Part shown: positions 1-64,000 of the stretch, piece after piece | How the letters are laid out: the number at the start of each line of letters is the position of its first letter | How positions within the stretch are numbered: position 1 is the first letter of the stretch | From: a virus | Reading direction: 5' to 3' (one strand) | Virus record (IMG/VR): IMGVR_UViG_3300044904_000056 | Coordinates: 40,041 to 104,040 of that record | Length of the DNA: 64,000 nt | Program-made: the position numbers and the translations under genes | The notes under the pieces: model-generated | Databases searched by the model: none | Seen by the model: only the letters and a program-made list of their open reading frames with translations | Told to the model about the DNA's origin: nothing

Positions 1-624
1 TACAACTTCCTGGAGAGTCCGCTTGTCCTTGACTACAATCTGTTCAAATTTCTCCCTGCTGATAGCGTGTTTCGGCGGATAGGCAATCCGCTTCGCTGTC
101 TTCAGCACCTCTAGGAACTGCTTGTAGTTAGCCTCTGTTTTGTTGCGCAGGTACCACGCTGGGTGGAAGGATATGACATACTGCCAAGGCCCTCCGTTCA
201 CGACGTTCCCGTGAAGCTTTAGGACTCCAGTTTTGTTGAGAACACTGCGGAGAGGAGAGGCTCCAAGGAGGATGACTACTTTCGGACGGAGCGAATGTAT
301 TTCACGAAGCAGATGGGGCCGACAGTGATTAATAGCGTAGGCTGGTAGTTTGTTCCCTGGCGGACGGCACCTAGCCGCATTGGTGAAGCGGCATTTCTTC
401 GGGTCAATCCCAACTTCCTCGATAGCTTCCCGGAGAACAAGGCCTGCTTCTCCACACCAAGGGTAGCCATTCTCATCCTCGTGCTCACCAGGCGCTTCCC
501 CGACAAACAGGAATACCGGCTCCTCACTGCCCTCCCCATTCATCTGTGGGGATTTGCAGCCCTTATAGAGCTGGCAAGGCTTGCAAAATCTATCAGGTTG
601 TCGGAGAACGTTGAGACTAAGCAT
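1..624 (-). CDS. Family-4 uracil-DNA-glycosylase-like domain, probably the N-terminus of an SPO1-type phage DNA polymerase (runs off the left edge)
   Basis: Not in the ORF track; translated by hand from ATG at 624 (TAATG overlap with the previous gene): MLSLNVLRQPDRFCKPCQLYKGC...LFVGEAPGEHEDENGYPWCGEAG...FTNAARCRPPGN...C...VILLG...SFHPAWYLR. It has the GEAPG, CxxC/CRPP and HPA motifs and stays open beyond the UDG domain, consistent with a fusion. Confidence 0.8.
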   Translation of the reverse strand, partial: MLSLNVLRQPDRFCKPCQLYKGCKSPQMNGEGSEEPVFLFVGEAPGEHEDENGYPWCGEAGLVLREAIEEVGIDPKKCRFTNAARCRPPGNKLPAYAINHCRPHLLREIHSLRPKVVILLGASPLRSVLNKTGVLKLHGNVVNGGPWQYVISFHPAWYLRNKTEANYKQFLEVLKTAKRIAYPPKHAISREKFEQIVVKDKRTLQEVV

Positions 625-917
625 TATTTTGACTTAGACTTTGTTCGCTTAACTTCCTGCAAGCCTAGATGGAACCCGATGCAGGTCAACAGCTTGAAAA
701 GTTCAACTTGAGCCTTCGCAGCCTCTTTCTCGTTCTCAGAACCTGCTTCTGTTATTAGAAAGTCCGTAGCCATCATACCAATCTTCGGGTTGAGGCCGAC
801 TTTCCTGAAAACAGAATCCCAGTCCTTTGGCCACCGCTTGTCCTTCCTTGCTGCCTTCAGCAGGACATCGCAGCGATTCCAGAATTGTTTCTGCTTGTAC
901 TCTTCAAAACGGCTCAT
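624..917 (-). CDS. Hypothetical protein
   Basis: 97 aa ORF coupled to both neighbours, with an AGGAG RBS. Confidence 0.6.
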   Translation of the reverse strand: MSRFEEYKQKQFWNRCDVLLKAARKDKRWPKDWDSVFRKVGLNPKIGMMATDFLITEAGSENEKEAAKAQVELFKLLTCIGFHLGLQEVKRTKSKSK

Positions 918-1303
918 TGCGCTTTCTCCTTCAACTCCTTGATACGGTCCATCGCGTCTTCTAGCTCAACTACGGTTGTATAGCAGAGCATAAGACAGAC
1001 AACCTCCTTTTCCGCAGCAGCCAAACCATTCTGGACACTAAATATCTCTAGCTGCTGTGCCCAGCGATATTTGGGAAGAGGGAGAACTCCATCCCGGATA
1101 GACTCGATAAGCTTCTGAAGATAGTGCATTGCTTTATCGAGGTCCTGTAGTCCGTTTTTCTTACGCCAACGCGTCACATATTTCGTGACCTGCCCCTCGA
1201 AATATCCTAGATGGTTATGGGCTGCTAAGTCCCAGTGCTGAAATTTCGCCTGGTAGTGCTCTCCGCCCACCTGGTAGTCATTCGCCTTCTTGTCAGATTC
1301 CAA
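914..1303 (-). CDS. DUF3310 / T7 gp1.7-like protein (possible nucleotide kinase)
   Basis: QVGGEHY...YFEGQVTKYVTRWRKKNGLQDLDKAMHYL signature; likely TTG start at 1303 after GGAGG. Confidence 0.75.
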   Translation of the reverse strand: MESDKKANDYQVGGEHYQAKFQHWDLAAHNHLGYFEGQVTKYVTRWRKKNGLQDLDKAMHYLQKLIESIRDGVLPLPKYRWAQQLEIFSVQNGLAAAEKEVVCLMLCYTTVVELEDAMDRIKELKEKAQ

Positions 1304-1667
1304 TTTGTGCCTCCTTGGGAATGTCCTCCAAACGCGCCAGACCAACATCCCAGTGGTCCGCGTGATTCTCTTTAGCCAGACGTTCTGCTTCATTCCGAGC
1401 AGGCGTATGACTGGTAGCCTTGATAAATTTCGTATCCCAATCCCTGCGACCGTTGAAGTAGAGCTTGACTTCATACCAGTCTTCCTGAACAACAATCGGC
1501 AGGATAATCCGGTGCTCTGCCGGCTTCGTCATCACCTTCGGAAAGAAGTACCTCTTGCGAAACTCGTGAGGCTTAGGATGGAATCGCGTTGTCCGCTTCT
1601 CTGGGGCTTTCCTGGCCCGGACCTTCTTTGTCTTCCGTGTTGGTCCTGCCTTTTTCTTTTGCGTCAT
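1293..1667 (-). CDS. Hypothetical basic protein
   Basis: 124 aa ORF overlapping the 3' end of the thymidylate-synthase-like gene. Confidence 0.5.
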   Translation of the reverse strand: MTQKKKAGPTRKTKKVRARKAPEKRTTRFHPKPHEFRKRYFFPKVMTKPAEHRIILPIVVQEDWYEVKLYFNGRRDWDTKFIKATSHTPARNEAERLAKENHADHWDVGLARLEDIPKEAQIGI

Positions 1668-2760
1668 CGAGTAGCCTCACACAGGTGGAGTAGACTTCTT
1701 TCGATATTCCATACGTGCACTGCTCGTAATAGTTCAAAGCCAATTCCATAAACGGGGAGGGAAGGTGCAGAATTTCACTAGCGACCCACTCCGCCCTATA
1801 CTGCCAACCTGGCTCTTTCACCCAGCGGAAAATAGTAAGCATTTGGGGAATGGTTTTTATCCAGTACCCATCTGGAGGGGGAGGCCATGTCGGATTTGGA
1901 AGCTCTCTTGGTTTGTCCGTCTTGAAAGCCCTAATCTTCTCTACTTTGAGGAGGACGTGTTGAAACTCTTCGTCAGTAACTGTAGAGAATCCTGGTACGC
2001 ATTCGGCCTTAACACTTGCTTGATTCATCACCTCTGATTCATCAAAGGCTCTTTCGAGGATATTCCCTAGAGTCGGCTTGTAGAGTTCTTCATAATAGTG
2101 GAGATTTTGAATAATGTACGTCAGCTTCCCTATCTTCGCCCCCAGACAACCCGCTATATAGGCATGAATATGGGAGAACTGAACCGCGTTGTACGGCGCT
2201 CCCCAAATGAGGTCGCAACTCCGCTGCACTACAGTCTGGTCTAGAATCCCGTTTCTCAGCCGTAGATATATGACATTGTTGCACGGGTAGTCATTTGACT
2301 TCAGAAGATTGTCCCGCTCCGGGTCCCAAAGGCTGATAACTGCTTGTCTTGATAGAGGCTCCCGCTTTAGCTTGTCGATGGCAATGCTAATTTGGTCTAC
2401 AGTTAGATATCCTCCAATTGCTGAAGGCCAGCGTCTCATCCGCAGCCCGTAGGCCCCATTGAAATCCTGCTGATTACCATCCGCAAACTTCCTCATGTTC
2501 TTGTTAAAGTAACATATCCACTCGACATTCCCGCTGCCTGAGAGAATCCAGATTACTTCAGCAAGGGCGAAGAATGGATTGAAGTTGCGTCCAGGAATCA
2601 CCATCCAGCAATATCCTGGCAGCTCATAGTTCAAACAGACAGGTTCTTCTAGCTCTAAGCAAGGACCATGGCGGGTGGGAATCTCCTTCCCATGATTTGC
2701 TATTTCGCGGACCAGAGCGAAGTAGAAGTCGCCAAGACCACGGCCTGAATAAGTTTTCAC
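1573..2760 (-). CDS. Thymidylate-synthase-superfamily enzyme, likely dUMP hydroxymethylase
   Basis: GAYGLR, SRQAVISLWDP, catalytic YPC, QRSCD, GAPYN (Asn at the dUMP-specificity position) and NLHYY motifs; next to 5hmdU-hypermodification genes. Confidence 0.85.
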   Translation of the reverse strand: MKTYSGRGLGDFYFALVREIANHGKEIPTRHGPCLELEEPVCLNYELPGYCWMVIPGRNFNPFFALAEVIWILSGSGNVEWICYFNKNMRKFADGNQQDFNGAYGLRMRRWPSAIGGYLTVDQISIAIDKLKREPLSRQAVISLWDPERDNLLKSNDYPCNNVIYLRLRNGILDQTVVQRSCDLIWGAPYNAVQFSHIHAYIAGCLGAKIGKLTYIIQNLHYYEELYKPTLGNILERAFDESEVMNQASVKAECVPGFSTVTDEEFQHVLLKVEKIRAFKTDKPRELPNPTWPPPPDGYWIKTIPQMLTIFRWVKEPGWQYRAEWVASEILHLPSPFMELALNYYEQCTYGISKEVYSTCVRLLDDAKEKGRTNTEDKEGPGQESPREADNAIPS

Positions 2761-2776
2761 AATCGTTCCTCCTCAC

Positions 2777-3646
2777 CTAGATAGAACGCTCCCCTCTAGG
2801 AAAACGTAAGTTGCCTTGGAACCCGTTGTAGAGAGAGCGAGGCCTGCCTTCTCCCAGACGTACCCGCTCATACTTGTCCCACTCACAAAGTGCATTCTGC
2901 AAATCCTGCGCATGTATGTCCGGCATTCCTGCTTGAAAAATTTTCGGGCTGATTTTGTCGTAGAGTTCGTCTAGGCATTCCTTCCAATCCGCTTCCTTCC
3001 ACTTAGCCCTCTTATCCCGCCCTATTACACGATTCAACCCTCGTTTGCTCCCAGGGCCAGAGATAGCCCAAGTTGACCAATCCTTTGCGTGCCGAAGCGT
3101 AGCATACTTCACATCAGCAATGACCTGCCCTGTCATAAAGCTTCCCATATCTTTCTGGTCGTGCAGCCTGTCGTAGAATTCCGCAAGCGTATCGCCATCT
3201 CTCGGGCGGATTTCTTTTCTTGCTCCCCACATCGGTGTCAGGACTTGCTTGGCTAGGTATCGGGCTTTCGATTGATGATCTGGACCTGCGTGAATCATAT
3301 ATGCTCCGGTGAAGACTTTCTCGCCGTCTTTCTTTCGCTGCTCCAATACTCTGATGAACTCGTCTGGGTGCCAAGGAACAGGATAACCTAGCTCATCTAG
3401 GGTCTCCGGCCAATTGACAAAACGTGAAACCGTCATAGCGAACCAGAGGTCCTTATCTTCCGCGTGAGGCTCCCGCCAATGCTCCCGTACCCAAATCGTG
3501 ACCGTGTCTAATTCCCGGAACACGTTGCAGAACCGATAGCGCTGAAGTATTGGGTCCCGTGTCCATGGTCGAGGCTTGCCAGCTTGCTTCCGCTTGTAGA
3601 TTGCGTGGCGTTCAAGGATGAAGCGAAGGAGAGGATTGATGTTCAT
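2777..3646 (-). CDS. aGPT-Pplase1 / 5-hmdU DNA kinase helical-domain family protein
   Basis: ERHAIY...PWTRDPILQRYRFCNVFRELD, FTGAYMI, GPGSKRGL and QNALCEWDKY motifs typical of this HhH-glycosylase-related family. Confidence 0.85.
   Translation of the reverse strand: MNINPLLRFILERHAIYKRKQAGKPRPWTRDPILQRYRFCNVFRELDTVTIWVREHWREPHAEDKDLWFAMTVSRFVNWPETLDELGYPVPWHPDEFIRVLEQRKKDGEKVFTGAYMIHAGPDHQSKARYLAKQVLTPMWGARKEIRPRDGDTLAEFYDRLHDQKDMGSFMTGQVIADVKYATLRHAKDWSTWAISGPGSKRGLNRVIGRDKRAKWKEADWKECLDELYDKISPKIFQAGMPDIHAQDLQNALCEWDKYERVRLGEGRPRSLYNGFQGNLRFPRGERSI
2781..2789 (-). promoter_or_regulatory. Recurrent GCGTTCTAT motif (candidate phage middle promoter)
   Basis: Exact 9-mer 21 nt upstream of the TS-like start; copies at 11600, 21416, 24716 and 52101. 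Confidence 0.6.
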
Positions 3647-3999
3647 CAGTTGCCTCTCCTTTGATTTTGATACAGACGTAGCCGTTCAGCCATATTCATC
3701 AGCTCGTTCGCCAGCTCTTCATCGCGGTAGGTGTAGTAACACTGAGTGTTGGACTTCTCTGCCATAGCTTCAAGATTGCTGATGATTTCGTCCAGGTCAA
3801 CTCGGGGGCCACGGTGCTTCTTGCCGGCTTTCTTCTTATCTCGGCAGGATTTGCAGCGTTTTGGCATTTGGAATTCGGGATTTGTTGCCTGAAGACTTTT
3901 GTAGAAGCTTATCTCGCTCTCGTACATCCCCCAGTCCTCGTGGCAGTCTACGCATTGCCCCATCGAAACAAATGCTCCTCGATCTTTATCATCCCCCAT
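3646..3999 (-). CDS. Zinc-ribbon protein (zf-trcl-like)
   Basis: CVDC...EISFY...PKRCKSCR. Confidence 0.65.
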   Translation of the reverse strand: MGDDKDRGAFVSMGQCVDCHEDWGMYESEISFYKSLQATNPEFQMPKRCKSCRDKKKAGKKHRGPRVDLDEIISNLEAMAEKSNTQCYYTYRDEELANELMNMAERLRLYQNQRRGN

Positions 4000-4358
4000 T
4001 TTCTCTTCCTTTCCGCTTTCTCCACTCTACCCAACGTCTCTTCGTAGCTTTACCAATTTTTAGAAGAGCCTGCTTAGTATGCTTGTATCCTTTGCTATTT
4101 TGATTCCCAAATCCGAAATGTTTGCCCGCAGCATTTTTATTCCCTAATTTGGAGAGGCTCATCTTTTTACGGCTCATAGGAGAAAGTTTTCGCCCTAAAC
4201 AGTATTGATTTCCTGTATGAAGTTTGATTAGTCTGCGGCGGTGTTCTGCAGACAATTTCTTTCCCTTCCTGTTATGATTCCCCGCCCCAATCTTATTACC
4301 CATCAATCTTATTACCCATCATCCTTCTTCTCATCTTCTTTCGAGTAGTCGCAGACAT
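3989..4358 (-). pseudogene. NUMOD3-repeat protein without a nuclease domain, frameshifted by a 16-bp duplication
   Basis: NUMOD3-like repeats (GKKLSAEHRRRL, GRKLSPMSRKKMS, GYKHTKQ). ATG at 4358 reads MSATTRKKMRRRMMGNKIDG*; removing one repeat copy restores the frame. Confidence 0.6.
4288..4319. repeat. Perfect 16-bp tandem duplication CAATCTTATTACCCAT x2
   Basis: Copies at 4288-4303 and 4304-4319. Confidence 0.95.
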
Positions 4359-4359
4359 T

Positions 4360-4983
4360 TTAATACCCAAGGAACCATCCCCACAACCAAGCTAGAATAG
4401 TTTGTAATCCATCCTGATAAGGGATAACTCTGACATCTGCCCCTACTTCTCTGAGTCTCTTCTCACTACCTAATACGGCCTTGTATTTTGGATAGAGGGA
4501 TTTGTCCGGGTCAACTGGCCGAGGGTCCTTCCGCTGAATCCTGCGCTTTACCATCCGCTGAAGGCACTTCTCTAAGGGGGTATCCATAAAGCCAAATATC
4601 CAATGCGTATGCGGTAGGCTTCTTGCCAGGTCAATCCAACGCTGGGTCAGGGTAGCAGCCAGCGCTCCCTCGAAAACAACATTCCCCCGCCTGGAAAGGT
4701 CTGTGATTGCCTTGGAAGCGTAATCGGCACGGGTGCTGCCCCTGTAATAGCTTTCGTCAATCGCGTCATAGCCGCCCGTTGTTATCCGGTAAGGCCCAAG
4801 CAGGGCTGTCTTCGTAGGCCCTGTATCGAGGACGTAGGCGAGCACCTTTCCATTCCCAGGGTTAATCAGAGGCGTATTGGAAAAGCTCTCTAGAAGGGAT
4901 TTTGCTAGGGTTGTCTTGCCACTGGCATTCGTGCCCCTGATGTTGATGACGATATGCTTCAGCCGAGGAAATCGTTCCGTCAT
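4360..4983 (-). CDS. P-loop kinase of thymidine-hypermodification loci (5-hmdU DNA kinase-like)
   Basis: INIRGTNASGKTT Walker A, LGPY...GGYD, VVFEG, DTPLEKCLQR; gene context. Confidence 0.75.
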   Translation of the reverse strand: MTERFPRLKHIVINIRGTNASGKTTLAKSLLESFSNTPLINPGNGKVLAYVLDTGPTKTALLGPYRITTGGYDAIDESYYRGSTRADYASKAITDLSRRGNVVFEGALAATLTQRWIDLARSLPHTHWIFGFMDTPLEKCLQRMVKRRIQRKDPRPVDPDKSLYPKYKAVLGSEKRLREVGADVRVIPYQDGLQTILAWLWGWFLGY

Positions 4984-5423
4984 TTCCCTTTCTCCAGCTT
5001 CGACAGATTCAAAACACCCGACTCGATAACCCGCATTGCCTTCATATAGTCGTCACCCTTGAGAAAGGGCAGGTCCGGTATGCGGATAACGGGAGGCTCC
5101 GCATACGCACCAAGAGGCGAGAACTTCCGCCGATGAGCTGGAAACTTTTTCAACAGCTGCTTGTAATGTACTGGGCTCATATAGATGATGCGGTCAGCCC
5201 ATTCGACCATCTTCTGAGTCACAGGCTTTGACCTTTCGTCCTCCTCTAGATAGTACGCCTGGTTGAGGCTATAGAGAGCCTCCCGGACTTTCTTCGCAAT
5301 GGTTCCCTGGTAGGGGCCTTTTTGCAGCCCTGCCGATTCAACGTTCATCCCGAGGTATCGCCCGATAGCCGCTGCGACCTGAGATCGGGAACGGTTGTTG
5401 GTGCAGATAAAGAGGATACGCAC
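4980..5423 (-). CDS. Low-molecular-weight phosphatase (LMW-PTP/ArsC fold)
   Basis: ILFICTNNRSRS (CX5R), SAG, WADRIIYM, IPD. Confidence 0.85.
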   Translation of the reverse strand: MRILFICTNNRSRSQVAAAIGRYLGMNVESAGLQKGPYQGTIAKKVREALYSLNQAYYLEEDERSKPVTQKMVEWADRIIYMSPVHYKQLLKKFPAHRRKFSPLGAYAEPPVIRIPDLPFLKGDDYMKAMRVIESGVLNLSKLEKGK

Positions 5424-5570
5424 TGTGCTTTCGACTCCCTTCTAGGCCCGACTGGTTTTAGGCCAGCCTATTGTTGGTAGCGGACCCAACTAGCCAGTGG
5501 CAGGGTGCTAGCAGAGTTCGTTTACGTGGGGATATAGCTAAACTGGTGTAAAGGCTAGTTTTGAGCCCTG

Positions 5571-6182
5571 CTAGGGGCCTATCCGGGGGAAGCGTAGGGG
5601 GCCAGTCCTCCTGGCCCTGACTATTAGCTCAACAGTAGCCTTCAGCTTCTCCGCTGGGTGAAAGTAGAAGAACTTAGCTTGGGCCGAGAAGATAGGTATA
5701 TGCCGCCACTTCCTAGCCGGAGGCTTCGCATAGCTCACGACCTCCATCCCCGCTAGCATCTCGTTCACACGTTCCCGGTGTTTTTGGACAAGGGCGTAGG
5801 GCTGTTCTAGGTAGAACCAGCAGCCCGGATATTGCAGCCACTGTCGGATATTCCAATGGTCCTGGGTATGCTCCGTCTGCTGAAGGGGAGCCACCCCTAG
5901 AGGCAGAATCACCGTAGAGTCCGGAGGGGGCCAAGTGTGGACTGGCTTGAGCATCTCTTTCCAATCGCAATCTCCTCCAATATAGTTGTATCCTTGCCAG
6001 TAAGCACCTACAGCATCGGCGTAAGTCTCCGCATCCCGCAGGGAGTTCTTCTTCACAGGGACCATAGTCAGAATGGTAACCTGCTTGCCTTCCTGAATCC
6101 ACTGCTCGATATGAGCCCCTAGCGAAAGGAAGGCATCATCACTGTGAGGCTCTACGATAACCAGGCGGTCATTTATGGGCAC
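5571..6182 (-). CDS. PIG-L/LmbE-family deacetylase-like protein
   Basis: IVEPHSDD and HTQDH zinc motifs, YLEQPY; GTG start at 6182 after GGAGG. Confidence 0.7.
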   Translation of the reverse strand: MPINDRLVIVEPHSDDAFLSLGAHIEQWIQEGKQVTILTMVPVKKNSLRDAETYADAVGAYWQGYNYIGGDCDWKEMLKPVHTWPPPDSTVILPLGVAPLQQTEHTQDHWNIRQWLQYPGCWFYLEQPYALVQKHRERVNEMLAGMEVVSYAKPPARKWRHIPIFSAQAKFFYFHPAEKLKATVELIVRARRTGPLRFPRIGP

Positions 6183-6774
6183 GTTTCGGCCTCCGGAAGA
6201 CGCTGAGATGCCGCCCATACCAGTTGGAAGTAATTCTTTCGTCAGCTAATATCGCTTCGCACAACTCCTTGGTGACCTTCTTTTCAAAGGTGAATCCGGC
6301 AAGCACAAATAGTTGCCGCCAATAGCCTTTAGGCTTGCAGTTCACGTGGTACCGGCCCCATTCAGAAGAGTCGATGGACAGGAGCACCCATTTTGAGGAG
6401 AGCCGTTTCACCGTATCCACTAAGACTTTCTCAGAGGACTCCGGGATGTGCTCGAATACATCCCACGAGGTTACCAGGTCAAATTTTTTGTCCAAATGGA
6501 AGGACTTTGATAGGTCGTGGGCTATGTATTTCGCTCCTTCCGCGAATCTGCTGTTGAACTCAGAACCATCCACCCCATAAGCCCTTACTCCTAGCTCTGA
6601 CAGCCGATTCACAAACGACATCGTACCACAACCCAGGTCAATGCAACGCTTGGGGTGAAATCTGTTGAAGATGAGCTCTGCTAGATATTTCGAGGACACG
6701 TGGGGTCCTTTTGTGGACCTGGTGCGATTTTTGAACCACTTCAGTGGATAGAGTTCACTTAGCTTTTCTTCCAT
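6169..6774 (-). CDS. Class I SAM-dependent methyltransferase
   Basis: IDLGCGT, GVD, FDLVTSWDVFEHI, HVNCKPKGYW. Confidence 0.85.
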   Translation of the reverse strand: MEEKLSELYPLKWFKNRTRSTKGPHVSSKYLAELIFNRFHPKRCIDLGCGTMSFVNRLSELGVRAYGVDGSEFNSRFAEGAKYIAHDLSKSFHLDKKFDLVTSWDVFEHIPESSEKVLVDTVKRLSSKWVLLSIDSSEWGRYHVNCKPKGYWRQLFVLAGFTFEKKVTKELCEAILADERITSNWYGRHLSVFRRPKRAHK

Positions 6775-7268
6775 AGTCGTGGGAACCTCATCGGGAAATT
6801 AGGTCTTGCAAATTCTCCGAAAAATTCTTTGGCAGCAGTATCATAAGCCTTCGCTGCGGCTATCGGATTGTCGAAGGAACCTAGATGAATAACTTTCCAA
6901 TATACACAAATCTGCGCATACCATTTCCTAGCACCTTTGTGCCAAGAGACACCTTTGAATCCTGATTTGTTATTTGAATGCTTTCCTTGGTTAGCCAGAT
7001 TCTGCGAGTTAGAAGCATCTCTCAAATTATCTTTTTGACAATCTAGCCCATTTCCATTCTTATGGTCTATCCCTTTGCGCCCTAATATAAAATTGTGTAG
7101 AAGAAAATTAGGAACTCCCATTTGTCCGTGAGCTGCGTACGACTTACCCTTAGAGCCAGATGTATAGTGCCATATGCCCTCAGCTGTTACACGTTCATAA
7201 TCTTCGTCATCAACAAGTGCATAGGCTCTTATCTTTCCTTTTCGATTGCGAAGCGGAATTTTCTTCAT
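6759..7268 (-). CDS. HNH-AP2 homing endonuclease
   Basis: DHKNGNGLDCQKDNLR (HNH) plus SGFKGVSW...WYAQI...HLGSF...AAKAYD (AP2). Confidence 0.9.
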   Translation of the reverse strand: MKKIPLRNRKGKIRAYALVDDEDYERVTAEGIWHYTSGSKGKSYAAHGQMGVPNFLLHNFILGRKGIDHKNGNGLDCQKDNLRDASNSQNLANQGKHSNNKSGFKGVSWHKGARKWYAQICVYWKVIHLGSFDNPIAAAKAYDTAAKEFFGEFARPNFPMRFPRLWKKS

Positions 7269-8386
7269 CGTCTAAACTCGTCAAAAACTTCATCATATAG
7301 TTTGTAGGCTGAATGATTGTCGTTTACATATTCCCTCGCTTCCTTTCTAGGATACCCTCTCACATCATATTTCATAATCGCTTCAGGATACTTGGCCAGG
7401 TCAGAGATAGGCAGTACCAAATTATCTGGGATGGCACTTCGGAGAAGGTTTTTGTGCACTACAGGGACGCAGCCATAATATAGAGCCTCAACAATTGTGT
7501 TGTTGTAGGAACCTCTCCGGTAGGCTTTATATTTTGCCCTATGCCCTTGAAAGTCAGCCATGAATCCCGCTCTGGAAAGGATTTTTGCCCGTCTCTCTAC
7601 TGAGACCCAACCATAGTAGGTTGCTAAGCCCTTCCCTGAGTATTGTGGGGCAAAAAAATCCTTACCAACGACCTTCTTCCAGCCATTTTCTTTTCTCATG
7701 TTATAGTATTCAATGCCGGAATTGTAGAGCTTTACTTCGTAACCTTTGTCGAGGAGTCGAGGTACCCCATCAAAGAAGGGTTTGATTCCTTTCACATTCT
7801 TCCATTGAGGCATCCATACAACGCGATTCTCAATGCGTTCCTTTTCGGAAGGCTTTCCGATAGGAATAAAAGGAATATAAACGGTCTGTACCGGATAGCC
7901 TGCTTTGACGAGAGGCTCTCCATAAGCAGGCTGAGTCACGAGAGTCTTCTCGCATAGCGGCAAAACTTGTTCCCCAAACTCCTTGTATGTATCCCAATAA
8001 GCATCCGAGATATAGCCGACAATCGGTATATCCAGTTTATTCAGCCTCTTTAACAAGGCCATAAAGACAGGACTGCCCCCATAAGCTTTTGTCGGATGCG
8101 GACAGAGGAAGCTCAACATCACTACATCGTAGGATGTTAGAAAGGCTAAAGTCTCTCGATAGTTTTCCCTATGGTGTGGAGCGTAGCCATCAATAGTGAT
8201 GTAGGAATCCCCACCACGGATTAATTTTCTTTCAGGCAACAAGAGGGGATGTTTTGTTTTCTGGTTGGCGCTAACGAGGACGTGAAAGGTGTCACCTTTC
8301 TGGTCTGCTACCTTCCGATAGGTTCTCAGGCGAGTGTTGATGCCCCCTACGGAAGAGGTAGGCCAATGCAGGACTGCAATTTTCAC
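7265..8386 (-). CDS. GT-B-fold (GT4-like) glycosyltransferase
   Basis: N-terminal KIAVLH...VGGI, QWKNVKGI, YGWV and NNTIVEALYYGCVPVV nucleotide-sugar motif; GTGA overlap start at 8386. Confidence 0.75.
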   Translation of the reverse strand: MKIAVLHWPTSSVGGINTRLRTYRKVADQKGDTFHVLVSANQKTKHPLLLPERKLIRGGDSYITIDGYAPHHRENYRETLAFLTSYDVVMLSFLCPHPTKAYGGSPVFMALLKRLNKLDIPIVGYISDAYWDTYKEFGEQVLPLCEKTLVTQPAYGEPLVKAGYPVQTVYIPFIPIGKPSEKERIENRVVWMPQWKNVKGIKPFFDGVPRLLDKGYEVKLYNSGIEYYNMRKENGWKKVVGKDFFAPQYSGKGLATYYGWVSVERRAKILSRAGFMADFQGHRAKYKAYRRGSYNNTIVEALYYGCVPVVHKNLLRSAIPDNLVLPISDLAKYPEAIMKYDVRGYPRKEAREYVNDNHSAYKLYDEVFDEFRR

Positions 8387-9003
8387 GATGCTTTCCTGAA
8401 GAGGAGATAGATGCTCCTCTTGTTTGCTGATTGAGCTACTAGCCGATAGCCCAGCCCTAGGAAGCAAGTCTCCATCTCTAGAGCCGGCAGGCGTCTCGAA
8501 TCGGTCAGGACTACCCAAGCGGCTTTGTCAAAGACGGCTTCTGTGACAGTTCTGTATTGCCTCTTGGCTTTACTGAGAGTCCAATCGGGGAAGTCTGCCA
8601 CTACAAGGTCTGGATGCTGAAAGAGACTATCTATCACTACCGATTGAGCCCCACCAAGAGGCTCTATGATAGAGGTAGACCAGCTATGGTGCCGCCCTGC
8701 TTCCAGGATGTACGCATAGCAGCGCCTCTCATTTGAGTAGACTTCGTGCTTGTTGGGATTGAATAGCAGCTGAAGGATTTGAGCGTTGACTCCCACCCCA
8801 CCAAACAGTTCAACGATGTTCTTTGGTTGCGGAGCAATTTGGCTGACGAGCTCAAAGAATCGCCTAGCTTCAGCCTCGGTCTCCCCAGGTTCGTAACGGA
8901 GCCGCCAGAATATGCCCCGCTTCGATGGCAGAGTGTTCTTCGCAACTCGGGGGAGTTTAGAGGGGAGCATGATGCGTGCTCCGGCCACAAGGATTGATTG
9001 CAT
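8383..9003 (-). CDS. Putative SAM-dependent methyltransferase
   Basis: IVELFGGVG motif I, DLVVADFP motif IV-like. Confidence 0.55.
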   Translation of the reverse strand: MQSILVAGARIMLPSKLPRVAKNTLPSKRGIFWRLRYEPGETEAEARRFFELVSQIAPQPKNIVELFGGVGVNAQILQLLFNPNKHEVYSNERRCYAYILEAGRHHSWSTSIIEPLGGAQSVVIDSLFQHPDLVVADFPDWTLSKAKRQYRTVTEAVFDKAAWVVLTDSRRLPALEMETCFLGLGYRLVAQSANKRSIYLLFRKAS

Positions 9004-9022
9004 CTTGTTTCTCCTCTACAAC

Positions 9023-9061
9023 AAAAATGATGGCGGGAGGCTCCGAAGAGCAACTCCCGCC
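9023..9061 (-). terminator. Rho-independent terminator
   Basis: GGCGGGAG/CTCCCGCC stem followed by ATCATTTTTG on the minus strand. Confidence 0.7.
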
Positions 9062-9085
9062 TATCAGCACTTTACCAGGACTGTA

Positions 9086-10264
9086 CTACGCTGCTGCCTT
9101 GCAAGCCTTCCCGAAGATTTTGAGCTTGGCCCCGAGATGAGACACGTCACCCGTGAACAGAAACTTCCCGGCAATCTTCGCCTCTTGCCAGTCCGACTTC
9201 TTGAGCCCCAGCTTCTCCAGCTTGGTCTTCGGATAGAGATAGACGCGAAAGCCTTCGTCCTTGTCCGGGCGGATGAATCGTGCCCAAGGCCCACCAGGAT
9301 ACTTGACATAAAGCTCCCCGCTGCTCTTGGTCTCAACCTCCGCACCCAGCGCCTCTGCCTTGCTAGACACTAGGATGTCCTTCACCGCACTGGAGAGCTT
9401 ACCACTCTTGGAAGACTTCTGCTTCTTTTCCTTGTGATGGTGATGCTTGTGTTCCTTTTTGGACACTTCCTTGTCCTCCTCTTTCTCGTGCTTCTTTTCT
9501 TCCCTGGGATGGTGATGCTTATGACCCTTCTCCTTCTTTCTCTTGTCTCCCTCCTCTTCCCTATTAGCTTTCAGAACTGCGATACAATTCTTGGACTCAA
9601 CGCAACGCTGGCACTCTGGCACATCCGGGTCGGGGTATTTCCCGAAGCAATCTTCAATTCCGGAGGGAATCGGTATGGACGGTGCCCGGGGTTTATACGT
9701 TGCCGGGTCAATCTGTACGAGGGGGGAGCCTTTCGACTCCCCCCTCTCGCTGCTGTCGTCCGAGGCATCCTCAGAGCTATCATCCTTCTTTTCTGAAGAA
9801 TCGTCCTTCTCTTTCCCGTGGTGCTTCTTGCTACCCTTCCTGCCCTTCGGAGGCTCTGGCTCCTCAGAGCTGTCGTCCTTCTTGTCGGAGGCATCAGAGG
9901 CGTCACTAGCATCGCTCTTGTCCGATGCGTCGCTAGCATCCGAGGCATCACTGGCATCTGAAGCATCAGAGGCGTCAGAAGCGTCACTGGCGTCAGAAGC
10001 TTCAGAGGAGCTATCGTCCTTCTTGTCGGATGCGTCGGAAGCATCCGATGCGTCGCTAGCGTCCGAAGAATCTGGAGCTTCAGAACTGTCGTCTGGCTCC
10101 TTCTTCTTCGTTGAGGACTTCTTGGGAGACTTCTTTGAGGACTTTGGAGTTTCTTCCTCAGAGCTGTCGTCAGACTTGTCCGGCTCCTCTTCCGAGGAAT
10201 CGTCAGCAGCCTTCCCTGGTTTTGCCTTGTGCTTTTTCTTCTTGTCTACTTTCTTTTCGGCCAT
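9086..10264 (-). CDS. Low-complexity Asp/Ser/Lys-rich protein with a C4 zinc motif
   Basis: (DAS)n tract, DDSSE-type blocks, K/H-rich blocks, CFGKY...CQRC...C; coupled to the sigma gene and followed by a terminator. Confidence 0.8.
   Translation of the reverse strand: MAEKKVDKKKKHKAKPGKAADDSSEEEPDKSDDSSEEETPKSSKKSPKKSSTKKKEPDDSSEAPDSSDASDASDASDASDKKDDSSSEASDASDASDASDASDASDASDASDASDKSDASDASDASDKKDDSSEEPEPPKGRKGSKKHHGKEKDDSSEKKDDSSEDASDDSSERGESKGSPLVQIDPATYKPRAPSIPIPSGIEDCFGKYPDPDVPECQRCVESKNCIAVLKANREEEGDKRKKEKGHKHHHPREEKKHEKEEDKEVSKKEHKHHHHKEKKQKSSKSGKLSSAVKDILVSSKAEALGAEVETKSSGELYVKYPGGPWARFIRPDKDEGFRVYLYPKTKLEKLGLKKSDWQEAKIAGKFLFTGDVSHLGAKLKIFGKACKAAA
9884..10070 (-). repeat. Degenerate 9-bp coding repeat encoding (Asp-Ala-Ser)n
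   Basis: Synonymously diversified GAY-GCN-WSN units. Confidence 0.9.
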
Positions 10265-10861
10265 CTACCATCCTCCTTCAGAGTCAACAACTGCGGTTCT
10301 TATTTCGTCCACTACACGCCGCACATCCCCACTTCGCATCCCTAGATACCCCCGGATGTGTCGCAGTTTGATGCGGAAGCTCTTTGCACCCCGGACATTC
10401 TGTCCCTGGGAAATAAGTTTGTTTCTCCGGCAGAAATCCCTCCACGCAAACTCAGAAACTTGAATTGGTGGGTCTAAAAGTATTTGCAGGAACATCCGGG
10501 CTTCACAGGAGAGTATCGGATATAGAACTTCCGCCCGTTCGTGCATCCGGTAAAGGAAGTTATCTGCATAGTCTGGCCAGTTGTCTGCCTCCCCTAATTG
10601 GACCTCAACTCCGTCCCGGCTCCAAGTTCTATCAAACCGGGAAAGGTCCCGAAGGCGGTTGTATAGGGCACGTTTGAAATATCGTGCGAAATAGATTTGA
10701 CCATCTGGGAATTCTTCGCAGCATTGGACCAATATGAGCAGGCCCTCTGCTTCTAGCTCCTCTGATGATCTACGGAAATGACCAGGTATCGCGTAGTGAT
10801 GCGCTACCCAGTGGATGAGATTCTTGAAACGACGCAAGGCAACGTCCGTATTGTATGCCAT
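10265..10861 (-). CDS. Phage sigma-factor-like protein
   Basis: FKNLIHWVAHHY...EELEAEGLLIL...FARYFKRALYNRLRDL (region 2-like) and a C-terminal HTH-like segment; ATG at 10861 after GGAGGAGG. Confidence 0.7.
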   Translation of the reverse strand: MAYNTDVALRRFKNLIHWVAHHYAIPGHFRRSSEELEAEGLLILVQCCEEFPDGQIYFARYFKRALYNRLRDLSRFDRTWSRDGVEVQLGEADNWPDYADNFLYRMHERAEVLYPILSCEARMFLQILLDPPIQVSEFAWRDFCRRNKLISQGQNVRGAKSFRIKLRHIRGYLGMRSGDVRRVVDEIRTAVVDSEGGW

Positions 10862-10895
10862 GACGCTGGGATACGCCTCCTCCAAGGCGAGTCGG

Positions 10896-10924
10896 AGTCT
10901 ACTACTAAACTCGGAGCGAGTAAA
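10896..10924 (-). promoter_or_regulatory. sigma70-like promoter of the phage sigma gene
   Basis: TTTACT-N17-TAGACT in the intergenic gap. Confidence 0.65.
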
Positions 10925-10943
10925 GGAAAATTTTCCCCTTCAC

Positions 10944-11579
10944 CTACTTGCCTATTTTGGCTTTCCGGCGAGGCGTGGAAACCTTCTGACTCCTGGAAAG
11001 CGGTCTCTTCTTGGGAACAGCGGCTCTCTTGGTTTGCGCTTTATTCTTGCCAATTCTTCCTCCGTGTACACGACGTACTCGACTGGGATTTTTCTTCCAT
11101 GCGTTGATGGAATGCTTAGGACCACGTGGCGCTTTCCGGTTGCTGGGTCTACTCTTTCGCTTTTGAACTTTGCTTCTGGGATCAGTTTTCTCAGGCTGGA
11201 CAAAGTCGCATTTGCGTAATTTGACCTCGGCTCTACGGATGCGCTTTGGGAAGGACTCAGAGCCGATGAGCTTCCTGCACTTGAGACAACGGACTGTGCT
11301 TGCACCTTCTACCTCCTCTCTGCCTGATGGGCAATGGCATATCTCTGAAGGTACATCTCTTGGGAATCGGAGGGGCCTTGGATACCGCTTGATTGACCGG
11401 GGAGTTCTGACCGTTATCATACTCCAAAACCAATTTTGCCTAGTCTGGTCTTTCTGGGTCCACACTTGTACCCCAAATTTGGGGAGCAATTTGTAGACCT
11501 TTCCAGTGCGCCCGGTAACGGTATCCACAACATACGTCACTCCAGGGATGATAACTTTCTCACCGTAGGCCCCATCCAT
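10944..11579 (-). CDS. Hypothetical protein with CxC...CxxC (3' half may be read in another frame)
   Basis: AGGAGG RBS and upstream GCGTTCTAT motif. Confidence 0.6.
   Translation of the reverse strand: MDGAYGEKVIIPGVTYVVDTVTGRTGKVYKLLPKFGVQVWTQKDQTRQNWFWSMITVRTPRSIKRYPRPLRFPRDVPSEICHCPSGREEVEGASTVRCLKCRKLIGSESFPKRIRRAEVKLRKCDFVQPEKTDPRSKVQKRKSRPSNRKAPRGPKHSINAWKKNPSRVRRVHGGRIGKNKAQTKRAAVPKKRPLSRSQKVSTPRRKAKIGK
10952..11305 (-). CDS. Hypothetical overlapping ORF ending in LFPR/RFPG/RFPR
   Basis: Protein-like 3' half; no clear start of its own. Confidence 0.45.
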   Translation of the reverse strand: MQAQSVVSSAGSSSALSPSQSASVEPRSNYANATLSSLRKLIPEAKFKSERVDPATGKRHVVLSIPSTHGRKIPVEYVVYTEEELARIKRKPREPLFPRRDRFPGVRRFPRLAGKPK

Positions 11580-11599
11580 TCCCGTTTCCTCCTGATTGA

Positions 11600-11608
11600 A
11601 TAGAACGC
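11600..11608 (-). promoter_or_regulatory. GCGTTCTAT motif
   Basis: 21 nt upstream of ATG 11579. Confidence 0.6.
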
Positions 11609-11657
11609 TGAGTTGTTGATAACAGGGGGCAGAGGGGGTGGTTCAAGCCCCCTCTTC

Positions 11658-12347
11658 CTACTTCTTTTTCTTCGGAGCGACCACCTTCACCTTCGCAGCC
11701 ACGTACTCCTTCAAAGGTTTTGCTGGCGAAAAGCGTATCTTATTACTTGCTGGCTTCGCAGGGAACGTCTTATGCTCCCCTGTGAATGGAACGATTCCCT
11801 TTCGTTTTGGCAGGGCCTTCCGGTAGGCAACCCGGATACGGCCAATCTCCGGCAGGCGGAAGAATCGGTCATTCTTCAGACCGTGGTGAGCTTCCGTCAC
11901 CAGAGCTTCGTAGATGGACCGGACAATTTTGGTTGTCTGGCCTGTTTCCTTCGCAATTGCAGTGTAGAGTTTCATCTTGCGTGATTCTCCTTTGTCTCCC
12001 TCTTTGGGGAATATGATTATGTACTTCTGCCGGGTCCGGGGTCCGCTATAGAGCTTCGCACCAAAATGCTCCTGGAGGAGGCTGATAATCTCCTCAGAAA
12101 GGTGCGTGGTGTAGCAGCCGTGAAACTTCTTCACTACGATTTCGTGAAGCTGTTCCTTGGGTACGTTGAAATAGTCAATTCCTAGACGGCGGTACAAATT
12201 CGCCATCTCGATATCGGCGTGGGCTCCTCCGTGGCGGAGGCGTTCTAGTTTATCTGTCTTTTCCTGACGGAAGAGACGGTTGTCAGCGAGACGCTTTGCT
12301 TTTTGTTCGGGAGTCTCGTTTGAGGTTATGTGGAAGGCGTGACTCAT
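11658..12347 (-). CDS. HU/IHF-family DNA-binding protein (domain from internal ATG 11975) with an in-frame N-terminal extension
   Basis: AIAKETG...FRLPEIGRI...RKGIVPFTGE...PAKPASNKIRFSPAKPLKEYV; AAGGAG before ATG 11975. Confidence 0.85.
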   Translation of the reverse strand: MSHAFHITSNETPEQKAKRLADNRLFRQEKTDKLERLRHGGAHADIEMANLYRRLGIDYFNVPKEQLHEIVVKKFHGCYTTHLSEEIISLLQEHFGAKLYSGPRTRQKYIIIFPKEGDKGESRKMKLYTAIAKETGQTTKIVRSIYEALVTEAHHGLKNDRFFRLPEIGRIRVAYRKALPKRKGIVPFTGEHKTFPAKPASNKIRFSPAKPLKEYVAAKVKVVAPKKKK

Positions 12348-12634
12348 CCCCTCTTGTGCTCCTTCTGCCGTAGGAACTCTACTAAATTTTCAGTGTGCTT
12401 GCAGACGTGTGGAACTGCGTTCAGGACGGCCAGAGGCGCACGAAATTGTCCTTCAGGGCAGGTACAGAATTCGATTTGCTGACGGGTCTTGGCGTTGACG
12501 AGCAGAGTGCAGTAATAAGTCTTGCCTGAATCCCCGCTCGTTATTTTGTAGATGAATGCTGCCCAATCCTCCGGAAGTCCTAATTTCACATCATCCCGGA
12601 GCTGGACTTGGTCATACTTCCAGAGTTTAGACAT
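12344..12634 (-). CDS. SWIM zinc-finger protein
   Basis: FCTCP...CKH. Confidence 0.65.
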   Translation of the reverse strand: MSKLWKYDQVQLRDDVKLGLPEDWAAFIYKITSGDSGKTYYCTLLVNAKTRQQIEFCTCPEGQFRAPLAVLNAVPHVCKHTENLVEFLRQKEHKRG

Positions 12635-12818
12635 TGATGGTACTCCTTCGCTGGTCGTAGTTGTAGAGGATGGCCTGAAAGACAAGCCTTGCAACTTCCT
12701 GGTTCTCTAAGGCAAGGTTGAAGACTTTGTCAAAGGACTTCTCATCATTCGCCTGGAGACTCCTAACAAGGCACTCAAATACAAACTTCTCCCAGCTCCT
12801 CATCGTCTCTGTCCTCAT
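12627..12818 (-). CDS. Hypothetical protein
   Basis: Coupled small ORF with RBS. Confidence 0.5.
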   Translation of the reverse strand: MRTETMRSWEKFVFECLVRSLQANDEKSFDKVFNLALENQEVARLVFQAILYNYDQRRSTINV

Positions 12819-13108
12819 TGCTTCTCTCCCTTGAGGTCTCGGGAGTCGTACTCCGCTGAGATGTATTGTTTGAGACAGGTTAGGTTCCCATCAGAGCCTT
12901 CAATCAACCACCAGAAGTCCTGCATCTCTCGCACCATCTCTTCCATCTCCTCAAGCTCCTCTCTCCCACTTGCTACTGAGAAGATTCGCTGGAGTCCAAG
13001 CGGTGTCGGTTTGGAAACTAGAGGAGCAAGAAGGCGCAGACCAGCCCGTACATCCCACAGGCCTGCACGGATTCTCGAAAGCTTCTCACGGTTACTTAGC
13101 CTTGGCAC
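12815..13108 (-). CDS. Hypothetical protein
   Basis: GGAGGAGG RBS, coupled. Confidence 0.55.
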   Translation of the reverse strand: MPRLSNREKLSRIRAGLWDVRAGLRLLAPLVSKPTPLGLQRIFSVASGREELEEMEEMVREMQDFWWLIEGSDGNLTCLKQYISAEYDSRDLKGEKQ

Positions 13109-13301
13109 GGTACGCCTCCTCCCGCTGCTTTAGCTTTAGCAGGTCATCTTCCAATCCTAGGGCCTTCGCAATCCGCAGGTAGACCTCACTCACAGTCGTA
13201 TCCGCTAAGTGGATAGCTTCGCCTCCCGGAACGTTCTTGCCGTCCTCAAAGGCGTCTATCCGGATGCGGACCATCCTCCGGGGTTTCTCTACTACTCTCA
13301 T
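13092..13301 (-). CDS. Hypothetical protein
   Basis: AGGAAGG RBS. Confidence 0.55.
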   Translation of the reverse strand: MRVVEKPRRMVRIRIDAFEDGKNVPGGEAIHLADTTVSEVYLRIAKALGLEDDLLKLKQREEAYRAKAK

Positions 13302-13395
13302 AGCAACCTTCCTTTCAAGCCCTCCTCAGGAGAGGCTGAACGACCCACTTTACAGACGATTTGAGCTGGTCTAGAGGCTAGGATAGGGCTTCCCC

Positions 13396-13758
13396 CTACC
13401 GGAACTCGATAGGACGGTGCTTCCGGACGGCCTCGTTCAAGCCTACGACTAGGAAGAGGGCCTGCACCCTATCGTCATCTTCAGCAGGCCAAGGACCAAT
13501 TACGACACAGAGGCGGGTAGCTATCTTCTCACATTGGCGCCAGGGAATCTCCGCAGTAGACTCATTAGCATAAAGTATGTATGCCAGAGGCTCCTTGTAC
13601 GGTGGGGGAGGACAGGTTCCATCCTGCTTATGTGTTTGGAGGATTTCCCAGTTGACTCCTGCCAGAGCAGCCAATCTCTCCTGAAATTTCAGGAATGCTT
13701 CAGCACTCCAATGGGCACGTCCGAAGTTGAAATTGACACCTAGACTATCGTTCATCAT
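13396..13758 (-). CDS. Hypothetical protein
   Basis: 120 aa ORF, AAGGTG RBS. Confidence 0.55.
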   Translation of the reverse strand: MMNDSLGVNFNFGRAHWSAEAFLKFQERLAALAGVNWEILQTHKQDGTCPPPPYKEPLAYILYANESTAEIPWRQCEKIATRLCVVIGPWPAEDDDRVQALFLVVGLNEAVRKHRPIEFR

Positions 13759-13799
13759 GTTAGTTCACCTTCTCACCCAAGTTGGGGTGTGTTAGATTT

Positions 13800-14192
13800 T
13801 CACTTCTGAATCTTCCGTTGAACTTCCCTCAGACGGGCCTTCGTCCAGTTCCGAGCAGCCGGATGGAGCATGTATATTGGTTTGCGTAGTGGTACATAGC
13901 CACATTCCTTGAAAGTTTTCTGTGCTACCCTACCACACACTAGTATAATGTCTGGGTCAAGCCTAATCAGATTTTCCGCAAGCCAATCCGGATCGGGTTT
14001 GCCGTGATGTTTGGCCTTAGTGACTAATTCCCGACAGACATTAGTCAACAACAGCCGTTCTTTATTCTGTTCGCCCACCAGCTTGTAGAGCCTACGGCCA
14101 GAAGCGTTCAGGGGGTTGATCTTGAAGTAGCGAGGAGCACGGCCAGTTCGATAGCCCCACATCGTTTCGAGGACTGCTACGATTGGCCCCAT
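13800..14192 (-). CDS. Small divergent uracil-DNA-glycosylase-superfamily protein
   Basis: SGRRL, LTNVC, PDIILVCGRVAQ and LHPAAR follow the UDG-fold motif order. Confidence 0.65.
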   Translation of the reverse strand: MGPIVAVLETMWGYRTGRAPRYFKINPLNASGRRLYKLVGEQNKERLLLTNVCRELVTKAKHHGKPDPDWLAENLIRLDPDIILVCGRVAQKTFKECGYVPLRKPIYMLHPAARNWTKARLREVQRKIQK

Positions 14193-14193
14193 G

Positions 14194-15576
14194 TCAATTC
14201 ACCTTCTCTTTCGGAATTGGTTTAACTTCTGGAGTTGAGGCCGGGGGAAGAGTTGTTGCATCAGCAGGGACGGACAGGACGTGCCCGCCTTCGATGGAGA
14301 GTTTCATCATCAGGTCAACATCAGCCTGCTTTGTATTCGGAGAGTGGAGGCGCTGCATTCCGCGTTCAGGGGAGATGTAGAACATATCACCTTTCCCGAG
14401 GAGGTGTTCCGCCCCCTTGCAGTTCAGGATGGTCTTACTATCTGCTGAGGACGGGACTCGGAATGCTGCGCGAGCCGGGAAGTTGACCTTGATCTTGCCG
14501 GAAACAACATCCACAGATGGGCGCTGCGTTGCAGCTATCACGTGGATACCGGCAGCGCGGGACATTGCCGATATTTGGGCCATCTTATCGGTGAAGGACT
14601 TCTTCTCTGACAGAACGAGGTCTGCCATCTCATCGATGACGACGACAATATAAGGCCAGCAGTCATCGGGCTTTCCTTCCGCCTTCATCTTGTCGTTGTA
14701 CTCCTTGAGGTTCTTACACTTGAACCCGAAGAGGTTGGAAGTCCTACGGCGCATTTCCTGAATCAGCCTCTCCATAATCGAGAGGGCGTCATAGACTCCA
14801 GCAACCGGGGGCTGCATCAGGTGAGGCAGGCCTTGGTAGTGGAAGAGTTCCACGGACTTTGGGTCAATCAGGACCAGCTTCATCTGCTTCGGGGTACGCA
14901 TGTAGAGGAGAGAGGTTAGGATACCGTTGATCCAAACGGATTTGCCTGCGCCTGTTGAGCCTGCGATAAGTAGGTGAGGCATCCTCGTTAGGTCCTCTAC
15001 ATAGGGCTGACCGTTGGACTGGACTCCGAAGTTGATCGGCAGTTCCATATCGTCCCTGTGGGCGATTGCGGCCCCTAGGCAGTCCGCAAATTGGATCTCC
15101 GTTCTCTCCTTATTCGGTACAGAAATAGCAACCGCACTCTTGCCGTGAAGCCTCTGGATGGAGACATCTTCCGCTGCTAGACCAATGGCTAGGTCCTCGT
15201 TAATGTCCTTGATTCTCCGGAGCCGGGTATAGCGGTCAGGGCTGAACTCATACTCCGTAACGATAGGACCAACGCGGATATCCGTAACCTTCCCAGGACA
15301 ATCGAAGTCGCGGGTGCGGGTCGTTATGATATCCACTACCTTCTGCTGTTCGGGGTTGGCAGCTAGTTCCCGAGGGAATCGCTGGACGCCCTTTGGGTAG
15401 GCTTTCTTGCCCTTCTCTAGTCCTTCCTTCTCTGGGTCGTACTTATCGATGAGATTCCCGCAGAGCAGGCAGCGCCTATAAAGGGTATAACGGGAAATGG
15501 AAACAGCATCCTTTCCACCTACACCTTTACAGCCTCGACAAATCGCCAGCTTGAAGCCGTTCGTATGATCCTTCAT
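14194..15576 (-). CDS. ftsK: FtsK/SpoIIIE-family DNA translocase
   Basis: MPHLLIAGSTGAGKS, LIDPK, VVVIDEMADL, RAAGIH, ATQRPSVDV, GAEHLLGKGDM. Confidence 0.95.
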   Translation of the reverse strand: MKDHTNGFKLAICRGCKGVGGKDAVSISRYTLYRRCLLCGNLIDKYDPEKEGLEKGKKAYPKGVQRFPRELAANPEQQKVVDIITTRTRDFDCPGKVTDIRVGPIVTEYEFSPDRYTRLRRIKDINEDLAIGLAAEDVSIQRLHGKSAVAISVPNKERTEIQFADCLGAAIAHRDDMELPINFGVQSNGQPYVEDLTRMPHLLIAGSTGAGKSVWINGILTSLLYMRTPKQMKLVLIDPKSVELFHYQGLPHLMQPPVAGVYDALSIMERLIQEMRRRTSNLFGFKCKNLKEYNDKMKAEGKPDDCWPYIVVVIDEMADLVLSEKKSFTDKMAQISAMSRAAGIHVIAATQRPSVDVVSGKIKVNFPARAAFRVPSSADSKTILNCKGAEHLLGKGDMFYISPERGMQRLHSPNTKQADVDLMMKLSIEGGHVLSVPADATTLPPASTPEVKPIPKEKVN

Positions 15577-15601
15577 TCTCTCTTCTCCTTGCCCAGAGAC
15601 C

Positions 15602-15799
15602 CTAAAGGGTACTCGGGCGTTTCTTAACCTGAGCACTGCCTATGTCAATCACCTTCCTACTACTCTGGCAGATCGGACAACGATTCCAATGGTCATACCA
15701 CTGCAAAGTCGCGGCGATAAACCCGCCTATGGAGTTGTCCAGACGGTTTACCCTTTTCACTAGCCTGTTCTCAACTCGACATCGGCGGCTTTGCACCAT
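15602..15799 (-). CDS. Hypothetical protein (CxxC)
   Basis: GGAGGAGGT RBS. Confidence 0.5.
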   Translation of the reverse strand: MVQSRRCRVENRLVKRVNRLDNSIGGFIAATLQWYDHWNRCPICQSSRKVIDIGSAQVKKRPSTL

Positions 15800-15836
15800 G
15801 AGACCACCTCCTCCAGGTACTCGGGCTGTTGAATTG

Positions 15837-16058
15837 TTAGTCGTTGTAGACAGTAAGCATCACGCCGCAACGGCAGCGTCCCTGCCACATCGAGACTTTC
15901 GTCTGCCGGGTTGTCTGGAATGGTTTCAGTTCAGGGATTAGTTTCTTGCAGCACGGAGCAGCCAGCGGGACTCGGCTCTGCTCTAGGTCAGATAGCTTGC
16001 AGGAATAGGAGCCGTCTTTGTTGAGTTGCCAGACTTGTATTTGAGTAGTTTCGTTCAC
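15837..16058 (-). CDS. Hypothetical Cys-rich protein
   Basis: Coupled small ORF. Confidence 0.45.
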   Translation of the reverse strand: MNETTQIQVWQLNKDGSYSCKLSDLEQSRVPLAAPCCKKLIPELKPFQTTRQTKVSMWQGRCRCGVMLTVYND

Positions 16059-16786
16059 GGCTTCCTCGCTTTCCGGACGTACACCAAGTTGCCATTCGCG
16101 TCCTGAACAGCTATGACTTCAGTCTTAGAAGGATTAGCAGCCTTGGCTTTCGCTGCTTCTTCCTGCGCCTTCCGGGCAGCCTCTGCTATCGAGACACGGT
16201 TGTTAGCTAGACTGAGGGCTTGAAGGTTTGCCAAACGCTGCGCCTCCTCGATAGTGACGATAAGGTTAGGGCCAGACCAAGGGGAGTCATTAGTGCTTCC
16301 CCGCTCTGCTGGCTGTACGGGTCCGTGGCTGTAGGGATGGGGGCCTTCTGGCTTATAGACTGACTTCACGTTCTTGACGAGGCTGTTAGCCGAGTTGTTC
16401 CCCCAATCCGATGCCTGATTGATTGTTCCTGCATCGTTGAGAGACTGAACGTTCTGAGCCCCCGCATTGGAGGGAAGAACTGCAAAGAGAACTGCGACTG
16501 CTAGAATTGCGGATTTCATTTTCGAGTTTCCTTTCTGAATTGTTTTCTCCCACTCAATCACCAGGTTGTTCGTTTCCATACTGCCTGTCTCAGTCCTAGT
16601 CAAAGTTGTCTGCAACTTTTTGTTGTGGAGGAAACCTTGATAGGTTCTACCATCTAGTAATACCAGGACTTGGCCGGTAGGCACTACAAGTTCTGTCCGG
16701 CCATTCACCCAGTGAAACCGTACCAAACCACCGGAGTCTAATACTAGCTGAACGTCCTTCAGGAATGCCTTCAGGTTGTTTTTCAT
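16055..16786 (-). CDS. Hypothetical ORF; internal ATG 16519 begins a signal-peptide protein
   Basis: GGAGGAGG at the outer start; AAAGGA before MKSAILAVAVLFAVLPSNAGA. Confidence 0.6.
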   Translation of the reverse strand: MKNNLKAFLKDVQLVLDSGGLVRFHWVNGRTELVVPTGQVLVLLDGRTYQGFLHNKKLQTTLTRTETGSMETNNLVIEWEKTIQKGNSKMKSAILAVAVLFAVLPSNAGAQNVQSLNDAGTINQASDWGNNSANSLVKNVKSVYKPEGPHPYSHGPVQPAERGSTNDSPWSGPNLIVTIEEAQRLANLQALSLANNRVSIAEAARKAQEEAAKAKAANPSKTEVIAVQDANGNLVYVRKARKP

Positions 16787-17475
16787 TTCAGGCCTCCTCC
16801 ACTTGTCAGATTCAAGCTAGACAGCGGCTAGGATGCTCTCCTGAAAGTCTCTTGTTGCATTTCAGACGGCGCGATACAGAACGCGCCCAGATAACAAGAG
16901 TGCCTACTCTCAGATAGGCATTCAGAGCACCCGAGTCGCTGGACGGAGACGTTCCTAGCAAACTGCCTGCGGTATCCTCTTTCGAGGGCCTGATCTCCGT
17001 CTGCGCTGTTAGTGTTAGTGTTTGTAAAACTAGGTTCCACGCAGATTCACCTATACTTCGTTTTTACGTCCGTTCTGTCGGACGGTGGTAATATCTCGGG
17101 CCACCACGCCTAACCCTTTTGGATTCCTGGCTGGCTCTTTTTCCTCCGGAGAGGTATTTGTATGTTGAGCCGAGGTTCCGCACTCGAAAGTCCTTACGCG
17201 CCCTACTCGTGTACAGCGAATACAGGAGGGTTCAGACAGGCTACTCGGAAGGCTTTCGAGACTCCTACGCTTTACGGTTTGAAGTATTCGCAACCCGGTT
17301 CAACGTCAACCCTCGACTTTCCCTGTTCGGTATTTCCGCTATGCAGGCCATAAGCCATACGCGAAAAGGAGCCTAGCCCCCGAGACCGTCGTCGGTGGGG
17401 CAGAGGGTATATAAAGGATGTAGCTGAATCGGTGGAGGTGGGAACTCTCTACGGGGGAAACCCCCGTGCTACCTA

Positions 17476-17634
17476 CTACGCAGCGGTAGCCTGCCGGATA
17501 ATCTGTTTCGCCGTCCGGATGACCTGTACGGGGGTCATGTGCTTGATTCCCCGCTTCCCGTGGCGGACCTTCGCAAATCCGCGAACGAGGGCACCCGTAA
17601 GAACGAGACCAGAATTTTTGGAATTGGTTTTCAT
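17476..17634 (-). CDS. Small basic early protein (52 aa, not in the track)
   Basis: TAGGAG RBS, MKTNSKNSGLVLTGALVRGFAK...RQATAA*, followed by the ACGGGGG/CCCCCGT hairpin. Confidence 0.55.
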   Translation of the reverse strand: MKTNSKNSGLVLTGALVRGFAKVRHGKRGIKHMTPVQVIRTAKQIIRQATAA

Positions 17635-17963
17635 AACGTCTCCTAGGGTGATGGTTTCACCCGTAGAGAATTCCGTCTCCTACTTCTCCGCGATATGGGG
17701 TAACTCGAATTGCTTTCTCTCCCGAGGCTGTTCCCCGCCTACTCCTTCCGCCGTTTCCGAGCTAAAAAGCTCTACGCGGTAGGACTCTAGGAGAGGCCGT
17801 CCGGAACGTCTCCGGGGCCTCGGGCTTTACTTACTTTCGGCTTTGCGTCCTTAATGCCCTAGCGTTTTTCGCTCCGGTCGGACTATTTTAGGTTAGTCCG
17901 TTAGGAGGTTCTCTCCTATGTCCGTGGCCTATCCCCGCTCTGCCTTTTCGGGATACCCTTTAT

Positions 17964-17976
17964 TTTTCAATGAGCA
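17964..17976 (-). promoter_or_regulatory. boxA-like antitermination element
   Basis: TGCTCATTGAAAA just downstream of an AGCTAG/CTAGCT hairpin and a putative promoter. Confidence 0.45.
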
Positions 17977-18009
17977 AAAGCTAGCGTCTAAACTCTAGCT
18001 TACAGGAAT

Positions 18010-18038
18010 ATCTTCCCCTTTTTAGAGGTAGAAGTAAA
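18010..18038 (-). promoter_or_regulatory. Putative sigma70-like early promoter
   Basis: TTTACT-N17-GAAGAT; same -35 hexamer as the sigma-gene promoter, weak -10. Confidence 0.45.
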
Positions 18039-18088
18039 GCACTATTTTCCAGTACTTTCGTTTGAGTTACCCCCTAAAAAGCCTGGGA

Positions 18089-18802
18089 TTATGCAGAATT
18101 TCTGTTGGCGTTCCAACAAAAAATAAACCTGTCAAAGTGAGGGTTGAATTTACCCCCCGCTGCCCCCCGGTCAAATTCTGGTGGGTAAAAAACGTTGTTA
18201 AAGCATCTTTTTAGGTATTCAAGCCTACGCATTACATTCTTCACTCCTGCTTTCTTCTCTCTGGAAAAATGGTATTCCATCACGAGTTTGTTACAACATG
18301 GAATCAATTCGTCATCCAACAACCCAAACTCGCTCCCTTCAACATCCATCTTCACCCCATCGAATATTCTCCCTGCAAAGAAATTTGCGTGTAAATTCGG
18401 AAGCCTCCCAGAAGGGTGTTCAGGCAAATTCCCTTTCACAATTGTTGCCCTGCTGAAATCTGTTTCTCTCCTCCCTTTGTAAAATTGTAGGGAGGATTTA
18501 TGGAGATTCGTTATAGCAAATCTACGACAGCAAAATTCAGGAATATTCAAACGGAGGAGTCGAAAGCATTTTGGGTCAGGTTCATAGCATTCAGCCTTTG
18601 CTCCAAGAGAACGACAATATAATGCAAACGCTCCGATGTTTGCACCCAAATCTAACCATAATTCACCCTCCTCAACATCAAAGCCAAGTCCCACTCTCCG
18701 GTAGCACCTCTTCACTAGACACTCATTTAGAACACTCTCATCACTTGTCCCTGGACGAAAATACGCCTCCTCTAAACCAAATTTTCTCTTCTCAATTTTC
18801 AT
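18089..18802 (-). CDS. FkbM-family methyltransferase
   Basis: LDLGANIGAF, YEP, VKMDVEGSE, VMEYH. Confidence 0.9.
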   Translation of the reverse strand: MKIEKRKFGLEEAYFRPGTSDESVLNECLVKRCYRRVGLGFDVEEGELWLDLGANIGAFALYCRSLGAKAECYEPDPKCFRLLRLNIPEFCCRRFAITNLHKSSLQFYKGRRETDFSRATIVKGNLPEHPSGRLPNLHANFFAGRIFDGVKMDVEGSEFGLLDDELIPCCNKLVMEYHFSREKKAGVKNVMRRLEYLKRCFNNVFYPPEFDRGAAGGKFNPHFDRFIFCWNANRNSA

Positions 18803-19096
18803 TCAACTTCCCCACTTCTGGAGGAGCTTTCGTATTCTCACTCCCTGAGGACCTAGAAAATAAGGCTCTAGGCATTCCAAGAATTCCTTTGCATTTTGGC
18901 CATAGAGGCGTACTCTTTCTCGGCAACTTTCTCCTTTTCCAGTTTTACGGTAGCCCCCTCCAAAATAAGTATGCACTAGTTTTGGAAAAAAGGGTTTCAT
19001 ATTCAATTCCACAAATCCTTTTCGGACGAATGCGCGCGACAGAACTACTCCTGCAAGAAGTGTTCTCAATTCCAAAGTCATCTTCTCTCTCATCAT
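18803..19096 (-). CDS. Degenerate LAGLIDADG-like protein
   Basis: LLAGVVLSRAF...YFGG...AKEFLECLEPY; catalytic acidic residue absent. Confidence 0.45.
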   Translation of the reverse strand: MMREKMTLELRTLLAGVVLSRAFVRKGFVELNMKPFFPKLVHTYFGGGYRKTGKGESCRERVRLYGQNAKEFLECLEPYFLGPQGVRIRKLLQKWGS

Positions 19097-20034
19097 CTCC
19101 AGTCTCCATAAAGGAATTCCGCTTCATTCTTGTTCTTCTGGAACGTCTTCGCCTTTTCGATTATGTCCCAGGACTTTTCGCGCCCAACGGAATTGACATC
19201 CTCACCTTCCGGAAATTGAGCGATTTTAACAGCCGGGACTGCTCCTTCAAAAGCCTTCGCAATCTGGACCGCTACGTGTTTGGTATTATCCTTTTCCTGA
19301 GGGCCATCGAGCGCAACAATCAGTTCTCGCAGCCATTTCTGGTATTGCAAGATATAATCCTTCTGAATCTCAGAAATCGTCTTGCCAAAAATCCCTAACA
19401 CCAAATCTCTCCGGCTCGACAAGGAAGTAATTGTCATCACATTGATGATAGACTCTACCAATACAATCCTTCTCGGCTTTGCTGCGGTTCCAAGCTGGTA
19501 GAGTAGCTCAGTCTTTTTCGTAGAGGTTGGATTGCGGAATTTTGGTTCTCTGTTCTTGTATCTCCTTGCCTGAAAATACTGGACACTGCCCTCTTCATCC
19601 AGAACTGGAAATATGAAATACCCCCAGTACTTTCCTTTCTGGCAATAGCCAACTTGAGCAGCCTGGATGATTTTCCGATGCAGGCCACGATTCTGCAAAT
19701 AGATGTACAGGTCATCACTTAGGCGGTCAGGCAGCTCATCTAGGATTTCAAACTCATCAGGAAGAGATACATCACCAACCGGGGTGCGTTTCAGATTCTC
19801 GGGAATGCGGTAGGGAATTCCTTGTTTAGAGAAGAATGCCTGAAGCCTACGCTCCGTTACTCCACCTTTTTCATAGTACCAAATACAGCCTGAGTGGAAA
19901 CAGCAGCCCACCCGCTTCTCTTCGTTGAAGGCAAAACGTCTAGTGGTATCATCACAGGCCGGACAGTCTGCTACGAAACCTTCCGAGGTGTCGCGAAGAT
20001 TCTGAAAATGCCCTCGCAGAGTATCGTCGCTCAT
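19093..20034 (-). CDS. DNA primase (zinc finger + TOPRIM)
   Basis: CPAC...CFHSGC, YLQNRG, FIFPV, FQAR, LVESI, VALD, EDVN. Confidence 0.9.
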   Translation of the reverse strand: MSDDTLRGHFQNLRDTSEGFVADCPACDDTTRRFAFNEEKRVGCCFHSGCIWYYEKGGVTERRLQAFFSKQGIPYRIPENLKRTPVGDVSLPDEFEILDELPDRLSDDLYIYLQNRGLHRKIIQAAQVGYCQKGKYWGYFIFPVLDEEGSVQYFQARRYKNREPKFRNPTSTKKTELLYQLGTAAKPRRIVLVESIINVMTITSLSSRRDLVLGIFGKTISEIQKDYILQYQKWLRELIVALDGPQEKDNTKHVAVQIAKAFEGAVPAVKIAQFPEGEDVNSVGREKSWDIIEKAKTFQKNKNEAEFLYGDWR

Positions 20035-21395
20035 CTCTTCCTTGCCTTCTTCCAATTGTCCTCAGGCTGATGCTCACTCTCGTTGACGGTGAACCGGTCA
20101 CGGTCCAATTCTACATTTACCACCCCGCCCATCCCAACATCTCTCGCATACATCAGATAGACTCTCGCCTGCTCCGGCTTCTGCTCGGCTTCCTCTTCTG
20201 TTTGACAAAAAGCTACTAGGAAGTCAAGAGTGAAAAGTTGAGAGATATCCTCGGCTATATCCTCTGCTGACAGCCGTTTCTTTTTCAGACCTGCCCGATT
20301 CGTCTGAGTTGCTGTCCAAACAGGAATATCCCGCTCCGTCGCAATTCCCCGGAGGTCAAGAGCTACTTGGCCTACAGATAGGCGCTGCTCATCAAATTTC
20401 TGAGTGGGCCGAAAGACACGGATGTAATCCACGAATAAAACATCAATCTTGTACCCAAATTCGGCTTCTACATCATCCAGCCAAAGGGAGATATCTTCAG
20501 CCGTCCCTTTTCCTGAAGGCCACTGCTGTATGTGAAGGCCCCCTTTCATCTGCTTATGGGACACCTTGAGCCGCCTTCTTGCTTTCTTCAAAACCTTATT
20601 CAGCTTAGACCCTGCTTCTGTTGAAAGACTTGCCTTTGTCAATTCACTTGCCGGAATTTGCGTAATCATCGAGTCGATGCGTTTCCGGTATTTCTCTTTC
20701 GAGAGTTCCCCTGTTGCAATCGCTACATTTTTCCCTTTCCAGAGTGCCCCAACTGCAAATCTTGCTAGTAGTGTGCTCTTACCAGCTTTGCTCCCTGCCA
20801 ATATGATTGCAAGCTCCCCCCCACCAGGCCCCCCTCCCATTCTCCTGTCAAGCCGGGGAAGAAAGTGTGTCCCAACGACATTCCTCCTGTCTTCAGCCCA
20901 GCGATGCCTACTCATAGTGTCTCCCCAGTAATCCACCCCAAGATTTTTTGTTGAGTGAAGATTTTCAAGGGCCTTCATCCTTCGGAGAACTTTGTCAAAA
21001 TCTCCCGCGTTGATATCCCGCTCTGAGTCAACCAGTGCCTTCCGGTATTTCTGATCCTTGGCAAAACGAGTAGCTTTGCTACGGACAACAAATATGTCAT
21101 CCAGCTTTTCTTCGAACGCACCACGTATCACCCGTTTGTACAGCGGCCATACATCCCGCCTGCGTTTCCCAAGATAGTCCTTCACCAGCACGGACAGGGA
21201 AGCCTTGGAAATTGTAATCAGCCCCCGCTCCTGCCTCTCAACCACTTCCTCTTTCATCAGACGGCAGATATCTACGAAGATTGGGTTGGTGAAGTAGGAC
21301 GGCTCAACTACCGGATGCGCTGCCCTCGGCTCCCTGATGTACCACGCCAACAACAATTTCTGAAAACTTTCACCCCAAGGATACTCATCAGCCAC
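20031..21395 (-). CDS. DnaB-like replicative helicase
   Basis: AGSKAGKST, FVDYI, VWTATQTNR, IAED. Confidence 0.9.
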   Translation of the reverse strand: MADEYPWGESFQKLLLAWYIREPRAAHPVVEPSYFTNPIFVDICRLMKEEVVERQERGLITISKASLSVLVKDYLGKRRRDVWPLYKRVIRGAFEEKLDDIFVVRSKATRFAKDQKYRKALVDSERDINAGDFDKVLRRMKALENLHSTKNLGVDYWGDTMSRHRWAEDRRNVVGTHFLPRLDRRMGGGPGGGELAIILAGSKAGKSTLLARFAVGALWKGKNVAIATGELSKEKYRKRIDSMITQIPASELTKASLSTEAGSKLNKVLKKARRRLKVSHKQMKGGLHIQQWPSGKGTAEDISLWLDDVEAEFGYKIDVLFVDYIRVFRPTQKFDEQRLSVGQVALDLRGIATERDIPVWTATQTNRAGLKKKRLSAEDIAEDISQLFTLDFLVAFCQTEEEAEQKPEQARVYLMYARDVGMGGVVNVELDRDRFTVNESEHQPEDNWKKARKR

Positions 21396-21415
21396 TGGCT
21401 ATTGTCTCCTGTTAG

Positions 21416-21424
21416 ATAGAACGC
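21416..21424 (-). promoter_or_regulatory. GCGTTCTAT motif
   Basis: 21 nt upstream of the helicase start. Confidence 0.6.
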
Positions 21425-21434
21425 GGAGTTGGCG

Positions 21435-22109
21435 CTATCGTTCCAACTCAGATTTGATACCCCGAATCACGCTGTGCCGGAGCCTCGAATTTTTCCTAAG
21501 CTCCCACAAGGCCCTCCGCACGTGTCTCCACTCCCTACTACTGTACAAATAGCCTGCAATGAATAGGGGGCTCAAATCCTTGAAGATTGCGAGGAAGACT
21601 TGGCTTGATGGAACCCCAAGCTGCCTTTTGGCTTCCATAAATATCCTCGTGGAAGATTTCGCACTAGCATAGGCATCCTCCTCTGTCCATACATTGAGAT
21701 ACCGCTTCCAGTCCTCCTCCAGCTTGTACAACTGCCTGTCTTTCTTAACCAACCAGGTGTAGATTTCCAGAGCCTTATCGCTCGCCAGAAATGCCGGATG
21801 GGGCATGGTCCTCGAATTCTTGTAGTGGCCATACCGACAAAGCACCTTCACATACAGGCTTGGGTCTAGCTTCTTTTCAACCAGCTTCGGAGCAAGAAGC
21901 ATAAATGCTCGCATTGCTCTCCAGCCTACCTTCGTCCTGTAGATATCCCAATCCCAAGTCCGCTTGTTCTTGTACGACCTGCTACGTTTGCTAACATCCT
22001 TCGATTTCGCAATCTTGTTGTACGTCAGCCTCAGAATCCCCATCACCAGCTTTTCACTTCCTGTCAATTTCCATCTCGGGAATCTCTGTGAAGTCCTTGC
22101 CATTCGCAC
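21435..22109 (-). CDS. Hypothetical basic protein (possible initiator or helicase loader)
   Basis: Position between the repeat-rich gap and the helicase; function inferred from context only. Confidence 0.6.
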   Translation of the reverse strand: MRMARTSQRFPRWKLTGSEKLVMGILRLTYNKIAKSKDVSKRSRSYKNKRTWDWDIYRTKVGWRAMRAFMLLAPKLVEKKLDPSLYVKVLCRYGHYKNSRTMPHPAFLASDKALEIYTWLVKKDRQLYKLEEDWKRYLNVWTEEDAYASAKSSTRIFMEAKRQLGVPSSQVFLAIFKDLSPLFIAGYLYSSREWRHVRRALWELRKNSRLRHSVIRGIKSELER

Positions 22110-22390
22110 CTCTAGGATAAAAATAAATTTTTACTGCTAAAACAGGTATCAAACTAGTATCAAACCCCTACAAAACAGGTAAAGCCAATCGAGAGAAACC
22201 TACCCTAGCCATATCAAATCCCCTTCAAACCCCCTTCAAGCCCTTTCAAACCCCTCCAACTCTAGGTATTTTCCTGCCTATATAGCCGATATCGGCGTAA
22301 CAGCTACTATAGCGAATAGTAGCGTATATATCAAATAGTAGAGAATAGCAGCGAGCGTAGCGAGCTGCCTTCACACTGGCACTGTTGGAA
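22110..22390. other. Candidate replication origin
   Basis: Non-coding; AT-rich edge; repeated TATCAAA and (C)nTTCAA units; AAAACAGGTA x2; TAGCG/GCGAGC repeats. Confidence 0.5.
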
Positions 22391-22401
22391 TTTTCCTACC
22401 T

Positions 22402-22710
22402 TCACTCTTTCGCAATTCTCAACCCAGCAAGATTGATGCGCTGCTGTTCCTTATCATCGAGCATATTGAAGTCACTTTCAAGCCTTCTCACCTCCCGGAA
22501 CATAGGAGCAATCCTTCTAATCATCTCTAGCTCGTGCAATTCACCAATGATGGTATTGGCTATATGGTTGATGACCTCCCCCTCATTCAACAGGATTGTC
22601 TGCTTTGTTTCCAAATTAGCAGTGATGAAATTTGCTTCCTTACACTCATCAAAGCACCTTTCTATCAGACTCTGAAGCTCATAGCTAGTCACTACAGTCT
22701 TTGTTGTCAC
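22402..22710 (-). CDS. Hypothetical protein
   Basis: Coupled to the helicase gene, GGAGG RBS. Confidence 0.55.
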   Translation of the reverse strand: MTTKTVVTSYELQSLIERCFDECKEANFITANLETKQTILLNEGEVINHIANTIIGELHELEMIRRIAPMFREVRRLESDFNMLDDKEQQRINLAGLRIAKE

Positions 22711-24188
22711 TTTTCCCTCCTGATGATTTTGATGTCTGCCATATCTTCCCTTTCATAGAGTTTCAGCCTCTTCACTGAATGCCGGAAGAGATATTTGTTG
22801 CCTTTGTCGATGAAATCAGTCACAAAAATTTTGTTAGGCCCCTTCTGCTTTGCCCTCAAGGTCCTCCCAAGCCTCTGGAGCACCAGCTCCATACCCTGAC
22901 CCCCTGCACAGTTCACCCATGCGGAGATTTCAGGAACATCCATCCCCACGCTGAAAACGTCACTCACTACTAGAATAGGAACGCGGCCCCGCTTAAAATC
23001 GTTGATCATCCTTTCCCGTACAGGCAGAGGTGTTCTCCCGGAAAGGAACTCTGACTTCAAATCTGTTGCCTGTTCTAGCTTATGGAGGAGCTTCAGCCCG
23101 TGTTTGATACGGACTACTGTAACTAGCACTTTCAAGTCCTTTTCAAGATAGCGGAGGACCTCTTTCACTGCTGTTCTGTTGCGCTTGCTGTTCCTAACTA
23201 TCCCTTTCTGGTAGGATTCTGGATAGGTTGAATACTCCTCGCAAGGAACTTCGATGAACCGGATGTAAGGCTTTGCTGAACGGCCTTTCTCAACTAGCTC
23301 CTTGTTCCGAATTTCTGCTAGGACAGGCCCTGTCAGCCCAGTGTAGTGCATCATCTTGACTTTGCTCTTCTCATCGATGGTTCCTGAAAGCCCAAAACGC
23401 ATCGGAGCTTGGCAAAATTTCGTGATGCGGACAGCAGTAGCAGCCTTATTCAGATGGAATTCGTCAAAGAACAGGATGTTGCACTTCTCAAGGAATCTCT
23501 TGAACTTCCATACGTGAAGGACATTGTTAGCCGTCTGAACTGTTGCAACAATAATCCCCTTGCTAGGAATCCGCTTCCTGCCTGCCCCTAGCATTGTGAC
23601 AGGAATATCAAGGTGCTTCCGGAACCTCTCTGCCGTCTGCTTTACAAGGCTTGCCCGGTGAATAATTAGCAGAACTCTCGGGGCCTTCTTCAACTGCCTA
23701 TGGTACTCTGCTATGATAGCGCAAGCCATCTCTGTCTTACCTGCGTTGGTAGCGCAGTGCAGAATCCCCCTACCGTTGAAGAGAGCCTGCCGGACAGCAG
23801 ACAGTTGTTCCTCCCGGACTTCAACTTCATCCTGGAAATCGAACTTCTTGAAAGTCAGATCAAACTTTGGGAGAGGCTTCCGCAGGTCGTGGATTTCAAG
23901 TTTCCCCTTATAGTGCTTCTTGACGTACTCGACTAGGCCTGATGCGAAGGTCCCTGACCTTTTATCATAAAACCGGATGTACTTGGCCTTGTTTTGAATC
24001 TCCTCAATTCTCTTCTTTCGCTCCCTCTTGTCAGGGATGCTACTGAACCAGGCGAGCCTCTTGAGAAGCTGAAAAGCACGCCATTCACCAGACTTATCTA
24101 GCACCCGCAAGATATGGTAGAGCTTCCTGCGTTCGTGCTTATCCCCACTGTATGACGTGCGGGCCTCGCGGATAGTCAGTTCAATCAC
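22707..24188 (-). CDS. Superfamily 2 DEAD/DEAH helicase (UvsW-like)
   Basis: ATNAGKT, DEFH, GLSGT, GMDVP, QRLGRTLR. Confidence 0.92.
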   Translation of the reverse strand: MIELTIREARTSYSGDKHERRKLYHILRVLDKSGEWRAFQLLKRLAWFSSIPDKRERKKRIEEIQNKAKYIRFYDKRSGTFASGLVEYVKKHYKGKLEIHDLRKPLPKFDLTFKKFDFQDEVEVREEQLSAVRQALFNGRGILHCATNAGKTEMACAIIAEYHRQLKKAPRVLLIIHRASLVKQTAERFRKHLDIPVTMLGAGRKRIPSKGIIVATVQTANNVLHVWKFKRFLEKCNILFFDEFHLNKAATAVRITKFCQAPMRFGLSGTIDEKSKVKMMHYTGLTGPVLAEIRNKELVEKGRSAKPYIRFIEVPCEEYSTYPESYQKGIVRNSKRNRTAVKEVLRYLEKDLKVLVTVVRIKHGLKLLHKLEQATDLKSEFLSGRTPLPVRERMINDFKRGRVPILVVSDVFSVGMDVPEISAWVNCAGGQGMELVLQRLGRTLRAKQKGPNKIFVTDFIDKGNKYLFRHSVKRLKLYEREDMADIKIIRREK

Positions 24189-24693
24189 GGGGTATCTCAG
24201 AGTATTTGCCCTTAATCCTCGGAAACCACTTTGACCGGGGGAATCTTACGTGGCCGTGCAGGAATAGGTCAAGCTGCCTTTTCCATATCTCTTGCTCCTT
24301 CAGCCTTTTCTCTTGCAGACCTTCTATGTAGTCCTTCCGGAGAAACCCGCAGGAGCAGTCTGGAATCCTCTGATATTCATAGCCTTTCCCATAGCCATAG
24401 TACACATCTCCAATTCTAAGCCTTGAAGCCCGCCAATGAAGGTATATCCGCTTGATAAGTCTCTTCCGGGAGCCTTTGCTCTTCAAAGCGTGTTTCTCGC
24501 ATAGTTCCCGGAGACGTTCTGTTGTCTGCCTCATAGCCCAACTTGGGAGATAATCACCAGGATTCCAAGAACCATGTTTGTGCCGGTCGTACTTTGGTGC
24601 AGGATATTTCTTCCGAAGTTTGATAAACCATCGCACCATCTCCAGTTCATTCTCATCATCAATTCTTGGGAACCTGGGTTTATTCACTATCAC
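24181..24693 (-). CDS. SAP-like-domain protein
   Basis: TTERLRELCEKHALKSKGSRKRLIKRI resembles a SAP motif; two RFPR and one WFPR. Confidence 0.55.
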   Translation of the reverse strand: MIVNKPRFPRIDDENELEMVRWFIKLRKKYPAPKYDRHKHGSWNPGDYLPSWAMRQTTERLRELCEKHALKSKGSRKRLIKRIYLHWRASRLRIGDVYYGYGKGYEYQRIPDCSCGFLRKDYIEGLQEKRLKEQEIWKRQLDLFLHGHVRFPRSKWFPRIKGKYSEIPRD

Positions 24694-24715
24694 CGGGGCC
24701 TTTCCTCCTACTCAA

Positions 24716-24724
24716 ATAGAACGC
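24716..24724 (-). promoter_or_regulatory. GCGTTCTAT motif
   Basis: 23 nt upstream of start 24693, at the head of the replication module. Confidence 0.6.
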
Positions 24725-24978
24725 GGGGGTTTGGTTAGGACCAGCAACAAACTCAACTTTGGCCTACGGCGTGGTTTCCTGCCCACGTGCTTTTGGGCTG
24801 TTTTGTCAAGGACACTCATCCCAACAATGGGAAAACGTGGACGTTTCTACTCATTTGAGGCGGTTTTTGAATCCCCAAGCAGCCTTACCCTACTGGGGGT
24901 GGGGGTTGCTAGCAGCAGGCCAGCTTGAAAGTGGGTTTAACCACCAATCTGCGTGGGTGCTAATCCCAGTCTAACCGT

Positions 24979-26433
24979 TTAGGAGTCTGTATACCACCAA
25001 CAGGCATTCTCACAAGATAAATCTGCTGGGTCAAGTATCCGGAGGATTGTTGGGTCAGGCATACCCGGAGAGAATCCTGCCAGTGCAGCCCCTTTTGTGA
25101 GTGTTCCCCCGAGAGAGCCAGTCAGAAGATAGATTCTTGGCTTCCCATCAGTGTTGAGGTCAAAGTCAATAGCTGCATGTTTCTTCTTTCCAATATAGAC
25201 AGACCAGAAAGCATCAGTAAACGGAATTGATGTAGCAGCCGTTAATTCCCCATAGGGAACTCGCAAGAAGCTTGGGGAGGAACCATAACTAGTAAGTCCC
25301 ACTATCTGGCTTCTGAGGATAGGACCACTACTCCCCACCTTAGAATACAAAATTGGTCTGACATTTGGAGGACTCCCTCCTACCGGAAGCGAAGGAATCA
25401 CTGCAGCCTTCCCCGCTTTGTTTTGATTACAGATTGCAACTGTAGTAACGGCAGGACTCTGAATGTTCTCTTGCAACAAGAATGATAGATCAGTTCCCAA
25501 TATGGCAATAAGAGCATATGTAGTAATGAGGTCAGTGGAGACTCCTATAGAGTCTATTTCCGAACCAGGCCCGTCCCAGATTGTAAGAAATGGGGAGACA
25601 GTTCCTGTTGAGCCCGAGTCGGAGTCATAGCTTGCAAGAAGAGTAGGAACGGAGCCGTGCGGGGCTAGGGAGTACATCCGATAGAGTCTGTCAGAAGTGA
25701 TTGGGTCAAACTCCTGTGTAACAAAGTAGATTGCCCCAGTGTCATCAGGCCAAACACTGAGGATATCAAGAGTGTTCGGGAACTCATAGCTTGTACTTGT
25801 AATAACATTTGCAAGAGCAAGGTCTGTTATGTCAAACACCTGCAAAGCTGAATCCAGTAGTATAGTGGAGGAGAATGGAGCTGTCCCTAGGTGTACACAG
25901 CAAAAGCTGATATTTGTGAAACTAGTCTCTGTTTGTTCTACAGCACTTGCAATATATGCACCAGAAGGGGAGGGTCTCTTTGCATTCAACCCATTGATGT
26001 CGCTAGCCAGATTAACTAACACAGGGTTTGTTACATCAATTCTGTAAATCTTGCTGTCCCCAAACTGTTGGATATATAAATCCGAAAAATTGCAACCCAC
26101 TGGAGTGTTGTCGGGGAAAGTACCAAAGACTCGAATTGCTGTTTTCACTGCCCCACTGAAGAATGGTGGATGTATGATTTCCACCTTTGGTGCATTTGGC
26201 GAGATTGGAGCAGCCTTGTAAATCCCCCCGGCTGGCATTACGATGACCTGCTGACCTGGTACGCAAGGATAGAGTGTAGTTGCTGTAAGGAGCTGCCCAC
26301 CAACCATGATAGCAGCTGTCCCATCAGAATTCACTAAGCTGACTACGCCTAGACGGTTTCCACTTGAACCCCCAACAGTCTTCTGATATTCCTGGCGGAC
26401 TAGGTTGCGGATTGCACTTTTGAGGTCACTCAC
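24979..26433 (-). CDS. Putative tail tip/spike protein
   Basis: N-terminal OB-like segment similar to 26430-26681; last gene of the tail module. Confidence 0.55.
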   Translation of the reverse strand: MSDLKSAIRNLVRQEYQKTVGGSSGNRLGVVSLVNSDGTAAIMVGGQLLTATTLYPCVPGQQVIVMPAGGIYKAAPISPNAPKVEIIHPPFFSGAVKTAIRVFGTFPDNTPVGCNFSDLYIQQFGDSKIYRIDVTNPVLVNLASDINGLNAKRPSPSGAYIASAVEQTETSFTNISFCCVHLGTAPFSSTILLDSALQVFDITDLALANVITSTSYEFPNTLDILSVWPDDTGAIYFVTQEFDPITSDRLYRMYSLAPHGSVPTLLASYDSDSGSTGTVSPFLTIWDGPGSEIDSIGVSTDLITTYALIAILGTDLSFLLQENIQSPAVTTVAICNQNKAGKAAVIPSLPVGGSPPNVRPILYSKVGSSGPILRSQIVGLTSYGSSPSFLRVPYGELTAATSIPFTDAFWSVYIGKKKHAAIDFDLNTDGKPRIYLLTGSLGGTLTKGAALAGFSPGMPDPTILRILDPADLSCENACWWYTDS

Positions 26434-26681
26434 AGAGCAACCCGGATTCCCTCTTGAGAGGTTACAACGATGACCTGCTCCCCTATTGTCCGGACGATTG
26501 GAGTTCCAACACTCTGATAGGACCCACTAGGCGTCTCTACGTTCACTGTCCCATCAGCATTGACGGCAGATACGATTCCCTGAACATTGTTCTGTTGGCT
26601 TAGGGAGGACGATTGGATTGCTGCAATCTCCTGCCGGATTAAGGTCCGGATTGCTTCCTTGATAGGATGACCGTCTGGCAT
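26430..26681 (-). CDS. Small tail/baseplate protein (OB-like)
   Basis: AIRTLIRQE...GIVSAVNADGT...GEQVIV. Confidence 0.55.
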   Translation of the reverse strand: MPDGHPIKEAIRTLIRQEIAAIQSSSLSQQNNVQGIVSAVNADGTVNVETPSGSYQSVGTPIVRTIGEQVIVVTSQEGIRVAL

Positions 26682-26687
26682 ATGCCC

Positions 26688-28379
26688 TTACTTACCCCAC
26701 ACGGTGCCCCCACCGCTGGTGGCTGAGAGATTGCCGTCAGTGCTGTAATCATAGACTTCTGCGGTGATATTCAGAAGGACAGCTGACCGGGAAAGGGTCA
26801 AACCAACCGATTGAATCCTCCCGCAAACAGGCTGGTCAACCCCTTTAGGGGAGGCTCCCCCCTGCGCTGTAATCAGGAGCTGGTCCCCTGGCTGGGGCAT
26901 TGTGCCCCGGTAGAGGCAGGACATTGTTGTCCGGTAGCGGGGCGAGTTGATGCGCTTGTAGTTAGAGACATATTTCAAGTAGTAGCCCTGCTGCGCTGTG
27001 CCACTCCCAAAGTTCACCTGAGAGGAAGGATTGATGACAACGGTGTTGTTAGGAATTCCAAACGGATTTACAGGGTTGCCAACAGGGAAGGTCGTTGGAA
27101 GGACCCGAGGGAAGGTCCACAGTTCCATCGTGATAGAAAAGAAATTGCTCGCTGCCTCCCCACTATCCCCCATACCATTTGGACGAAGGACCAGACAGGA
27201 GGGGAGGTCAAAGAATTGGCTGCTAAGAGAATCAAATAATGTCGTCTCATCAGCAGTGAACCCGTATATCCCTGACTCCGTCCCAGCGTTGTCAAATATG
27301 AATTCTTTTGTTGTCCCCTGCCGGGTTACTCCTGTTACCGGAGAGCCTACAAAGGGTGAGACATTTCCCGGCAGATTTAGGGATTTTATCAGCCGTGTGA
27401 AATTCGTTATGCCCCTCAAGTTAGAAGGGTTGGTGGGGGACTGAAACACCTTCCAATACCTCCCACTAGCTACTGAAGGAGCAGGATTGGAGAAGTCTGT
27501 TCCAGGGGGAGGAGTCCACTCTTCAGAGTTCCCATCTATGAGCCAACCATCCGGAATAGGGATGAAGTCAGAGGCTCCTGTCCCACTCGGAGCACCTGCC
27601 TGCACGGTGAACTTCGGCTGCTTCTGAGCGTGAGCAGAATCAAAAACGAAATCGCCAGGATTGTTGAAATTTACAGCAGTCAAGACAGGATTGAGGATGC
27701 TAGCAACATCCATCGAGTAGTCCTGAAGCTGAGATATGGAAACGATGTCTGTTACAGGGACTCTGAAGGTATTGGCGTTGGGGGGTGAAACTCCAGGGTC
27801 TACTACATAAATGCCATCATTCCGGACGATTACATCAGCTAGCATAATGCTAGCAAGCTGTTGAATCCCTGAGAGGATATTTCCCCGGAAGGTAAATCCG
27901 GAGATTGGTGGGTTCATAGTATACCAATAGAGTAGTATTGCTCCCTGCTGACTAGCAAGCTGGGAAGCCAACCCAGCACAGAAGGCGTTGACTCCCCCAG
28001 GCACTCCAACAAAGCCTGTCAGGGTAGCAGCTGGGGAAGTGCAAGGGCCTCCCACAGTCTGAACTAATCCGCCTCTCCCAAGGGAGGAGCCTGTCTGTTT
28101 CAACGTGACAACCCTACCACTCGGCAATGAGAATGAGAGATTTTCTAGCAGGTTTACGATGGAGCCTTGGAGAATGGTCGCTGAGAAGGAGCCGCCAGTC
28201 AGAGTGAAGTTTATCTGCAGGCTGATGAGGTTCTTCACCGTCAGGATGGATTGATTGTTCAGGATTACAGTTGGGTCAGGAAGGATGACATCTCTGGGAG
28301 TAACAGGAGATGTAGGTATGTATGGTGGGCCACCATAAGGGCCTAACCCAAATCCCGGAGGTCCACCAAAACCGCCCAT
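26688..28379 (-). CDS. Putative baseplate hub/tail protein
   Basis: Hub-like C-terminus (PQPGD...RIQSV), tail-module context. Confidence 0.55.
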   Translation of the reverse strand: MGGFGGPPGFGLGPYGGPPYIPTSPVTPRDVILPDPTVILNNQSILTVKNLISLQINFTLTGGSFSATILQGSIVNLLENLSFSLPSGRVVTLKQTGSSLGRGGLVQTVGGPCTSPAATLTGFVGVPGGVNAFCAGLASQLASQQGAILLYWYTMNPPISGFTFRGNILSGIQQLASIMLADVIVRNDGIYVVDPGVSPPNANTFRVPVTDIVSISQLQDYSMDVASILNPVLTAVNFNNPGDFVFDSAHAQKQPKFTVQAGAPSGTGASDFIPIPDGWLIDGNSEEWTPPPGTDFSNPAPSVASGRYWKVFQSPTNPSNLRGITNFTRLIKSLNLPGNVSPFVGSPVTGVTRQGTTKEFIFDNAGTESGIYGFTADETTLFDSLSSQFFDLPSCLVLRPNGMGDSGEAASNFFSITMELWTFPRVLPTTFPVGNPVNPFGIPNNTVVINPSSQVNFGSGTAQQGYYLKYVSNYKRINSPRYRTTMSCLYRGTMPQPGDQLLITAQGGASPKGVDQPVCGRIQSVGLTLSRSAVLLNITAEVYDYSTDGNLSATSGGGTVWGK

Positions 28380-28393
28380 CTTTTCTCCCTATT

Positions 28394-30529
28394 CTAACTT
28401 TGACCCTGAAGCTTTTCGATACACTTCTGAAGTTTCTCTATTTGTTTCTGCTGAGCCTTTACCGCATTCACGAGCGCCGCAATTACGGGGCGATCATCAA
28501 AACCAAGATATTCCGCACCGTCTTTCGCTACTTGCTTACCTACAATTGATTCCGGTATTTTCTTTTGGACATCCTGCGCGCTGAAACCCACATACTCCCT
28601 ATCACTGGTATCACCCGCAACTTCCTGTCCTTTCTCGTTCCACTTATAACGGATGGGCGTTATGGACAGGATTTCATCAAGTCCACCCTTGTAGGGTACA
28701 GCGCTTTTCAGACGTTCATCCGAAGTCACGGTCAGGGTGGTTACAATTCCACCGATAGTTGCGATTGAAGTCGGCACTCCTGCCGTTTGAGTGACGCCCG
28801 GTGTTCCATTGATGTAATAAGCAGTCTCAACGTTTATGGTTCCTGTACCCTTGCCGCTTCCGGTCGGTGCCCCAACCCAGACTCCTTGTCCTGCTGAAGT
28901 ATTGCCTATAGCAAATTGAAGGACATTGTTGTGGTCATAAAAACCAAGTAGATAGCCACCCGTCTGAATAGACCAATCTGCCCCTGCAACATCGTTCATA
29001 CGCAGTATGGCTTGGCTCGAAGCATTCCCCACAGTGATTTGGTTTGCGCTAAGAATCGAGTTTGCAATATCAACTGTGCCTGTAAGTACTGGTGTGCCAG
29101 CAAGCACAACCGCCCCAGTTCCCGTGGTGCCGTTGCTCAGGTCGGAGGCCGCAAGGGCAGCATCTACAAACGTAGTGCCATTACTCCGTAACACATCCCC
29201 AGAAGGGGGTACAGCGGAACCAAGGATCAATCGTTTATAAGTGGTTGTTGCAAAGGGCTCTGCAAGACCGGAAGGAACTACACGAAACTCCATCTGTCCG
29301 TTACCCTCATGCATAATGAGAGCCATACCAACTTTTGCTGAGTCATCATAAACCCAATTGCCTAATTCGGGGTCATAGCGCAAATTTGAAGTAAAATTGA
29401 GTCCATTACCATCTTTCCCGAGACGTGTGTATGTACTGTCATTACCGGGACCACCAAATTGAGCCGCTTGCCAAGCAGGAACTTGAACATACAAAGGAAG
29501 ACCAGTTGGTTGTAGATAATGCACTTTTTGAGTAATCAAATAGCGCAGGGAGCCTTGCGTAAAGTCTAGCCCCTCCAACTCATCGGCTATAGTGACGATG
29601 TATACTTGTGTCACTTGCCCTGTCAATGATACTTGGTAGATTGCTCCACCCAACCCGCTGGAATTGTCCGCAGCAATGAAGAAAGACTGTGTAGGTACAT
29701 TGTAGGTAATACCCTGAATTCTGTTGATTGTCTGCGATAGAGACACAGTCCCCAACAACGTCAGCGTGGTTAGGTCGTATTTCCAAATCTTTGTCCCATC
29801 GCAGAAAGACGCAATATAGAGAGCAGATTGTAGGGGGACCACACAAATAGCTGAAACCTCATGCCCATCCCCTGATATGTCATTGTAGGTCAGCAACGGT
29901 AGTCCGCTTGATGTGGCATCGTAGACAGCAAGCGTTTGATGGGCAGTATCCCCGCAAACACCATCCCAATATTCTACAGGAATATATAACTTACCATTGT
30001 AGTAACAGCCGTCGCCGCAGTGGTTCACCCCAGGAGGAAGACCAGAAAACGGGGTGCTGTTTTGAGTTACAATACTCCAAGTCCCATCGTTATTCCGCTT
30101 ATAGATTGTACCCGTGTCAATTGTATAATGGTACACTCCGTCAGTCGTGTAGCCTTGCTGGGACGAAGTAGCTGGCGAAGTAAAAATGTCAACCCAAGAT
30201 GTAATAGAGAGGTCAGGTGCAACTGAAATCATCCCCGCAACAATCGGAGAGTCCCCCAATACAACAGCGCCGCTACCCGTCACACCGTTGCTCAGGTCGG
30301 AGGCAGCAAGCTGACTAACCGTAACCGCTGACCCCGCAGAAGTCTGTTTTAAGACTCGGGATGTACCCCCTGTTCCTGATAAGTCTGCGCCTGTACCTCC
30401 CTTGTTAAGGGCAAGTTTACTACTTGGAAACAGCCCGTCAAGGATGTCTTCGTTAGCATTTAACGGAACATCCCAATTCGCGCTACCGTTTGCCGGCTTA
30501 TTCAATCCTAAATTTGGAGTAGTCGTCAT
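28394..30529 (-). CDS. Tail fibre/spike with C-terminal intramolecular chaperone (peptidase S74-like)
   Basis: MTTTPNLGLNKP N-terminus; TSDERLK...GFSAQDVQKKIPE...ALVNAVKAQQKQIE. Confidence 0.9.
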   Translation of the reverse strand: MTTTPNLGLNKPANGSANWDVPLNANEDILDGLFPSSKLALNKGGTGADLSGTGGTSRVLKQTSAGSAVTVSQLAASDLSNGVTGSGAVVLGDSPIVAGMISVAPDLSITSWVDIFTSPATSSQQGYTTDGVYHYTIDTGTIYKRNNDGTWSIVTQNSTPFSGLPPGVNHCGDGCYYNGKLYIPVEYWDGVCGDTAHQTLAVYDATSSGLPLLTYNDISGDGHEVSAICVVPLQSALYIASFCDGTKIWKYDLTTLTLLGTVSLSQTINRIQGITYNVPTQSFFIAADNSSGLGGAIYQVSLTGQVTQVYIVTIADELEGLDFTQGSLRYLITQKVHYLQPTGLPLYVQVPAWQAAQFGGPGNDSTYTRLGKDGNGLNFTSNLRYDPELGNWVYDDSAKVGMALIMHEGNGQMEFRVVPSGLAEPFATTTYKRLILGSAVPPSGDVLRSNGTTFVDAALAASDLSNGTTGTGAVVLAGTPVLTGTVDIANSILSANQITVGNASSQAILRMNDVAGADWSIQTGGYLLGFYDHNNVLQFAIGNTSAGQGVWVGAPTGSGKGTGTINVETAYYINGTPGVTQTAGVPTSIATIGGIVTTLTVTSDERLKSAVPYKGGLDEILSITPIRYKWNEKGQEVAGDTSDREYVGFSAQDVQKKIPESIVGKQVAKDGAEYLGFDDRPVIAALVNAVKAQQKQIEKLQKCIEKLQGQS

Positions 30530-30565
30530 TTCTATCCCCCTTCCCTACTACTAGCAATTGCCATA

Positions 30566-32437
30566 TCATCCAAACCCCTGAGTGCCGTTTATCAAGTCGC
30601 TCCGTTCCTGCAAGATCATCTGGAGCTCGTAAACGTGAGGCTCTGTCCCCGGGATATATTTTGCGCGGAAAGCAGAAGCTGAATTAGCGAATACAACGTA
30701 GTAGGTCTTGCCGTTTGCCTGAAGTAACATTGGCCTCATACCACAGAGAGTCTCGTTGTATTGGGTAATCAGCCTCTGGCGTAGCGCGTAGCTAAGATTG
30801 GCATTTCCTAGCTGCTGCCCGAAAAGTTCCTGGAGAGCGTACTGCTGCTGCGTTGTAATTTGAACCTCTAGTAGCGCGTTCATACTTAGCTGGTCCAACA
30901 CGCACTCTAGAGTGTATTCCTGAATCCCGTAGACCTTCACCTTGTCGTTGACGATTGAGTCTTCAAAGTTGTTGTTAGTCGTTGTCGTGACTGTCGTCTT
31001 TGTAACTCCGCCCACCGTTACCTTCGTGGTAGTTGTGACCGTTTCTTCCGGCTGACCAGTCTGAGCATTTGTGAAAGTCTTTTTCTCGACAAACTGCACT
31101 GTAGTTGTAACTTGCCCATACTGGTCTGTATCAGTCGTTGTCGTAGTTGTTGTACTATCCCCAGTCAGGTCATTTGTTGTCGTATCTGTTATAGACTGCG
31201 AACCATCTGGGTAGGTAGTCACCTTATGGATTGTTGTAATGATCCCGTTGAAACTTGTGGTCGTGTCAGTTACTGTACTCCCAACATTAGGTTGCACCCC
31301 AACCTGGTCCACAGTAGTGGTAGTAGTTTTCCCTGTTGGGTCCGTCTCTGTGGTAACCGTATGAAGGTCCATAATCGGGTTGCCAAATGAGTCGGTACTC
31401 TTCCCATTCAGAGTTGTAGGGAACATACTCTGCTGAGTTTTGGTTGTGGTAAGCCCCTCTGCGTCTCCCCCTGCCCATTCTTCGTTGGGAATGCCTCCCC
31501 CGCTGAACCATTGGTAGTGGGTTACCCCATCCAATGTAGTCACCTTAATAGGCTGGATGTTGTCAACAGTAGGCGGAGTGGTGAATACGTTTTTCTTTTC
31601 AACAGAGTTCTTGACCCCATTGATTGTATTCGTCTCTATCTCGCGGGAAGTAGACTGCCCGTTCCGGTTGATCTCTTGAATGCTAATTGAAGTCCGGGTA
31701 GGAGTCCCACTGTCTACTACAGTTATCGTGATGATCTGGGTATCTTGCTTCTGTTCCGTCACGGTGGTTGTAGTTAGAACGTCCCCGTTAGGCAGCTGCT
31801 GTTTCTGTACCTGGGTGCTTGTTACAACCCCCCCAGGGGAGCCATCTACCAGAGTCATCCAGGACTTCGTTCGTGTCTGCCAGCTTATCACACCCATCGT
31901 AAACGCAGTGACGATGAGATTAATCCCCTTCAGGCTGAAGAGGGAGAACGGCTTGTAGGCAGACCCAGCGAGGCTTGAAGAGAGAAAGTCCTCATCTGGG
32001 GAGAATCCAGAGCCGGGCATCTGTACTGAGTCATTCTGCTTTACCAAATAGCCATCGAGACGGACAAATCCAACAGGGGAGATTAGACTAGGGGCCTCTA
32101 ACGAGCCGTTTAGGTTGACGAAACTCCCAACTGCTGTAATTGACACCAGAGCGTCAATCTGGTGAGAATCTCCCGGAGGAAGGAGAGTAGCGTTCAGCCT
32201 CACATACTGTCTTGTTGCTGGGGATTGCAGGGAAGCAGCCAGGTTAACAAAGAGCCGGGTTGCACCCTGGAGAGTTGCTGCAAGGTTTACAAATTGAAGG
32301 GTGGGTTGAAGGAGGGATGCGTTCAGCCGTACATAGCCAGTGGCTTTGACAGGCCAAATCAGATTCCCCCCCAGAGGGAGAAATGATCTGGTGGTTGTTA
32401 GGACATAGGCATCAATAGAATGAGAAAAATCTGCCAT
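30566..32437 (-). CDS. Thr-rich virion protein
   Basis: Long Thr-rich tracts, N-terminal V(R/N)L(N/A)(A/G)xL repeats; tail context. Confidence 0.65.
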   Translation of the reverse strand: MADFSHSIDAYVLTTTRSFLPLGGNLIWPVKATGYVRLNASLLQPTLQFVNLAATLQGATRLFVNLAASLQSPATRQYVRLNATLLPPGDSHQIDALVSITAVGSFVNLNGSLEAPSLISPVGFVRLDGYLVKQNDSVQMPGSGFSPDEDFLSSSLAGSAYKPFSLFSLKGINLIVTAFTMGVISWQTRTKSWMTLVDGSPGGVVTSTQVQKQQLPNGDVLTTTTVTEQKQDTQIITITVVDSGTPTRTSISIQEINRNGQSTSREIETNTINGVKNSVEKKNVFTTPPTVDNIQPIKVTTLDGVTHYQWFSGGGIPNEEWAGGDAEGLTTTKTQQSMFPTTLNGKSTDSFGNPIMDLHTVTTETDPTGKTTTTTVDQVGVQPNVGSTVTDTTTSFNGIITTIHKVTTYPDGSQSITDTTTNDLTGDSTTTTTTTDTDQYGQVTTTVQFVEKKTFTNAQTGQPEETVTTTTKVTVGGVTKTTVTTTTNNNFEDSIVNDKVKVYGIQEYTLECVLDQLSMNALLEVQITTQQQYALQELFGQQLGNANLSYALRQRLITQYNETLCGMRPMLLQANGKTYYVVFANSASAFRAKYIPGTEPHVYELQMILQERSDLINGTQGFG

Positions 32438-32875
32438 TTATCCCGCTACTGCAGTTCCCTTTGAAATGACCACTTCCTCCCCATTCGTCCCCCGCTCTAT
32501 GCAAGAGTAGGATGGGACCTTCTCGACTCGCTTCCCTGGAATCAAAATCGCAGGGGTGTATTTGAACTTAGCAAGAGGATATGTGCTTCCTTGTACGTTC
32601 CCTTGGTACGTTAGCTTCATCTCGATTCCAATCCCAGACTCCAAATCCTGAGCACCGATAATCTCTGCCAGAACATTGGGAGTTGCTTGCCCAGGGTAAG
32701 CCATTGCCTCAACAACGTAGTAGTAGTTGTCATAATCCTTGAGGCAGATATACAACTTTTGGAAATGAGGGTGAGTCAGTTGAACAGCCGTCAGCTTTCT
32801 TTCCTTAGAGAGATCAGTCCAATACATCATCTTGCTATTGACTGAGTCCCCATTAGATAAATTGGCAGTCCACAT
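32438..32875 (-). CDS. Hypothetical tail-module protein
   Basis: RBS and context. Confidence 0.55.
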   Translation of the reverse strand: MWTANLSNGDSVNSKMMYWTDLSKERKLTAVQLTHPHFQKLYICLKDYDNYYYVVEAMAYPGQATPNVLAEIIGAQDLESGIGIEMKLTYQGNVQGSTYPLAKFKYTPAILIPGKRVEKVPSYSCIERGTNGEEVVISKGTAVAG

Positions 32876-32889
32876 AACACTTGCTCTCC

Positions 32890-33522
32890 TTATGTACTAG
32901 TCACCCATTGAGCTGGGGCGTCCAATACCCCAGAAAGAGGAATTGTAAAGAATACACTTGATGAAGTTGCTCCGTTGTTCGCTGGGCGGATGAAACTCCC
33001 TGCTGACCCCGGAGTAAGAGTTGTCCAGGAGGGTGCTCCTTCTGTTCCTCCTGCGGAGTTGTCGTTGAACTGCCAGGTTAGGGTTGGAGTGGCCCCAGAA
33101 TACGAAATCCGAACAGCAAGAACACCGTTCATAGTATTCGTACTTGGGACGGTAGCATCTGATGGGACTTCCCAATTCAGATTCCACCGGACTGCTCCCC
33201 CTGCTCCAGGTATGGTTGTTGAAAGGTTGACGTAACTCGTCAATCCTTGAAGGCGATTAATTACTGCCCCTCCAGCTGCTGGTGCTGCAGGCTTCCAGCT
33301 AGACGTTGGAGCAGAATCTGTTGTGGCTACTCCGGACAAATATGGAATGTGCCCGTTGACAGTAGTCCCTGTGAACATCTCTTTTGAGGTGCTAGAAAAC
33401 GTAGAATCATCCCAGGACTCCAGAGTTGGGTTAGCCGAAAGAGCCTGGCTGAATACAACCCGGTAGACGTTCTGGGCTGAACTACTGTTTCCTGCGCCAG
33501 TTACAGCACTCGGGATTGACAC
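32890..33522 (-). CDS. Putative virion structural protein
   Basis: S/T/G/A-rich, directly after the tape measure gene. Confidence 0.6.
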   Translation of the reverse strand: MSIPSAVTGAGNSSSAQNVYRVVFSQALSANPTLESWDDSTFSSTSKEMFTGTTVNGHIPYLSGVATTDSAPTSSWKPAAPAAGGAVINRLQGLTSYVNLSTTIPGAGGAVRWNLNWEVPSDATVPSTNTMNGVLAVRISYSGATPTLTWQFNDNSAGGTEGAPSWTTLTPGSAGSFIRPANNGATSSSVFFTIPLSGVLDAPAQWVTST

Positions 33523-33549
33523 CTTGCTTTTACCTCCCTTTCCTTAAAA

Positions 33550-36309
33550 TCACCGCAATGCCTTTACCACGGTGTTCTCGACAACTTGAGCCATCAAGTC
33601 TCCTGTCCCGGGGTCAATTCCTACGTCCACTCGACTACTCAAAGGAGTTGCTCCAAGTGCAGAAGTTACACCCTCAGCTACGGAACTAGAAACGGCATCA
33701 GCAAATCCCGCAGCAAAGGCATTCTCCATCCGGTCATTCAACGATTTGATGGCAGCAGTTAGGTCGCGGGCAGTCGCTTGATCAAATGCTACACCTCCTA
33801 CTGTTCCATAGCCACCTCCACCGCTGTAACTTGGTGTAAGCCCATACGCTGGCTGCGCGGGGGTTCCTGCCCCTGTTGGAGATGCTTCTCCGGGAGACCC
33901 TGCCCCATACCGGATTTGTCCTGGCCCCAGAGCTGGCGGGAGGTTGATAGGATTTCCTGAGGACCCTGTAACCATCTTTGTAGCAGCAGCTAGCGCACTC
34001 GAAAAGCTCTGGATATTTGGAATGGCTCCTAAGATCACGTCACGGATGCGGACAGCTAAGTCAGTGAAGGAAGTATCAAGTCTCGGAATATCGCTGCCCC
34101 TCGCCAACCCTTGAGTTGCTAGACCTTCTGTTGAGCTGAGGATGCTTCCAACTACTGGAGAAGGGCCTCCAGGTGCGCGGACCTCTTCCCCACCAGCTGC
34201 AGACTTCAGAACGTCCTTCGCAGCATTGGCTGCCTCTCGCATTGTACCACTGACTTCCTTGCCGGCGATTTGCATATCAGTGACTTGTTTCGTTATCATC
34301 TGAGCCCACTGAGTAGCCCAGTCCCTCTGTGCTTGCGTTCCCCCTCCACCACCAGCGATAGACGTGGCTTGCCGGCTCTCCTCAACAAGTTTCCTTTCTG
34401 CTTCACGCCTTGCCTGGGCAAAGGTCATTTCCTCCCCGCCCTTTTTTGAGGCGTCAACCATCTGTTGGTAGCTGTCAACAACCGTCTTCGTGTAGTTCAG
34501 AGCAAGTTCAAGACGTTTCTCATACTGCTGTTTGTCAAGGTCAGCAATCTGACTGATGACCTTCATTTCCTCTTCTGCATTTCCCTTGACAGCTTCTAGC
34601 TTCTGCTTCTGAAAGTCAATCTCATCCTGGAGGCTGATCATTCGGAGTTTCTTAACAAAGGCCATTTCCTCATCAGCCTGCTTGATAGCCAAGTCCCGAA
34701 CCTTGACGATCTCTGATGCAGCTCCAGTAATGTCTCCCTTCCCAAGAGCCTCAGCTGCTCTTGCTTTCCGCATCTGAATTTCATCTTGGACGGAGAGAGC
34801 ACCCAGCTGCCGGCCCACCTTGTAAATCTCTTCCTGGAATTGCTTCCGCTTCTGGTAGACCTCCGCTTCAATCTTCAGCCGTTCCTCTCCTACAATCTTC
34901 TCGTCAGAGACTTTCCTTTCAAGGAGCTGGAGTTCCGTGGAGAGGCTCAAGGCTCCATTTGCTTTGAGCTGCAACTCCTCGTTGGCATACATCTCTTTCG
35001 TCTTCTGCGATACAATCTCAACAGAGCGTAGCCTGTTCTGAAGGAGTTCCTGTTCTAGCTTCTGCCGCTCTACTTCGTCAATACCGCCGTGCTCTCCACG
35101 GAGACGTTCTTGGAGAGTAACACGCTGTTGTTCGAGTTGTAGAAGTTCCTGCTCTCGGGCTATTTCTACTTCACCAAGAGTCGCTGCTCCCAATTTGTAG
35201 AGTTTCTCAAGAGCCTGCAGCCTCTGGTGAGCAAGCTGGGCTAACTTCTGTTGGTCCTCAATTTCTTTTTCAGCCAACTCTCTTGCTGCTTGGTCGGCTT
35301 CGTTTGCCTTCTCTTTTTCGAGATTCGCTTTACGCGCTGCATCCAGAATCTTTTCGTAGTTGTTGAAAATCTCCAGAGTCCCTTTTGAATAGACTCCAAG
35401 GAACTCCCCTACACCAAGCCTCAACTGATTGATAGCATTAATCCCCCCTGCAGGAACAGCAAAGGGACTGGCCGCCTCAGCAATACCTGGGTGGGCTTTT
35501 GAAAACTCTTTCGTCCAAGAGATTGCTTCGGTTATGTAGTGGATGTACTCTGAGATTTTCGGCAGGAGTGCAGTACCAATTGAAACCGATATCCCCCGCA
35601 GCGTCTGGTCTAACTCTGTAGAAGCCTGCTTGTAAGCAAGAGAAGCTGCTGCAGCAGCCTCTACATCTCCCTGCGCTTTGACTACAGACTCAGAAACCTT
35701 CGCCCACTCTTCATTCGAGAGTTTCAGGACAGGTAGGAGCTGGCCCCCCATCCTTGCCCCAACCATCTGCTGAGCAACCTGAAGTTTCTCCATCTCACTG
35801 CCAGCTGCTCCTACCTTCTGACGCGCCAAATCGAAGACTTGCGACATATTTAGAGCAGCCCCGTGGGTATCGCGGAGACTCCCAAGGACTTTCCCCAGCT
35901 TCGTTTGGAACGGGTCCATAGCAGCATTCGTCTGATGAATCTGCATTGCCAAGATTTGGAGAGAGCGTGCGCCGATTCCTGCGTTGATTCCGAACCTCTC
36001 CATCACACCAACGAGCGTTGCGGCCTGAGTAGCAGTGAGCCCCATCCGGGCACCCATGTGCTCCATCTCCAGGCCCCATTGTGCTGTTTCTTTGACAGAC
36101 TGCTCAATCTTCCCGATAAATCTTTCCAGCATCGGGATGACAGAAGCCCCGAGGCCAGCTGCGATAGCCACACCCATACCGCTGAAGCTCCCCGAAATTT
36201 TCTTGGAGCTTACTTCAGCCTGCCTCTCAGCCTTAGCAGTCCCAGCTTCAAACGAAGTCAGGTCTACTTCGATGCTGAATAGAGCTTTGAGTAGGTCAAT
36301 TACGGCCAC
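33550..36309 (-). CDS. Tail tape measure protein
   Basis: 919 aa, helical A/E/Q/K-rich, follows the tail chaperones. Confidence 0.85.
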   Translation of the reverse strand: MAVIDLLKALFSIEVDLTSFEAGTAKAERQAEVSSKKISGSFSGMGVAIAAGLGASVIPMLERFIGKIEQSVKETAQWGLEMEHMGARMGLTATQAATLVGVMERFGINAGIGARSLQILAMQIHQTNAAMDPFQTKLGKVLGSLRDTHGAALNMSQVFDLARQKVGAAGSEMEKLQVAQQMVGARMGGQLLPVLKLSNEEWAKVSESVVKAQGDVEAAAAASLAYKQASTELDQTLRGISVSIGTALLPKISEYIHYITEAISWTKEFSKAHPGIAEAASPFAVPAGGINAINQLRLGVGEFLGVYSKGTLEIFNNYEKILDAARKANLEKEKANEADQAARELAEKEIEDQQKLAQLAHQRLQALEKLYKLGAATLGEVEIAREQELLQLEQQRVTLQERLRGEHGGIDEVERQKLEQELLQNRLRSVEIVSQKTKEMYANEELQLKANGALSLSTELQLLERKVSDEKIVGEERLKIEAEVYQKRKQFQEEIYKVGRQLGALSVQDEIQMRKARAAEALGKGDITGAASEIVKVRDLAIKQADEEMAFVKKLRMISLQDEIDFQKQKLEAVKGNAEEEMKVISQIADLDKQQYEKRLELALNYTKTVVDSYQQMVDASKKGGEEMTFAQARREAERKLVEESRQATSIAGGGGGTQAQRDWATQWAQMITKQVTDMQIAGKEVSGTMREAANAAKDVLKSAAGGEEVRAPGGPSPVVGSILSSTEGLATQGLARGSDIPRLDTSFTDLAVRIRDVILGAIPNIQSFSSALAAATKMVTGSSGNPINLPPALGPGQIRYGAGSPGEASPTGAGTPAQPAYGLTPSYSGGGGYGTVGGVAFDQATARDLTAAIKSLNDRMENAFAAGFADAVSSSVAEGVTSALGATPLSSRVDVGIDPGTGDLMAQVVENTVVKALR

Positions 36310-36850
36310 GTCGTCTGTTCTCCCAATAATTTCTGCAAACTTCCGTCATCGACTTGCCACTAGCATCCTTCGTAGAATCAAACCTTGCTTTGATCTCCTC
36401 AAATGCCGCTTTGTTCGTTATCAACCTCAAGCCTAGCGAACCTCTGCCAAGAAACGGTTTTGCCTCCCCCGTTATCGGATTCTTGAGGGTGGTATTCCTA
36501 TCCAGTAGCCTCTGAATCTTTTCGTAGGCACTAGGCTCTTTCGGAAGAGGCGGTGTCTCGGGTGCCACAACCGCTTCATTTCTCCCATCCTCCAAAGGCA
36601 GTACCTTTGCTACATCTTGTACGCTGGTCCTGGTGTCGAGACTGGCCCCTTTGTCGAAACCGTTACGGGGCCATTTTCCCGTGTACCTCCGGTAACAGCC
36701 TCGGAGGTATTGTCCAAGCTGGGGGAAGCTGAGCCTTCCAATGTCGAGGGGAGTGAATCCGTACTCGTTTGCAAATGTTTCAAAAATGGAAGTCCAAAAG
36801 TCGTTTTCAGCGCTTCCATTAGACTCCCCACTACTGGAAGGCTTTGCAAG
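36296..36850 (-). CDS. Tail assembly chaperone frameshift extension (gpGT-like)
   Basis: The -1 frame is open from the slippery site A AAA AAC (36856-36850) and reads ...FWTSIFETFANEYGFTPLDIGRLSFPQL... into track ORF 36296..36595. Confidence 0.75.
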   Translation of the reverse strand, partial: LAKPSSSGESNGSAENDFWTSIFETFANEYGFTPLDIGRLSFPQLGQYLRGCYRRYTGKWPRNGFDKGASLDTRTSVQDVAKVLPLEDGRNEAVVAPETPPLPKEPSAYEKIQRLLDRNTTLKNPITGEAKPFLGRGSLGLRLITNKAAFEEIKARFDSTKDASGKSMTEVCRNYWENRRRGRN

Positions 36851-37236
36851 TTTTTTAGTGCTTCTTCCAGTTCGTTGATTTCGATGAACGCTAGGATGAT
36901 CTGCCGGGTTGCCGGCGTGTCTAGGTATTCCTCTAGATACTCGCGGGTGAGCTCCTTGTTAATAGGCTCTCCCGTCTCGGGGTGTTTCCTCTCAAATATC
37001 TTCACGCAGAGGTCATAGACATCAACCTGCATAAGGACATTCGCAACCAGACCCCAAGGGCTAGGGGTGTCCTCTTCTTTCAAAGCTTCAAGGAGAACTC
37101 CCTTTGTCGTATCGTCTAACCAGTTCTGGATTCCCCGCAGTTTAGCAATGGGGGTAGGAAGCAAGGTGAAGGTTTTGGGGCCTATGCGAATTTCCCGCCC
37201 CTGTTGCAACCACAACTCTAAACCTGATGGTTTCAT
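36610..37236 (-). CDS. Tail assembly chaperone (gpG-like)
   Basis: Between the tail tube and tape measure genes; contains the slippery heptamer. Confidence 0.75.
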   Translation of the reverse strand: MKPSGLELWLQQGREIRIGPKTFTLLPTPIAKLRGIQNWLDDTTKGVLLEALKEEDTPSPWGLVANVLMQVDVYDLCVKIFERKHPETGEPINKELTREYLEEYLDTPATRQIILAFIEINELEEALKNLQSLPVVGSLMEALKTTFGLPFLKHLQTSTDSLPSTLEGSASPSLDNTSEAVTGGTRENGPVTVSTKGPVSTPGPAYKM

Positions 37237-37279
37237 AAATTTCTCCTAAGCCTCTGGTAGAGACTCTAGAATTGCCTCC

Positions 37280-37861
37280 TTATGAAATCGGTGCTACGAA
37301 TACATCGAACTGTCCGAGCTGTTGGCCCGGATTCTTGGTGATGTCATGTTTGAACTCGAACACCGCATCAATGATTGACTCCCTCTGCTCTGGAAAGGGC
37401 AGCCGGAGGTCAAGCGGGGGATACACAACCCATCCGAGGATTTGGATGTATCCACCCTCTGGGGTTGGATGTTCAAACTTCATGTTGGAGAAGGGCATGT
37501 GCGCGTTGCCACCGAACTGCTGGCTGTAGAGAGTCCCTCCACCGGAAGGAGTCCCAACGACAGAGGCAGCACCGCCTGCAAAGTTGCGGAAATATAGCGC
37601 TGCACTTGTAGGCGCAATTTCCAACAACGGGACCGTCACATTGCAACGTTCCTCCAGGGTGAATCTCCGGAGAAGGATGATGGGGTTTCCACCAACCACG
37701 TCATATGGACGGAGGTTGTAATTGAAGGAAGCATCTCCCTTGATCTGACCCAGATTCACATAGGTTGGACCGTAGTAGATGATTCCGTTGCCCAGCAATA
37801 TATTTCGCTGGTCTTGTAGCTGTAACAGACCTGAACTTTGTACACCAGGAGGCAAACTCAT
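37280..37861 (-). CDS. Major tail tube protein
   Basis: NILLGNG...NLG..KG, size and synteny. Confidence 0.7.
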   Translation of the reverse strand: MSLPPGVQSSGLLQLQDQRNILLGNGIIYYGPTYVNLGQIKGDASFNYNLRPYDVVGGNPIILLRRFTLEERCNVTVPLLEIAPTSAALYFRNFAGGAASVVGTPSGGGTLYSQQFGGNAHMPFSNMKFEHPTPEGGYIQILGWVVYPPLDLRLPFPEQRESIIDAVFEFKHDITKNPGQQLGQFDVFVAPIS

Positions 37862-37881
37862 TTACTTGTTACTCCTTTCAA

Positions 37882-38376
37882 TCAATACCAGCCTACGTTG
37901 CTCAACGCTTCTACACGATATGCAACGCTGACGTGGTAAACTTTGTTGGTCGGCTCGAACAACATTGGGCTACGTTCTATTTCGTAGCAGCGCTGAATCC
38001 GGACTCCTTGCCCACTCCAATTCGTATTTTGCAGACACCGGCTCAGGTACTCATACAGGATACCCATAAACTTCCGCTCGTCAACGTTTGGTCCGGGATT
38101 AGTACACGGTGCCCAAGGTTCTACGTGGAGGGTAAGGTGTCGGAAGACATTGACCAGCCCTTCCTGCGCCCCTTCTGCATAGACGAATATGCCGGGCAGA
38201 GTTGCATTAGCCCCGTAATCCTGGTATTGCCCTACTACTGCATTCGGAACTTGGGTGCTGCCGCTAACAAGTGGGTCTGAAATCAGGGGGAACTTTTTTG
38301 CCACCCCCGCAGGAAGAGCAGGGAACATGTAAGTTCTCAGCTGCTTCACGGCCAATCTGGCTACCAGTTCTGACAC
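37882..38376 (-). CDS. Tail terminator-like protein
   Basis: Synteny and size. Confidence 0.55.
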   Translation of the reverse strand: MSELVARLAVKQLRTYMFPALPAGVAKKFPLISDPLVSGSTQVPNAVVGQYQDYGANATLPGIFVYAEGAQEGLVNVFRHLTLHVEPWAPCTNPGPNVDERKFMGILYEYLSRCLQNTNWSGQGVRIQRCYEIERSPMLFEPTNKVYHVSVAYRVEALSNVGWY

Positions 38377-38814
38377 TTAGTTCTCACCCAAAGCTGCATC
38401 TTCAACCTGTTCAAAGTCATTCCCCAAAGTTGGCATAGGAGGGTCTTTCACAGTAACCCAACAGCCCTCTCCATTCACCGCGGCTTCAATTAGCGGGAAG
38501 ATGTACTCAAACTCATCCCGTGTTCCAAAAATCTCGTCATCTTTCAGGTCCTGCGTCTCTCCTGTAAGTATGCAGCCGTTGCTGTTCTTTGGGAAGCTGC
38601 CCCAGTGCATCAGGATGTACTGCCGCGTAGGAATCTGAATCCAGGGCATCAGCCTACCAAAATGGGGAGAATCGTAGAGCTTTACTTGGAACCGGCCTGT
38701 AGGGATTGCTACATCAGTGCGCTCTAGCGTCCAGCCGATATGCTGCGAACCGTTGAGGAGTTCTCCAGGGATTCCCTCAGCGTCTTTTCGTTCACGTTGT
38801 ACGAAGAGTTCCAT
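38377..38814 (-). CDS. DUF5675 family (L,D-peptidase-like, possible lysin)
   Basis: TLE...AIPTGRF...SPHFG...ILMHWG...GCIL. Confidence 0.8.
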   Translation of the reverse strand: MELFVQRERKDAEGIPGELLNGSQHIGWTLERTDVAIPTGRFQVKLYDSPHFGRLMPWIQIPTRQYILMHWGSFPKNSNGCILTGETQDLKDDEIFGTRDEFEYIFPLIEAAVNGEGCWVTVKDPPMPTLGNDFEQVEDAALGEN

Positions 38815-38832
38815 AGGTGAGAACTTATTGTC

Positions 38833-38846
38833 TCACCTAAAGTTAC
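38833..38846 (-). promoter_or_regulatory. GTAACTTTAGGTGA motif (candidate late promoter)
   Basis: Near-identical 14-mers at 40989, 56709, 59339 and 60872. Confidence 0.55.
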
Positions 38847-39337
38847 TTGTTTCTGATGACAGAGGAAATTCGATGTTCGACTTTTTTCAAGCGGGAAATT
38901 ATCGGTTCCCAGAAGCGCTCTTTGATCTCTTCATAGGCTTTCTGATGGAACCTTCTGGGCCTCATTGTTTTCGTACCGTAGAGGAGAAAGGGAGTTTCAG
39001 GAGCAGAGCTTGTAATGAAGACTTCAAACCGGCTGCGGGTTATCTGTTCTGGGGGATTGGATTGAATCCCTCTCTTCAGGACTCCCTCTTGAATATGAAC
39101 CATCCTATCATCGTGAGGGAAGTCCTCAGGCTTGCCTCTCGCATAGGGGTAGCCTAATTCACGGAGGTCCTTCAAGTCGTGGTCTGTCAAGCTGATATTC
39201 TTGATGACCTGCTTCTTGTAGTTGGAGGTTACGTCCCTCAGCCCATCGAGAATAGCAGCCTGTACCTTTTCTGAGACAGAGCCAGAGGATATGATTAGCT
39301 GAAAGCCAGCGCCTTGAACTTTTCGGTCCTTTGCCAT
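38843..39337 (-). CDS. HK97 gp10-like neck/tail completion protein
   Basis: GVLKRGI...YGTKTMRPRRF. Confidence 0.7.
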   Translation of the reverse strand: MAKDRKVQGAGFQLIISSGSVSEKVQAAILDGLRDVTSNYKKQVIKNISLTDHDLKDLRELGYPYARGKPEDFPHDDRMVHIQEGVLKRGIQSNPPEQITRSRFEVFITSSAPETPFLLYGTKTMRPRRFHQKAYEEIKERFWEPIISRLKKVEHRISSVIRNK

Positions 39338-39819
39338 TATTGCGGTCCTGGGGTAGTCCCAAGACCAGAACGCTGGGCACGGCGCAGAACAGAATTGTAC
39401 CAGACCTGTTTCGTCTTCGTACCAAACTGAATCGGGTCTAGCTGGTCTGCAACAACCCAGATTTTGCCGTTCCAGACGATTTCATCCCCAGCATACTCGG
39501 GTAGGACAGTCCCATCAGGGAGGGTATATGCAGCTGAGCAGCCTTGAAGAATAAAAGTCGAGCTGACATTCAAATCACCCGTTGTAAAATACCCACCCTT
39601 GACCGTATCGAAGACCTTAACCTGGCTAAGCCACACTGTATCGTTGCGGGAGGAGAATTTTGCTTCCCGGTAGGTCTCATTATCGTTAGAAAGATTGCCG
39701 GCTACAACCCAGCCTTGAAACTTTCTGACAAGAACGCGGCGGTTGCTATATCCTCGGGTTGAGAGCCAGGAATCTTTTGCGTTGAGGTAATCTTGCAAAT
39801 TCCACAGATTGGTCGCCAT
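39337..39819 (-). CDS. Head closure/stopper-like protein
   Basis: GDEIVWNGKIWVV, synteny. Confidence 0.55.
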   Translation of the reverse strand: MATNLWNLQDYLNAKDSWLSTRGYSNRRVLVRKFQGWVVAGNLSNDNETYREAKFSSRNDTVWLSQVKVFDTVKGGYFTTGDLNVSSTFILQGCSAAYTLPDGTVLPEYAGDEIVWNGKIWVVADQLDPIQFGTKTKQVWYNSVLRRAQRSGLGTTPGPQ

Positions 39820-39825
39820 AATTCC

Positions 39826-40554
39826 TCAACGCTGCGGCGTCACAGGGGGGAGCACAAACCCAGTGAAGGAAGTAGCAGGTTTGTAAGCTCTGCCTTGACT
39901 TTTGTAGTAGTCATCCCTTGCATTCAATCCGCTCTTCTCAAGCTTTACAGCGCGCTTATCGAAAGCCTCCGCCATCTGGGACGGACTGAAACTCTGATCC
40001 CCTGCTGAAATATCGTAACGGGTAGCAAATCTCTGCGCGAGAGCCTCTGCTGCCATTGAAGCAGCAAGCTGGGTAATCGCATCAAATAGCCCGTCAGGAA
40101 TATCAGCTGGTGCTGTTCCCCCAGTTGGCAATTGGAAGCTACCTGAAATGGTAGAGGCCCCAACATAGTAGAGAGTAAAGCTAATCTTGTTCGCAGCAGA
40201 GCAGAGATAGCGGTCCCATTCAAGGTCGTCAAACCAGGTGTAGTTGAAATCCACCGCAAGCGAATCTTCCTCAAGAGGAGCAGTCGCAAATATGATCTGT
40301 CCATTCTTGGGGTTTGGTACGGTGTAGCCTACGTTGAAAGTCAGAGGGGAGCCATCAACGTAAGCCTTCGGAAAGATTGTCGGGCTGGACGCAGGATAGA
40401 TTACCAGCCGCCCACCAACAATGCTGAATATCGTGTTCGTGCCGTCCTGGTTGCCCTGGAGGTCTGTAAACTGAGAGACAAATTTGGAATCGTACCAATC
40501 GTCAATCAGCCTCCGGGCCGCATCGATTCCATTTTGCTGGTTGTATTGTGGCAC
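39826..40554 (-). CDS. Head-tail adaptor-like protein
   Basis: ARRLIDD...WFDDLE...AASMAAEALAQRFA, synteny. Confidence 0.6.
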   Translation of the reverse strand: MPQYNQQNGIDAARRLIDDWYDSKFVSQFTDLQGNQDGTNTIFSIVGGRLVIYPASSPTIFPKAYVDGSPLTFNVGYTVPNPKNGQIIFATAPLEEDSLAVDFNYTWFDDLEWDRYLCSAANKISFTLYYVGASTISGSFQLPTGGTAPADIPDGLFDAITQLAASMAAEALAQRFATRYDISAGDQSFSPSQMAEAFDKRAVKLEKSGLNARDDYYKSQGRAYKPATSFTGFVLPPVTPQR

Positions 40555-40980
40555 TTAGGAAACCTGTTTCTTTCTCTTCCCAACCAGAGAGATTCCCACG
40601 ATTTTCAGAATTTCCGCAAGCACAAGAACCCCAACACCGATTACAATACCACGGATCATCAGCTGATTCTCATTGCTGATAGTTTCCAGCCTCGTTAGGC
40701 GCTCAATATTTGTTGCTCTGTCTGTTGATTCTTGGACCTCAAGCCTGTCTAGACGAGTTTGGAGAGCCTTCATTTCCTGCTCTGCTACAGTTAGCCTCTT
40801 GTCTGTGTCAAACTGCAGCCGCTGAACATCTTGAAAATCGGAGTGGGGGACGCGCTGCGACAAAACGACGTGCGAGGACATTGCCAATAACGCGAAGAAC
40901 ATCAAGGCCAAAATAGTCCTTCGCGCAACATTACCTGCGGTAGTCAATTCTGTCACCTCTCCTGGAGGATAGAAGCCCAT
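40555..40980 (-). CDS. Membrane protein with coiled coil (lysis accessory?)
   Basis: N- and C-terminal hydrophobic helices; ATG 40980. Confidence 0.5.
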   Translation of the reverse strand: MGFYPPGEVTELTTAGNVARRTILALMFFALLAMSSHVVLSQRVPHSDFQDVQRLQFDTDKRLTVAEQEMKALQTRLDRLEVQESTDRATNIERLTRLETISNENQLMIRGIVIGVGVLVLAEILKIVGISLVGKRKKQVS

Positions 40981-40988
40981 TAACCCTC

Positions 40989-41002
40989 TCACCTAAATTT
41001 AC
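40989..41002 (-). promoter_or_regulatory. GTAAATTTAGGTGA motif
   Basis: At the head of the head-tail gene block. Confidence 0.55.
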
Positions 41003-41712
41003 TTTTCCAGGAGGCTGATAACTTTGTCAGCAACGACCTTCGGATTGTGCTTTACGTCCCGTTCCTTGAAGTGGACAACCCGGTAGCCGAGCTTTCGGAG
41101 ATCACGGTCTCTTTTACGGTCTCTAGCTTTGTTTCGATGCCAATAGGAACCATCTACTTCAATTAGCAACTTAGATTTTGGGATCAAAAAATCAGGAAAA
41201 TATGGCCCAACCCAAACTTGAAATCTGTACTTGATTTTGAGCCCTTTCAGAATCTCTATCATTCGCTGTTCGAGGCCATTCGGATGTTTTGATACACTAG
41301 AAAATACCTTTGGAAGAAACTTCCTTCTTGCAGCTATCATCTTTTCACTACGTTTCAATCCTCTGCTTATTGCTCGCCCCCAAGCTTTTGAATGTTTTCT
41401 TCCCTTACGGGTCTTACTCATCTTCTCTTTTGTTTCTTGGGTACAGACCTGGCCCATATGCGCCAGGCTAAGATTTTCACAATGTTTTTTAGAAAGCTTC
41501 TTGCCTTTATTCCACGCTTTAATTTTTCCTTGTCTCTTAAGCTTGCGAAATGTAGCTCTCAACTTCTTTGTCATTTTTGCAATTTTAGGGTCAGTTTCAG
41601 CAGTTTTTCCTTTGTTCCAGGGAGGGAAATCGTTACCATTCTCCCTTCGAACAGCCCAACCCTTGATAGCATACAAACTTCTCTGATCCGAAGACCAATC
41701 TTCAAAAGACAT
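40999..41712 (-). CDS. NUMOD3 + DUF559/Vsr-like endonuclease
   Basis: WNKGK repeats; PDF...IEVDGSYWH...DRKRD..L...GYRVVHF. Confidence 0.85.
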   Translation of the reverse strand: MSFEDWSSDQRSLYAIKGWAVRRENGNDFPPWNKGKTAETDPKIAKMTKKLRATFRKLKRQGKIKAWNKGKKLSKKHCENLSLAHMGQVCTQETKEKMSKTRKGRKHSKAWGRAISRGLKRSEKMIAARRKFLPKVFSSVSKHPNGLEQRMIEILKGLKIKYRFQVWVGPYFPDFLIPKSKLLIEVDGSYWHRNKARDRKRDRDLRKLGYRVVHFKERDVKHNPKVVADKVISLLEK

Positions 41713-41715
41713 ATC

Positions 41716-42867
41716 TTAGCTCAGGATTTCCATAATTTTTGAAGCAACTACTCGGGGGCTCAACTGTTCTAAACAAGGAGAAAATTTCGACCCGTTTATA
41801 GATTTGCATTGGCAAGTATCTATAAAACATGCGCTTGTGCAGCACTCCTTGCCGTCTGGTAGAAGCCCTTTCACTGATTCAACCCGGAGTCCGTGAGCGC
41901 TGGGAAAGTGCCACAAAAACGGCTGCGGCTCATGGGGGCCATACGTAACCACACAGGGTTTCCCTCTTGCTGCACGAGGGTACAGAAGCCCCGTGTCTGA
42001 ACTGCAGTGCAAATCAGCTTCGATGATGACGGCTGCTGAATGGCGTATCCTGAAGACTCCCGAACAATCTTCAACATTCGCACCCCGCCAAGGCTCTCTC
42101 CGGTTTGAATCAAGGATAAGCCATAGGTAGTTTTTCGGGCATAGGCGGATGACTTCCTTCCAATGTGGGTAGTTTTTGTATGGAGTGCTCGCATACGGGA
42201 GCAGGGTAATAACCTTACGCCCTTTGTCCTTGAGGGGCTTGAGGAACTTCCGCGCTGTTTCCATCTCGTGCTCAAACGGATAGTAATAAATCGTGTTCTT
42301 TTCAGGAGGTGGGTCAATGAACGCGTGCATGCAGTACATATCCAGCGCAATCATCCGGTAGCGGGAAATGACAGAGGTAGAAGCCTGATTCACAAAGTCC
42401 AGCTCGTCTGTAGTCAGGGATTTCGGGTCCTTCGCTAGAAGGCTGACAAGAAATTCGTTGAGATGGGGCTTCGTGCGAAGGTGGATTTTGTAGTTGTACC
42501 CCCCCTTCAAGGGGACATCGTAGTCGAGCCAGCACCAGTCTTCCTTGAAGGTGTCACCGATTTCTTCCATACTGCTATACTCCATATAGTGATAGACCTT
42601 TTCGATATCAGGATTATTCTCTAGGATTTCAGGGCAAGTGCAAATGTAATGAATCTTACAAGTAGGGAATTTCTTCTTAATTTCATGTACGGCTGCTGTT
42701 GAATACAGGATGTCCCCAATTCCCCACGTGTGCTTGATAACAAGTCGCCTTCCGGACAGATTAGTTTCCCTACGAAGAGGTTCCCTCCTGCGCAATCGCT
42801 CTTGATATTCCTCCCAGGAAAATTCCTTCACGCGCTGCCCATATTCATTAATCAGAATGCGTGGCAT
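41716..42867 (-). CDS. GT9-like (heptosyltransferase-like) glycosyltransferase
   Basis: WGIGDIL, ILENNPDI, SSDTGLLY, YGP. Confidence 0.8.
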   Translation of the reverse strand: MPRILINEYGQRVKEFSWEEYQERLRRREPLRRETNLSGRRLVIKHTWGIGDILYSTAAVHEIKKKFPTCKIHYICTCPEILENNPDIEKVYHYMEYSSMEEIGDTFKEDWCWLDYDVPLKGGYNYKIHLRTKPHLNEFLVSLLAKDPKSLTTDELDFVNQASTSVISRYRMIALDMYCMHAFIDPPPEKNTIYYYPFEHEMETARKFLKPLKDKGRKVITLLPYASTPYKNYPHWKEVIRLCPKNYLWLILDSNRREPWRGANVEDCSGVFRIRHSAAVIIEADLHCSSDTGLLYPRAARGKPCVVTYGPHEPQPFLWHFPSAHGLRVESVKGLLPDGKECCTSACFIDTCQCKSINGSKFSPCLEQLSPRVVASKIMEILS

Positions 42868-43336
42868 GTATAGTAGTCCTTCCTTTCTTCACATTTTTCC
42901 AACGAATTGATTGTGCTTTTCTCATCTTGCAGCGTGCTGTCTTGGTGTGTTTATGGCCTAGGAAATTCTGGTTGCCTTTCATTCCTTCGCTTAACCTGCG
43001 CCGATGATCCTCGGTGAATTTGTACCCGAGACAATTATGGTTACCTTTCAGGGCCCTACTCTTGGCTTCGCTGTTTGTCAGCCTTCTCGGGAACCTAGCA
43101 ATTCTAGGAATCCCTAGATAGTGAATAGCCCTTTGCAACAATTCAAGACTATCACAAAAGGAACCAAGCCCCATATTACATCTGATACAAAGAACTCCTC
43201 TAAATGCTCCTGTTCTATGGTTATGGTCTAGCTGAGGCCGGTCTGGGGGCTTATCCCCACAGACAGCACAGCAGCCTTCTTGAAGTTTTAGAAAATCCTT
43301 TTTCAACTCTTGGTTTTGATTAGAGTTGTATGCCAT
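42848..43336 (-). CDS. Endonuclease-VII-type nuclease + NUMOD3
   Basis: CAVC...DHNHRTGAFRGVLCIRCNMGLG. Confidence 0.85.
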   Translation of the reverse strand: MAYNSNQNQELKKDFLKLQEGCCAVCGDKPPDRPQLDHNHRTGAFRGVLCIRCNMGLGSFCDSLELLQRAIHYLGIPRIARFPRRLTNSEAKSRALKGNHNCLGYKFTEDHRRRLSEGMKGNQNFLGHKHTKTARCKMRKAQSIRWKNVKKGRTTIHATHSD

Positions 43337-44237
43337 TACTCTCTCCTCCTTTCCATTTTCTTTTCCTCAGTCTGTATTGAAATTGCAACAACCCTGGACC
43401 CTTGACAAAATCTTTTGCTGAATCTTCAGGAATGTCAAAATTGAGATGTACAGTCCGTCCAATATCCCGGTTAACAGGGTCAACGAATGTGTAACGCATA
43501 CGGTCCAATTTCGACGGGAACCACATTGTGTTCGGCGTGTTTACAACATCCGCCAAAAATCCGATACCTGAGGGAAACGAAAATAGGTAGTCCAGCTCTC
43601 GGATAACTTCAATCGTCCCGCCTATCTCCAGCTTCCCCACCAAGTCAAGAGAGTTGTAGCCGTTCTCTTGTAGCCATTTGTGGACGTATTCCGAAATGGC
43701 AAGATCATATTCAGCCCCAATGAATATAAAGTATGTCTCCTTCGGGAGTTCCTCGGCTACGGATTTGAGGAAGTCCCGCCACATTTCCCAGTCCCAGAAC
43801 CCCCAATGCCGGGAGTTCCCATATGCTGAAGTGTAGACACCTACTTTAGGGGCATCTCCAATAGGGGATAGGAGCAAACTAGCGTGTACTTTGTCCACAG
43901 CCAGAATTTTGAAATCATAGTGGAATGTAGTCCCTCCAGGAATCCAATCTTCAACCCTGTTCCCTTCTTCAAGATGCTGGTTAATGGAGAGAAAATAATC
44001 GCCGTCAGGAATCTCTCTAAGGTCTGTTCCCGAGGGAAGAGTATTCACTACTGATGCCATCGTACCATGTGCAGAATAGCCCCCATTTTTCACCTTTGGG
44101 AGGAGGTCTAGAAAAGGGCTTAGGCGTTGAGGACCATCGAGGGAGGAACGGATTGTGATGTCCCGCCCAACATTGCACAATTTTGCATACATGGCAGAAA
44201 AATCGCCAATGCCTGGGGGAACGTAGAAGACCAACAT
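43320..44237 (-). CDS. GT9-like glycosyltransferase
   Basis: PPGIGD, DLVGKLEIGGT, FPSGI. Confidence 0.7.
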   Translation of the reverse strand: MLVFYVPPGIGDFSAMYAKLCNVGRDITIRSSLDGPQRLSPFLDLLPKVKNGGYSAHGTMASVVNTLPSGTDLREIPDGDYFLSINQHLEEGNRVEDWIPGGTTFHYDFKILAVDKVHASLLLSPIGDAPKVGVYTSAYGNSRHWGFWDWEMWRDFLKSVAEELPKETYFIFIGAEYDLAISEYVHKWLQENGYNSLDLVGKLEIGGTIEVIRELDYLFSFPSGIGFLADVVNTPNTMWFPSKLDRMRYTFVDPVNRDIGRTVHLNFDIPEDSAKDFVKGPGLLQFQYRLRKRKWKGGESNGIQL

Positions 44238-44951
44238 TCAGTTTCTCCCCTTACGCAAAATCCGCCGCTTCATACGAGCTTTACTAATTTTGCGACGGGT
44301 TTCAGCAGAGCGAACAGCACCAAGCGCATACTTGTTGCCTTTTGCGGCTTCACTTCTCTTGCGGCGGGTTTCAGCAGAGAGATTTTCTCGTTTACTAGCT
44401 TCGCTTATCTTGCGGCGAGTCTCCTTGGAGAACTTTCTGCCTTTTTGGGCCTCTCTAATCTTTCTGAGACCTTCTTCAGTGTGCTTGTAGCCAAGCGAAT
44501 TCTTGTTCCCTTTTTGGGATTTGCTCATCTTGAGGCGGGTTTCTTTAGAAGCTCTTTTACCTTTGTTTGCCTCACTCAACTTACGGCGGTGCTCTTTAGA
44601 TTTTTTCTTGCCTTTCATTGTTTCGCTGAGCTTGTGTCGTGTTTCAGGAGAAGGGTTGCAAAGACCCCTCCCACCAGCTGTGAGATTGTATCCGTAGCGA
44701 GGACTGTTAGACTTGTACATTTGAATATATAGCGTTTCTCGTTGATTCAATTCCTCTTCTGTAACAGCGTCAGGATAGAGAACCCAAACATCAAATTTTT
44801 CAGGACCGTGTTTCTGAATTGCGCTGTATAGATATGGAGCGTTGCCATGCCCCAATATGTGCTGTTTCCAGCGCCCATCCACAGTCTGCATAGTCTTTCC
44901 GATGTAGACCTTGTTATTGATGCGGTTGCGAATTTGGTAGATGGTGTTCAT
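44238..44951 (-). CDS. GIY-YIG homing endonuclease + NUMOD3
   Basis: TIY...VYIG, RE..YI, GYNLTAGG, NUMOD3 repeats. Confidence 0.9.
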   Translation of the reverse strand: MNTIYQIRNRINNKVYIGKTMQTVDGRWKQHILGHGNAPYLYSAIQKHGPEKFDVWVLYPDAVTEEELNQRETLYIQMYKSNSPRYGYNLTAGGRGLCNPSPETRHKLSETMKGKKKSKEHRRKLSEANKGKRASKETRLKMSKSQKGNKNSLGYKHTEEGLRKIREAQKGRKFSKETRRKISEASKRENLSAETRRKRSEAAKGNKYALGAVRSAETRRKISKARMKRRILRKGRN

Positions 44952-44954
44952 ATT

Positions 44955-45920
44955 CTACCACTTTCTATCTGTTATCTCTTTGCAAATATATTCTACGTGG
45001 TGCCTACCGTATATCAATGGAAGGTGTCGCCCAGACGCTAGCATCTTAGGATTTACCCAGGCACTCGACATCGCCTCCTCGAAAGAAATATAACATTCTG
45101 GATTCAGGGAATCTCCTTTTGCCCTCCAGAAAATACCAGTTGGGATTCCCAAATAACTTGCAAAAATACCTATCCCCGATTGATAAGAAATCGTAAAGCG
45201 TGCACGTTTGATGATAGCATAAGTCCCACCAATCCCTAATTTTCCGATAAGGTTAATCCAGTGCTTCTGGGGGAACTTCTTGACTTCGGGGGCTACATAG
45301 TAGTCATAGTACATACTGTCGTAATCTGCTCCAAGGACTACAACTCGCAATCCTAGCTTCTCTTGGCAGTACTGTCCTAGTCTTGCCCAATCCTCCCCAG
45401 ACCAGATTGCTCCGCGGTTGTGCCCCTCACCGAAATTCCCAGCCAGAGGACCAGGATAGAAAGTACAGTACGGCCCAGCAGATTGATAAAGGTCATCGGC
45501 AAACAGTTCCTCCTCTTCTTCAAACCGAAACTCCTTAGCAGCATCCCAGTTGATAGGGTATTCAGGAAGCCAGTCTTCCAGCCGGATTCCTCTCTCCAAA
45601 GGAGCATTTGGCATCATAACGAAATATCTTTCCCCACAGTAATCCATCCAACCGTCAGGAAGGTAGATGTACCGCCCTTCTGAATCCACCCGTTCGTCAG
45701 GAGGATGGATATCAACTATGAGCATAGCAGCAGAGTCAACAAAAGAAAATCTCTGGACGAAGCCTAAGGCCCGGACCTGGATATGGTCGGGACCAGAGCA
45801 GTTCAAAGACACGTCAATCCTATCTGCATCGTAATGCTTCGCAACAGATTGTATCTTATGGAGAGCCCAAACTGAATCTCCGATACCCTGTGGGAGTAGA
45901 AAGTTCACATCTTCCTCCAA
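44955..45920 (-). CDS. GT9-like glycosyltransferase
   Basis: PQGIGD, NLIGKLGIGGT, YQSGI; paralogue of 43320..44237. Confidence 0.7.
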   Translation of the reverse strand: MEEDVNFLLPQGIGDSVWALHKIQSVAKHYDADRIDVSLNCSGPDHIQVRALGFVQRFSFVDSAAMLIVDIHPPDERVDSEGRYIYLPDGWMDYCGERYFVMMPNAPLERGIRLEDWLPEYPINWDAAKEFRFEEEEELFADDLYQSAGPYCTFYPGPLAGNFGEGHNRGAIWSGEDWARLGQYCQEKLGLRVVVLGADYDSMYYDYYVAPEVKKFPQKHWINLIGKLGIGGTYAIIKRARFTISYQSGIGIFASYLGIPTGIFWRAKGDSLNPECYISFEEAMSSAWVNPKMLASGRHLPLIYGRHHVEYICKEITDRKW

Positions 45921-46897
45921 GAGTCTGGCAATTCCTTCTCAATCTCGATGTTCTCAAAAGGCTTCCCCTGTCGAATGCCCACTTCTTTTACCCATTGAGC
46001 CATCCGCCGCAGCCCTTCTGACAAAGAGACAGTTGAATCTGAGCCTAGAACTGTTCTGCACTTCGTATTATCGCAGAAAGCATGCAGCACTTCCTTACGA
46101 GCCGGCAGATGAATTGCTCCAGTTTTTCTCCCCATAGCTGCCTGCACGTTATGGAGAAGATTGTTCACTGTATAGGGGATGTCAGCACCAATATTGAAAA
46201 CGTGATTGTATGCATCCGACCAGAACGGCGCTTTAGCAATCACCGGAACTACATCCGCAATATGGGTGAAAGCCCTTGTCTGTTCCCCGTTTCCAAAGAT
46301 TGTACAAGGCTTCCCTTGAAGAATCTGGTTCATGAAAATGCCAACCACGTTCCGGTAGGGGTCTCCGATATTCTGTCGTTCACCATAGACATTGTGGGGG
46401 CGGAAGATGATGTAGTTGAGGCCGAACATCTTGTGGGCTGCTTCAAGGTCAAGCTCTACAGCATATTTTGAGATTCCATACGGGTCCTCAGGCCGGGGAA
46501 TCATATCCTCTTGCATAGGAACCTGCCCCGCTCCATACACCGCAATACTGGAAGTAAACACGAAACATTTGACGTTGTGACGGATAGCAGCATTGATAAG
46601 GTTCACAGAGCCTAGAAGGTTGTTCGTGTAGTTGAATCCCCGGATGAAATGACTAAGCCCTTCAGCAGCATAAGCCGCAATGTGGAAGACGTACTCAAAA
46701 TTGCTGGCTGTAAAGATGTGGTCAACTAACACAGAATCGGTAATCGAGCCGGGAAAGAAACGTGCGTATGGATTGATATTTTCTGCGAAGCCTCCGGAAA
46801 GATCATCCAACACTCCCACCTCGTACCCTGATTTGAGTAAGCAGTCAACTACGTGGCTCCCAATGAATCCTGCACCACCTGTTACGAGAATTCTCAT
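45905..46897 (-). CDS. NAD-dependent NDP-sugar epimerase/dehydratase
   Basis: TGGAGFIG, SSIAVYG, YGISK, NVYG. Confidence 0.95.
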   Translation of the reverse strand: MRILVTGGAGFIGSHVVDCLLKSGYEVGVLDDLSGGFAENINPYARFFPGSITDSVLVDHIFTASNFEYVFHIAAYAAEGLSHFIRGFNYTNNLLGSVNLINAAIRHNVKCFVFTSSIAVYGAGQVPMQEDMIPRPEDPYGISKYAVELDLEAAHKMFGLNYIIFRPHNVYGERQNIGDPYRNVVGIFMNQILQGKPCTIFGNGEQTRAFTHIADVVPVIAKAPFWSDAYNHVFNIGADIPYTVNNLLHNVQAAMGRKTGAIHLPARKEVLHAFCDNTKCRTVLGSDSTVSLSEGLRRMAQWVKEVGIRQGKPFENIEIEKELPDSWRKM

Positions 46898-47715
46898 AAT
46901 TGTCCTTTCAAAAAATCTTCTGTAAAGTGCTCGTACCTTTTAAGGTTGTTCAAAAAGTGAGATGGCAGTCTAGGGTCTGTTGTCTCCCGCCAAATAAAGG
47001 GTGCACCGCCCCTTCTGAAAATGTCTTTTCCTAGTGCTATGTCTGCAGCGGCCTGGCTCTCACTCCTACTAAGAAACTCTGTACAGATGTCGTCAGACGA
47101 ATGAGAGAAGCTTCCTACTTTCTCACGAATCTGTTGAGCACCCCCAAAATAGCTAAAGTGCCAGCCAGCATTTTCTATTTGTTGAGAAGACGGAATGATA
47201 GCACGTGCACTCTCAGGACCCCCCAACCGTTGTATTTCTCCTACTGTTCCAGCTACAGCCTTATTCCAGCTGTCCACATATCTATTAATGCTGTAGTGGA
47301 ACATCTCTTGTTTCAGTCTAAATGTCCGTGTTATTAGCTTTGAGAGATTCTCTTTGATTGTAACAGCACGAGGGATTTCATCGCAGTCAGAGATTATGAC
47401 TACATCCTCGGGGGCGGCAACCTCAAGGATTCCTCCCATCAAAGAGTTGCGTTGATAGTACTCCCTTAGCCAACCACTATCCCTCCCAGTGAATTCTGGG
47501 GTAAGGCTTTGAAGGAGAATGTGCCGTATTTTCCCTGTGAAAGGATTGAACCGCTCCCAATTCTGGTAGAGGATTGGGGGCTTCTTTTCTGCAGAGCCGA
47601 CTCTCTCTAGTGATTCGACTATGACAAAGGTGTCTACAATAGGAGACATCTCATTCAAGCGGATTTCTAGCAAATCTAGTTCGTCAAAAAACATGAAAGC
47701 ATCAATAAGTTTCAC
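46894..47715 (-). CDS. GT17-like (beta-1,4-GlcNAc transferase-like) glycosyltransferase
   Basis: FFDELDLLEIRL, QRN, SDCDEIP, GWHFSY. Confidence 0.85.
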   Translation of the reverse strand: MKLIDAFMFFDELDLLEIRLNEMSPIVDTFVIVESLERVGSAEKKPPILYQNWERFNPFTGKIRHILLQSLTPEFTGRDSGWLREYYQRNSLMGGILEVAAPEDVVIISDCDEIPRAVTIKENLSKLITRTFRLKQEMFHYSINRYVDSWNKAVAGTVGEIQRLGGPESARAIIPSSQQIENAGWHFSYFGGAQQIREKVGSFSHSSDDICTEFLSRSESQAAADIALGKDIFRRGGAPFIWRETTDPRLPSHFLNNLKRYEHFTEDFLKGQL

Positions 47716-47723
47716 GTTTCACT

Positions 47724-48272
47724 TCACCTCTTAAACAAAACCCCAATGCCGCAATTCCGCAGAGGGTCTTCCCCGCTTTCTCCCATGTCCTGCCTTGACC
47801 GGGTATCTCTCGCCACGATTTCTACGGAGTACTTGTCCTTGCTAATCTCCAACCACACCTTACCTACCCCTGAGTTAAAGTCCACGATGTCGTGAAAACC
47901 AAGAATGGTCTCAGCATAGGGCCACCACAGCTCAAAATCTTTCCGTACAGATTCTTCAGAATGATCAGCGTCGATGAATACCGCTTGTGGGAAGGCTCCG
48001 AGAAAATCAACAGCCTCACGGACAGTTTCTTCGCTCCTACTATCTCCAGGGATGAAATACACATCCGTAGAAAGTCCTACAGGGCGGTCACCAGGCCTGT
48101 TATCAACTGTAACAATCTTTTCAATCCCCGCCTCTCTTGCAAACGCTGCTGAATACCCTTTCCAGGAGCCCAGCTCAACGTACCGATGAACTCCCAAGGC
48201 CAAGCAAAGAGCTATCCAAGTGTGATATTCCCTCCCTCTCTGGAGCATCTCGGGATGTAACTTTGGTAACAT
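47724..48272 (-). CDS. Class I SAM methyltransferase
   Basis: VELGSWKG, FIDADH, FHD. Confidence 0.8.
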   Translation of the reverse strand: MLPKLHPEMLQRGREYHTWIALCLALGVHRYVELGSWKGYSAAFAREAGIEKIVTVDNRPGDRPVGLSTDVYFIPGDSRSEETVREAVDFLGAFPQAVFIDADHSEESVRKDFELWWPYAETILGFHDIVDFNSGVGKVWLEISKDKYSVEIVARDTRSRQDMGESGEDPLRNCGIGVLFKR

Positions 48273-48274
48273 GA

Positions 48275-49195
48275 CTAGTAGCCCCTCCCCTGCTCCTTCC
48301 AGAACTCTGCAGGGTCCCAGCCGTAGTGCTCAATGAATGACTTCAAGCAGTTGTCCCAGATTCCAATAGCTAAGTCTGAATAACCAATGCTCTGGTTGTG
48401 AAGGTGAAGATGGGGGATATTTGGGACGATCACTACAGGTTCTAGCCCTTTCAATATAGCAGCTACAGGGTAATCCATATCGTAGACTAAGCCATACTTC
48501 TCATCAAATCCCCCAACTGCTTCCCAAGCCTCTATGGGAACGATCTGACCAGTTGGCCCCAGCTTCTGATGGAGGCAAGTCTTAGCAACTCCCCGGTATT
48601 GTACATACCAGCCGTCAAACTGAACCTCCCCAACGGGCTTCTCTCCCCCAAAATACCCAACAGGCTTTCCTTCAGGGAGGAGTTTTCTCCAAAACTCTTC
48701 GCTCTCCAAATCCATAATATCCCATTTCGTTGCGTGTTGGTGCCAATGACCAGGTATTCCCCTCACGCAATCTTTATGGGGTACAAGAGCTTCCATACAG
48801 CCAAGACTTACCCCAGCAGCCTTCTGAAGTCTCTCGTCAGTGTCTAGGGCTTGAAACCATTCTGAAACGTGCTCGTGATTCTCCCACAAGGGGGAAAAGA
48901 TGATGTCGTCATGGAATAAGCAGGCGTGGGTATAGCCCAGGTCCTTCATCCATCTCATTGCGGCATTGAGTGCCCCGTTGATCCAGTGATTAGTTGGGTC
49001 ATTGTAACGGAGAACTTCTAGGTTAGGCTCAGCCCTAAACCAGTCAAGAGAGGGGCTATTGTTTTCTTTCCAAGTCTTGCTCTGAATATCAAGAGCAACA
49101 TGGATTATCAGACGAGGTTCTGACCTACGAAGAGAACGAATGGCCCGGATAAGCTTCTGTCCCCCAGTGCTGGCAAACACTACCCCTACTCTCAT
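48275..49195 (-). CDS. GT2-like glycosyltransferase
   Basis: LFHDD, WEAVGGFDE, YDMD, HLHNQS. Confidence 0.7.
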   Translation of the reverse strand: MRVGVVFASTGGQKLIRAIRSLRRSEPRLIIHVALDIQSKTWKENNSPSLDWFRAEPNLEVLRYNDPTNHWINGALNAAMRWMKDLGYTHACLFHDDIIFSPLWENHEHVSEWFQALDTDERLQKAAGVSLGCMEALVPHKDCVRGIPGHWHQHATKWDIMDLESEEFWRKLLPEGKPVGYFGGEKPVGEVQFDGWYVQYRGVAKTCLHQKLGPTGQIVPIEAWEAVGGFDEKYGLVYDMDYPVAAILKGLEPVVIVPNIPHLHLHNQSIGYSDLAIGIWDNCLKSFIEHYGWDPAEFWKEQGRGY

Positions 49196-50061
49196 CGCAT
49201 ACCTCTTTCAATTATCCGCTTTGCCAACGCTTCAGTAGTCAGCTTCTCATATAGAACTTTACGGAGCCTGTTGTACATATCTTGCCAAATCCCCAGGTCC
49301 CACTGAGCCTCCGGAAACTTGCTCCACACGTCGTATATCTTCCTTGCTTCAATCAGAAGTTCCTTCGGCATATGTTCCATCGTGGTAGGTGGGCAGTTTT
49401 CTAGCCCTGCAAAATATGGAATTGCACCAGCAGCTAGAATCTCATAGTGCCGCATACAATCCCATCCGCCCTTCTTCATGGTGTACCCAAAATAGCTTTC
49501 TGTGTACTGCCGGTAGTACCAAGGCTCGTCGGTGTAGATGTAAGTACTCCGGTCACGAGGGTCTAGCTGAGACATCAACCGGATTTTATCAACAATACGG
49601 ATATTGTTGTCATGGATGATTTTCTCTCGGGGGATAGCAAACTGAATAGACTCCCTCGGCTGGTTGGAATCTGAAAATTCCCGCTTGAGATAGATTCCCT
49701 TGCTGTCTACTTCCTGCATCACGCGGCTATCATCCAGCCCGTCAACAAAGATGACTCGGGAAGGGGGATAAGCCGATACAACCTGATCGAAGAAAGATAA
49801 GTCATGGAAGATGTCCCCATAGACTACTATGTCAAAATAGCGGGTGGAAATCTTCTTCGGGATATCCGTCCTGTCTACAAACGAATCATGAGGCAACAAA
49901 CCCCATACCGTATAGCTGCCTGGTCCTGAGGTACGGTACATTGCGCTGATCCGCTGTATGTCAACGACATCAGGCCCTAGCAAGGAGCGTAGGCCGTGAA
50001 GAAGCATATCACATTGGTAGTCGTTAAACTGCCCTTGGGATATATAAAGGACTTTCGGCAT
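49192..50061 (-). CDS. Putative glycosyltransferase
   Basis: DYQCD, YLKRE, TMKKGGWDCMRHYEI. Confidence 0.65.
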   Translation of the reverse strand: MPKVLYISQGQFNDYQCDMLLHGLRSLLGPDVVDIQRISAMYRTSGPGSYTVWGLLPHDSFVDRTDIPKKISTRYFDIVVYGDIFHDLSFFDQVVSAYPPSRVIFVDGLDDSRVMQEVDSKGIYLKREFSDSNQPRESIQFAIPREKIIHDNNIRIVDKIRLMSQLDPRDRSTYIYTDEPWYYRQYTESYFGYTMKKGGWDCMRHYEILAAGAIPYFAGLENCPPTTMEHMPKELLIEARKIYDVWSKFPEAQWDLGIWQDMYNRLRKVLYEKLTTEALAKRIIERGMR

Positions 50062-50062
50062 G

Positions 50063-50953
50063 TTAGATTCCTTGCTCTTTGCAAAATTCCCCGAGTGTTT
50101 TCCCAAACTTCTTGGTGAACGCAGCTGTTACATCACCCCACAATCCAACAGAAGGATCAGCATAACCGATACTCTGATTGTGAAGGTGTAGGAAGGGACC
50201 ATCAGGGGCGTACAAGATTGGTTTGAGGTTCTTGTAAGCGCAAGCCGCAATGTAGTCGTGATCGTAATGAACCCCCCATTCCTCATCAAAGCCTCCGACA
50301 GCTTCCCACGAAGCAACAGACACAATCTGAGCTGCTGGGCCAAGACGGAAACAGCGCCCAAATTCTTGAGAGTGGCAAGCGATATATTCGACAAAGAAAG
50401 TCGGGAAATCAATCTCACCTCTGACCGGCTTTCCTCCAACATACAGCTTCTTCCACAACTCCTCACTCTCCAAGTCCATGGCATCCCACACGTGGGGAGG
50501 ATAATGCCAGTTGCCTTCCGTGTGCCGAATGTTTCCTGGATTCAGAGCAAAGGTCTCCATGTATCCGAAGGAGAGGCCAGAGGCTTCCCGAGGAGTCTCC
50601 TCAGCTGCTATCCTCTCAGCCCAGTGAGAGATGTACTCTCTGTTTTCGGGTAAGGGGGAAAAGATCAGGTCATCGTGGAACAGACAGACGTGAGTATGCT
50701 TTAGGTTCTTCATCCAGAGCATAGCGTGGTTGAGAGTCCCATTGATATGAAATTTGTTCTTGAATTCCCTCACAAACGTGTTTGTCCCGTCCACCCCTGG
50801 GAGTCTCGGGTTGGTATTCCAGGTGTTACTTGATGTATCCACAGCTACGTGAATAGGGAGTTCCGGCTCCATCCTACGAAAAGAGCGAACGGCACGGCCA
50901 ATCTTCTCCCCTCCTGTTGTCACAAATGCTACACCAACGCTCGTTTTCACCAT
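50063..50953 (-). CDS. GT2-like glycosyltransferase (paralogue of 48275..49195)
   Basis: LFHDD, WEAVGGFDE, HLHNQSIGY. Confidence 0.7.
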   Translation of the reverse strand: MVKTSVGVAFVTTGGEKIGRAVRSFRRMEPELPIHVAVDTSSNTWNTNPRLPGVDGTNTFVREFKNKFHINGTLNHAMLWMKNLKHTHVCLFHDDLIFSPLPENREYISHWAERIAAEETPREASGLSFGYMETFALNPGNIRHTEGNWHYPPHVWDAMDLESEELWKKLYVGGKPVRGEIDFPTFFVEYIACHSQEFGRCFRLGPAAQIVSVASWEAVGGFDEEWGVHYDHDYIAACAYKNLKPILYAPDGPFLHLHNQSIGYADPSVGLWGDVTAAFTKKFGKTLGEFCKEQGI

Positions 50954-51504
50954 ACGTGTTCTCCTCGAATAACAATCAATCTATCATCTTCAACATCAGG
51001 ACGGGCTGTCTCAGGCTGAACTATTTCATACCTAAAACGAAGCTGCGGGATTACCGCCTCAGGATGCCCGACATCCTCGATTACATACACCCCGTCAATA
51101 CCTAGCAAAGAAGCCAGAATGTTAGCTGTTTGAATCTGATGTTGAGGCTGGTGGGAACCATCATCTACCATAAAGTCAAAGTCAGGACCAGCCCACCCTC
51201 CCGCGTTCACGAGATCAACAGTATAGCTTTGATCACATTGGAAGAATGTCATTCTCTCTTCGTGCCGTAATCTTTCAATCCAGTTCGGATTAGACTCTAA
51301 GCCATAGATGATAGCATTTGGGAAATAGTCCCTCCACATAAAGAGGCTCCAGCCCTGGTCTATCCCCAGCTCCAAGACTTTCTTGACTGATTCCCGCCTG
51401 TCCTTAAAGAGACTGTGATAGTATGGAGTGTAGTTATGCCCCCCAGGACCTTTGTCAGTGCCGTACTTGAGAGCAAGTTTGCAAAGCTCTGTTTCTTGAG
51501 CCAT
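50947..51504 (-). CDS. Class I SAM methyltransferase (sugar O-methyltransferase-like)
   Basis: YGTDK, LELGI, DDGSH, YVIED. Confidence 0.85.
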   Translation of the reverse strand: MAQETELCKLALKYGTDKGPGGHNYTPYYHSLFKDRRESVKKVLELGIDQGWSLFMWRDYFPNAIIYGLESNPNWIERLRHEERMTFFQCDQSYTVDLVNAGGWAGPDFDFMVDDGSHQPQHQIQTANILASLLGIDGVYVIEDVGHPEAVIPQLRFRYEIVQPETARPDVEDDRLIVIRGEHVW

Positions 51505-51550
51505 CCTACCCCCTTTGTAAAGGGGTGAGTTTCCCCACCCCCTCAAAAAA

Positions 51551-52015
51551 CTAGAATTGATCTTTCAGGATGATAAATTGCGAGCCATTCAATGTAAATC
51601 TAGGGATACTACAACAGGTTGGAGGGTCTATCTCCATTTGGGGGACAACATCCGGGGATGATGTTGTAATCTCAACTGCAAAATAGTCGGTAATCCCTCC
51701 TGGGACAGTGTACTGGAAGACAGCGCGAGTCCCTGGGGGAATGGGGGTAAACGTGCCGGAGTATACCAAATTTGTAGCACAAGGAAATCCGGTACACCGC
51801 CAGATGTTAACTGTAGAGGTCTGATTATTAGGCCCCGCGTTCCAGGAGTTTATTGTAAAGGTCTCTGCAGACTGAGCAAATACAACCCCAGAGAGATAAG
51901 CATAGTTGTGAGCGGAAACAACTTGAGCCTTCACTTCCCGAACTTGGTTGAAGATTAGCCCAAAGCCCACAAGTACAAACAGCAACAGACTGATTACAGC
52001 AATTCTCTTTCTCAT
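51551..52015 (-). CDS. Secreted or membrane-anchored hypothetical protein
   Basis: N-terminal signal sequence. Confidence 0.55.
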   Translation of the reverse strand: MRKRIAVISLLLFVLVGFGLIFNQVREVKAQVVSAHNYAYLSGVVFAQSAETFTINSWNAGPNNQTSTVNIWRCTGFPCATNLVYSGTFTPIPPGTRAVFQYTVPGGITDYFAVEITTSSPDVVPQMEIDPPTCCSIPRFTLNGSQFIILKDQF

Positions 52016-52755
52016 CTTGATTCTCCTTTTCCCATAGCGAAGGTGATGATATCCCCCCGTTCATTTCCGGGACGGATATCACTTTCTTCCCTTCCCCTAT
52101 ATAGAACGCGCAACCCTAGCTTTTCAGCGAGAATGCCCAGACTAGGCTCTGTCCACAGCCACAAATGCTCCTTCGCCTTCCAATGTTTCCAAGCCCGGAG
52201 TTGCGCGTCTTCCCATAGCGGCACGACTGAGACGTTCGGAGTCACCAATATAAGTACCCCGCCGCCAGTCAGGCACGCCCGTAGGCTGGACTTGAGGCTC
52301 TCTAAGGGGTCTTCTAGGTGTTCCAAAACGTCAAACATGGTGATAATGTGGGCTTTGACGTCAGAATCGAGCATTTCAATGACTTTCGACTGGATTCTCT
52401 GCCTCGCTAAACCAGCTGCTATTTGGTTCGGCTCGAAACCCACACAATTGTAGTGCTGCTCTGCGAATCGTAGGAACTCCCCTATGCAACAGCCGATATC
52501 CAGCAGAGTCTGCCCCGGACGGAGCCAGCGGGAGACTACGCCTAGGCGGGAGAGATTCAGGGGGGTATTGACTTGAGGATTGGTTGCGTATCTAAGGTAG
52601 GTTTCAGCGTAGTCTTCCCGATAGATTGTTGAATCATAGTGATACTTTGTACGGATTGCCCCGCAGCTAATGCAACGGATGTACTCTTGGTCTTCGGGGG
52701 TTATGGTGGGATGCTTGCAAATTGGGCAGGAGATGCTGCTCCCATAGAGTTTCAC
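52012..52755 (-). CDS. Class I SAM methyltransferase with N-terminal zinc ribbon
   Basis: CPIC...CISC, LDIGC, FDVLEHL. Confidence 0.85.
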   Translation of the reverse strand: MKLYGSSISCPICKHPTITPEDQEYIRCISCGAIRTKYHYDSTIYREDYAETYLRYATNPQVNTPLNLSRLGVVSRWLRPGQTLLDIGCCIGEFLRFAEQHYNCVGFEPNQIAAGLARQRIQSKVIEMLDSDVKAHIITMFDVLEHLEDPLESLKSSLRACLTGGGVLILVTPNVSVVPLWEDAQLRAWKHWKAKEHLWLWTEPSLGILAEKLGLRVLYRGREESDIRPGNERGDIITFAMGKGESR

Positions 52756-52773
52756 TGGGCTAGTTCCCCTGAA

Positions 52774-53475
52774 TTACTGGCCGTAGGCTACTGGGAACAG
52801 CCGCTGCCCTTCAGCAATGAAGGGATTGCGGAAAGGAGTCCCGTTCTGCAGAGAACGGCGCAGACGGCGATGGCACTTCGCACGGAGCTTCTCAAATTTG
52901 ACTTCGCTCTTGCTAAGTTTGACTCCGCCCTTTTTGAGTTCTCTCTCCTGTTCCCGGCTGCCGATGATCTTGCCCCCCGGCTTCACGTCAATAGCAGTCA
53001 CTATGGCCCGGCGCATATTGCCCTTCTCGTCCATCAGGGTAGTTTCCTGAAGGACTGCTGGGCGCGGATGACGCTCCTCATAGGCCGCATAATCCTGGAG
53101 GGAAGCTTCGTACAGTTTCCGGATAGCTTCTGCGTCCTGGGGGAAGTTTGGAGGAATGCAGAGATAACCAAGCCCACTCCGGAAAAGAACTTTCCGCTTT
53201 TTCTTTGCCAAGTCAGACTCAGGATCACCGATGTCTACGCAAACTTTTGAGTCATAGTAGAACCGGGAACACGTGCCATCCTTACCAAGCTCCCGTTGGA
53301 GTGCGTCCCCATTCCAATTCGAGAAATAGCCGCCCTGTACTACAAAGGAAATCGCATCTGACGGAACTCCGAATTCAGATTTGCTCTTTGAAACCCGGTG
53401 TTCTGGGCCCTCAATGATTTGACCTTTTTCCCCCATCGTCCCTGTCCTGGAAAACAACTCTGTCTGCAACTCCAT
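52774..53475 (-). CDS. Hypothetical protein
   Basis: AGGAGG RBS, 233 aa. Confidence 0.6.
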   Translation of the reverse strand: MELQTELFSRTGTMGEKGQIIEGPEHRVSKSKSEFGVPSDAISFVVQGGYFSNWNGDALQRELGKDGTCSRFYYDSKVCVDIGDPESDLAKKKRKVLFRSGLGYLCIPPNFPQDAEAIRKLYEASLQDYAAYEERHPRPAVLQETTLMDEKGNMRRAIVTAIDVKPGGKIIGSREQERELKKGGVKLSKSEVKFEKLRAKCHRRLRRSLQNGTPFRNPFIAEGQRLFPVAYGQ

Positions 53476-53494
53476 TTGAACCCTCCTTGCATAG

Positions 53495-53522
53495 ACAAAG
53501 GGGCTTCGTTATGGAAGCCCCT
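53495..53522 (-). terminator. Terminator hairpin after the capsid gene
   Basis: AGGGGCTTC/GAAGCCCCT stem with a short T tract. Confidence 0.65.
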
Positions 53523-53549
53523 CCGTACTAAAAGAACTTGTGCAGTGCC

Positions 53550-54644
53550 TTAGATTGAACCATCGTCTCCGCAGTAAATGAACCTGCTCTCAACGATGCC
53601 CACTTCAAACCTAGAGCGAGACTTGAAGCGGTACACTTCAGAACTGAAAGAGACGCCAGATGCCGGATTCTCTTGGAGGATTTCCAGGGGATCACGGCGC
53701 TGGAACACGACTGCTTTCTTGAAGTCACCCAGATACCAGGACTTGGCCGGTAGGAACCTCGACACAAGGAGCTTGTACAGCCCCTGCAGTGGGTTGATGG
53801 TCATTGTGAACCCAGTTGTGTCTGCCGTTCCCGAAGGTACGGAAGGCTGCAACGTAGAGTTCAACAGCTTCGCAGCAACGAACTTATCGAGAGTGGAAAC
53901 CAGAATAGTATTCGGACTCACGAGGAACTTGTTCCCCAGCGGGTCCACGATACTCATCAGGTTGATATCTGCCGTTTCAAGGAAGGCCTGCGACAGCCGG
54001 TTGAAGCCCGCTGCAACAGTTGGGCGGTTGCCCTTGAATGTGCTGTAAGTTCCGCCTCCGCCAGTCCCGGTATAGCCGGTAGGAACTGTATCAGAGAAGC
54101 TCACGTCTGGATCAACGGTAACTCCCTGCAAAGTCCCACCAAGTCCGGTGACTTTCAAGATCACATAAATCTCTTCCATGATCTTGAAGTTCTCGCCCAT
54201 CTGCGAAGCCCGGTTCTTGATCTGACCTGTCTGGTCATCGTCAAAGAGTTCCCTCTCAAACGACTCGATCATACCGACCTTCACGTTGGTGAGAACACGG
54301 CTCAGGCCGACAACTGGATTGTCCTGGAATTCCTGCCCGCGGTCAACTCTCTTAGGCAGGTTCGGACGGTACAGTGGCGCATAGTATTCCTGGAAGCGGC
54401 GGGATGCAATCTCCGTCACTAGGTCAGGGTACACTACGGGCACTGTCTGGTAGCTGTTGATTGCGTAAGTCTGGATGCCAGCCCTCAGAAGCTGTCCAAA
54501 AGCAGACTCCGCATTTGCTTCACGCAGTCTCGCGGCCTGATTGTAAACAGACTCACGAAGACGGCGGAAGCTGAGTTGAGGATTCAGCCAATCAATCTTG
54601 GCCGCTGCCTCTTCCCAAATTGTTACGGGCCTTCCGTTATGCAT
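53550..54644 (-). CDS. Major capsid protein (HK97 fold, Mu gpT-like)
   Basis: KVG....ERELFDDDQTGQI, INPLQG, WYLGDFKK, YRFKSRSRF; synteny. Confidence 0.85.
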   Translation of the reverse strand: MHNGRPVTIWEEAAAKIDWLNPQLSFRRLRESVYNQAARLREANAESAFGQLLRAGIQTYAINSYQTVPVVYPDLVTEIASRRFQEYYAPLYRPNLPKRVDRGQEFQDNPVVGLSRVLTNVKVGMIESFERELFDDDQTGQIKNRASQMGENFKIMEEIYVILKVTGLGGTLQGVTVDPDVSFSDTVPTGYTGTGGGGTYSTFKGNRPTVAAGFNRLSQAFLETADINLMSIVDPLGNKFLVSPNTILVSTLDKFVAAKLLNSTLQPSVPSGTADTTGFTMTINPLQGLYKLLVSRFLPAKSWYLGDFKKAVVFQRRDPLEILQENPASGVSFSSEVYRFKSRSRFEVGIVESRFIYCGDDGSI

Positions 54645-54662
54645 GTTGTCTTCGCTCCTCTG

Positions 54663-55190
54663 TTAAATTGTCGCGAGCCTATTGTACGGCACTGATGCAA
54701 CCGCAGCGTTCTGTCCAGGAACGATTGCGATCAACAGTGGGGTTACGTGAGCAGTTGCTGAAATACCAACGGATGCGCCGGCAGTGACCGTGAAAAAGTT
54801 CTCGGGTGCGACGAAGCCGATGATGTTGTTTGCCGATGACCCTGTATGAGTGACCTCTTGAGGGTCTGCTCCAATGGTCACGGCGTCTCCTGGATAATAC
54901 GTAGCGTAGTCACCCGCTGTGAACTGAATAATCCCACGGGTGATGACGGTGATCCTAGACACGGGCAAGTTCTGCCCGAGGTTGTTGATCGGGTTCGTAT
55001 CATTCGAGACGCCAATGAAGTACTGCGCTGCCGCTTGAGAGCCGGCATCGCCTGCGACCATAGGAGTGGCAATCGCGGTAGCAACGACCCATTTCATCAT
55101 GTCACCAGAGTTGAAGCTGGTACTTAGATTGACAGGTACGCCACTGACCCGCTCTTTTTCAACCTTAACGTTATTTAACGGCTGACTCAC
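54663..55190 (-). CDS. Capsid decoration/cement protein
   Basis: GD...FIGVS...RG...PGD pattern, between scaffold and capsid genes. Confidence 0.65.
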   Translation of the reverse strand: MSQPLNNVKVEKERVSGVPVNLSTSFNSGDMMKWVVATAIATPMVAGDAGSQAAAQYFIGVSNDTNPINNLGQNLPVSRITVITRGIIQFTAGDYATYYPGDAVTIGADPQEVTHTGSSANNIIGFVAPENFFTVTAGASVGISATAHVTPLLIAIVPGQNAAVASVPYNRLATI

Positions 55191-55207
55191 TTGTCATCTC
55201 CTGACTG

Positions 55208-57430
55208 CTATTCGTCTTCCTTCACTGGGATGCCATCGCTGGCAAGCCCGTCAAGAAGCTCAGAGTTTTCTGCTCCGGTGGGTCTCCAGGATACAACACC
55301 GCCTCTGGCTCCTGCACCATCAACGCTTTCAGACAACCTGGCAATCGCGCCTTCTGTAGCAGATTCCAAGAGGCGTGCTGCCATCTTGATCTCGTGGACC
55401 TGTTCCTTGCGGTTGAGACCATACAGGCTCTCACGCAGAGTGCGAGCAGCTCCAAGAGTCAGAATTTCCTTTTCGACGGCCAGCGAAGTCAGCTGGTTGG
55501 CAGACTTCACTGATTCGTTGAACCGCATAATGCCCTTGTAGCGGACAATCTTGCGGTCCTTCGCCCGATTCGATTCGCGGAGGCGAGCAATGAAACCCTC
55601 CAGCTTCTCGATGCGGCGATTTGCTTCACGGACGATGGGCTTTGCGAACTTCCGCGCACGGCGGTTGCGAGCAAAGCGGGAGGTTTTGATCTTGTAGGAT
55701 TTGCCAACGCCTGAGGTGGAATCATCTTCCGTTCCAAAATCCTCATCGCTGTCTTCGTAACCACGGTCAGGGTCTGCACCCTTCGGAAGCGCCGAATGAC
55801 CCGAGTGTCCGAGACCACCCGCGAAAGACGCCTTCTTGACTTGTGGACCTTGCGAGGAGCCATCAGCTTCACGACCACGTGAACGGTGACGGCGGTTGCG
55901 GCCAGACTCTGCGACGTTTCCTGGTCTCATCATGTCGTGTTCGTCCTCATCCTCCAATGCTTCTAGGGATTCGGACAAGTCCTCTTCGGAATCGTCGCCA
56001 TCCATGCCCTCATCTTCAGAGCTGTCATCCGCTTCTGCGGCAGAAGCAGGGACACTCCGGGATGAACCTGGTGTCGGAGGAACGGCTGCGGCTGGGCCAG
56101 AAGGGCCACCACCCGGTGGCATTGCCCCCATCCCATCCTCATCTTCGTCCTCATCCTCCATCCCTTCGTCTTCCAATCCTTCGTCCTCGTCTTCCAGACC
56201 TTCTAACCCTTCGTCTTCCAGGGATTCGCGGGAGCCACGAGAAGCCTTCACCTTGCGATGCTTCCCGCCCCCGCCAAATTCAGTCTGGTCTCCGAGGTCG
56301 CTGCGAGTTTCTTCGTCCTCAACGTCCGCTTCTTCCAGTTCATCTGGAATGTCGGACGGCTCAGGCTCACCCAAATCTTCGTTGTCAGCGCCCTTACCAG
56401 CGGCTGCTCGGAGTGCTTTCTTCTTTCGGAAGCGCAATCCCCCTGAGCCGCTGGAAGCCCTGACCTTCTGTTTGTTCATAGAATCACTCCCTCCAGACGG
56501 ATTGATGTTGCTGTACTGCTCTTCGTTGACTTGACCCGGTCCCTTACCTGATATTGAGCTGGCCGCATGCAAGACCTTCGATGCTTCAAAGGCTGCTTGT
56601 TTCAGTTCATCAGGGGAATCGGAGTTGTAAGCCGAAACGAGAGAGTCAGCAACTTCCTTTGCCTTCTCGGGACTCAGGATACCAGCTTCTCTCGTTCGCC
56701 TTTTCATTTCACCTAAAGTTACCTTCCGCCCTCTGCGGCTTTCAAGCATAGCATCAAACTTGCCACGAGCCGCAGGTTCAGTTACCACATCAGCGGAATC
56801 AACCCGCTGAAACTCTTCGACATAGTTGACTTGCTCACCGCCCATGTTCGCAGGGCGAGTCTTGCCAATAGCGTTAATCGAGATGCCGAACAGGCCCTTC
56901 GCGGTAGGCTCATTGAGAATCGTATCAATCATATCAGTGAGCCACTTCGCTGAAGGGAAGAAATGAAGCTTGCCCCTAAGCCTTACTTTGCCTGTTGTTG
57001 GGTTGGCGTCCGTAAAGCAGTCGCTGTACCAGCCAACCAACGCACGCATTGTCCGTTCTGGGAGGGTCTTCTCGGAGATAGCATCCGGGTGATCACAGAA
57101 AGCCTTGGCCCCGTTGAATACTTGGACACCTGCTTTGAGGGCTTCGGCGCTGTAAAGATTGCGATCTTTACTATTTCCTAACCCCTCCTCTATAATAGTA
57201 ACTAAGTAAACTCTTCCCTTTTGTTGAGTACCACTTTTCTGCTTTTGGGCGTCCTCTTCACCTTTTTCCGTAAAGGCATCCTGGTGAAAAGATTCTCGAA
57301 TTCGAGAAGCCAAAAGTTTCCTCTTCTTTTTCTTTCTACCAGAAGCGACAAGATGTTTCCCCGTAGACAGGGGAAATTTTTGAACTCCTGCCCGTTGCAA
57401 CTGCCCCGTAGATGAAGAGGAATTGCTCAC
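55208..57430 (-). CDS. Prohead protease-scaffold protein
   Basis: DHP, GISIN, SADVVTEPAARG protease motifs followed by a long acidic, disordered tail. Confidence 0.85.
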   Translation of the reverse strand: MSNSSSSTGQLQRAGVQKFPLSTGKHLVASGRKKKKRKLLASRIRESFHQDAFTEKGEEDAQKQKSGTQQKGRVYLVTIIEEGLGNSKDRNLYSAEALKAGVQVFNGAKAFCDHPDAISEKTLPERTMRALVGWYSDCFTDANPTTGKVRLRGKLHFFPSAKWLTDMIDTILNEPTAKGLFGISINAIGKTRPANMGGEQVNYVEEFQRVDSADVVTEPAARGKFDAMLESRRGRKVTLGEMKRRTREAGILSPEKAKEVADSLVSAYNSDSPDELKQAAFEASKVLHAASSISGKGPGQVNEEQYSNINPSGGSDSMNKQKVRASSGSGGLRFRKKKALRAAAGKGADNEDLGEPEPSDIPDELEEADVEDEETRSDLGDQTEFGGGGKHRKVKASRGSRESLEDEGLEGLEDEDEGLEDEGMEDEDEDEDGMGAMPPGGGPSGPAAAVPPTPGSSRSVPASAAEADDSSEDEGMDGDDSEEDLSESLEALEDEDEHDMMRPGNVAESGRNRRHRSRGREADGSSQGPQVKKASFAGGLGHSGHSALPKGADPDRGYEDSDEDFGTEDDSTSGVGKSYKIKTSRFARNRRARKFAKPIVREANRRIEKLEGFIARLRESNRAKDRKIVRYKGIMRFNESVKSANQLTSLAVEKEILTLGAARTLRESLYGLNRKEQVHEIKMAARLLESATEGAIARLSESVDGAGARGGVVSWRPTGAENSELLDGLASDGIPVKEDE
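56709..56722 (-). promoter_or_regulatory. GTAACTTTAGGTGA motif inside the protease gene
   Basis: Just after the protease domain, upstream of GGAGGGAG-N7-ATG at 56479. Confidence 0.55.
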
Positions 57431-58164
57431 GCAGCCTTCCTAATGAGGGGGAATACAACTTTGCAAGTTTCGCTGATCCTCTGGCGATGCTCTTTTGAGA
57501 GGTGTCTCCCTTTCAAGGCTTTGCTGATTTTGAGACGGGTTTCTTTTGAGGGAACATAGCCTAAGAGATTCTGATTAGGCCGCCCATACATTCGACTCCG
57601 TTCCTGAGGGGTCAATTTCGACAAGAACCTGCTATGGGACTTCCGCATCTTCTGCTTAGCTTCTTTAGTCCTCTTCAGCCCATAATGGGGGCTATCCTCC
57701 CCCACCCAATCTCTCACCCGCTCCCTCATCAACCTGCTTAGTTTTTTCCGGGCTGCTTTAGACATATTTGATGCGTAGGAATTCCCCCGATGTATTTCTC
57801 TCAACCTTCGGAGACCGTCTTTTGTCATCACGTGGGGCTTTCTCATCTTCTCTAGAACAGCCTCGGAAGGATTTGCGAGTCCATCCCCACCTTCTGTAAG
57901 ATTGTAGCCAAATCGGGGGTCAGTAGTGTTGTAGATTCGGATATACAACTTTTCCCGGTCATTCAATTCAGATTCGGAATCAGATTCGTACAAAATGCAG
58001 CATTCAAAATTCCCAGGACCATATTTCTTGATGGCCCTTTTCAAGTAAAGAGTAGAGTTATACCCTGCCATATGTTCCCGCAGGCGAACAGACAAAAGCC
58101 TTACCGTCTTGCCAACATAAAATTTTCCGTTGGTAATGTTCCGAATTAGGTAGATGCTTCCCAT
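57427..58164 (-). CDS. GIY-YIG homing endonuclease + NUMOD3
   Basis: SIY...FYVG, REKLYI, GYNLTEGG. Confidence 0.9.
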   Translation of the reverse strand: MGSIYLIRNITNGKFYVGKTVRLLSVRLREHMAGYNSTLYLKRAIKKYGPGNFECCILYESDSESELNDREKLYIRIYNTTDPRFGYNLTEGGDGLANPSEAVLEKMRKPHVMTKDGLRRLREIHRGNSYASNMSKAARKKLSRLMRERVRDWVGEDSPHYGLKRTKEAKQKMRKSHSRFLSKLTPQERSRMYGRPNQNLLGYVPSKETRLKISKALKGRHLSKEHRQRISETCKVVFPLIRKAA

Positions 58165-58165
58165 T

Positions 58166-58573
58166 TCAGTAATTTGGTGCCCGAGACTTTATGAAATCCC
58201 CATGAGAGAGTTTCCTTGAACTATCATCAGCAAACTTGTTTCCTACTTTCTCTGCTTGTAAGTTTTGAGGCTTGTTCCAGTTCCCCACCCTCGGTGCTAC
58301 CATCGTTGAGCCTCTGCGAGTTCCTGCTGCATTTGGCCGATGGTCCACTTCACCCTTCATTGGTGGCTTCAGTCTCATATCCGGGGGAGGGTCGGAAATT
58401 GCGGCGTTAAGACCAGGACTTTTGGCAAATGGGTCACGCATTTGATTGGCGCCCCTGGCTTCTCTATGGTATTGGTTGAACCTCCGCCCCCGGAACTTTC
58501 GCCCAAGCTGCGGGATATTGGGACTGAACTCATCACTTTCATCAAAGTCCCCTCCGTGCTGAGGACCGTCCAC
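58166..58573 (-). CDS. Hypothetical protein (candidate internal head protein)
   Basis: Head-module context, HREA motif. Confidence 0.5.
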   Translation of the reverse strand: MDGPQHGGDFDESDEFSPNIPQLGRKFRGRRFNQYHREARGANQMRDPFAKSPGLNAAISDPPPDMRLKPPMKGEVDHRPNAAGTRRGSTMVAPRVGNWNKPQNLQAEKVGNKFADDSSRKLSHGDFIKSRAPNY

Positions 58574-59249
58574 CGTAGGCCTGCTTCACTGCGTTGTCGA
58601 AACGCTTCACGCGAGTTTCCATTGCCATATTGCCGGCAGTCCGCTTCCGTTCAGCATCAACAGCGGTGTCTTGCGGAATGGCATCATACGTCAGGGCCTT
58701 CCTCGGGCGAGATAGCTGTCCGACTCCTGGACGGAATCCAGAGCCAGGGAGGATATCCTTGCGGTTCTTCTGGTCCAGGGCCTCCGTTACTGCCTTCAGC
58801 TTCTTGCCGTATTTCTTGCTGTGGTCTGCAAGGTGTTCAAGCAGAGCACCCCTCTGCGTCTCAGAAAGGTCTCCACTCGCCAGGAGCATACGGTGCTTCA
58901 TGATATGCTCCTTGTGAGGGTCATCTTCAAAGGCTTCGTTAATCTTCCCGAGGGTCAGGAGAGTCTTGTGCTCTCCGTCAATGATCTTCGTGTAGTCCTT
59001 GGAGTAGTTGTCAGTGGAGGTCTTGCCGTTTGTCGGAACACCACGTGCAAACCGCTCGTTGTTCTGCGAAGCCGGCAGGACATTCGCTTCACGGAGCCGG
59101 AACGTATCGTCAAAGATGTCATCCGTGATTTCAGGGATGGGGATGACTTTGGACGGGCGTCTCTTAGCGCCGAGAAAACTCTGCGTCACGAAATTCGGTC
59201 CAGGGTCATCAGCCATGGAGGGTGTCAAATCAAGTTCGCACAAGGGCAT
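58542..59249 (-). CDS. Hypothetical protein (candidate internal head protein)
   Basis: GAGGAG RBS, RLREA motif. Confidence 0.6.
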   Translation of the reverse strand: MPLCELDLTPSMADDPGPNFVTQSFLGAKRRPSKVIPIPEITDDIFDDTFRLREANVLPASQNNERFARGVPTNGKTSTDNYSKDYTKIIDGEHKTLLTLGKINEAFEDDPHKEHIMKHRMLLASGDLSETQRGALLEHLADHSKKYGKKLKAVTEALDQKNRKDILPGSGFRPGVGQLSRPRKALTYDAIPQDTAVDAERKRTAGNMAMETRVKRFDNAVKQAYGGRSSARRGL

Positions 59250-59338
59250 GTTAGTTCTCCTCGAAAAAGAGGAGGCAGGGGCACGAGTCCTGCCTCCAGC
59301 GTGGGGCAGCTAGGTACAAATTTGCGTTTCGTTTCATT

Positions 59339-59352
59339 TCACCTAAATTTAC
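59339..59352 (-). promoter_or_regulatory. GTAAATTTAGGTGA motif
   Basis: Intergenic; shares the downstream AATGAAA extension with the 56709 copy. Confidence 0.55.
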
Positions 59353-59359
59353 TTTTTCT

Positions 59360-60637
59360 TCAGAATTCCTTAATGACAAGTCCAGACTCCTGTTGCTGAA
59401 CCTTCGGCACGCCCGGACTGAAAGTAACTCCATCACGCCAACCGGGTGCGTTTGAAGGCTTGGAGTAGAATTCCCGGAGGTCAATCAGCTTTGGTTCGTC
59501 TTCATCGCGGTTAGACTCCATCACGCGGGGATTGACTCTTCGCTTGGACTCCTTCTTGTAGGAAGTAACATCTGGAACGTCCCTAGACTTCATCCCCCTT
59601 TTGCGGAGTTCCTTAGACAGAAACTTGCCAGCCCCCGACCCTTCATGCCGTCCGCTACCGGGTCCACCCTCAGCACCTTCCACCCCATTCTTCAGGCCGC
59701 TGTACCGCTTGTCAGTGAATCCTTCTGGGTGGCTCTTGTCATAGCGGGGGGCCACGTAGTTGTTGCCGGCTTCACCAGTCCTTCTCGCTCTGAACAGCAG
59801 GTCATCGCCCATCTGTTTCCGAACCTTCCGTGGGGGAGTGCATTCTTGGTCATCATACGGACCACGGCCACCTTCGCGTGCGAAGTTGCGAATTGCTCTT
59901 TCCCGTTTTCTGGCAGCCTTAATAATTCCAGCATGTGCACCCATCGTCTCGTTCTGTTGTAGCTGGCGAACAGCTCCAGGCTTATTGGCGTCCTGTGGAT
60001 TCAGAGGAATCGGCGGCTTGTTCTGCCGGATGTCCTCGCTGGGCTGTTCAGACTTCTTGGGAACAGGGACTGGTGACTGTTTACCAGAGTAGCCAGGGAG
60101 AGCTTCTTTCTTTGAGGCTTGCATTGGAGCAGGCTTGACAATCTTGGAAGGCTTGGGCTGTTGAACTGCAGCCTGTTGATGGAGTGCCTTCGCCTTGCTG
60201 TGAATATCCGCGTGTTGTTCCATCGCTGCAATGTGAGCGTGCCCGAGGTCAGAGTCCAGGCCTGCCTTCTCTGCCTGTTTCTGGTGGAAATGCATCGCAG
60301 CTTTGTTGGCCTTCATAATCGCTTGCGGAGGAAGTTCATTCAGGTGCGAAGGGTCTCCACCGTGCTCGAACATTTCCTGAAGTCTGCCGGCTCCTTCCTT
60401 CGTGTAGCCGAGGGACGCTTTGAAGTGTGCTAACCCTCTCCCTGTATGGACTCCATATTTGAGGGCCTGCTTTTCGTGAAAGTGTTTCGCTTCTCTGGCA
60501 ACTTGTCGCGAGGCATCAGCTTCACGCAGGCGTCTGATGCATGTTCCTTCCCTCGCCATGAAGTTGCCGATTGTCGGAGGGGTCCAGTTTGCGCCTGGGC
60601 CTTCCTCAGTAGCTGCTCCTTCAAGATACCAGGTCAC
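59360..60637 (-). CDS. His/Lys-rich hypothetical protein (candidate internal head protein)
   Basis: RRLREA, AREA, AREG motifs; GGPGSG. Confidence 0.6.
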   Translation of the reverse strand: MTWYLEGAATEEGPGANWTPPTIGNFMAREGTCIRRLREADASRQVAREAKHFHEKQALKYGVHTGRGLAHFKASLGYTKEGAGRLQEMFEHGGDPSHLNELPPQAIMKANKAAMHFHQKQAEKAGLDSDLGHAHIAAMEQHADIHSKAKALHQQAAVQQPKPSKIVKPAPMQASKKEALPGYSGKQSPVPVPKKSEQPSEDIRQNKPPIPLNPQDANKPGAVRQLQQNETMGAHAGIIKAARKRERAIRNFAREGGRGPYDDQECTPPRKVRKQMGDDLLFRARRTGEAGNNYVAPRYDKSHPEGFTDKRYSGLKNGVEGAEGGPGSGRHEGSGAGKFLSKELRKRGMKSRDVPDVTSYKKESKRRVNPRVMESNRDEDEPKLIDLREFYSKPSNAPGWRDGVTFSPGVPKVQQQESGLVIKEF

Positions 60638-60861
60638 GGCTTTCCTCCCCGCAGCAGCTTGATCAACTTAGCCTGGGCTGGTGATTGGATATAAAATGCT
60701 ATGATCACCGCGGCCAAACCATACCAAAATGAGAGGTTGGGGTGATTGTGCACGTAGTCCGCCACTGTTGGACTAGCATACTTCCAGACAGCTGTGAGCA
60801 ACAGTAAAACTGTAATCCAGTGCAGCTTCAAATACGCGATTGCCTGATTGATAAAATTCAT
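60634..60861 (-). CDS. Small two-TM protein (holin-like)
   Basis: Two hydrophobic helices and a basic C-terminus. Confidence 0.5.
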   Translation of the reverse strand: MNFINQAIAYLKLHWITVLLLLTAVWKYASPTVADYVHNHPNLSFWYGLAAVIIAFYIQSPAQAKLIKLLRGGKP

Positions 60862-60871
60862 ACTCAGCTCC

Positions 60872-60885
60872 TCATCTAAATTTAC
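60872..60885 (-). promoter_or_regulatory. GTAAATTTAGATGA motif
   Basis: Intergenic, 13/14 match to the 40989 and 59339 copies. Confidence 0.5.
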
Positions 60886-60888
60886 CTG

Positions 60889-61452
60889 CTAACTGCCTAG
60901 CATCTCATCTGTGAGAACAATGTTTGATCTGTTCAACTGTTCTGCTTCAGCCCTGCTCACGTTCAGCCTCTCCTTCGTCATTTGAGCATAGTCTGTTTTC
61001 AACACCAGCTCTCCTGTGATTGTCCGCCCATCACGCCACGCAATTACATTTTCCACCCGGATTTGTTCGTAGCCAATATCCTTCCGATATTCTGCTCCCT
61101 TCAACCAGCGCTCCAGGACGTACACTACGTCCCGTGCCAGGTTTAGGATTTTGTCGTTAGACTTCAAAAATGACACCAGGCTCATATTCCGCTGGTAGGG
61201 CAACTTTGATGCGGAGAGGCTAGTGGCTCCTTCGTGTTCCGTCTTCCATGAGATATCTATCTTGATCAAACGTTCCTTGATGACGTTGATAGACAAATCC
61301 ATATCCTCCGCGTTCCGCCCAGTCTCCATAACCAGACTTAGCAGATAGGCATAGGAGGACATCAGGAACGTGCAGACATCGTGGTTCTTGTCAAGCATAG
61401 GGGTCAGCCGCGGTTGCTCATTCCGTAGGATGTCATATATGTTTTCAGCCAT
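60889..61452 (-). CDS. Hypothetical protein
   Basis: 187 aa coupled ORF. Confidence 0.55.
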   Translation of the reverse strand: MAENIYDILRNEQPRLTPMLDKNHDVCTFLMSSYAYLLSLVMETGRNAEDMDLSINVIKERLIKIDISWKTEHEGATSLSASKLPYQRNMSLVSFLKSNDKILNLARDVVYVLERWLKGAEYRKDIGYEQIRVENVIAWRDGRTITGELVLKTDYAQMTKERLNVSRAEAEQLNRSNIVLTDEMLGS

Positions 61453-61453
61453 T

Positions 61454-62161
61454 TCAGTTCACCACCGTGACAGAATCAGATATCATCTCAAAAGCTGCCA
61501 AGGAGCCTCCAAAGCCGCAGCCTAGGTCAAGTCCTATCTTGCCGGCCTGCCGAAAGACTTTCTTGAACGGAACGTGCGAGAAGATTACTGTTTTGCCAGG
61601 AATCCGTCTCCAGTCCTGTAGCCACCAATCCCTTTCCGCAAACAAGGTCTGTTCCTCCCGCTCTAGCTCCTTGCCCCCAAAGAGTCCTGGATGGCCTCCC
61701 GCGTGGCAGGCTACAAACGGGAACGTGTCATCCTCGTACCATTGATGGAGGTCGTGTTGCAGGAAGCGGATATGCGACTCCGGGATTTCCATCGGGATTC
61801 TAGCTTCCATCAGTTTTCCCCCCATCAAGGGGTTCAGAATTCTCAGCTTGCGGTGACTCGCATAACTTTCAAAGATTTTGTGACCGGACATCTCTCCCCA
61901 GAGAGATATCGTCTCCCAGGATGTATTCTCCTCAATGGCTTTTCCGAACATGTATTCATAGCAGCCCCTGAGGAATGAGCAATTTGGTTGGGTCGTTTTG
62001 AGCTTGAGTAGGAATTCCATCACGCCTTTACTATCTGGTCCTGGCCCAAGGTAGGAGCCCAGGAACAGCAGGGAGTCATCTGCGGTTGGTCCTATCTTGT
62101 CCAACAGTTTCCGGAGAAGGAAAATTTCTCCTCGTATGTCCGGTATTACCCACTTACGCAC
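61454..62161 (-). CDS. Degenerate PPP-family metallophosphoesterase
   Basis: PDIRG, LGSYLGPG, RGCYE, HAG, SHVP and LDLG align to the lambda-phosphatase motif order. Confidence 0.75.
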   Translation of the reverse strand: MRKWVIPDIRGEIFLLRKLLDKIGPTADDSLLFLGSYLGPGPDSKGVMEFLLKLKTTQPNCSFLRGCYEYMFGKAIEENTSWETISLWGEMSGHKIFESYASHRKLRILNPLMGGKLMEARIPMEIPESHIRFLQHDLHQWYEDDTFPFVACHAGGHPGLFGGKELEREEQTLFAERDWWLQDWRRIPGKTVIFSHVPFKKVFRQAGKIGLDLGCGFGGSLAAFEMISDSVTVVN

Positions 62162-62170
62162 TTTGTCCTC

Positions 62171-62542
62171 CTATAATTCAGCATCAGTTTTGACAGATAA
62201 CGACCCATCGAAATTGGAATACAATACTGAACTGCCCGGAAAATTCACCTTGATGGAGAATCGAAACACTCCATTCTTCCCCATTTCAGCAGGCTGCGCC
62301 AAGTCACCAGATGCAAATGTGTAAGTAACCACCCCAGAAGTAGCGGGGGAAACAATCGTCATCGTCTTCGTTGTAGGAGACTTCAATGGCCCTTGAAGAC
62401 TGGTAATTGCGTAGAGCAGCTGTACCGAAGTAGCAGTTGTCAAGTCAAGCGGGATTTGAGCTGGTGGGCTCTGGGAGTAGTCCGTAGTCATCAAGGTGAA
62501 TTGAAGCTGTTTGCCTACTTCGCCTATTGTTAGATCAGCCAC
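62171..62542 (-). CDS. BppU N-terminal-like virion protein
   Basis: LQFTL...PLDLT...GVVTYTFASGD. Confidence 0.6.
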   Translation of the reverse strand: MADLTIGEVGKQLQFTLMTTDYSQSPPAQIPLDLTTATSVQLLYAITSLQGPLKSPTTKTMTIVSPATSGVVTYTFASGDLAQPAEMGKNGVFRFSIKVNFPGSSVLYSNFDGSLSVKTDAEL

Positions 62543-62608
62543 GAGAATTTCTCCCTAAGTTTCCTGCAACGTCTGAACAATCTTTTCGTCCACCAAAACT
62601 GATGTTGT

Positions 62609-64000
62609 TCAAGACCTATTGACTAGAACTGATGCTGCACAAGACCTGCTGACCAGGATGTTACGAACTATCTTTTGGGAAGGAGTGAGTATTGTATATG
62701 CGTCAATGTTATGGGCAGTACTTGAAGCATATGCAATATCAGCATCTATATTATGGAAATGACTGTTAACGGTACTTGCATCAGCATCAATGCCGTGAAA
62801 ATGGTCGGAAAAAATACCTGCGTCAACATCAACTTGGTGAGAATGGCTAATGAAGATTCCCACATCAGCATCTAAGTTGTGGGACTTGCTCGAAAAAACG
62901 CCTGCGTCCGCATCTACGCTATGGGAGTAACTCACTGTAGCCAGAGTCCCCGCAAAATCCACGCCCGTGATGTCCGCACCACTGACCGTTTCATTTGCGC
63001 TAGTAGGTGAGAAGGTGTAACCTGTCTTGGATGGGGTGATTATGTAGGAACCGTTATATAAAGGTATTGTGTAGTTTCCCGAAATATCCGCTATCACCGA
63101 ACCATTCTCGGTTCCACTATAAGAAACAGTTGCGCCTGCTATTCCCGCGCTGCCGGAAATGAAATGTTCGGTTGCGTTAAATACGCCGATACCCGTGGTT
63201 GAATCGTAGGCATTCGCAAACAATGAAGTAGTAAAAGATGCCTGGGGAGTACTCGTTATTGTACTTAATTGGTCTTCAATTCCCGCCACATAGTTAGAAC
63301 TTGTAACACTAGCTTCCCGCAATGCCCACGGAGTATTGGCAGCTCCTGTGCCCCCTCCAGAAACAAGTTCGTTTATCCCAACTAGTAAATCTCCAGCCAA
63401 TGCGGAAATCGTCGGGCTAGTCCTGATTGCAGTAGTTTGATTTGCTGTTGCTACTGATGCTCCCCGAAGCGAATCTGGGCCACTCCATTCACCAATAGCT
63501 GTACACCCATTCACATTTCCACCGGCGGTCACCGTTACAGTTTCAGCGCCCGTGGCTGTACTGAAAATCCACGCCCATCCACCCGCAGCACTCCCTGAAC
63601 CATCAGCAGTATCGTATACGATATTCCAGTTAGTGGTGTTAAGTGAACCCTTAACTTGTGTGATGGCGTGGGCGAGCGTTCTATACCATGCTACAACCAG
63701 TAAGTTTCCTTTGGTAACATTTCCAATATAAGCCAGGGGGAACGTTGAAACCGCCGTATGAAAAGCGCTTGCTGCACCTTGAATAAATTGGTTAACAGGA
63801 GGAGTTGCACCGCTCGTTTTTAAGGTAAGTGTACTCCAACGGGGTTGATAATAAGTTGGATAAGTTCCTGCATACAACATACGTAGAGAAATGTTGTTAG
63901 TAGCAACATTGGAAAGAACATCTCGATGCATGAAAGACGGAACAATCCAACCCGTTGAGGTATTCACCTGCGTATAAATTTGCAACCACGGACCGGCAGG
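62609..64000 (-). CDS. Large virion structural protein, 5' end outside the window
   Basis: T/S/G-rich beta domains, YIITPSKTGYTFSP Ig-like module, C-terminal HxIDA-type repeats. Confidence 0.7.
   Translation of the reverse strand, partial: PAGPWLQIYTQVNTSTGWIVPSFMHRDVLSNVATNNISLRMLYAGTYPTYYQPRWSTLTLKTSGATPPVNQFIQGAASAFHTAVSTFPLAYIGNVTKGNLLVVAWYRTLAHAITQVKGSLNTTNWNIVYDTADGSGSAAGGWAWIFSTATGAETVTVTAGGNVNGCTAIGEWSGPDSLRGASVATANQTTAIRTSPTISALAGDLLVGINELVSGGGTGAANTPWALREASVTSSNYVAGIEDQLSTITSTPQASFTTSLFANAYDSTTGIGVFNATEHFISGSAGIAGATVSYSGTENGSVIADISGNYTIPLYNGSYIITPSKTGYTFSPTSANETVSGADITGVDFAGTLATVSYSHSVDADAGVFSSKSHNLDADVGIFISHSHQVDVDAGIFSDHFHGIDADASTVNSHFHNIDADIAYASSTAHNIDAYTILTPSQKIVRNILVSRSCAASVLVNRS

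Follow-up and report, generated by a model that had tools for sequence, protein, structure and literature searches.

A thymidine-hypermodification cluster in a peat phage that most likely adds an amino sugar to 5-hydroxymethyluracil in DNA

The question raised by this locus is what modified base is made by a gene run in which a glycosyltransferase (GT), an N-deacetylase and methyltransferases (MTases) are found together with a thymidylate-synthase (TS) homologue beside a DNA polymerase. The source is an uncultured peat phage with a genome of ~104 kb, which is probably complete because a 144-bp repeat is common to both genome ends. The window analyzed is a stretch of 64,000 nt (positions 40,041 to 104,040 of the genome record), and its coordinates are used here except where genome positions are given. 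The run is uninterrupted and occupies positions 1573-9003 on the minus strand. All genes listed for it in the original prediction, from MTase-like to TS-like and on to DUF3310 and the polymerase, are present in the following order:

8383-9003, minus strand: MTase-like protein, 206 aa, first in the array (based only on motifs and Atlas leads)
7265-8386, minus strand: GT-B glycosyltransferase, 373 aa, T4 AGT-like (structure)
6759-7268, minus strand: HNH_3 and AP2 homing-endonuclease-like protein (Pfam AP2 6e-07, HNH_3 2.8e-04)
6169-6774, minus strand: class I SAM methyltransferase (Methyltransf_23), 201 aa (Pfam PF13489, 3.7e-11)
5571-6218, minus strand: PIG-L/LmbE-type N-deacetylase, 215 aa (invariant motif and family profile)
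4980-5423, minus strand: low-molecular-weight Cys phosphatase (LMWPc), 147 aa (PF01451, 3.8e-11)
4360-4983, minus strand: P-loop 5-hmdU DNA kinase homologue, 207 aa (PF18748, 27.3 bits)
3989-4306, minus strand: NUMOD3-only ORF, 105 aa (Pfam NUMOD3, 2.9e-05)
3646-3999, minus strand: treble-clef zinc-ribbon protein, 117 aa (PF13451, 4.5e-06)
2777-3646, minus strand: aGPT-Pplase clade 1 protein (HMUDK_hel), 289 aa (PF18723, 3.9e-47)
1573-2760, minus strand: thymidylate-synthase homologue, 395 aa (PF00303, 1.7e-28; PHROG 5131, 3.8e-63)
914-1495, minus strand: DUF3310 protein, downstream of the TS homologue (PF11753, 5.9e-07)
1-624, minus strand: UDG domain, the N-terminal part of the UDG-fused PolA (PF03167, 1.2e-28)

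The HNH_3 and AP2 gene lies inside the cluster and has no counterpart in related loci. The NUMOD3-only ORF, between the kinase and the zinc ribbon, is without a nuclease domain and is likely a homing-endonuclease remnant. The zinc-ribbon gene is not kept in related loci.

Most likely the products of the cluster substitute 5-hydroxymethyluracil for thymine and add an amino sugar to it in DNA. It joins two modules, a core and an accessory module. Assigned to the core are the TS homologue, aGPT-Pplase1, the AGT-like GT-B and the LmbE-type deacetylase; in this phage it also has methyltransferases. On balance we regard it as probable that 5hmdU in DNA is O-glycosylated with an N-acetylhexosamine (HexNAc), N-deacetylated and then methylated, as the original prediction had proposed for an N-acetyl-sugar. 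This would yield a methylated 5-(aminohexosyl-oxymethyl)uracil. The conserved enzyme set occurs in no characterised phage.

The first step would be the formation of 5hmdUMP by the TS homologue. This protein has the catalytic Cys in Y-P-C-N, an Asn at the position of E. coli N177, in agreement with its earlier description as the Asn type, and an Asp at the position of L143. The same signature is common to M6 gp58 and all cluster relatives. Judged by published signature criteria (PMC13326640) and by homology to M6 gp58, the TS homologue is a putative dUMP hydroxymethylase. The modified base would be U-derived and not C-derived, because the residue is Asn and not Asp. 5hmdUMP would then enter DNA by way of the UDG-PolA fusion, labelled here as the replicative polymerase of the phage. 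The fusion is 888 aa (genome positions 37998-40664) and extends upstream of the window. UDG-PolA fusions with an active UDG are known from phages whose genomes have a modified T (PMC13697223). A DUF3310 homologue is found at the same position in the related loci L003 and L008-L011 and in phage Simon. Searches of the genome for a dUTPase, a dCMP deaminase and NT5C found none of the three, and this counts against the pathway proposed here.

The third step, transfer of an N-acetylhexosamine to the 5-CH2OH of the DNA base, is assigned to the GT-B enzyme. The GT has no Pfam match above the cut-off and its class rests on structure. Its AF2 model (pLDDT 94.6) has as best match in the whole PDB, by both Foldseek and VIA, the T4 alpha-glucosyltransferase with HMU-containing DNA (Foldseek E 1e-13; VIA Z 27.8 over 338 aa, rmsd 3.8). 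The GT4 enzymes HepE, BshA, TarM, PimA and MshA rank next (Z 24-25.4), and of these BshA, MshA and TarM are UDP-GlcNAc users. Neighbours among viral models include 'DNA alpha-GT' and SP-15 glycosyltransferases. The model comparisons lead to the prediction that the GT is a DNA 5hmdU glycosyltransferase; the sugar donated would most likely be GlcNAc, from host UDP-GlcNAc. There are at least 128 metagenome homologues of the GT. A start codon at TTG 8518 was rejected in favor of GTG 8386, which overlaps the upstream stop.

The acetyl group would next be removed by the LmbE-type enzyme, with exposure of a primary amine. The deacetylase has an E-P-H-x-D-D-x-F-L-S motif and a distal His that are invariant in 12 homologues. 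The PIG-L score of the single sequence is 20.2 bits, below the Pfam cut-off of 28.2. The family profile matches the teicoplanin GlcNAc deacetylases Orf2*/Dbv21 (1.5e-8 to 1.8e-7) and, weakly, BshB and chitobiose deacetylase; LmbE deacetylases are the only solved relatives. BshA/BshB, MshA/MshB and PIG-A/PIG-L are GT4 and LmbE pairs that carry out GlcNAc transfer and then deacetylation. In these systems, and with teicoplanin Orf2*, a retaining GT-B moves GlcNAc and a zinc LmbE amidase frees the 2-amino group. Their acceptors are small molecules or lipids, whereas here the genomic context suggests DNA.

Methylation of the amino sugar would be the last step, by the Methyltransf_23 enzyme and possibly also by the MTase-like product of the first gene. 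The Methyltransf_23 protein is predicted to tailor the sugar. A 100.6-kb contig encodes P0005, an MTase-GT fusion of 589 aa whose N-terminal domain has 64% identity to it. The MTase-like protein has no Pfam or PHROG match and only 3 close homologues among 5.8 billion proteins. E-x-F-G-G-x-G and A-D-F-(N/P) are kept across its few relatives, and by Atlas leads the fold would be that of a class I MTase, of the PrmA/MTS/rRNA-adenine type (TM 0.66-0.75).

The neighborhood is conserved, a point that the original prediction had left for checking. In each of the 11 IMG/VR loci that contain a GT homologue, the deacetylase gene lies less than 3 kb away from it, and aGPT-Pplase1 is present in 11 of 12 genomes. 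Pplase1 and the TS homologue are both beside the GT and deacetylase in 9 loci, with Pplase1 found elsewhere in two more genomes. The GT/deacetylase/Pplase1/TS arrangement is far beyond chance: independent viral contigs show it again, at 26-57% identity. Together with the T4 AGT fold, the UDP-GlcNAc-type GT4 folds, the MTase-GT fusion and the lack of an AADT, this conservation fits the predicted chemistry of N-acetyl-sugar transfer, deacetylation and methylation. The genomes G007 and G008 have GT, PIG-L and Pplase1 genes with no detectable TS homologue, which counts against it.

The aGPT-Pplase1 protein is 40% identical to M6 gp55. Its C254-E255 pair is invariant, and the Cys aligns with a Cys of the M6 gp51 AADT that is essential in AADTs (PMC8989533). 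The best match of its AF2 model is PUGT with DNA (8z2n, Z 12.2). By this model it is a structural paralogue of the AADT PUGT, with the catalytic Cys retained. The earlier statement that no transferase is recognisable holds for AADTs but was too strong in view of this paralogue. An AADT elsewhere in the genome had been named as one finding that would speak against a new base; it was looked for across the whole genome and in five related records, and none was found. Nor was a PLP decarboxylase or a radical-SAM enzyme found in the cluster phage. Base flipping or base presentation are possible roles for aGPT-Pplase1, as is a further group transfer. It could itself be the transferase, which counts against the proposed pathway.

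A substitution route would make direct use of that Cys: the kinase would form 5-phosphomethyl-dU, aGPT-Pplase1, in the manner of its AADT paralogue, would use the Cys to swap the phosphate for a nucleophile (an amino sugar or other metabolite), the GT, deacetylase and MTases would prepare the nucleophile or decorate the product, and the phosphatase would clear unreacted phosphates. The resemblance to PUGT and the aligned Cys are consistent with this, as is the kinase, which is clearly homologous to M6 gp54 (30% identity over the full length, E 6e-15; PF18748 27.3 bits vs a cut-off of 27), the 5-hmdU DNA kinase characterised in PMC8989533. In SP10, likewise, the only such domain belongs to clade 1 and is part of a fusion with the kinase, while a clade-2 enzyme is absent (PMC5889632). 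The route is nevertheless unlikely. With the phage's own kinase as positive control, no kinase was found in four related records (two of them >=95% complete) that have the GT, deacetylase, Pplase1 and TS, so a phosphate leaving group cannot be general. In addition, the Glu four residues ahead of the Cys in AADTs is not kept in clade 1, M6 gp55, a clade-1 protein, is dispensable in the reconstituted M6 pathway (PMC8989533), and the nearest GT fold is that of an enzyme glycosylating the hydroxymethyl directly.

Neither a kinase nor an AADT is present in the four fully searched relatives, and the core would therefore work without phosphorylation. For the direct glycosylation pathway, the lack of a kinase in related systems makes the free hydroxyl the most likely site of the sugar, and the 5hmdU phosphate that had been allowed as a site is not favored. 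The phosphatase-kinase pair is a separable accessory module, in view of the kinase-less relatives and of the same pair in an AADT-type cluster: phage Simon has an LMWP-kinase-Pplase1-TS order together with an AADT. This order also strengthens the earlier suggestion of a phosphatase acting in concert with the kinase. The phosphatase has the C-x5-R-S loop 'CTNNRSRS', its closest solved homologue is YwlE, and its gene overlaps the kinase gene by 4 nt. Probably a fraction of the 5hmdU receives phosphate from the kinase; at sites not processed further, the phosphatase would take it off again. The presence of a kinase in a genome without an AADT counts against direct glycosylation.

A second sugar island at 41.7-52.8 kb has two GT9-like genes, a GT17 gene, an epimerase/dehydratase gene and a Methyltransf_24 gene. 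It sits among head genes, ~35 kb from the cluster. Its products might provide the glycan or lengthen it, or the phage could glycosylate other targets, and this counts against the preferred pathway. SP-15, YerA41 and Carin-5 resemble the cluster phage in having a sugar-modified T, a UDG-PolA, and GTs and a deacetylase near the polymerase, and some members of this group are reported to have an aGPT-Pplase gene (PMC12686479, PMC13697223). The modified T of these phages is described with several sugars and a 4-5-carbon linker, unlike the base predicted here. By analogy with this group, the cluster would add the first sugar only and the island would build a multi-sugar chain on thymine. The island gene content and the SP-15 GT models among the nearest viral folds point this way; in Carin-5, GTs and a deacetylase adjoin the polymerase and the modified T has hexose/HexNAc and phosphate (PMC12686479). 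Such a chain is distinctly unlikely here. A dCTP deaminase and a dUTP phosphorylase are listed for the SP15-like group (PMC13697223), whereas neither a dUTPase nor a dCMP deaminase was found here, and neither the GT nor the deacetylase has a tblastn match in 50,697 phage records. The island may serve virion protein glycosylation instead, and a Nextera library of the DNA was readily sequenced to very high depth, unlike Carin-5.

It is very improbable that the GT, deacetylase and MTases have a target other than DNA (a component of the host envelope, a small molecule or a virion protein) and neighbor the nucleotide genes only through shared early expression. In favor of such a target, GT4 and LmbE pairs are best known from pathways of small molecules and lipids, the structural matches include BshA and MshA, and the phage has a separate island of GT-family genes. 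Against it, the GT-deacetylase pair is kept beside Pplase1 and TS at such low identity in phages of 40 to 170 kb, the closest fold is T4 AGT and not a GT4 enzyme, and TAGT DNA-specific glycosyltransferases are interleaved in the clusters of L009 and L011.

Among known systems, the HMUDK/AADT pathways of M6, ViI, PaMx11 and phiW-14 (PMC8989533, PMC5889632) also have a TS-type hydroxymethylase, a kinase and aGPT-Pplase1 in the same order upstream of the polymerase, and in both cases the 5hmdU is expected to be modified within DNA, after replication. Unlike these, the cluster is without an AADT (PF18724), a PLP decarboxylase and a radical-SAM enzyme; the slot that these occupy in M6, upstream of kinase-Pplase1-TS-polymerase, has the GT, deacetylase, MTases and phosphatase, and close functional relatives of the new core are without a kinase. 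T4 AGT shares the GT-B fold and the predicted direct O-glycosylation of a 5-hydroxymethylpyrimidine in duplex DNA. However, sequence identity is only ~15%, the T4 base is 5-hydroxymethylcytosine whereas the cluster base would be U-derived, and T4 has no deacetylase or Pplase partner, whereas for the cluster an N-acetylated sugar with subsequent deacetylation is predicted. Base J (beta-glucosyl-5hmU, kinetoplastids) and the 5hmC of phage TAGT systems likewise have a sugar on a 5-hydroxymethylpyrimidine in DNA, and TAGT genes lie within two related clusters. Their GTs have other folds, and neither an amino sugar nor a deacetylation is known from these systems; for base J a dioxygenase, and not a TS homologue, makes the 5hmU, from T in DNA.

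An RFPR tag had been taken to link the deacetylase to the DNA pathway. There are 19 occurrences of the tetrapeptide on the coding strand, spread over more than a dozen unrelated proteins, so that it links nothing specifically; its bearers include RecA-like and FtsK-like proteins and homing endonucleases.

The putative thymidine-hypermodification cluster (1573-9003) lies on the minus strand, which carries nearly all genes of the phage genome. Every gene listed in the original prediction was found at its place by Pfam and other evidence. The cluster, its surroundings and a second island among the head genes are composed as follows.

1-624, minus strand: UDG domain of an 888-aa UDG-PolA fusion
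1573-2760, minus strand: thymidylate synthase (TS) homologue, PF00303 1.7e-28
2777-3646, minus strand: aGPT-Pplase1 (HMUDK_hel), 3.9e-47
3646-3999, minus strand: treble-clef zinc ribbon, PF13451 4.5e-06
3989-4306, minus strand: NUMOD3-only ORF
4360-4983, minus strand: P-loop kinase, at the PF18748 cut-off; 30% identical to phage M6 gp54 over its full length, E 6e-15
4980-5423, minus strand: LMW phosphatase, PF01451, with intact C-x5-R-S loop
5571-6218, minus strand: PIG-L deacetylase, weak as a single sequence
6169-6774, minus strand: Methyltransf_23, 3.7e-11
6759-7268, minus strand: HNH_3 + AP2, AP2 6e-07
7265-8386, minus strand: GT-B glycosyltransferase (GT), recognized by fold only
8383-9003, minus strand: MTase-like protein, no Pfam match
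9086-10264, minus strand: acidic repeat protein of 392 aa directly upstream of the cluster, with long Ser/Asp repeats (DASDAS...), a Lys/His-rich stretch and a small C-terminal domain; no family match
10265-10885: ORF with a weak sigma-70 r2 match
10944-11579: basic zinc-ribbon protein
41716-52755, minus strand: second island among the head genes, with two GT9-like genes, an NAD epimerase/dehydratase, GT17, Methyltransf_24 and a GIY-YIG/NUMOD3 homing endonuclease

The start codon of the GT is GTG 8386, which overlaps the upstream stop. The MTase-like gene, which has too few relatives for classification, and the upstream ORFs 9086-10264, 10265-10885 and 10944-11579 show no Pfam or PHROG match. 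Pfam matches of the marginal relatives of the MTase-like gene gave no further guide to its family. The ORFs at 9086-11579 are unlike pathway genes, and the array is therefore taken to start at 9003. Homing-endonuclease genes or their remnants interrupt both the modification and the glycan clusters (HNH-AP2 at 6759-7268, the NUMOD3-only ORF at 3989-4306 and GIY-YIG/NUMOD3 at 44238-44951), and in a related contig (L004:11643-12419) a SegE-type endonuclease separates the GT from the deacetylase.

Among the computational results, conservation of the neighborhood, which had been proposed beforehand as a check, is the decisive one. Scanning IMG/VR with the GT alignment gave 11 loci, all of which have a deacetylase homologue less than 3 kb from the GT, directly adjacent to it in eight. 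The aGPT-Pplase1 and the TS homologue adjoin the GT/deacetylase genes in 9/11 loci, usually followed by DUF3310 and PolA. Two other genomes (170 kb and 117 kb) have Pplase1 about 30 kb away from the GT and deacetylase, and the remaining GT-carrying record is a fragment estimated to be 51% complete. The aGPT-Pplase1 is thus a constant partner of the GT and deacetylase. The related loci show identities of 26-57% and come from contigs of 17-170 kb; the arrangement is therefore not simply inherited among close relatives.

The neighbors that vary between loci likewise point to DNA and to the tailoring of a sugar. In two loci a gene for a TET-associated glycosyltransferase (TAGT, PF20691) lies among those for the GT, deacetylase and Pplase1 (L009:11107-11964 and L011:9156-9974), a second GT4 follows the deacetylase in L006 and L007, and dNMP nucleotidases (NT5C, HD) are present beside the TS homologue in related loci. 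In L013 (IMGVR_UViG_3300033143_001775, positions 2031-3022) an APS kinase (PF01583 2.7e-12) and a sulfotransferase-like protein are situated between aGPT-Pplase1 and the TS homologue, a hint that the modification also has a sulfated form.

The GT has no significant Pfam or PHROG family; no Pfam cut-off is reached, the best being GT47 at E 0.021, and PF13439 is carried by a few of its homologues. It has at least 128 metagenomic homologues with 35-67% identity, mostly on phage-sized contigs, and 30 of these were used to build an AF2 model, which has a pLDDT of 94.6. The model displays a two-Rossmann-domain GT-B fold, with Z scores of 27.8 to the T4 DNA alpha-glucosyltransferase (AGT) and 21-25 to many GT4 enzymes. 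AGT in complex with HMU-containing DNA is the best whole-PDB Foldseek match (E 1e-13, TM 0.69) and is again the top match by VIA-align, over 338 residues with an rmsd of 3.8 Å. The GT4 retaining enzymes are next, about 2.4 Z units below AGT, and include BshA, TarM and MshA, which are UDP-GlcNAc users. Near matches among viral models are a cyanophage 'DNA alpha-GT' and two SP-15 glycosyltransferases. It is synteny, and synteny only, that suggests 5hmdU in DNA as the acceptor and UDP-HexNAc as the donor.

The deacetylase misses the PF02585 gathering score (20.2 bits vs 28.2), and the match covers only the N-terminal 38 residues. Residues H25, D27, D28 and H121, the zinc and catalytic positions of LmbE/PIG-L enzymes, are invariant in 12 homologues, the first three within the motif E-P-H-x-D-D-x-F-L-S and the last as a distal His. 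The family profile matches the teicoplanin GlcNAc deacetylases Orf2*/Dbv21 over both halves (1.5e-8 to 1.8e-7), and BshB and chitobiose deacetylases weakly. In a close relative, the Methyltransf_23 gene and the GT are joined as one fusion.

The TS homologue scores above threshold (PF00303, 100 bits vs a cut-off of 24.3), and its catalytic Cys, in Y-P-C-N, aligns with the P-C-H of solved TS. Two positions are diagnostic in this family: at E. coli N177, Asn denotes dUMP and Asp dCMP, and at L143 a bulky residue denotes a methylating synthase, whereas an acidic residue admits water and denotes a hydroxymethylase (PMC13326640). The window protein reads P-Y-N and D-Y-P-C here, with the Asn at the first position and the acidic residue at the second. 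The corresponding motifs are G-A-N and K-D-x-P-C in the M6 TS homologue gp58, in the homologue of phage Simon and in seven homologues from related clusters. By its residues the protein bears a dUMP-hydroxymethylase signature, with 5hmdUMP as the predicted product; the base concerned would therefore be thymine/uracil and not cytosine. PF00303 was not found in three related records (G006-G008). One of these, G007, is a 170-kb T4-like phage (gp32, PhoH) whose aGPT-Pplase1 (G007:C1:77653-78519; L015:7576-8643) is beside an NT5C nucleotidase and some 30 kb away from the paired GT and deacetylase; with no PF00303 homologue detected, 5hmU may be made there by another way.

SP15-like phages with glycosylated T have a UDG-PolA fusion, a dCTP/dCMP deaminase, a dUTPase-type enzyme and a TS homologue (PMC13697223). 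The present phage has the UDG-PolA fusion and the TS homologue in common with them but differs in the deaminase/dUTPase-type set: dUTPase and dCMP deaminase were not found in its genome. NT5C was not found there either. PF00383 and PF00692 gave no match, in a search made with these two Pfam families, which divergent enzymes could escape.

The kinase is marginal by Pfam (PF18748, 27.3 bits vs a cut-off of 27) and has a Walker A loop of G-T-N-A-S-G-K-T; its homologue M6 gp54 is a characterized 5-hmdU DNA kinase (PMC8989533). The kinase gene overlaps by 4 nt that of the LMW phosphatase, which scores 43.8 bits vs a cut-off of 23.2, has a C-T-N-N-R-S-R-S loop at residues 7-14 and has YwlE as its nearest solved homologue (8.7e-07). 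Among the phage records, a good homologue of the phosphatase was seen in phage Simon only, where the gene order is LMWP-kinase-Pplase1-Nmad5-TS-HD-DUF3310, with an amino-acid:DNA transferase (AADT) and a DAO-type oxidase upstream. This cluster is PaMx11-like, with the phosphatase in addition. The occurrence of the same pair in phage Simon thus makes kinase-phosphatase a recurrent, transferable sub-module. Phage Simon is an unannotated sewage phage (PQ683277.1, cluster at 4005-12422), in which an amidoligase-like ORF also precedes the phosphatase.

Neither the Pfam model nor a three-sequence profile, which detects the kinase of this genome at 1e-83, found a kinase in four related records, of which two have a completeness of at least 95%. 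The conserved core would therefore work without phosphorylating 5hmdU. This argues for sugar transfer to a free hydroxyl, as in T4. The original prediction, that an N-acetyl-sugar may be added to 5hmdU or its phosphate and then deacetylated and methylated, is partly supported. Transfer, deacetylation and methylation fit the GT fold and the synteny; the phosphate is the less likely acceptor, since the kinase-less relatives favor the free hydroxyl. The accompanying idea that the phosphatase would strip phosphate from unprocessed sites is a reasonable hypothesis.

A route through a canonical AADT finds no counterpart here. A search of the 104-kb record for the AADT family (PF18724) brought up no candidate at E <= 10, tblastn with the M6 AADT gp51 gives a best E of 0.3 on this genome, and PF18724 was not found in five related records. 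This whole-genome search, suggested by the original prediction, covers a record that probably represents the entire genome, assembled as a circle. The window takes up bases 40041-104040 of this one 104,040-bp IMG/VR virus record, which has a 144-bp direct terminal repeat with one mismatch (G000:C1:1-144 vs 103897-104040), and the exact product of gene 8383-9003 is also encoded on a contig of 207,626 bp, which is roughly double the genome in length and may be a concatemer of two copies; it is because of the repeat and this contig that the genome is considered probably complete. The record is tagged linear in IMG/VR and has a CheckV estimate of 72% completeness.

The statement that no transferase is recognizable was nevertheless too strong, because of the aGPT-Pplase1, a clade-1 paralogue of AADT (PF18723, 161 bits vs a cut-off of 25). 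By VIA its model (pLDDT 86.8) has a helical DNA-glycosylase-like fold related to AADT and is closest to PUGT, an AADT solved with DNA (8z2n; Z 12.2 over 227 residues), with HhH glycosylases at Z 9-10; Z values under 13 count as modest for helical proteins, and Foldseek E-values are weak (0.07-0.28). The Pplase1 sequence profile had no match among PDB sequences, and the relation to PUGT is seen by fold comparison only. In the alignment, its invariant C254-E255 falls at the Cys of M6 gp51; the homologous Cys of AADTs is essential (PMC8989533), and in PUGT it clamps the flipped base (PMC11472151). M6 gp55, also of clade 1, is dispensable in the reconstituted M6 pathway (PMC8989533), and SP10 has only a clade-1 domain, fused to a kinase (PMC5889632). 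The AADT-like fold, the aligned Cys and the SP10 precedent together tell against the earlier statement; as judged from alignment and model, Pplase1 may be catalytic.

The course of modification considered most likely, and favored with somewhat better than even confidence, begins with the GT, which would O-glycosylate 5hmdU in DNA directly with an N-acetylhexosamine. The added sugar would then be N-deacetylated and afterwards methylated; we infer all of these chemical steps. Pplase1 would be a conserved part of the pathway and the kinase-phosphatase pair an accessory module. A more far-reaching reading, which we regard as improbable, takes the triad of AGT-like GT, LmbE deacetylase and clade-1 aGPT-Pplase as an unrecognized kinase-independent route to cationic amino-sugar thymines, in which the Pplase would be a true enzyme and the amine a tailoring platform. 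The Pplase Cys could, for example, form the C5 exocyclic methylene anew and link the freed sugar amine back to it, which would give a C-N-linked glycosamine base. Each phage would then tailor the free amine in its own way, by methylation in this phage, by sulfation in L013 and by additional sugars in L006, L007, L009 and L011.

Within the literature covered, all biochemically solved thymidine hypermodification pathways use a kinase and an amino-acid:DNA transferase, and the glycosylated thymines of SP-15-type phages are genetically unexplained. No description was found there of a cluster of GT, LmbE/PIG-L and aGPT-Pplase, nor of phage DNA containing a hexosaminyl-5hmU base. What comes closest are the glycosylated thymines of SP-15, YerA41 and Carin-5, together with the glycosylation of 5hmC or 5hoC. 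With the related clusters in 11 IMG/VR viral contigs, the present cluster provides a recurrent, testable candidate enzyme set for an amino sugar on DNA thymine, and a first functional context for clade-1 aGPT-Pplase, which is dispensable in the sole pathway where it was tested. Direct glycosylation with N-acetylhexosamine and deacetylation, if true, would imply a new modified-base class, hexosaminyl-5hmU with methylated, sulfated or extended variants. It would also yield new DNA-acting glycosyltransferases and deacetylases for 5hmU labelling, and a new target type for studies of modification-dependent restriction and anti-restriction.

The RFPR motif had been read as tying the deacetylase to the DNA pathway. 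This does not hold, as the motif is genome-wide, with 19 occurrences on the coding strand and 2 on the other, on more than 12 unrelated proteins that include RecA-like, FtsK-like and HNH-AP2 proteins and several of unknown function. Sites in the window include 2795-2806, 4963-4974, 5583-5594, 6777-6788, 10973-10984, 11358-11369, 15370-15381, 22074-22085, 24235-24246, 24664-24675 and 43085-43096. A DNA motif was rejected because the codons vary synonymously, and the conservation is therefore at the peptide level. Most sites are within about 10 residues of the N- or C-terminus. The Pplase1 tail is predicted to be disordered, and RFPR tails are missing from the deacetylase and kinase homologues in other phages. 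RFPR may be a docking or addressing motif.

Among 50,697 phage records the cluster has no megablast match, and the GT and deacetylase have no tblastn match. Rfam and tRNA scans of the window found none, and a promoter/terminator scan gave sites no more than in shuffles and none useful on the coding strand. The second island (41716-52755) could extend a DNA glycan, or else glycosylate virion proteins. Contigs from a peat RNA-seq run match 29/30 bins of window 1-12500 at 99% identity or more; DNA carry-over is possible, and those over the cluster are not counted as proof of transcription. A contig joint that skips 8720-9346 (run X4) is regarded as unreliable: one of its sides is only 20 letters long, and it has about 1% of the depth. 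The same DNA is present in at least five peat-metagenome runs from 2025, and in one peat run (a Nextera library) the phage contigs reach depths of about 2000-3900.

Follow-up and report, generated by a model that had tools for sequence, protein, structure and literature searches.

A stretch of 64,000 nt (hereafter the window) of a 104,040-bp phage genome contains 11 copies of the tetrapeptide RFPR distributed over ten ORFs (Table 1). A preliminary description had listed these copies and proposed them as a docking or localization signal; each of the 11 is read in frame from the minus strand, which is the coding one. The window holds two further RFPR, both of which lie in short non-coding frames on the opposite strand.

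Table 1. RFPR sites and candidate receptor genes in the window.
Feature	Position	Strand	ORF	Length (aa)	Residues of RFPR	Product
RFPR	2795..2806	-	2777..3646	289	281-284	5-hmdU DNA kinase helical-domain protein (PF18723)
RFPR	4963..4974	-	4360..4983	207	4-7	P-loop 5-hmdU DNA kinase-like
RFPR	5583..5594	-	5571..6218	215	209-212	PIG-L deacetylase, weak match
RFPR	6777..6788	-	6759..7268	169	161-164	HNH-AP2 endonuclease
Candidate receptor	9086..10264	-	9086..10264	392		Untagged, clade-specific; ~180-aa polyacidic tract, Cys4 knuckle
RFPR	10973..10984	-	10952..11305		near C-terminus
RFPR	11358..11369	-	10944..11579	211	71-74	Cys-rich protein; RYPR precedes
Candidate receptor	11658..12347	-	11658..12347	229		Untagged, clade-specific; winged-helix-like N-domain and HU/IHF-type DNA-binding domain
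RFPR	15370..15381	-	14194..15636	480	86-89	FtsK/SpoIIIE-like ATPase
RFPR	22074..22085	-	21435..22109	224	9-12	No family assigned
RFPR (second copy)	24235..24246	-	24181..24693	170	150-153	SAP-like protein; WFPR six residues after
RFPR	24664..24675	-	24181..24693	170	7-10	SAP-like protein
RFPR	43085..43096	-	42848..43336	162	81-84	EndoVII-NUMOD3 homing-type endonuclease

The product of ORF 2777..3646 had been read as aGPT-Pplase1, an assignment that Pfam replaces with the 5-hmdU DNA kinase helical domain; this domain covers residues 5-264, and RFPR lies in the C-terminal tail past it. Orthologues in G001, G002, and L182 (working handles of this study) keep the C-terminal RFPR at 26-66% identity, and those in L179, L183, L185, and L186 are without it. 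The G001 orthologue of the P-loop kinase-like protein bears a tandem RFPRTHRFPR, and no orthologue of the deacetylase-like ORF was found in G001 or G002. RFPR lies C-terminal to the AP2 domain (residues 101-150) of the HNH-AP2 endonuclease and directly ahead of the FtsK alpha domain (residues 95-174) of the ATPase. ORF 10952..11305, which overlaps the tail of ORF 10944..11579 in another frame, encodes a conserved product (56% identity over 86 aa in G001 and 35% over 126 aa in G002), and degenerate LFPR and RFPG stand immediately upstream of its RFPR. G007 has a similar multi-tag tail, and the versions in G001, G002, and G007 end in two, three, and three RFPR, respectively. Relatives of the overlapping Cys-rich protein retain RFPR in G002 and have RFAR in G001, and the orthologues of ORF 21435..22109 in G002 and G005 also carry RFPR near the N-terminus. 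In the EndoVII-NUMOD3 endonuclease, RFPR occupies the linker joining the two modules. Two paralogues outside the window have the same site, which the three nucleases share by descent. Genome-wide, RFPR is found on these three and on one HNH-AP2 enzyme, in agreement with the earlier remark that selfish nucleases carry the peptide.

Across the whole genome there are 19 in-frame RFPR, compared to ~0.3 expected from composition (Poisson p ~1e-22): 16 in called proteins, two in a 49-aa protein, and one in the conserved overlapping-frame ORF. The 16 copies in called proteins fall in 15 proteins, where 0.29 are expected (Poisson 9e-23), and 300 within-protein shuffles gave a mean of 0.35 and a maximum of 2, bearing out the anticipated enrichment over a shuffled proteome. 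Among 4-mers spread over at least four proteins, RFPR ranks as the most enriched in G000, G001, G002, and G005. About one-eighth of this phage's proteins are tagged, and the carriers comprise at least 15 unrelated families. Thirteen of the 19 copies lie within 25 residues of a protein end, and among the Pfam-annotated carriers of this genome RFPR falls outside every Pfam envelope, so that the placement at termini and linkers of unrelated proteins noted in the preliminary description holds. This is the placement by which short linear motifs are operationally defined, namely a core of 3-10 residues outside folded domains, in termini or linkers.

An RFPR excess without function could arise from common descent, from biased composition, or from a signal in the DNA itself, and the three paralogous nucleases do owe their site to descent. 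However, counting paralogues once leaves 17 independent copies against 0.3 expected and a shuffle maximum of 2. The codons at 60 RFPR sites include six for Arg, two for Phe, and four for Pro, i.e. every synonymous one, indicating that selection acts on the peptide, as had been proposed from the window alone, and non-coding frames hold RFPR only at the chance level. The motif is also invariant in orthologues of 42-77% identity with unalignable flanks. A functionless excess is effectively refuted by the present data.

The phage belongs to a clade of uncultured phages with genomes of ~100 kb, and RFPR is enriched in every relative compared (RecA 42-77% identical). Five other clade genomes, whole or in large part, have 7-22 RFPR each when all three frames of the coding strand are counted. 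Among 80 phage loci encoding the same kinase helical-domain family, 78 have no RFPR and two have one each; 80 metagenome RecA loci contain 19 RFPR in 821 kb of six-frame ORFs, compared to ~0.3 per kb in the clade, and two near-complete outgroup genomes contain 0 and 1. The prediction that relatives keep the tag and unrelated phages lack it is therefore borne out. Of 40 clade RecA clusters (42-100% identity), 34 have RFPR among the first 18 residues, with unrelated flanks, and in 11 of 11 aligned RecA N-termini the motif is invariant while the flanks cannot be aligned, the island of conservation within diverging sequence that characterizes a short linear motif. TerS is tagged in 6/6 genomes, the portal on its C-tail in 5/6, and the FtsK-like protein and the metallopeptidase (PF18894) in 4/5 each; homing endonucleases and small two-ended proteins are also among the carriers. 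The portal is the only tagged virion protein, and the earlier statement that virion proteins lack the tag holds inside the window and fails genome-wide. In none of the genomes compared does a tag occur on the polymerase, primase, helicases, SbcCD, or TerL.

Unrelated proteins have gained the tag independently and homologues have lost it, as is characteristic of a short linear motif. Only some lineages have it on the kinase helical-domain protein and on the metallopeptidase. One enzyme family carries it in certain lineages and in others lacks it or shows the decayed form RFAR, and lineage-specific, mutually unrelated enzymes of 464 aa in G001 and 463 aa in G002 both end in RFPR.

With its flanks, the consensus reads [I/V/P]-x-R-[F>Y,H]-P-R-[L/E/T]. 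Both outer positions of the core are strictly Arg, with no KFPR and a single RFPK where 1.3 of each are expected, and Lys is rejected. An aromatic residue is preferred at position 2, with RYPR enriched ~10-fold and RHPR ~8-fold, and RFGR is not enriched (1 observed versus 1.9 expected). At -2, the residues I, V, and P account for 71% of 89 contexts, and position +1 is commonly Leu or Glu (Glu in 13/89). The strict Arg, the aromatic residue, and the preferences at -2 and +1 suggest a shaped pocket. RFPR forms the exact C-terminus in four of the 89 contexts, and tandem copies are present, some with only 1-2 residues between them (RFPRLRFPRL), both of which argue against a cleavage site. The peptide might otherwise be a mark for processing or turnover, i.e. 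a protease site of the RxxR or FPR type, a degron, or an Arg/Pro modification site. Minimal R-x-x-R and Phe-Pro-Arg are substrate patterns of some serine proteases. RFPR fits these patterns, its terminal placement is typical of degrons, and the phage encodes a metallopeptidase that is itself tagged. However, where a protein ends exactly at RFPR nothing lies past the scissile bond after the last Arg, cutting at N-terminal copies would remove merely 6-12 residues, and two-ended layouts, like tandem ones, are unexpected for a cleavage site. The most consistent carriers are the core, long-lived proteins RecA, TerS, and portal; head proteins bear another dispersed motif, RLRE[S/A], which resembles a prohead-protease site; and the proteins scanned include no arginine-modifying enzyme. 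We regard a processing or turnover mark as improbable.

RFPR might instead act as a direct nucleic-acid anchor, a minor-groove or modified-base arm that adds affinity for 5-hmdU-derived hypermodified phage DNA and needs no protein receptor. DNA binding or processing is the role of nearly every carrier whose function is known (the metallopeptidase and the deacetylase, a weak match, are uncertain), and direct DNA binding would account for the list of carriers as well as docking does. Arg, obligatory here with Lys excluded, is the favored minor-groove residue, and Pro-Arg arms are known from Hin and homeodomains. Tandem copies with linkers of 1-4 residues look like repeated groove-binding units, and two copies 1-2 residues apart could hardly occupy two protein pockets simultaneously. 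The EndoVII tag adjoins NUMOD3, an extended DNA-binding element, and all clade members have a thymidylate-synthase-like gene and 5-hmdU kinase genes that could make their DNA clade-specific. Against such an anchor, an acidic residue frequently follows the motif and certain flanks are strongly acidic (RFPRIDDENELE, RFPREADD), the four copies that end a protein place a carboxylate next to the last Arg, and I/V/P at -2 and Leu at +1 resemble contacts with a hydrophobic surface. The 80 other phages with the same kinase helical-domain family show no RFPR enrichment, the tailoring enzymes vary between clade members while RFPR is constant, and 4-7 residues are physically unlikely to read bases specifically. 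A nucleic-acid anchor appears unlikely, although it keeps a real share of the probability.

We infer a docking function, a single receptor, and the protein nature of that receptor: RFPR would be the unchanging core of a short linear motif that serves as a portable docking tag for one common receptor, specific to the clade or to the host, a reading to which we give a probability of about 0.55. The tag would be displayed from flexible termini or inter-domain linkers and recognized by the putative receptor, and recruitment would gather at one place the proteins that must act on phage DNA, namely RecA/UvsX, small terminase, portal, FtsK-like translocase, base-hypermodification enzymes, metallopeptidase, homing endonucleases, and DNA-binding proteins. 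A gene of recent acquisition could join by evolving four residues. Tandem copies and small proteins that are tagged at both ends or have 3-4 copies would fit avidity or regulation of the receptor. The untagged replisome proteins, SbcCD, and TerL are not accounted for by the docking model alone.

The preliminary description had suggested that the motif recruits enzymes to a shared hub. A short linear motif is strongly supported, while Pfam and PHROGs scans of ~75 phage proteins revealed no clamp, known peptide-binding domain, or compartment protein. Three untagged, clade-restricted proteins are candidate receptors: a gp32-like SSB, the HU-winged-helix fusion, and a polyacidic MotA-like protein. 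The last (ORF 9086..10264), which the preliminary description had put forward as a possible partner of the peptide, weakly resembles the DNA-binding domain of T4 MotA in its C-terminal domain and is not an evident peptide reader. The gp32-like SSB is encoded outside the window next to the tagged RecA, and its Foldseek matches are 8gme_A, 1gpc, and 2a1k (probability 1.0, E 1e-5 to 3e-4). It combines the gp32-type core fold with a His/Cys3 zinc site (H53, C62, and C77 invariant, C80 in at least 90% of sequences) and a long acidic C-terminal tail.

A more speculative extension, which we consider distinctly unlikely, is that RFPR is one half of a system of self-DNA addressing, in which a reader that is specific to the clade and bound to DNA would label the 5-hmdU-derived DNA as that of the phage and recruit proteins displaying [IVP]-x-RFPR. 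TF1 of phage SPO1 is an HU homologue that prefers hmU, and by analogy the reader could be the HU-winged-helix fusion; it could also be the gp32-like SSB or the polyacidic MotA-like protein. If this were true, a single plug of four residues would connect recombination, hypermodification, branch resolution, and packaging. Selfish endonucleases and freshly captured enzymes would enter by evolving the plug, and small proteins with two-ended or several tags would adjust occupancy as cross-linkers or competitors.

In cells, DNA metabolism is organized by shared docking peptides, among them PIP boxes, clamp-binding motifs, and SSB tails, and we know of no comparable genome-wide tag described for a phage that apparently lacks a clamp. 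A full-text literature search found RFPR nowhere named as a phage signal. Because the tagged eighth of the proteome includes RecA, small terminase, and portal, the reader of the docking motif would expose a central organizing interaction of a clade with hypermodified DNA, and its identity would likewise reveal the way in which mobile nucleases and recently gained enzymes connect to viral machinery. With its 4-7 residues and its many contexts, the tag is directly testable and could be reused as a recruitment handle.

Several known systems resemble the RFPR tag in part. The AT-hook (RGRP) and the GRPR arm of Hin are likewise very short, near-invariant Arg/Pro peptides on flexible extensions, sometimes in tandem, but RFPR needs an aromatic residue, often has acidic flanks, can be the very C-terminus, and occurs in a single phage clade. 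An AT-hook was rejected since there is no Gly-Arg-Pro core, RFGR is not enriched, and Glu is frequent at +1. Encapsulin cargo-loading peptides and the capsid-targeting sequences of T4 internal proteins are also terminal tags on unrelated proteins with one reader structure. However, the RFPR carriers are replication, recombination, and packaging enzymes, which are implausible capsid cargo, and no cleavage is indicated. A T4-type prohead-protease or capsid-targeting sequence was rejected on the tagging of the portal alone among virion proteins, the contexts that end at RFPR, and the separate head motif. APIM, which interacts with PCNA or the beta-clamp, shares the basic-aromatic-x-basic layout on many genome-maintenance proteins and consists of five residues, [KR]-[FYW]-[LIVA]-[LIVA]-[KR], with two aliphatic positions. 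Its four-residue version RWLK shows no beta-clamp binding and no activity (PMC7261172). RFPR was not assigned to APIM since it is a tetrapeptide with Pro in third place, does not tolerate Lys, and has its own flank preferences.

Clamp-binding peptides (bacterial beta-clamp QL[SD]LF, the PIP box of archaea and eukaryotes, and the C-terminal gp45-binding tails of T4/RB69) also place one terminal or linker peptide on many unrelated DNA-metabolism proteins, with similar clients (nucleases, resolvase-type enzymes, DNA-modifying enzymes, and a SprT-like protease), gain and loss that do not depend on the catalytic domain, and one hub as reader, which for RFPR is putative. They differ in being Gln-containing and hydrophobic, while RFPR is basic and contains Pro, and no Gln or Leu-Phe pattern of the beta-clamp motif or PIP box (QL[SD]LF; Qxx[LIVM]xx[FY][FY]) is found in the core or the 89 flank contexts. 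Here, moreover, no clamp gene was found in the ~75 proteins scanned, the polymerase is of the PolA type, the replisome is untagged, and the packaging proteins TerS and portal are core clients. SSB hubs, such as the E. coli SSB tip (DDDIPF) and the acidic C-terminal domain of T4 gp32, gather recombination, repair, and replication proteins at a DNA-bound hub, as is proposed for RFPR, but with the polarity reversed: in the RFPR system the common peptide is on the clients, and the pocket would be needed on the hub.

The peptide RFPR (Arg-Phe-Pro-Arg) occurs 13 times in a six-frame scan of the window. The window is the 64-kb right end of a phage record that comprises a single contig of 104,040 bp, with nearly all genes encoded on the minus strand. 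Eleven copies belong to the reading frames of long minus-strand ORFs, at precisely the positions given in the preliminary description, and the other two lie in short frames of the opposite strand. A simple non-overlapping ORF set of the whole genome (149 ORFs, 32,840 residues) contains 16 RFPR in 15 proteins, against 0.29 expected from residue frequencies (Poisson, 9e-23). Three more in-frame copies are found in ORFs outside this set, two in a 49-aa protein and one in ORF 10952..11305. Shuffling residues within proteins (n = 300) gives a mean of 0.35 and a maximum of two RFPR, confirming the enrichment over a shuffled proteome, and no 4-mer in the whole genome exceeds nine copies in these shuffles. 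The five non-coding frames of the genome hold two RFPR in total, which is the chance number. These counts rule out chance, composition or paralogy as the source of RFPR. The 60 RFPR sites in six genomes draw on every synonymous codon for Arg (six), Phe (two) and Pro (four), with comparable numbers of each. This full codon diversity indicates that selection acts on the peptide, as had been proposed from the window, and rules out a DNA-level signal.

IMG/VR scans with RecA and RecA alignments identified 11 related contigs (RecA 45-70% identical), and an SSB-alignment scan identified three more; the related contigs each carry 1-11 RFPR per 9-21 kb locus. Five relatives fetched whole contain 17, 22, 13, 7, and 10 RFPR when all three coding-strand frames are counted, and among 4-mers spread over four or more proteins RFPR ranks first in the source genome (G000) and in the relatives G001, G002, and G005. 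In the relative G006 (IMGVR_UViG_3300032053_000099), GMKW/MKWG is dispersed in five proteins and is more enriched than RFPR; it may stem from a family of paralogues or be a further shared peptide. Two sets of control loci were scanned. Among 80 phage loci selected solely for the same kinase helical-domain family, 78 have no RFPR and two have one each, and 80 metagenome RecA loci contain 19 RFPR in 821 kb (~0.02/kb, compared to ~0.3/kb in the clade). Two near-complete outgroup phages (RecA 28% identical) contain zero and one. The tag is thus kept by relatives and nearly absent from unrelated phages.

A collection of 5.8 billion proteins contains 40 RecA clusters that are 42-100% identical to the source RecA. 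RFPR lies within the first 18 residues in 34 of them and RWPR takes its place in one (P0035), while the others are 5'-truncated calls or lack the tag, the clade clusters P0030 and P0037 being without it. No close relatives of P0035 or P0037 were found in IMG/VR. The RFPR clade is sizeable and uncultured. Its longest contigs are mostly ~100-108 kb, with one of 207,626 bases; a nucleotide search of GenBank phages with one window segment gave no match, and the nearest cultured RecA matches are only ~33% identical. No bacterial host emerged when 185,579 bacterial genomes were searched for relatives of the gp32-like protein.

The families of the carrier proteins were assigned by Pfam and PHROGs, and the first carrier in the table, previously described as aGPT-Pplase1, is a 5-hmdU DNA kinase helical-domain protein. 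No copy of RFPR falls inside a domain as delimited by Pfam, and 13 of the 19 copies are no more than 25 residues from a terminus, in agreement with the terminal or linker placement noted earlier. The claim that virion proteins lack RFPR fails for the portal, which is encoded outside the window, and holds for the other virion proteins in the genomes examined. In all of these genomes, RFPR is also never found on the polymerase, primase, DnaB-like or other helicases, SbcCD, exonuclease, TerL halves, sigma-like proteins, or the thymidylate-synthase-like enzyme. A methyltransferase, an LMW phosphatase and a 417-aa ORF near the kinase helical-domain gene carry no RFPR; the 417-aa ORF, called a glycosyltransferase on first reading, has no PHROGs match. 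The large terminase is split into two ORFs, and ORFs of HAD/PNK-like (201 aa) and HNH-like type lie between and beside the halves.

Carriers of RFPR, RLRE[S/A] sites and other features of the source genome and its relatives
Feature	Coordinates	Motif position	Remarks
5-hmdU DNA kinase helical-domain protein	window 2777..3646	RFPR in C-tail	PF18723, E 4e-47
P-loop 5-hmdU-kinase-like protein		RFPR at residues 4-7	
PIG-L-type deacetylase		RFPR in C-tail	weak match
HNH-AP2 endonuclease		RFPR in C-tail	
FtsK/SpoIIIE-like ATPase		RFPR directly ahead of alpha domain	
SAP-like protein		RFPR at both ends	
Three paralogous EndoVII-NUMOD3 endonucleases		RFPR in inter-domain linker	
RecA		RFPR at residues 4-7	
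Phage metallopeptidase		RFPR in C-tail	PF18894
TerS (assumed)		RFPR at residues 9-12	HTH protein directly upstream of large-terminase gene
Portal	outside window	RFPR 60 residues from end; also RLRE[S/A]	1261 aa; weak lambda-family portal match in G002 orthologue
Several unknown-family proteins		RFPR-tagged	
Cys-rich protein	genome 33498..33647, minus	RFPR at each end	49 aa; 6.4 kb before window start
Two-ended small protein, G001	~42009..42195		
Two-ended small protein, G002	~73426..73624		
Overlapping ORFs	window 10944..11579 and 10952..11305, minus		
RLRE[S/A] protein	window 53550..54644	residues 28, 39	
RLRE[S/A] protein	window 55208..57430	residue 616	
RLRE[S/A] protein	window 57427..58164	residues 27, 120	
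RLRE[S/A] protein	window 58542..59249	residue 51	
RLRE[S/A] protein	window 59360..60637	residue 36	
417-aa ORF	window 7265..8518		
Polyacidic protein	window 9086..10264		392 aa; ~180-aa acidic tract, conserved Cys4 knuckle, C-terminal domain
Sigma-70-region-2-like gene	window 10265..10885		
HU/IHF fusion	window 11658..12347		229 aa; winged-helix-like N-domain and HU/IHF-type domain
Split large terminase	genome 22801..26488, outside window		ATPase ORF 401 aa, nuclease ORF 222 aa
Recombination module	genome 35099..40664, outside window		T4-like; beside PolA-type polymerase

Among orthologues, the tag stays at the same end while its flanks change completely. It is kept at the same end in 11 of 11 aligned RecA sequences and is present on TerS in 6/6 genomes, the portal in 5/6, and the FtsK-like ATPase and the metallopeptidase in 4/5 each. 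A tag is present on the kinase helical-domain protein of G000, G001, G002, and the related locus L182; the protein carries a decayed RFAR in L179 and has no tag in L183, L185, and L186. Some hypermodification enzymes lack homologues in the other genomes, namely one of 464 aa in G001 and one of 463 aa in G002, and their C-terminus is RFPR or RFPRTFRFPR. An EndoVII homologue of G002 has two RFPR at its C-terminus instead of in the linker. Tandem copies with linkers of 1-8 residues are common, and one 112-aa protein carries four RFPR.

Of 89 distinct RFPR contexts, 71% have Ile, Val or Pro at position -2; position -1 varies, and position +1 is taken by Leu in 33% and by Glu in 15%. Over 141,681 clade residues, RFPR was observed 60 times compared to 1.3 expected. 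The variants RYPR (10, 1.0 expected), RHPR (6, 0.7 expected), and RWPR (2) also occur, while KFPR (0), RFPK (1), and RLPR (2) show no enrichment. These counts indicate that both Arg residues are obligatory and that position 2 calls for an aromatic residue.

Our preferred reading, with a probability of roughly 55%, is that RFPR is a portable docking motif and that a single receptor specific to the clade recognises it. The main rival, in which RFPR anchors proteins directly to the modified DNA of the phage, would explain why the carriers all handle DNA and why tandem copies are closely spaced. The acidic flanks, the hydrophobic flank preferences, the copies that form the exact C-terminus, and the near absence of the tag from the 80 other phages with the same kinase helical-domain family agree poorly with it, and we regard this rival as considerably less probable. 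A processing or degron signal is improbable. Cleavage at RFPR is rejected because in four contexts RFPR itself is the C-terminus of the protein, and because long-lived core proteins are those that keep the tag most faithfully. A likelier prohead-protease site is RLRE followed by Ser or Ala, with 14 copies in 12 proteins compared to 0.8 expected. Most copies are close to the N-termini of head-region proteins, and their positions recur in G002 and G005; they probably represent cleavage sites of the T4-like 'L-x-E' type. In sequence, RFPR matches none of the known peptides considered, namely clamp-binding motifs, the PIP box, APIM and the AT-hook; APIM has been shown to bind the beta-clamp, but its four-residue version does not bind (PMC7261172). 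A full-text literature search for RFPR together with phage returned only irrelevant matches. The putative docking motif is now described by its extended form and substitution rules, with RecA, TerS, and portal as core clients, and the analysis further adds the overlapping-frame multi-tag ORF, the clade-wide two-ended small proteins, the gp32-type SSB assignment, and a short list of candidate readers.

The overlapping ORFs 10944..11579 and 10952..11305 are read in different frames, and both stay open over ~350 nt in at least three genomes (G000, G001, and G002). The arrangement is either a pair of overlapping genes or a programmed frameshift. The product of ORF 10952..11305 is conserved (identity 56% across 86 aa in G001 and 35% across 126 aa in G002) and has one C-terminal RFPR in the source genome and two or three in G001, G002, and the relative G007, the last having a similar multi-tag tail. 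A PDB-sequence profile search with a multi-tag tail gave nothing significant. In G000, G001, G002, and G005, the two-ended small proteins (49-75 aa) are all encoded at the equivalent position, between the exonuclease and metallopeptidase genes, and they differ in fold, being Cys-rich in the source genome and helical in the relatives.

Pfam and PHROGs scans of about 75 proteins found no clamp, SH3, WW, TPR or other peptide-binding domain that might read the tag. Three untagged proteins are confined to the clade, namely a gp32-type SSB, the polyacidic protein, and the HU/IHF fusion. All three are absent from both outgroup genomes and are found only in RFPR-bearing clade contigs; they are missing from some fragmentary clade contigs, and the presence/absence pattern separates none of them. 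As DNA-bound proteins, they could serve as platforms and are putative readers of the tag. The SSB gene is two genes from the tagged RecA gene, in a module ordered polymerase, 151-aa coiled-coil protein, SSB, small ORF, and RecA. The SSB has the zinc ligands H53, C62, C77, and C80 and a long Ser/Asp/Glu tail, and its AlphaFold model matches T4 and RB69 gp32 (Foldseek probability 1.0, E 1e-5), a fold comparison that is the sole basis of the gp32 assignment. By eye, the 151-aa protein resembles the T4 sequence and may be UvsY-like. PDB-sequence profile searches with the gp32-like and UvsY-like alignments gave nothing significant. The 62-aa ORF that separates the genes for the SSB and RecA was rejected as a reader because it is absent from several clade members.

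The acidic tract of the polyacidic protein is repetitive and differs between phages, consisting of (DASD)n, (DDSSE)n or poly-Asp/Glu, and is followed by the Cys4 knuckle. The model of the protein's C-terminal domain is confident, and the top of the list of structural matches is the T4 MotA DNA-binding domain, with a Z of 7.4 (rmsd 3.6 A, 94/104 residues) that is below the level that proves homology. The gene adjoins the sigma-70-region-2-like gene, and its product may be a transcription-takeover factor. The HU/IHF fusion is conserved in G001, G002, and G006 and recalls TF1, the HU homologue of phage SPO1 that prefers hmU-DNA.
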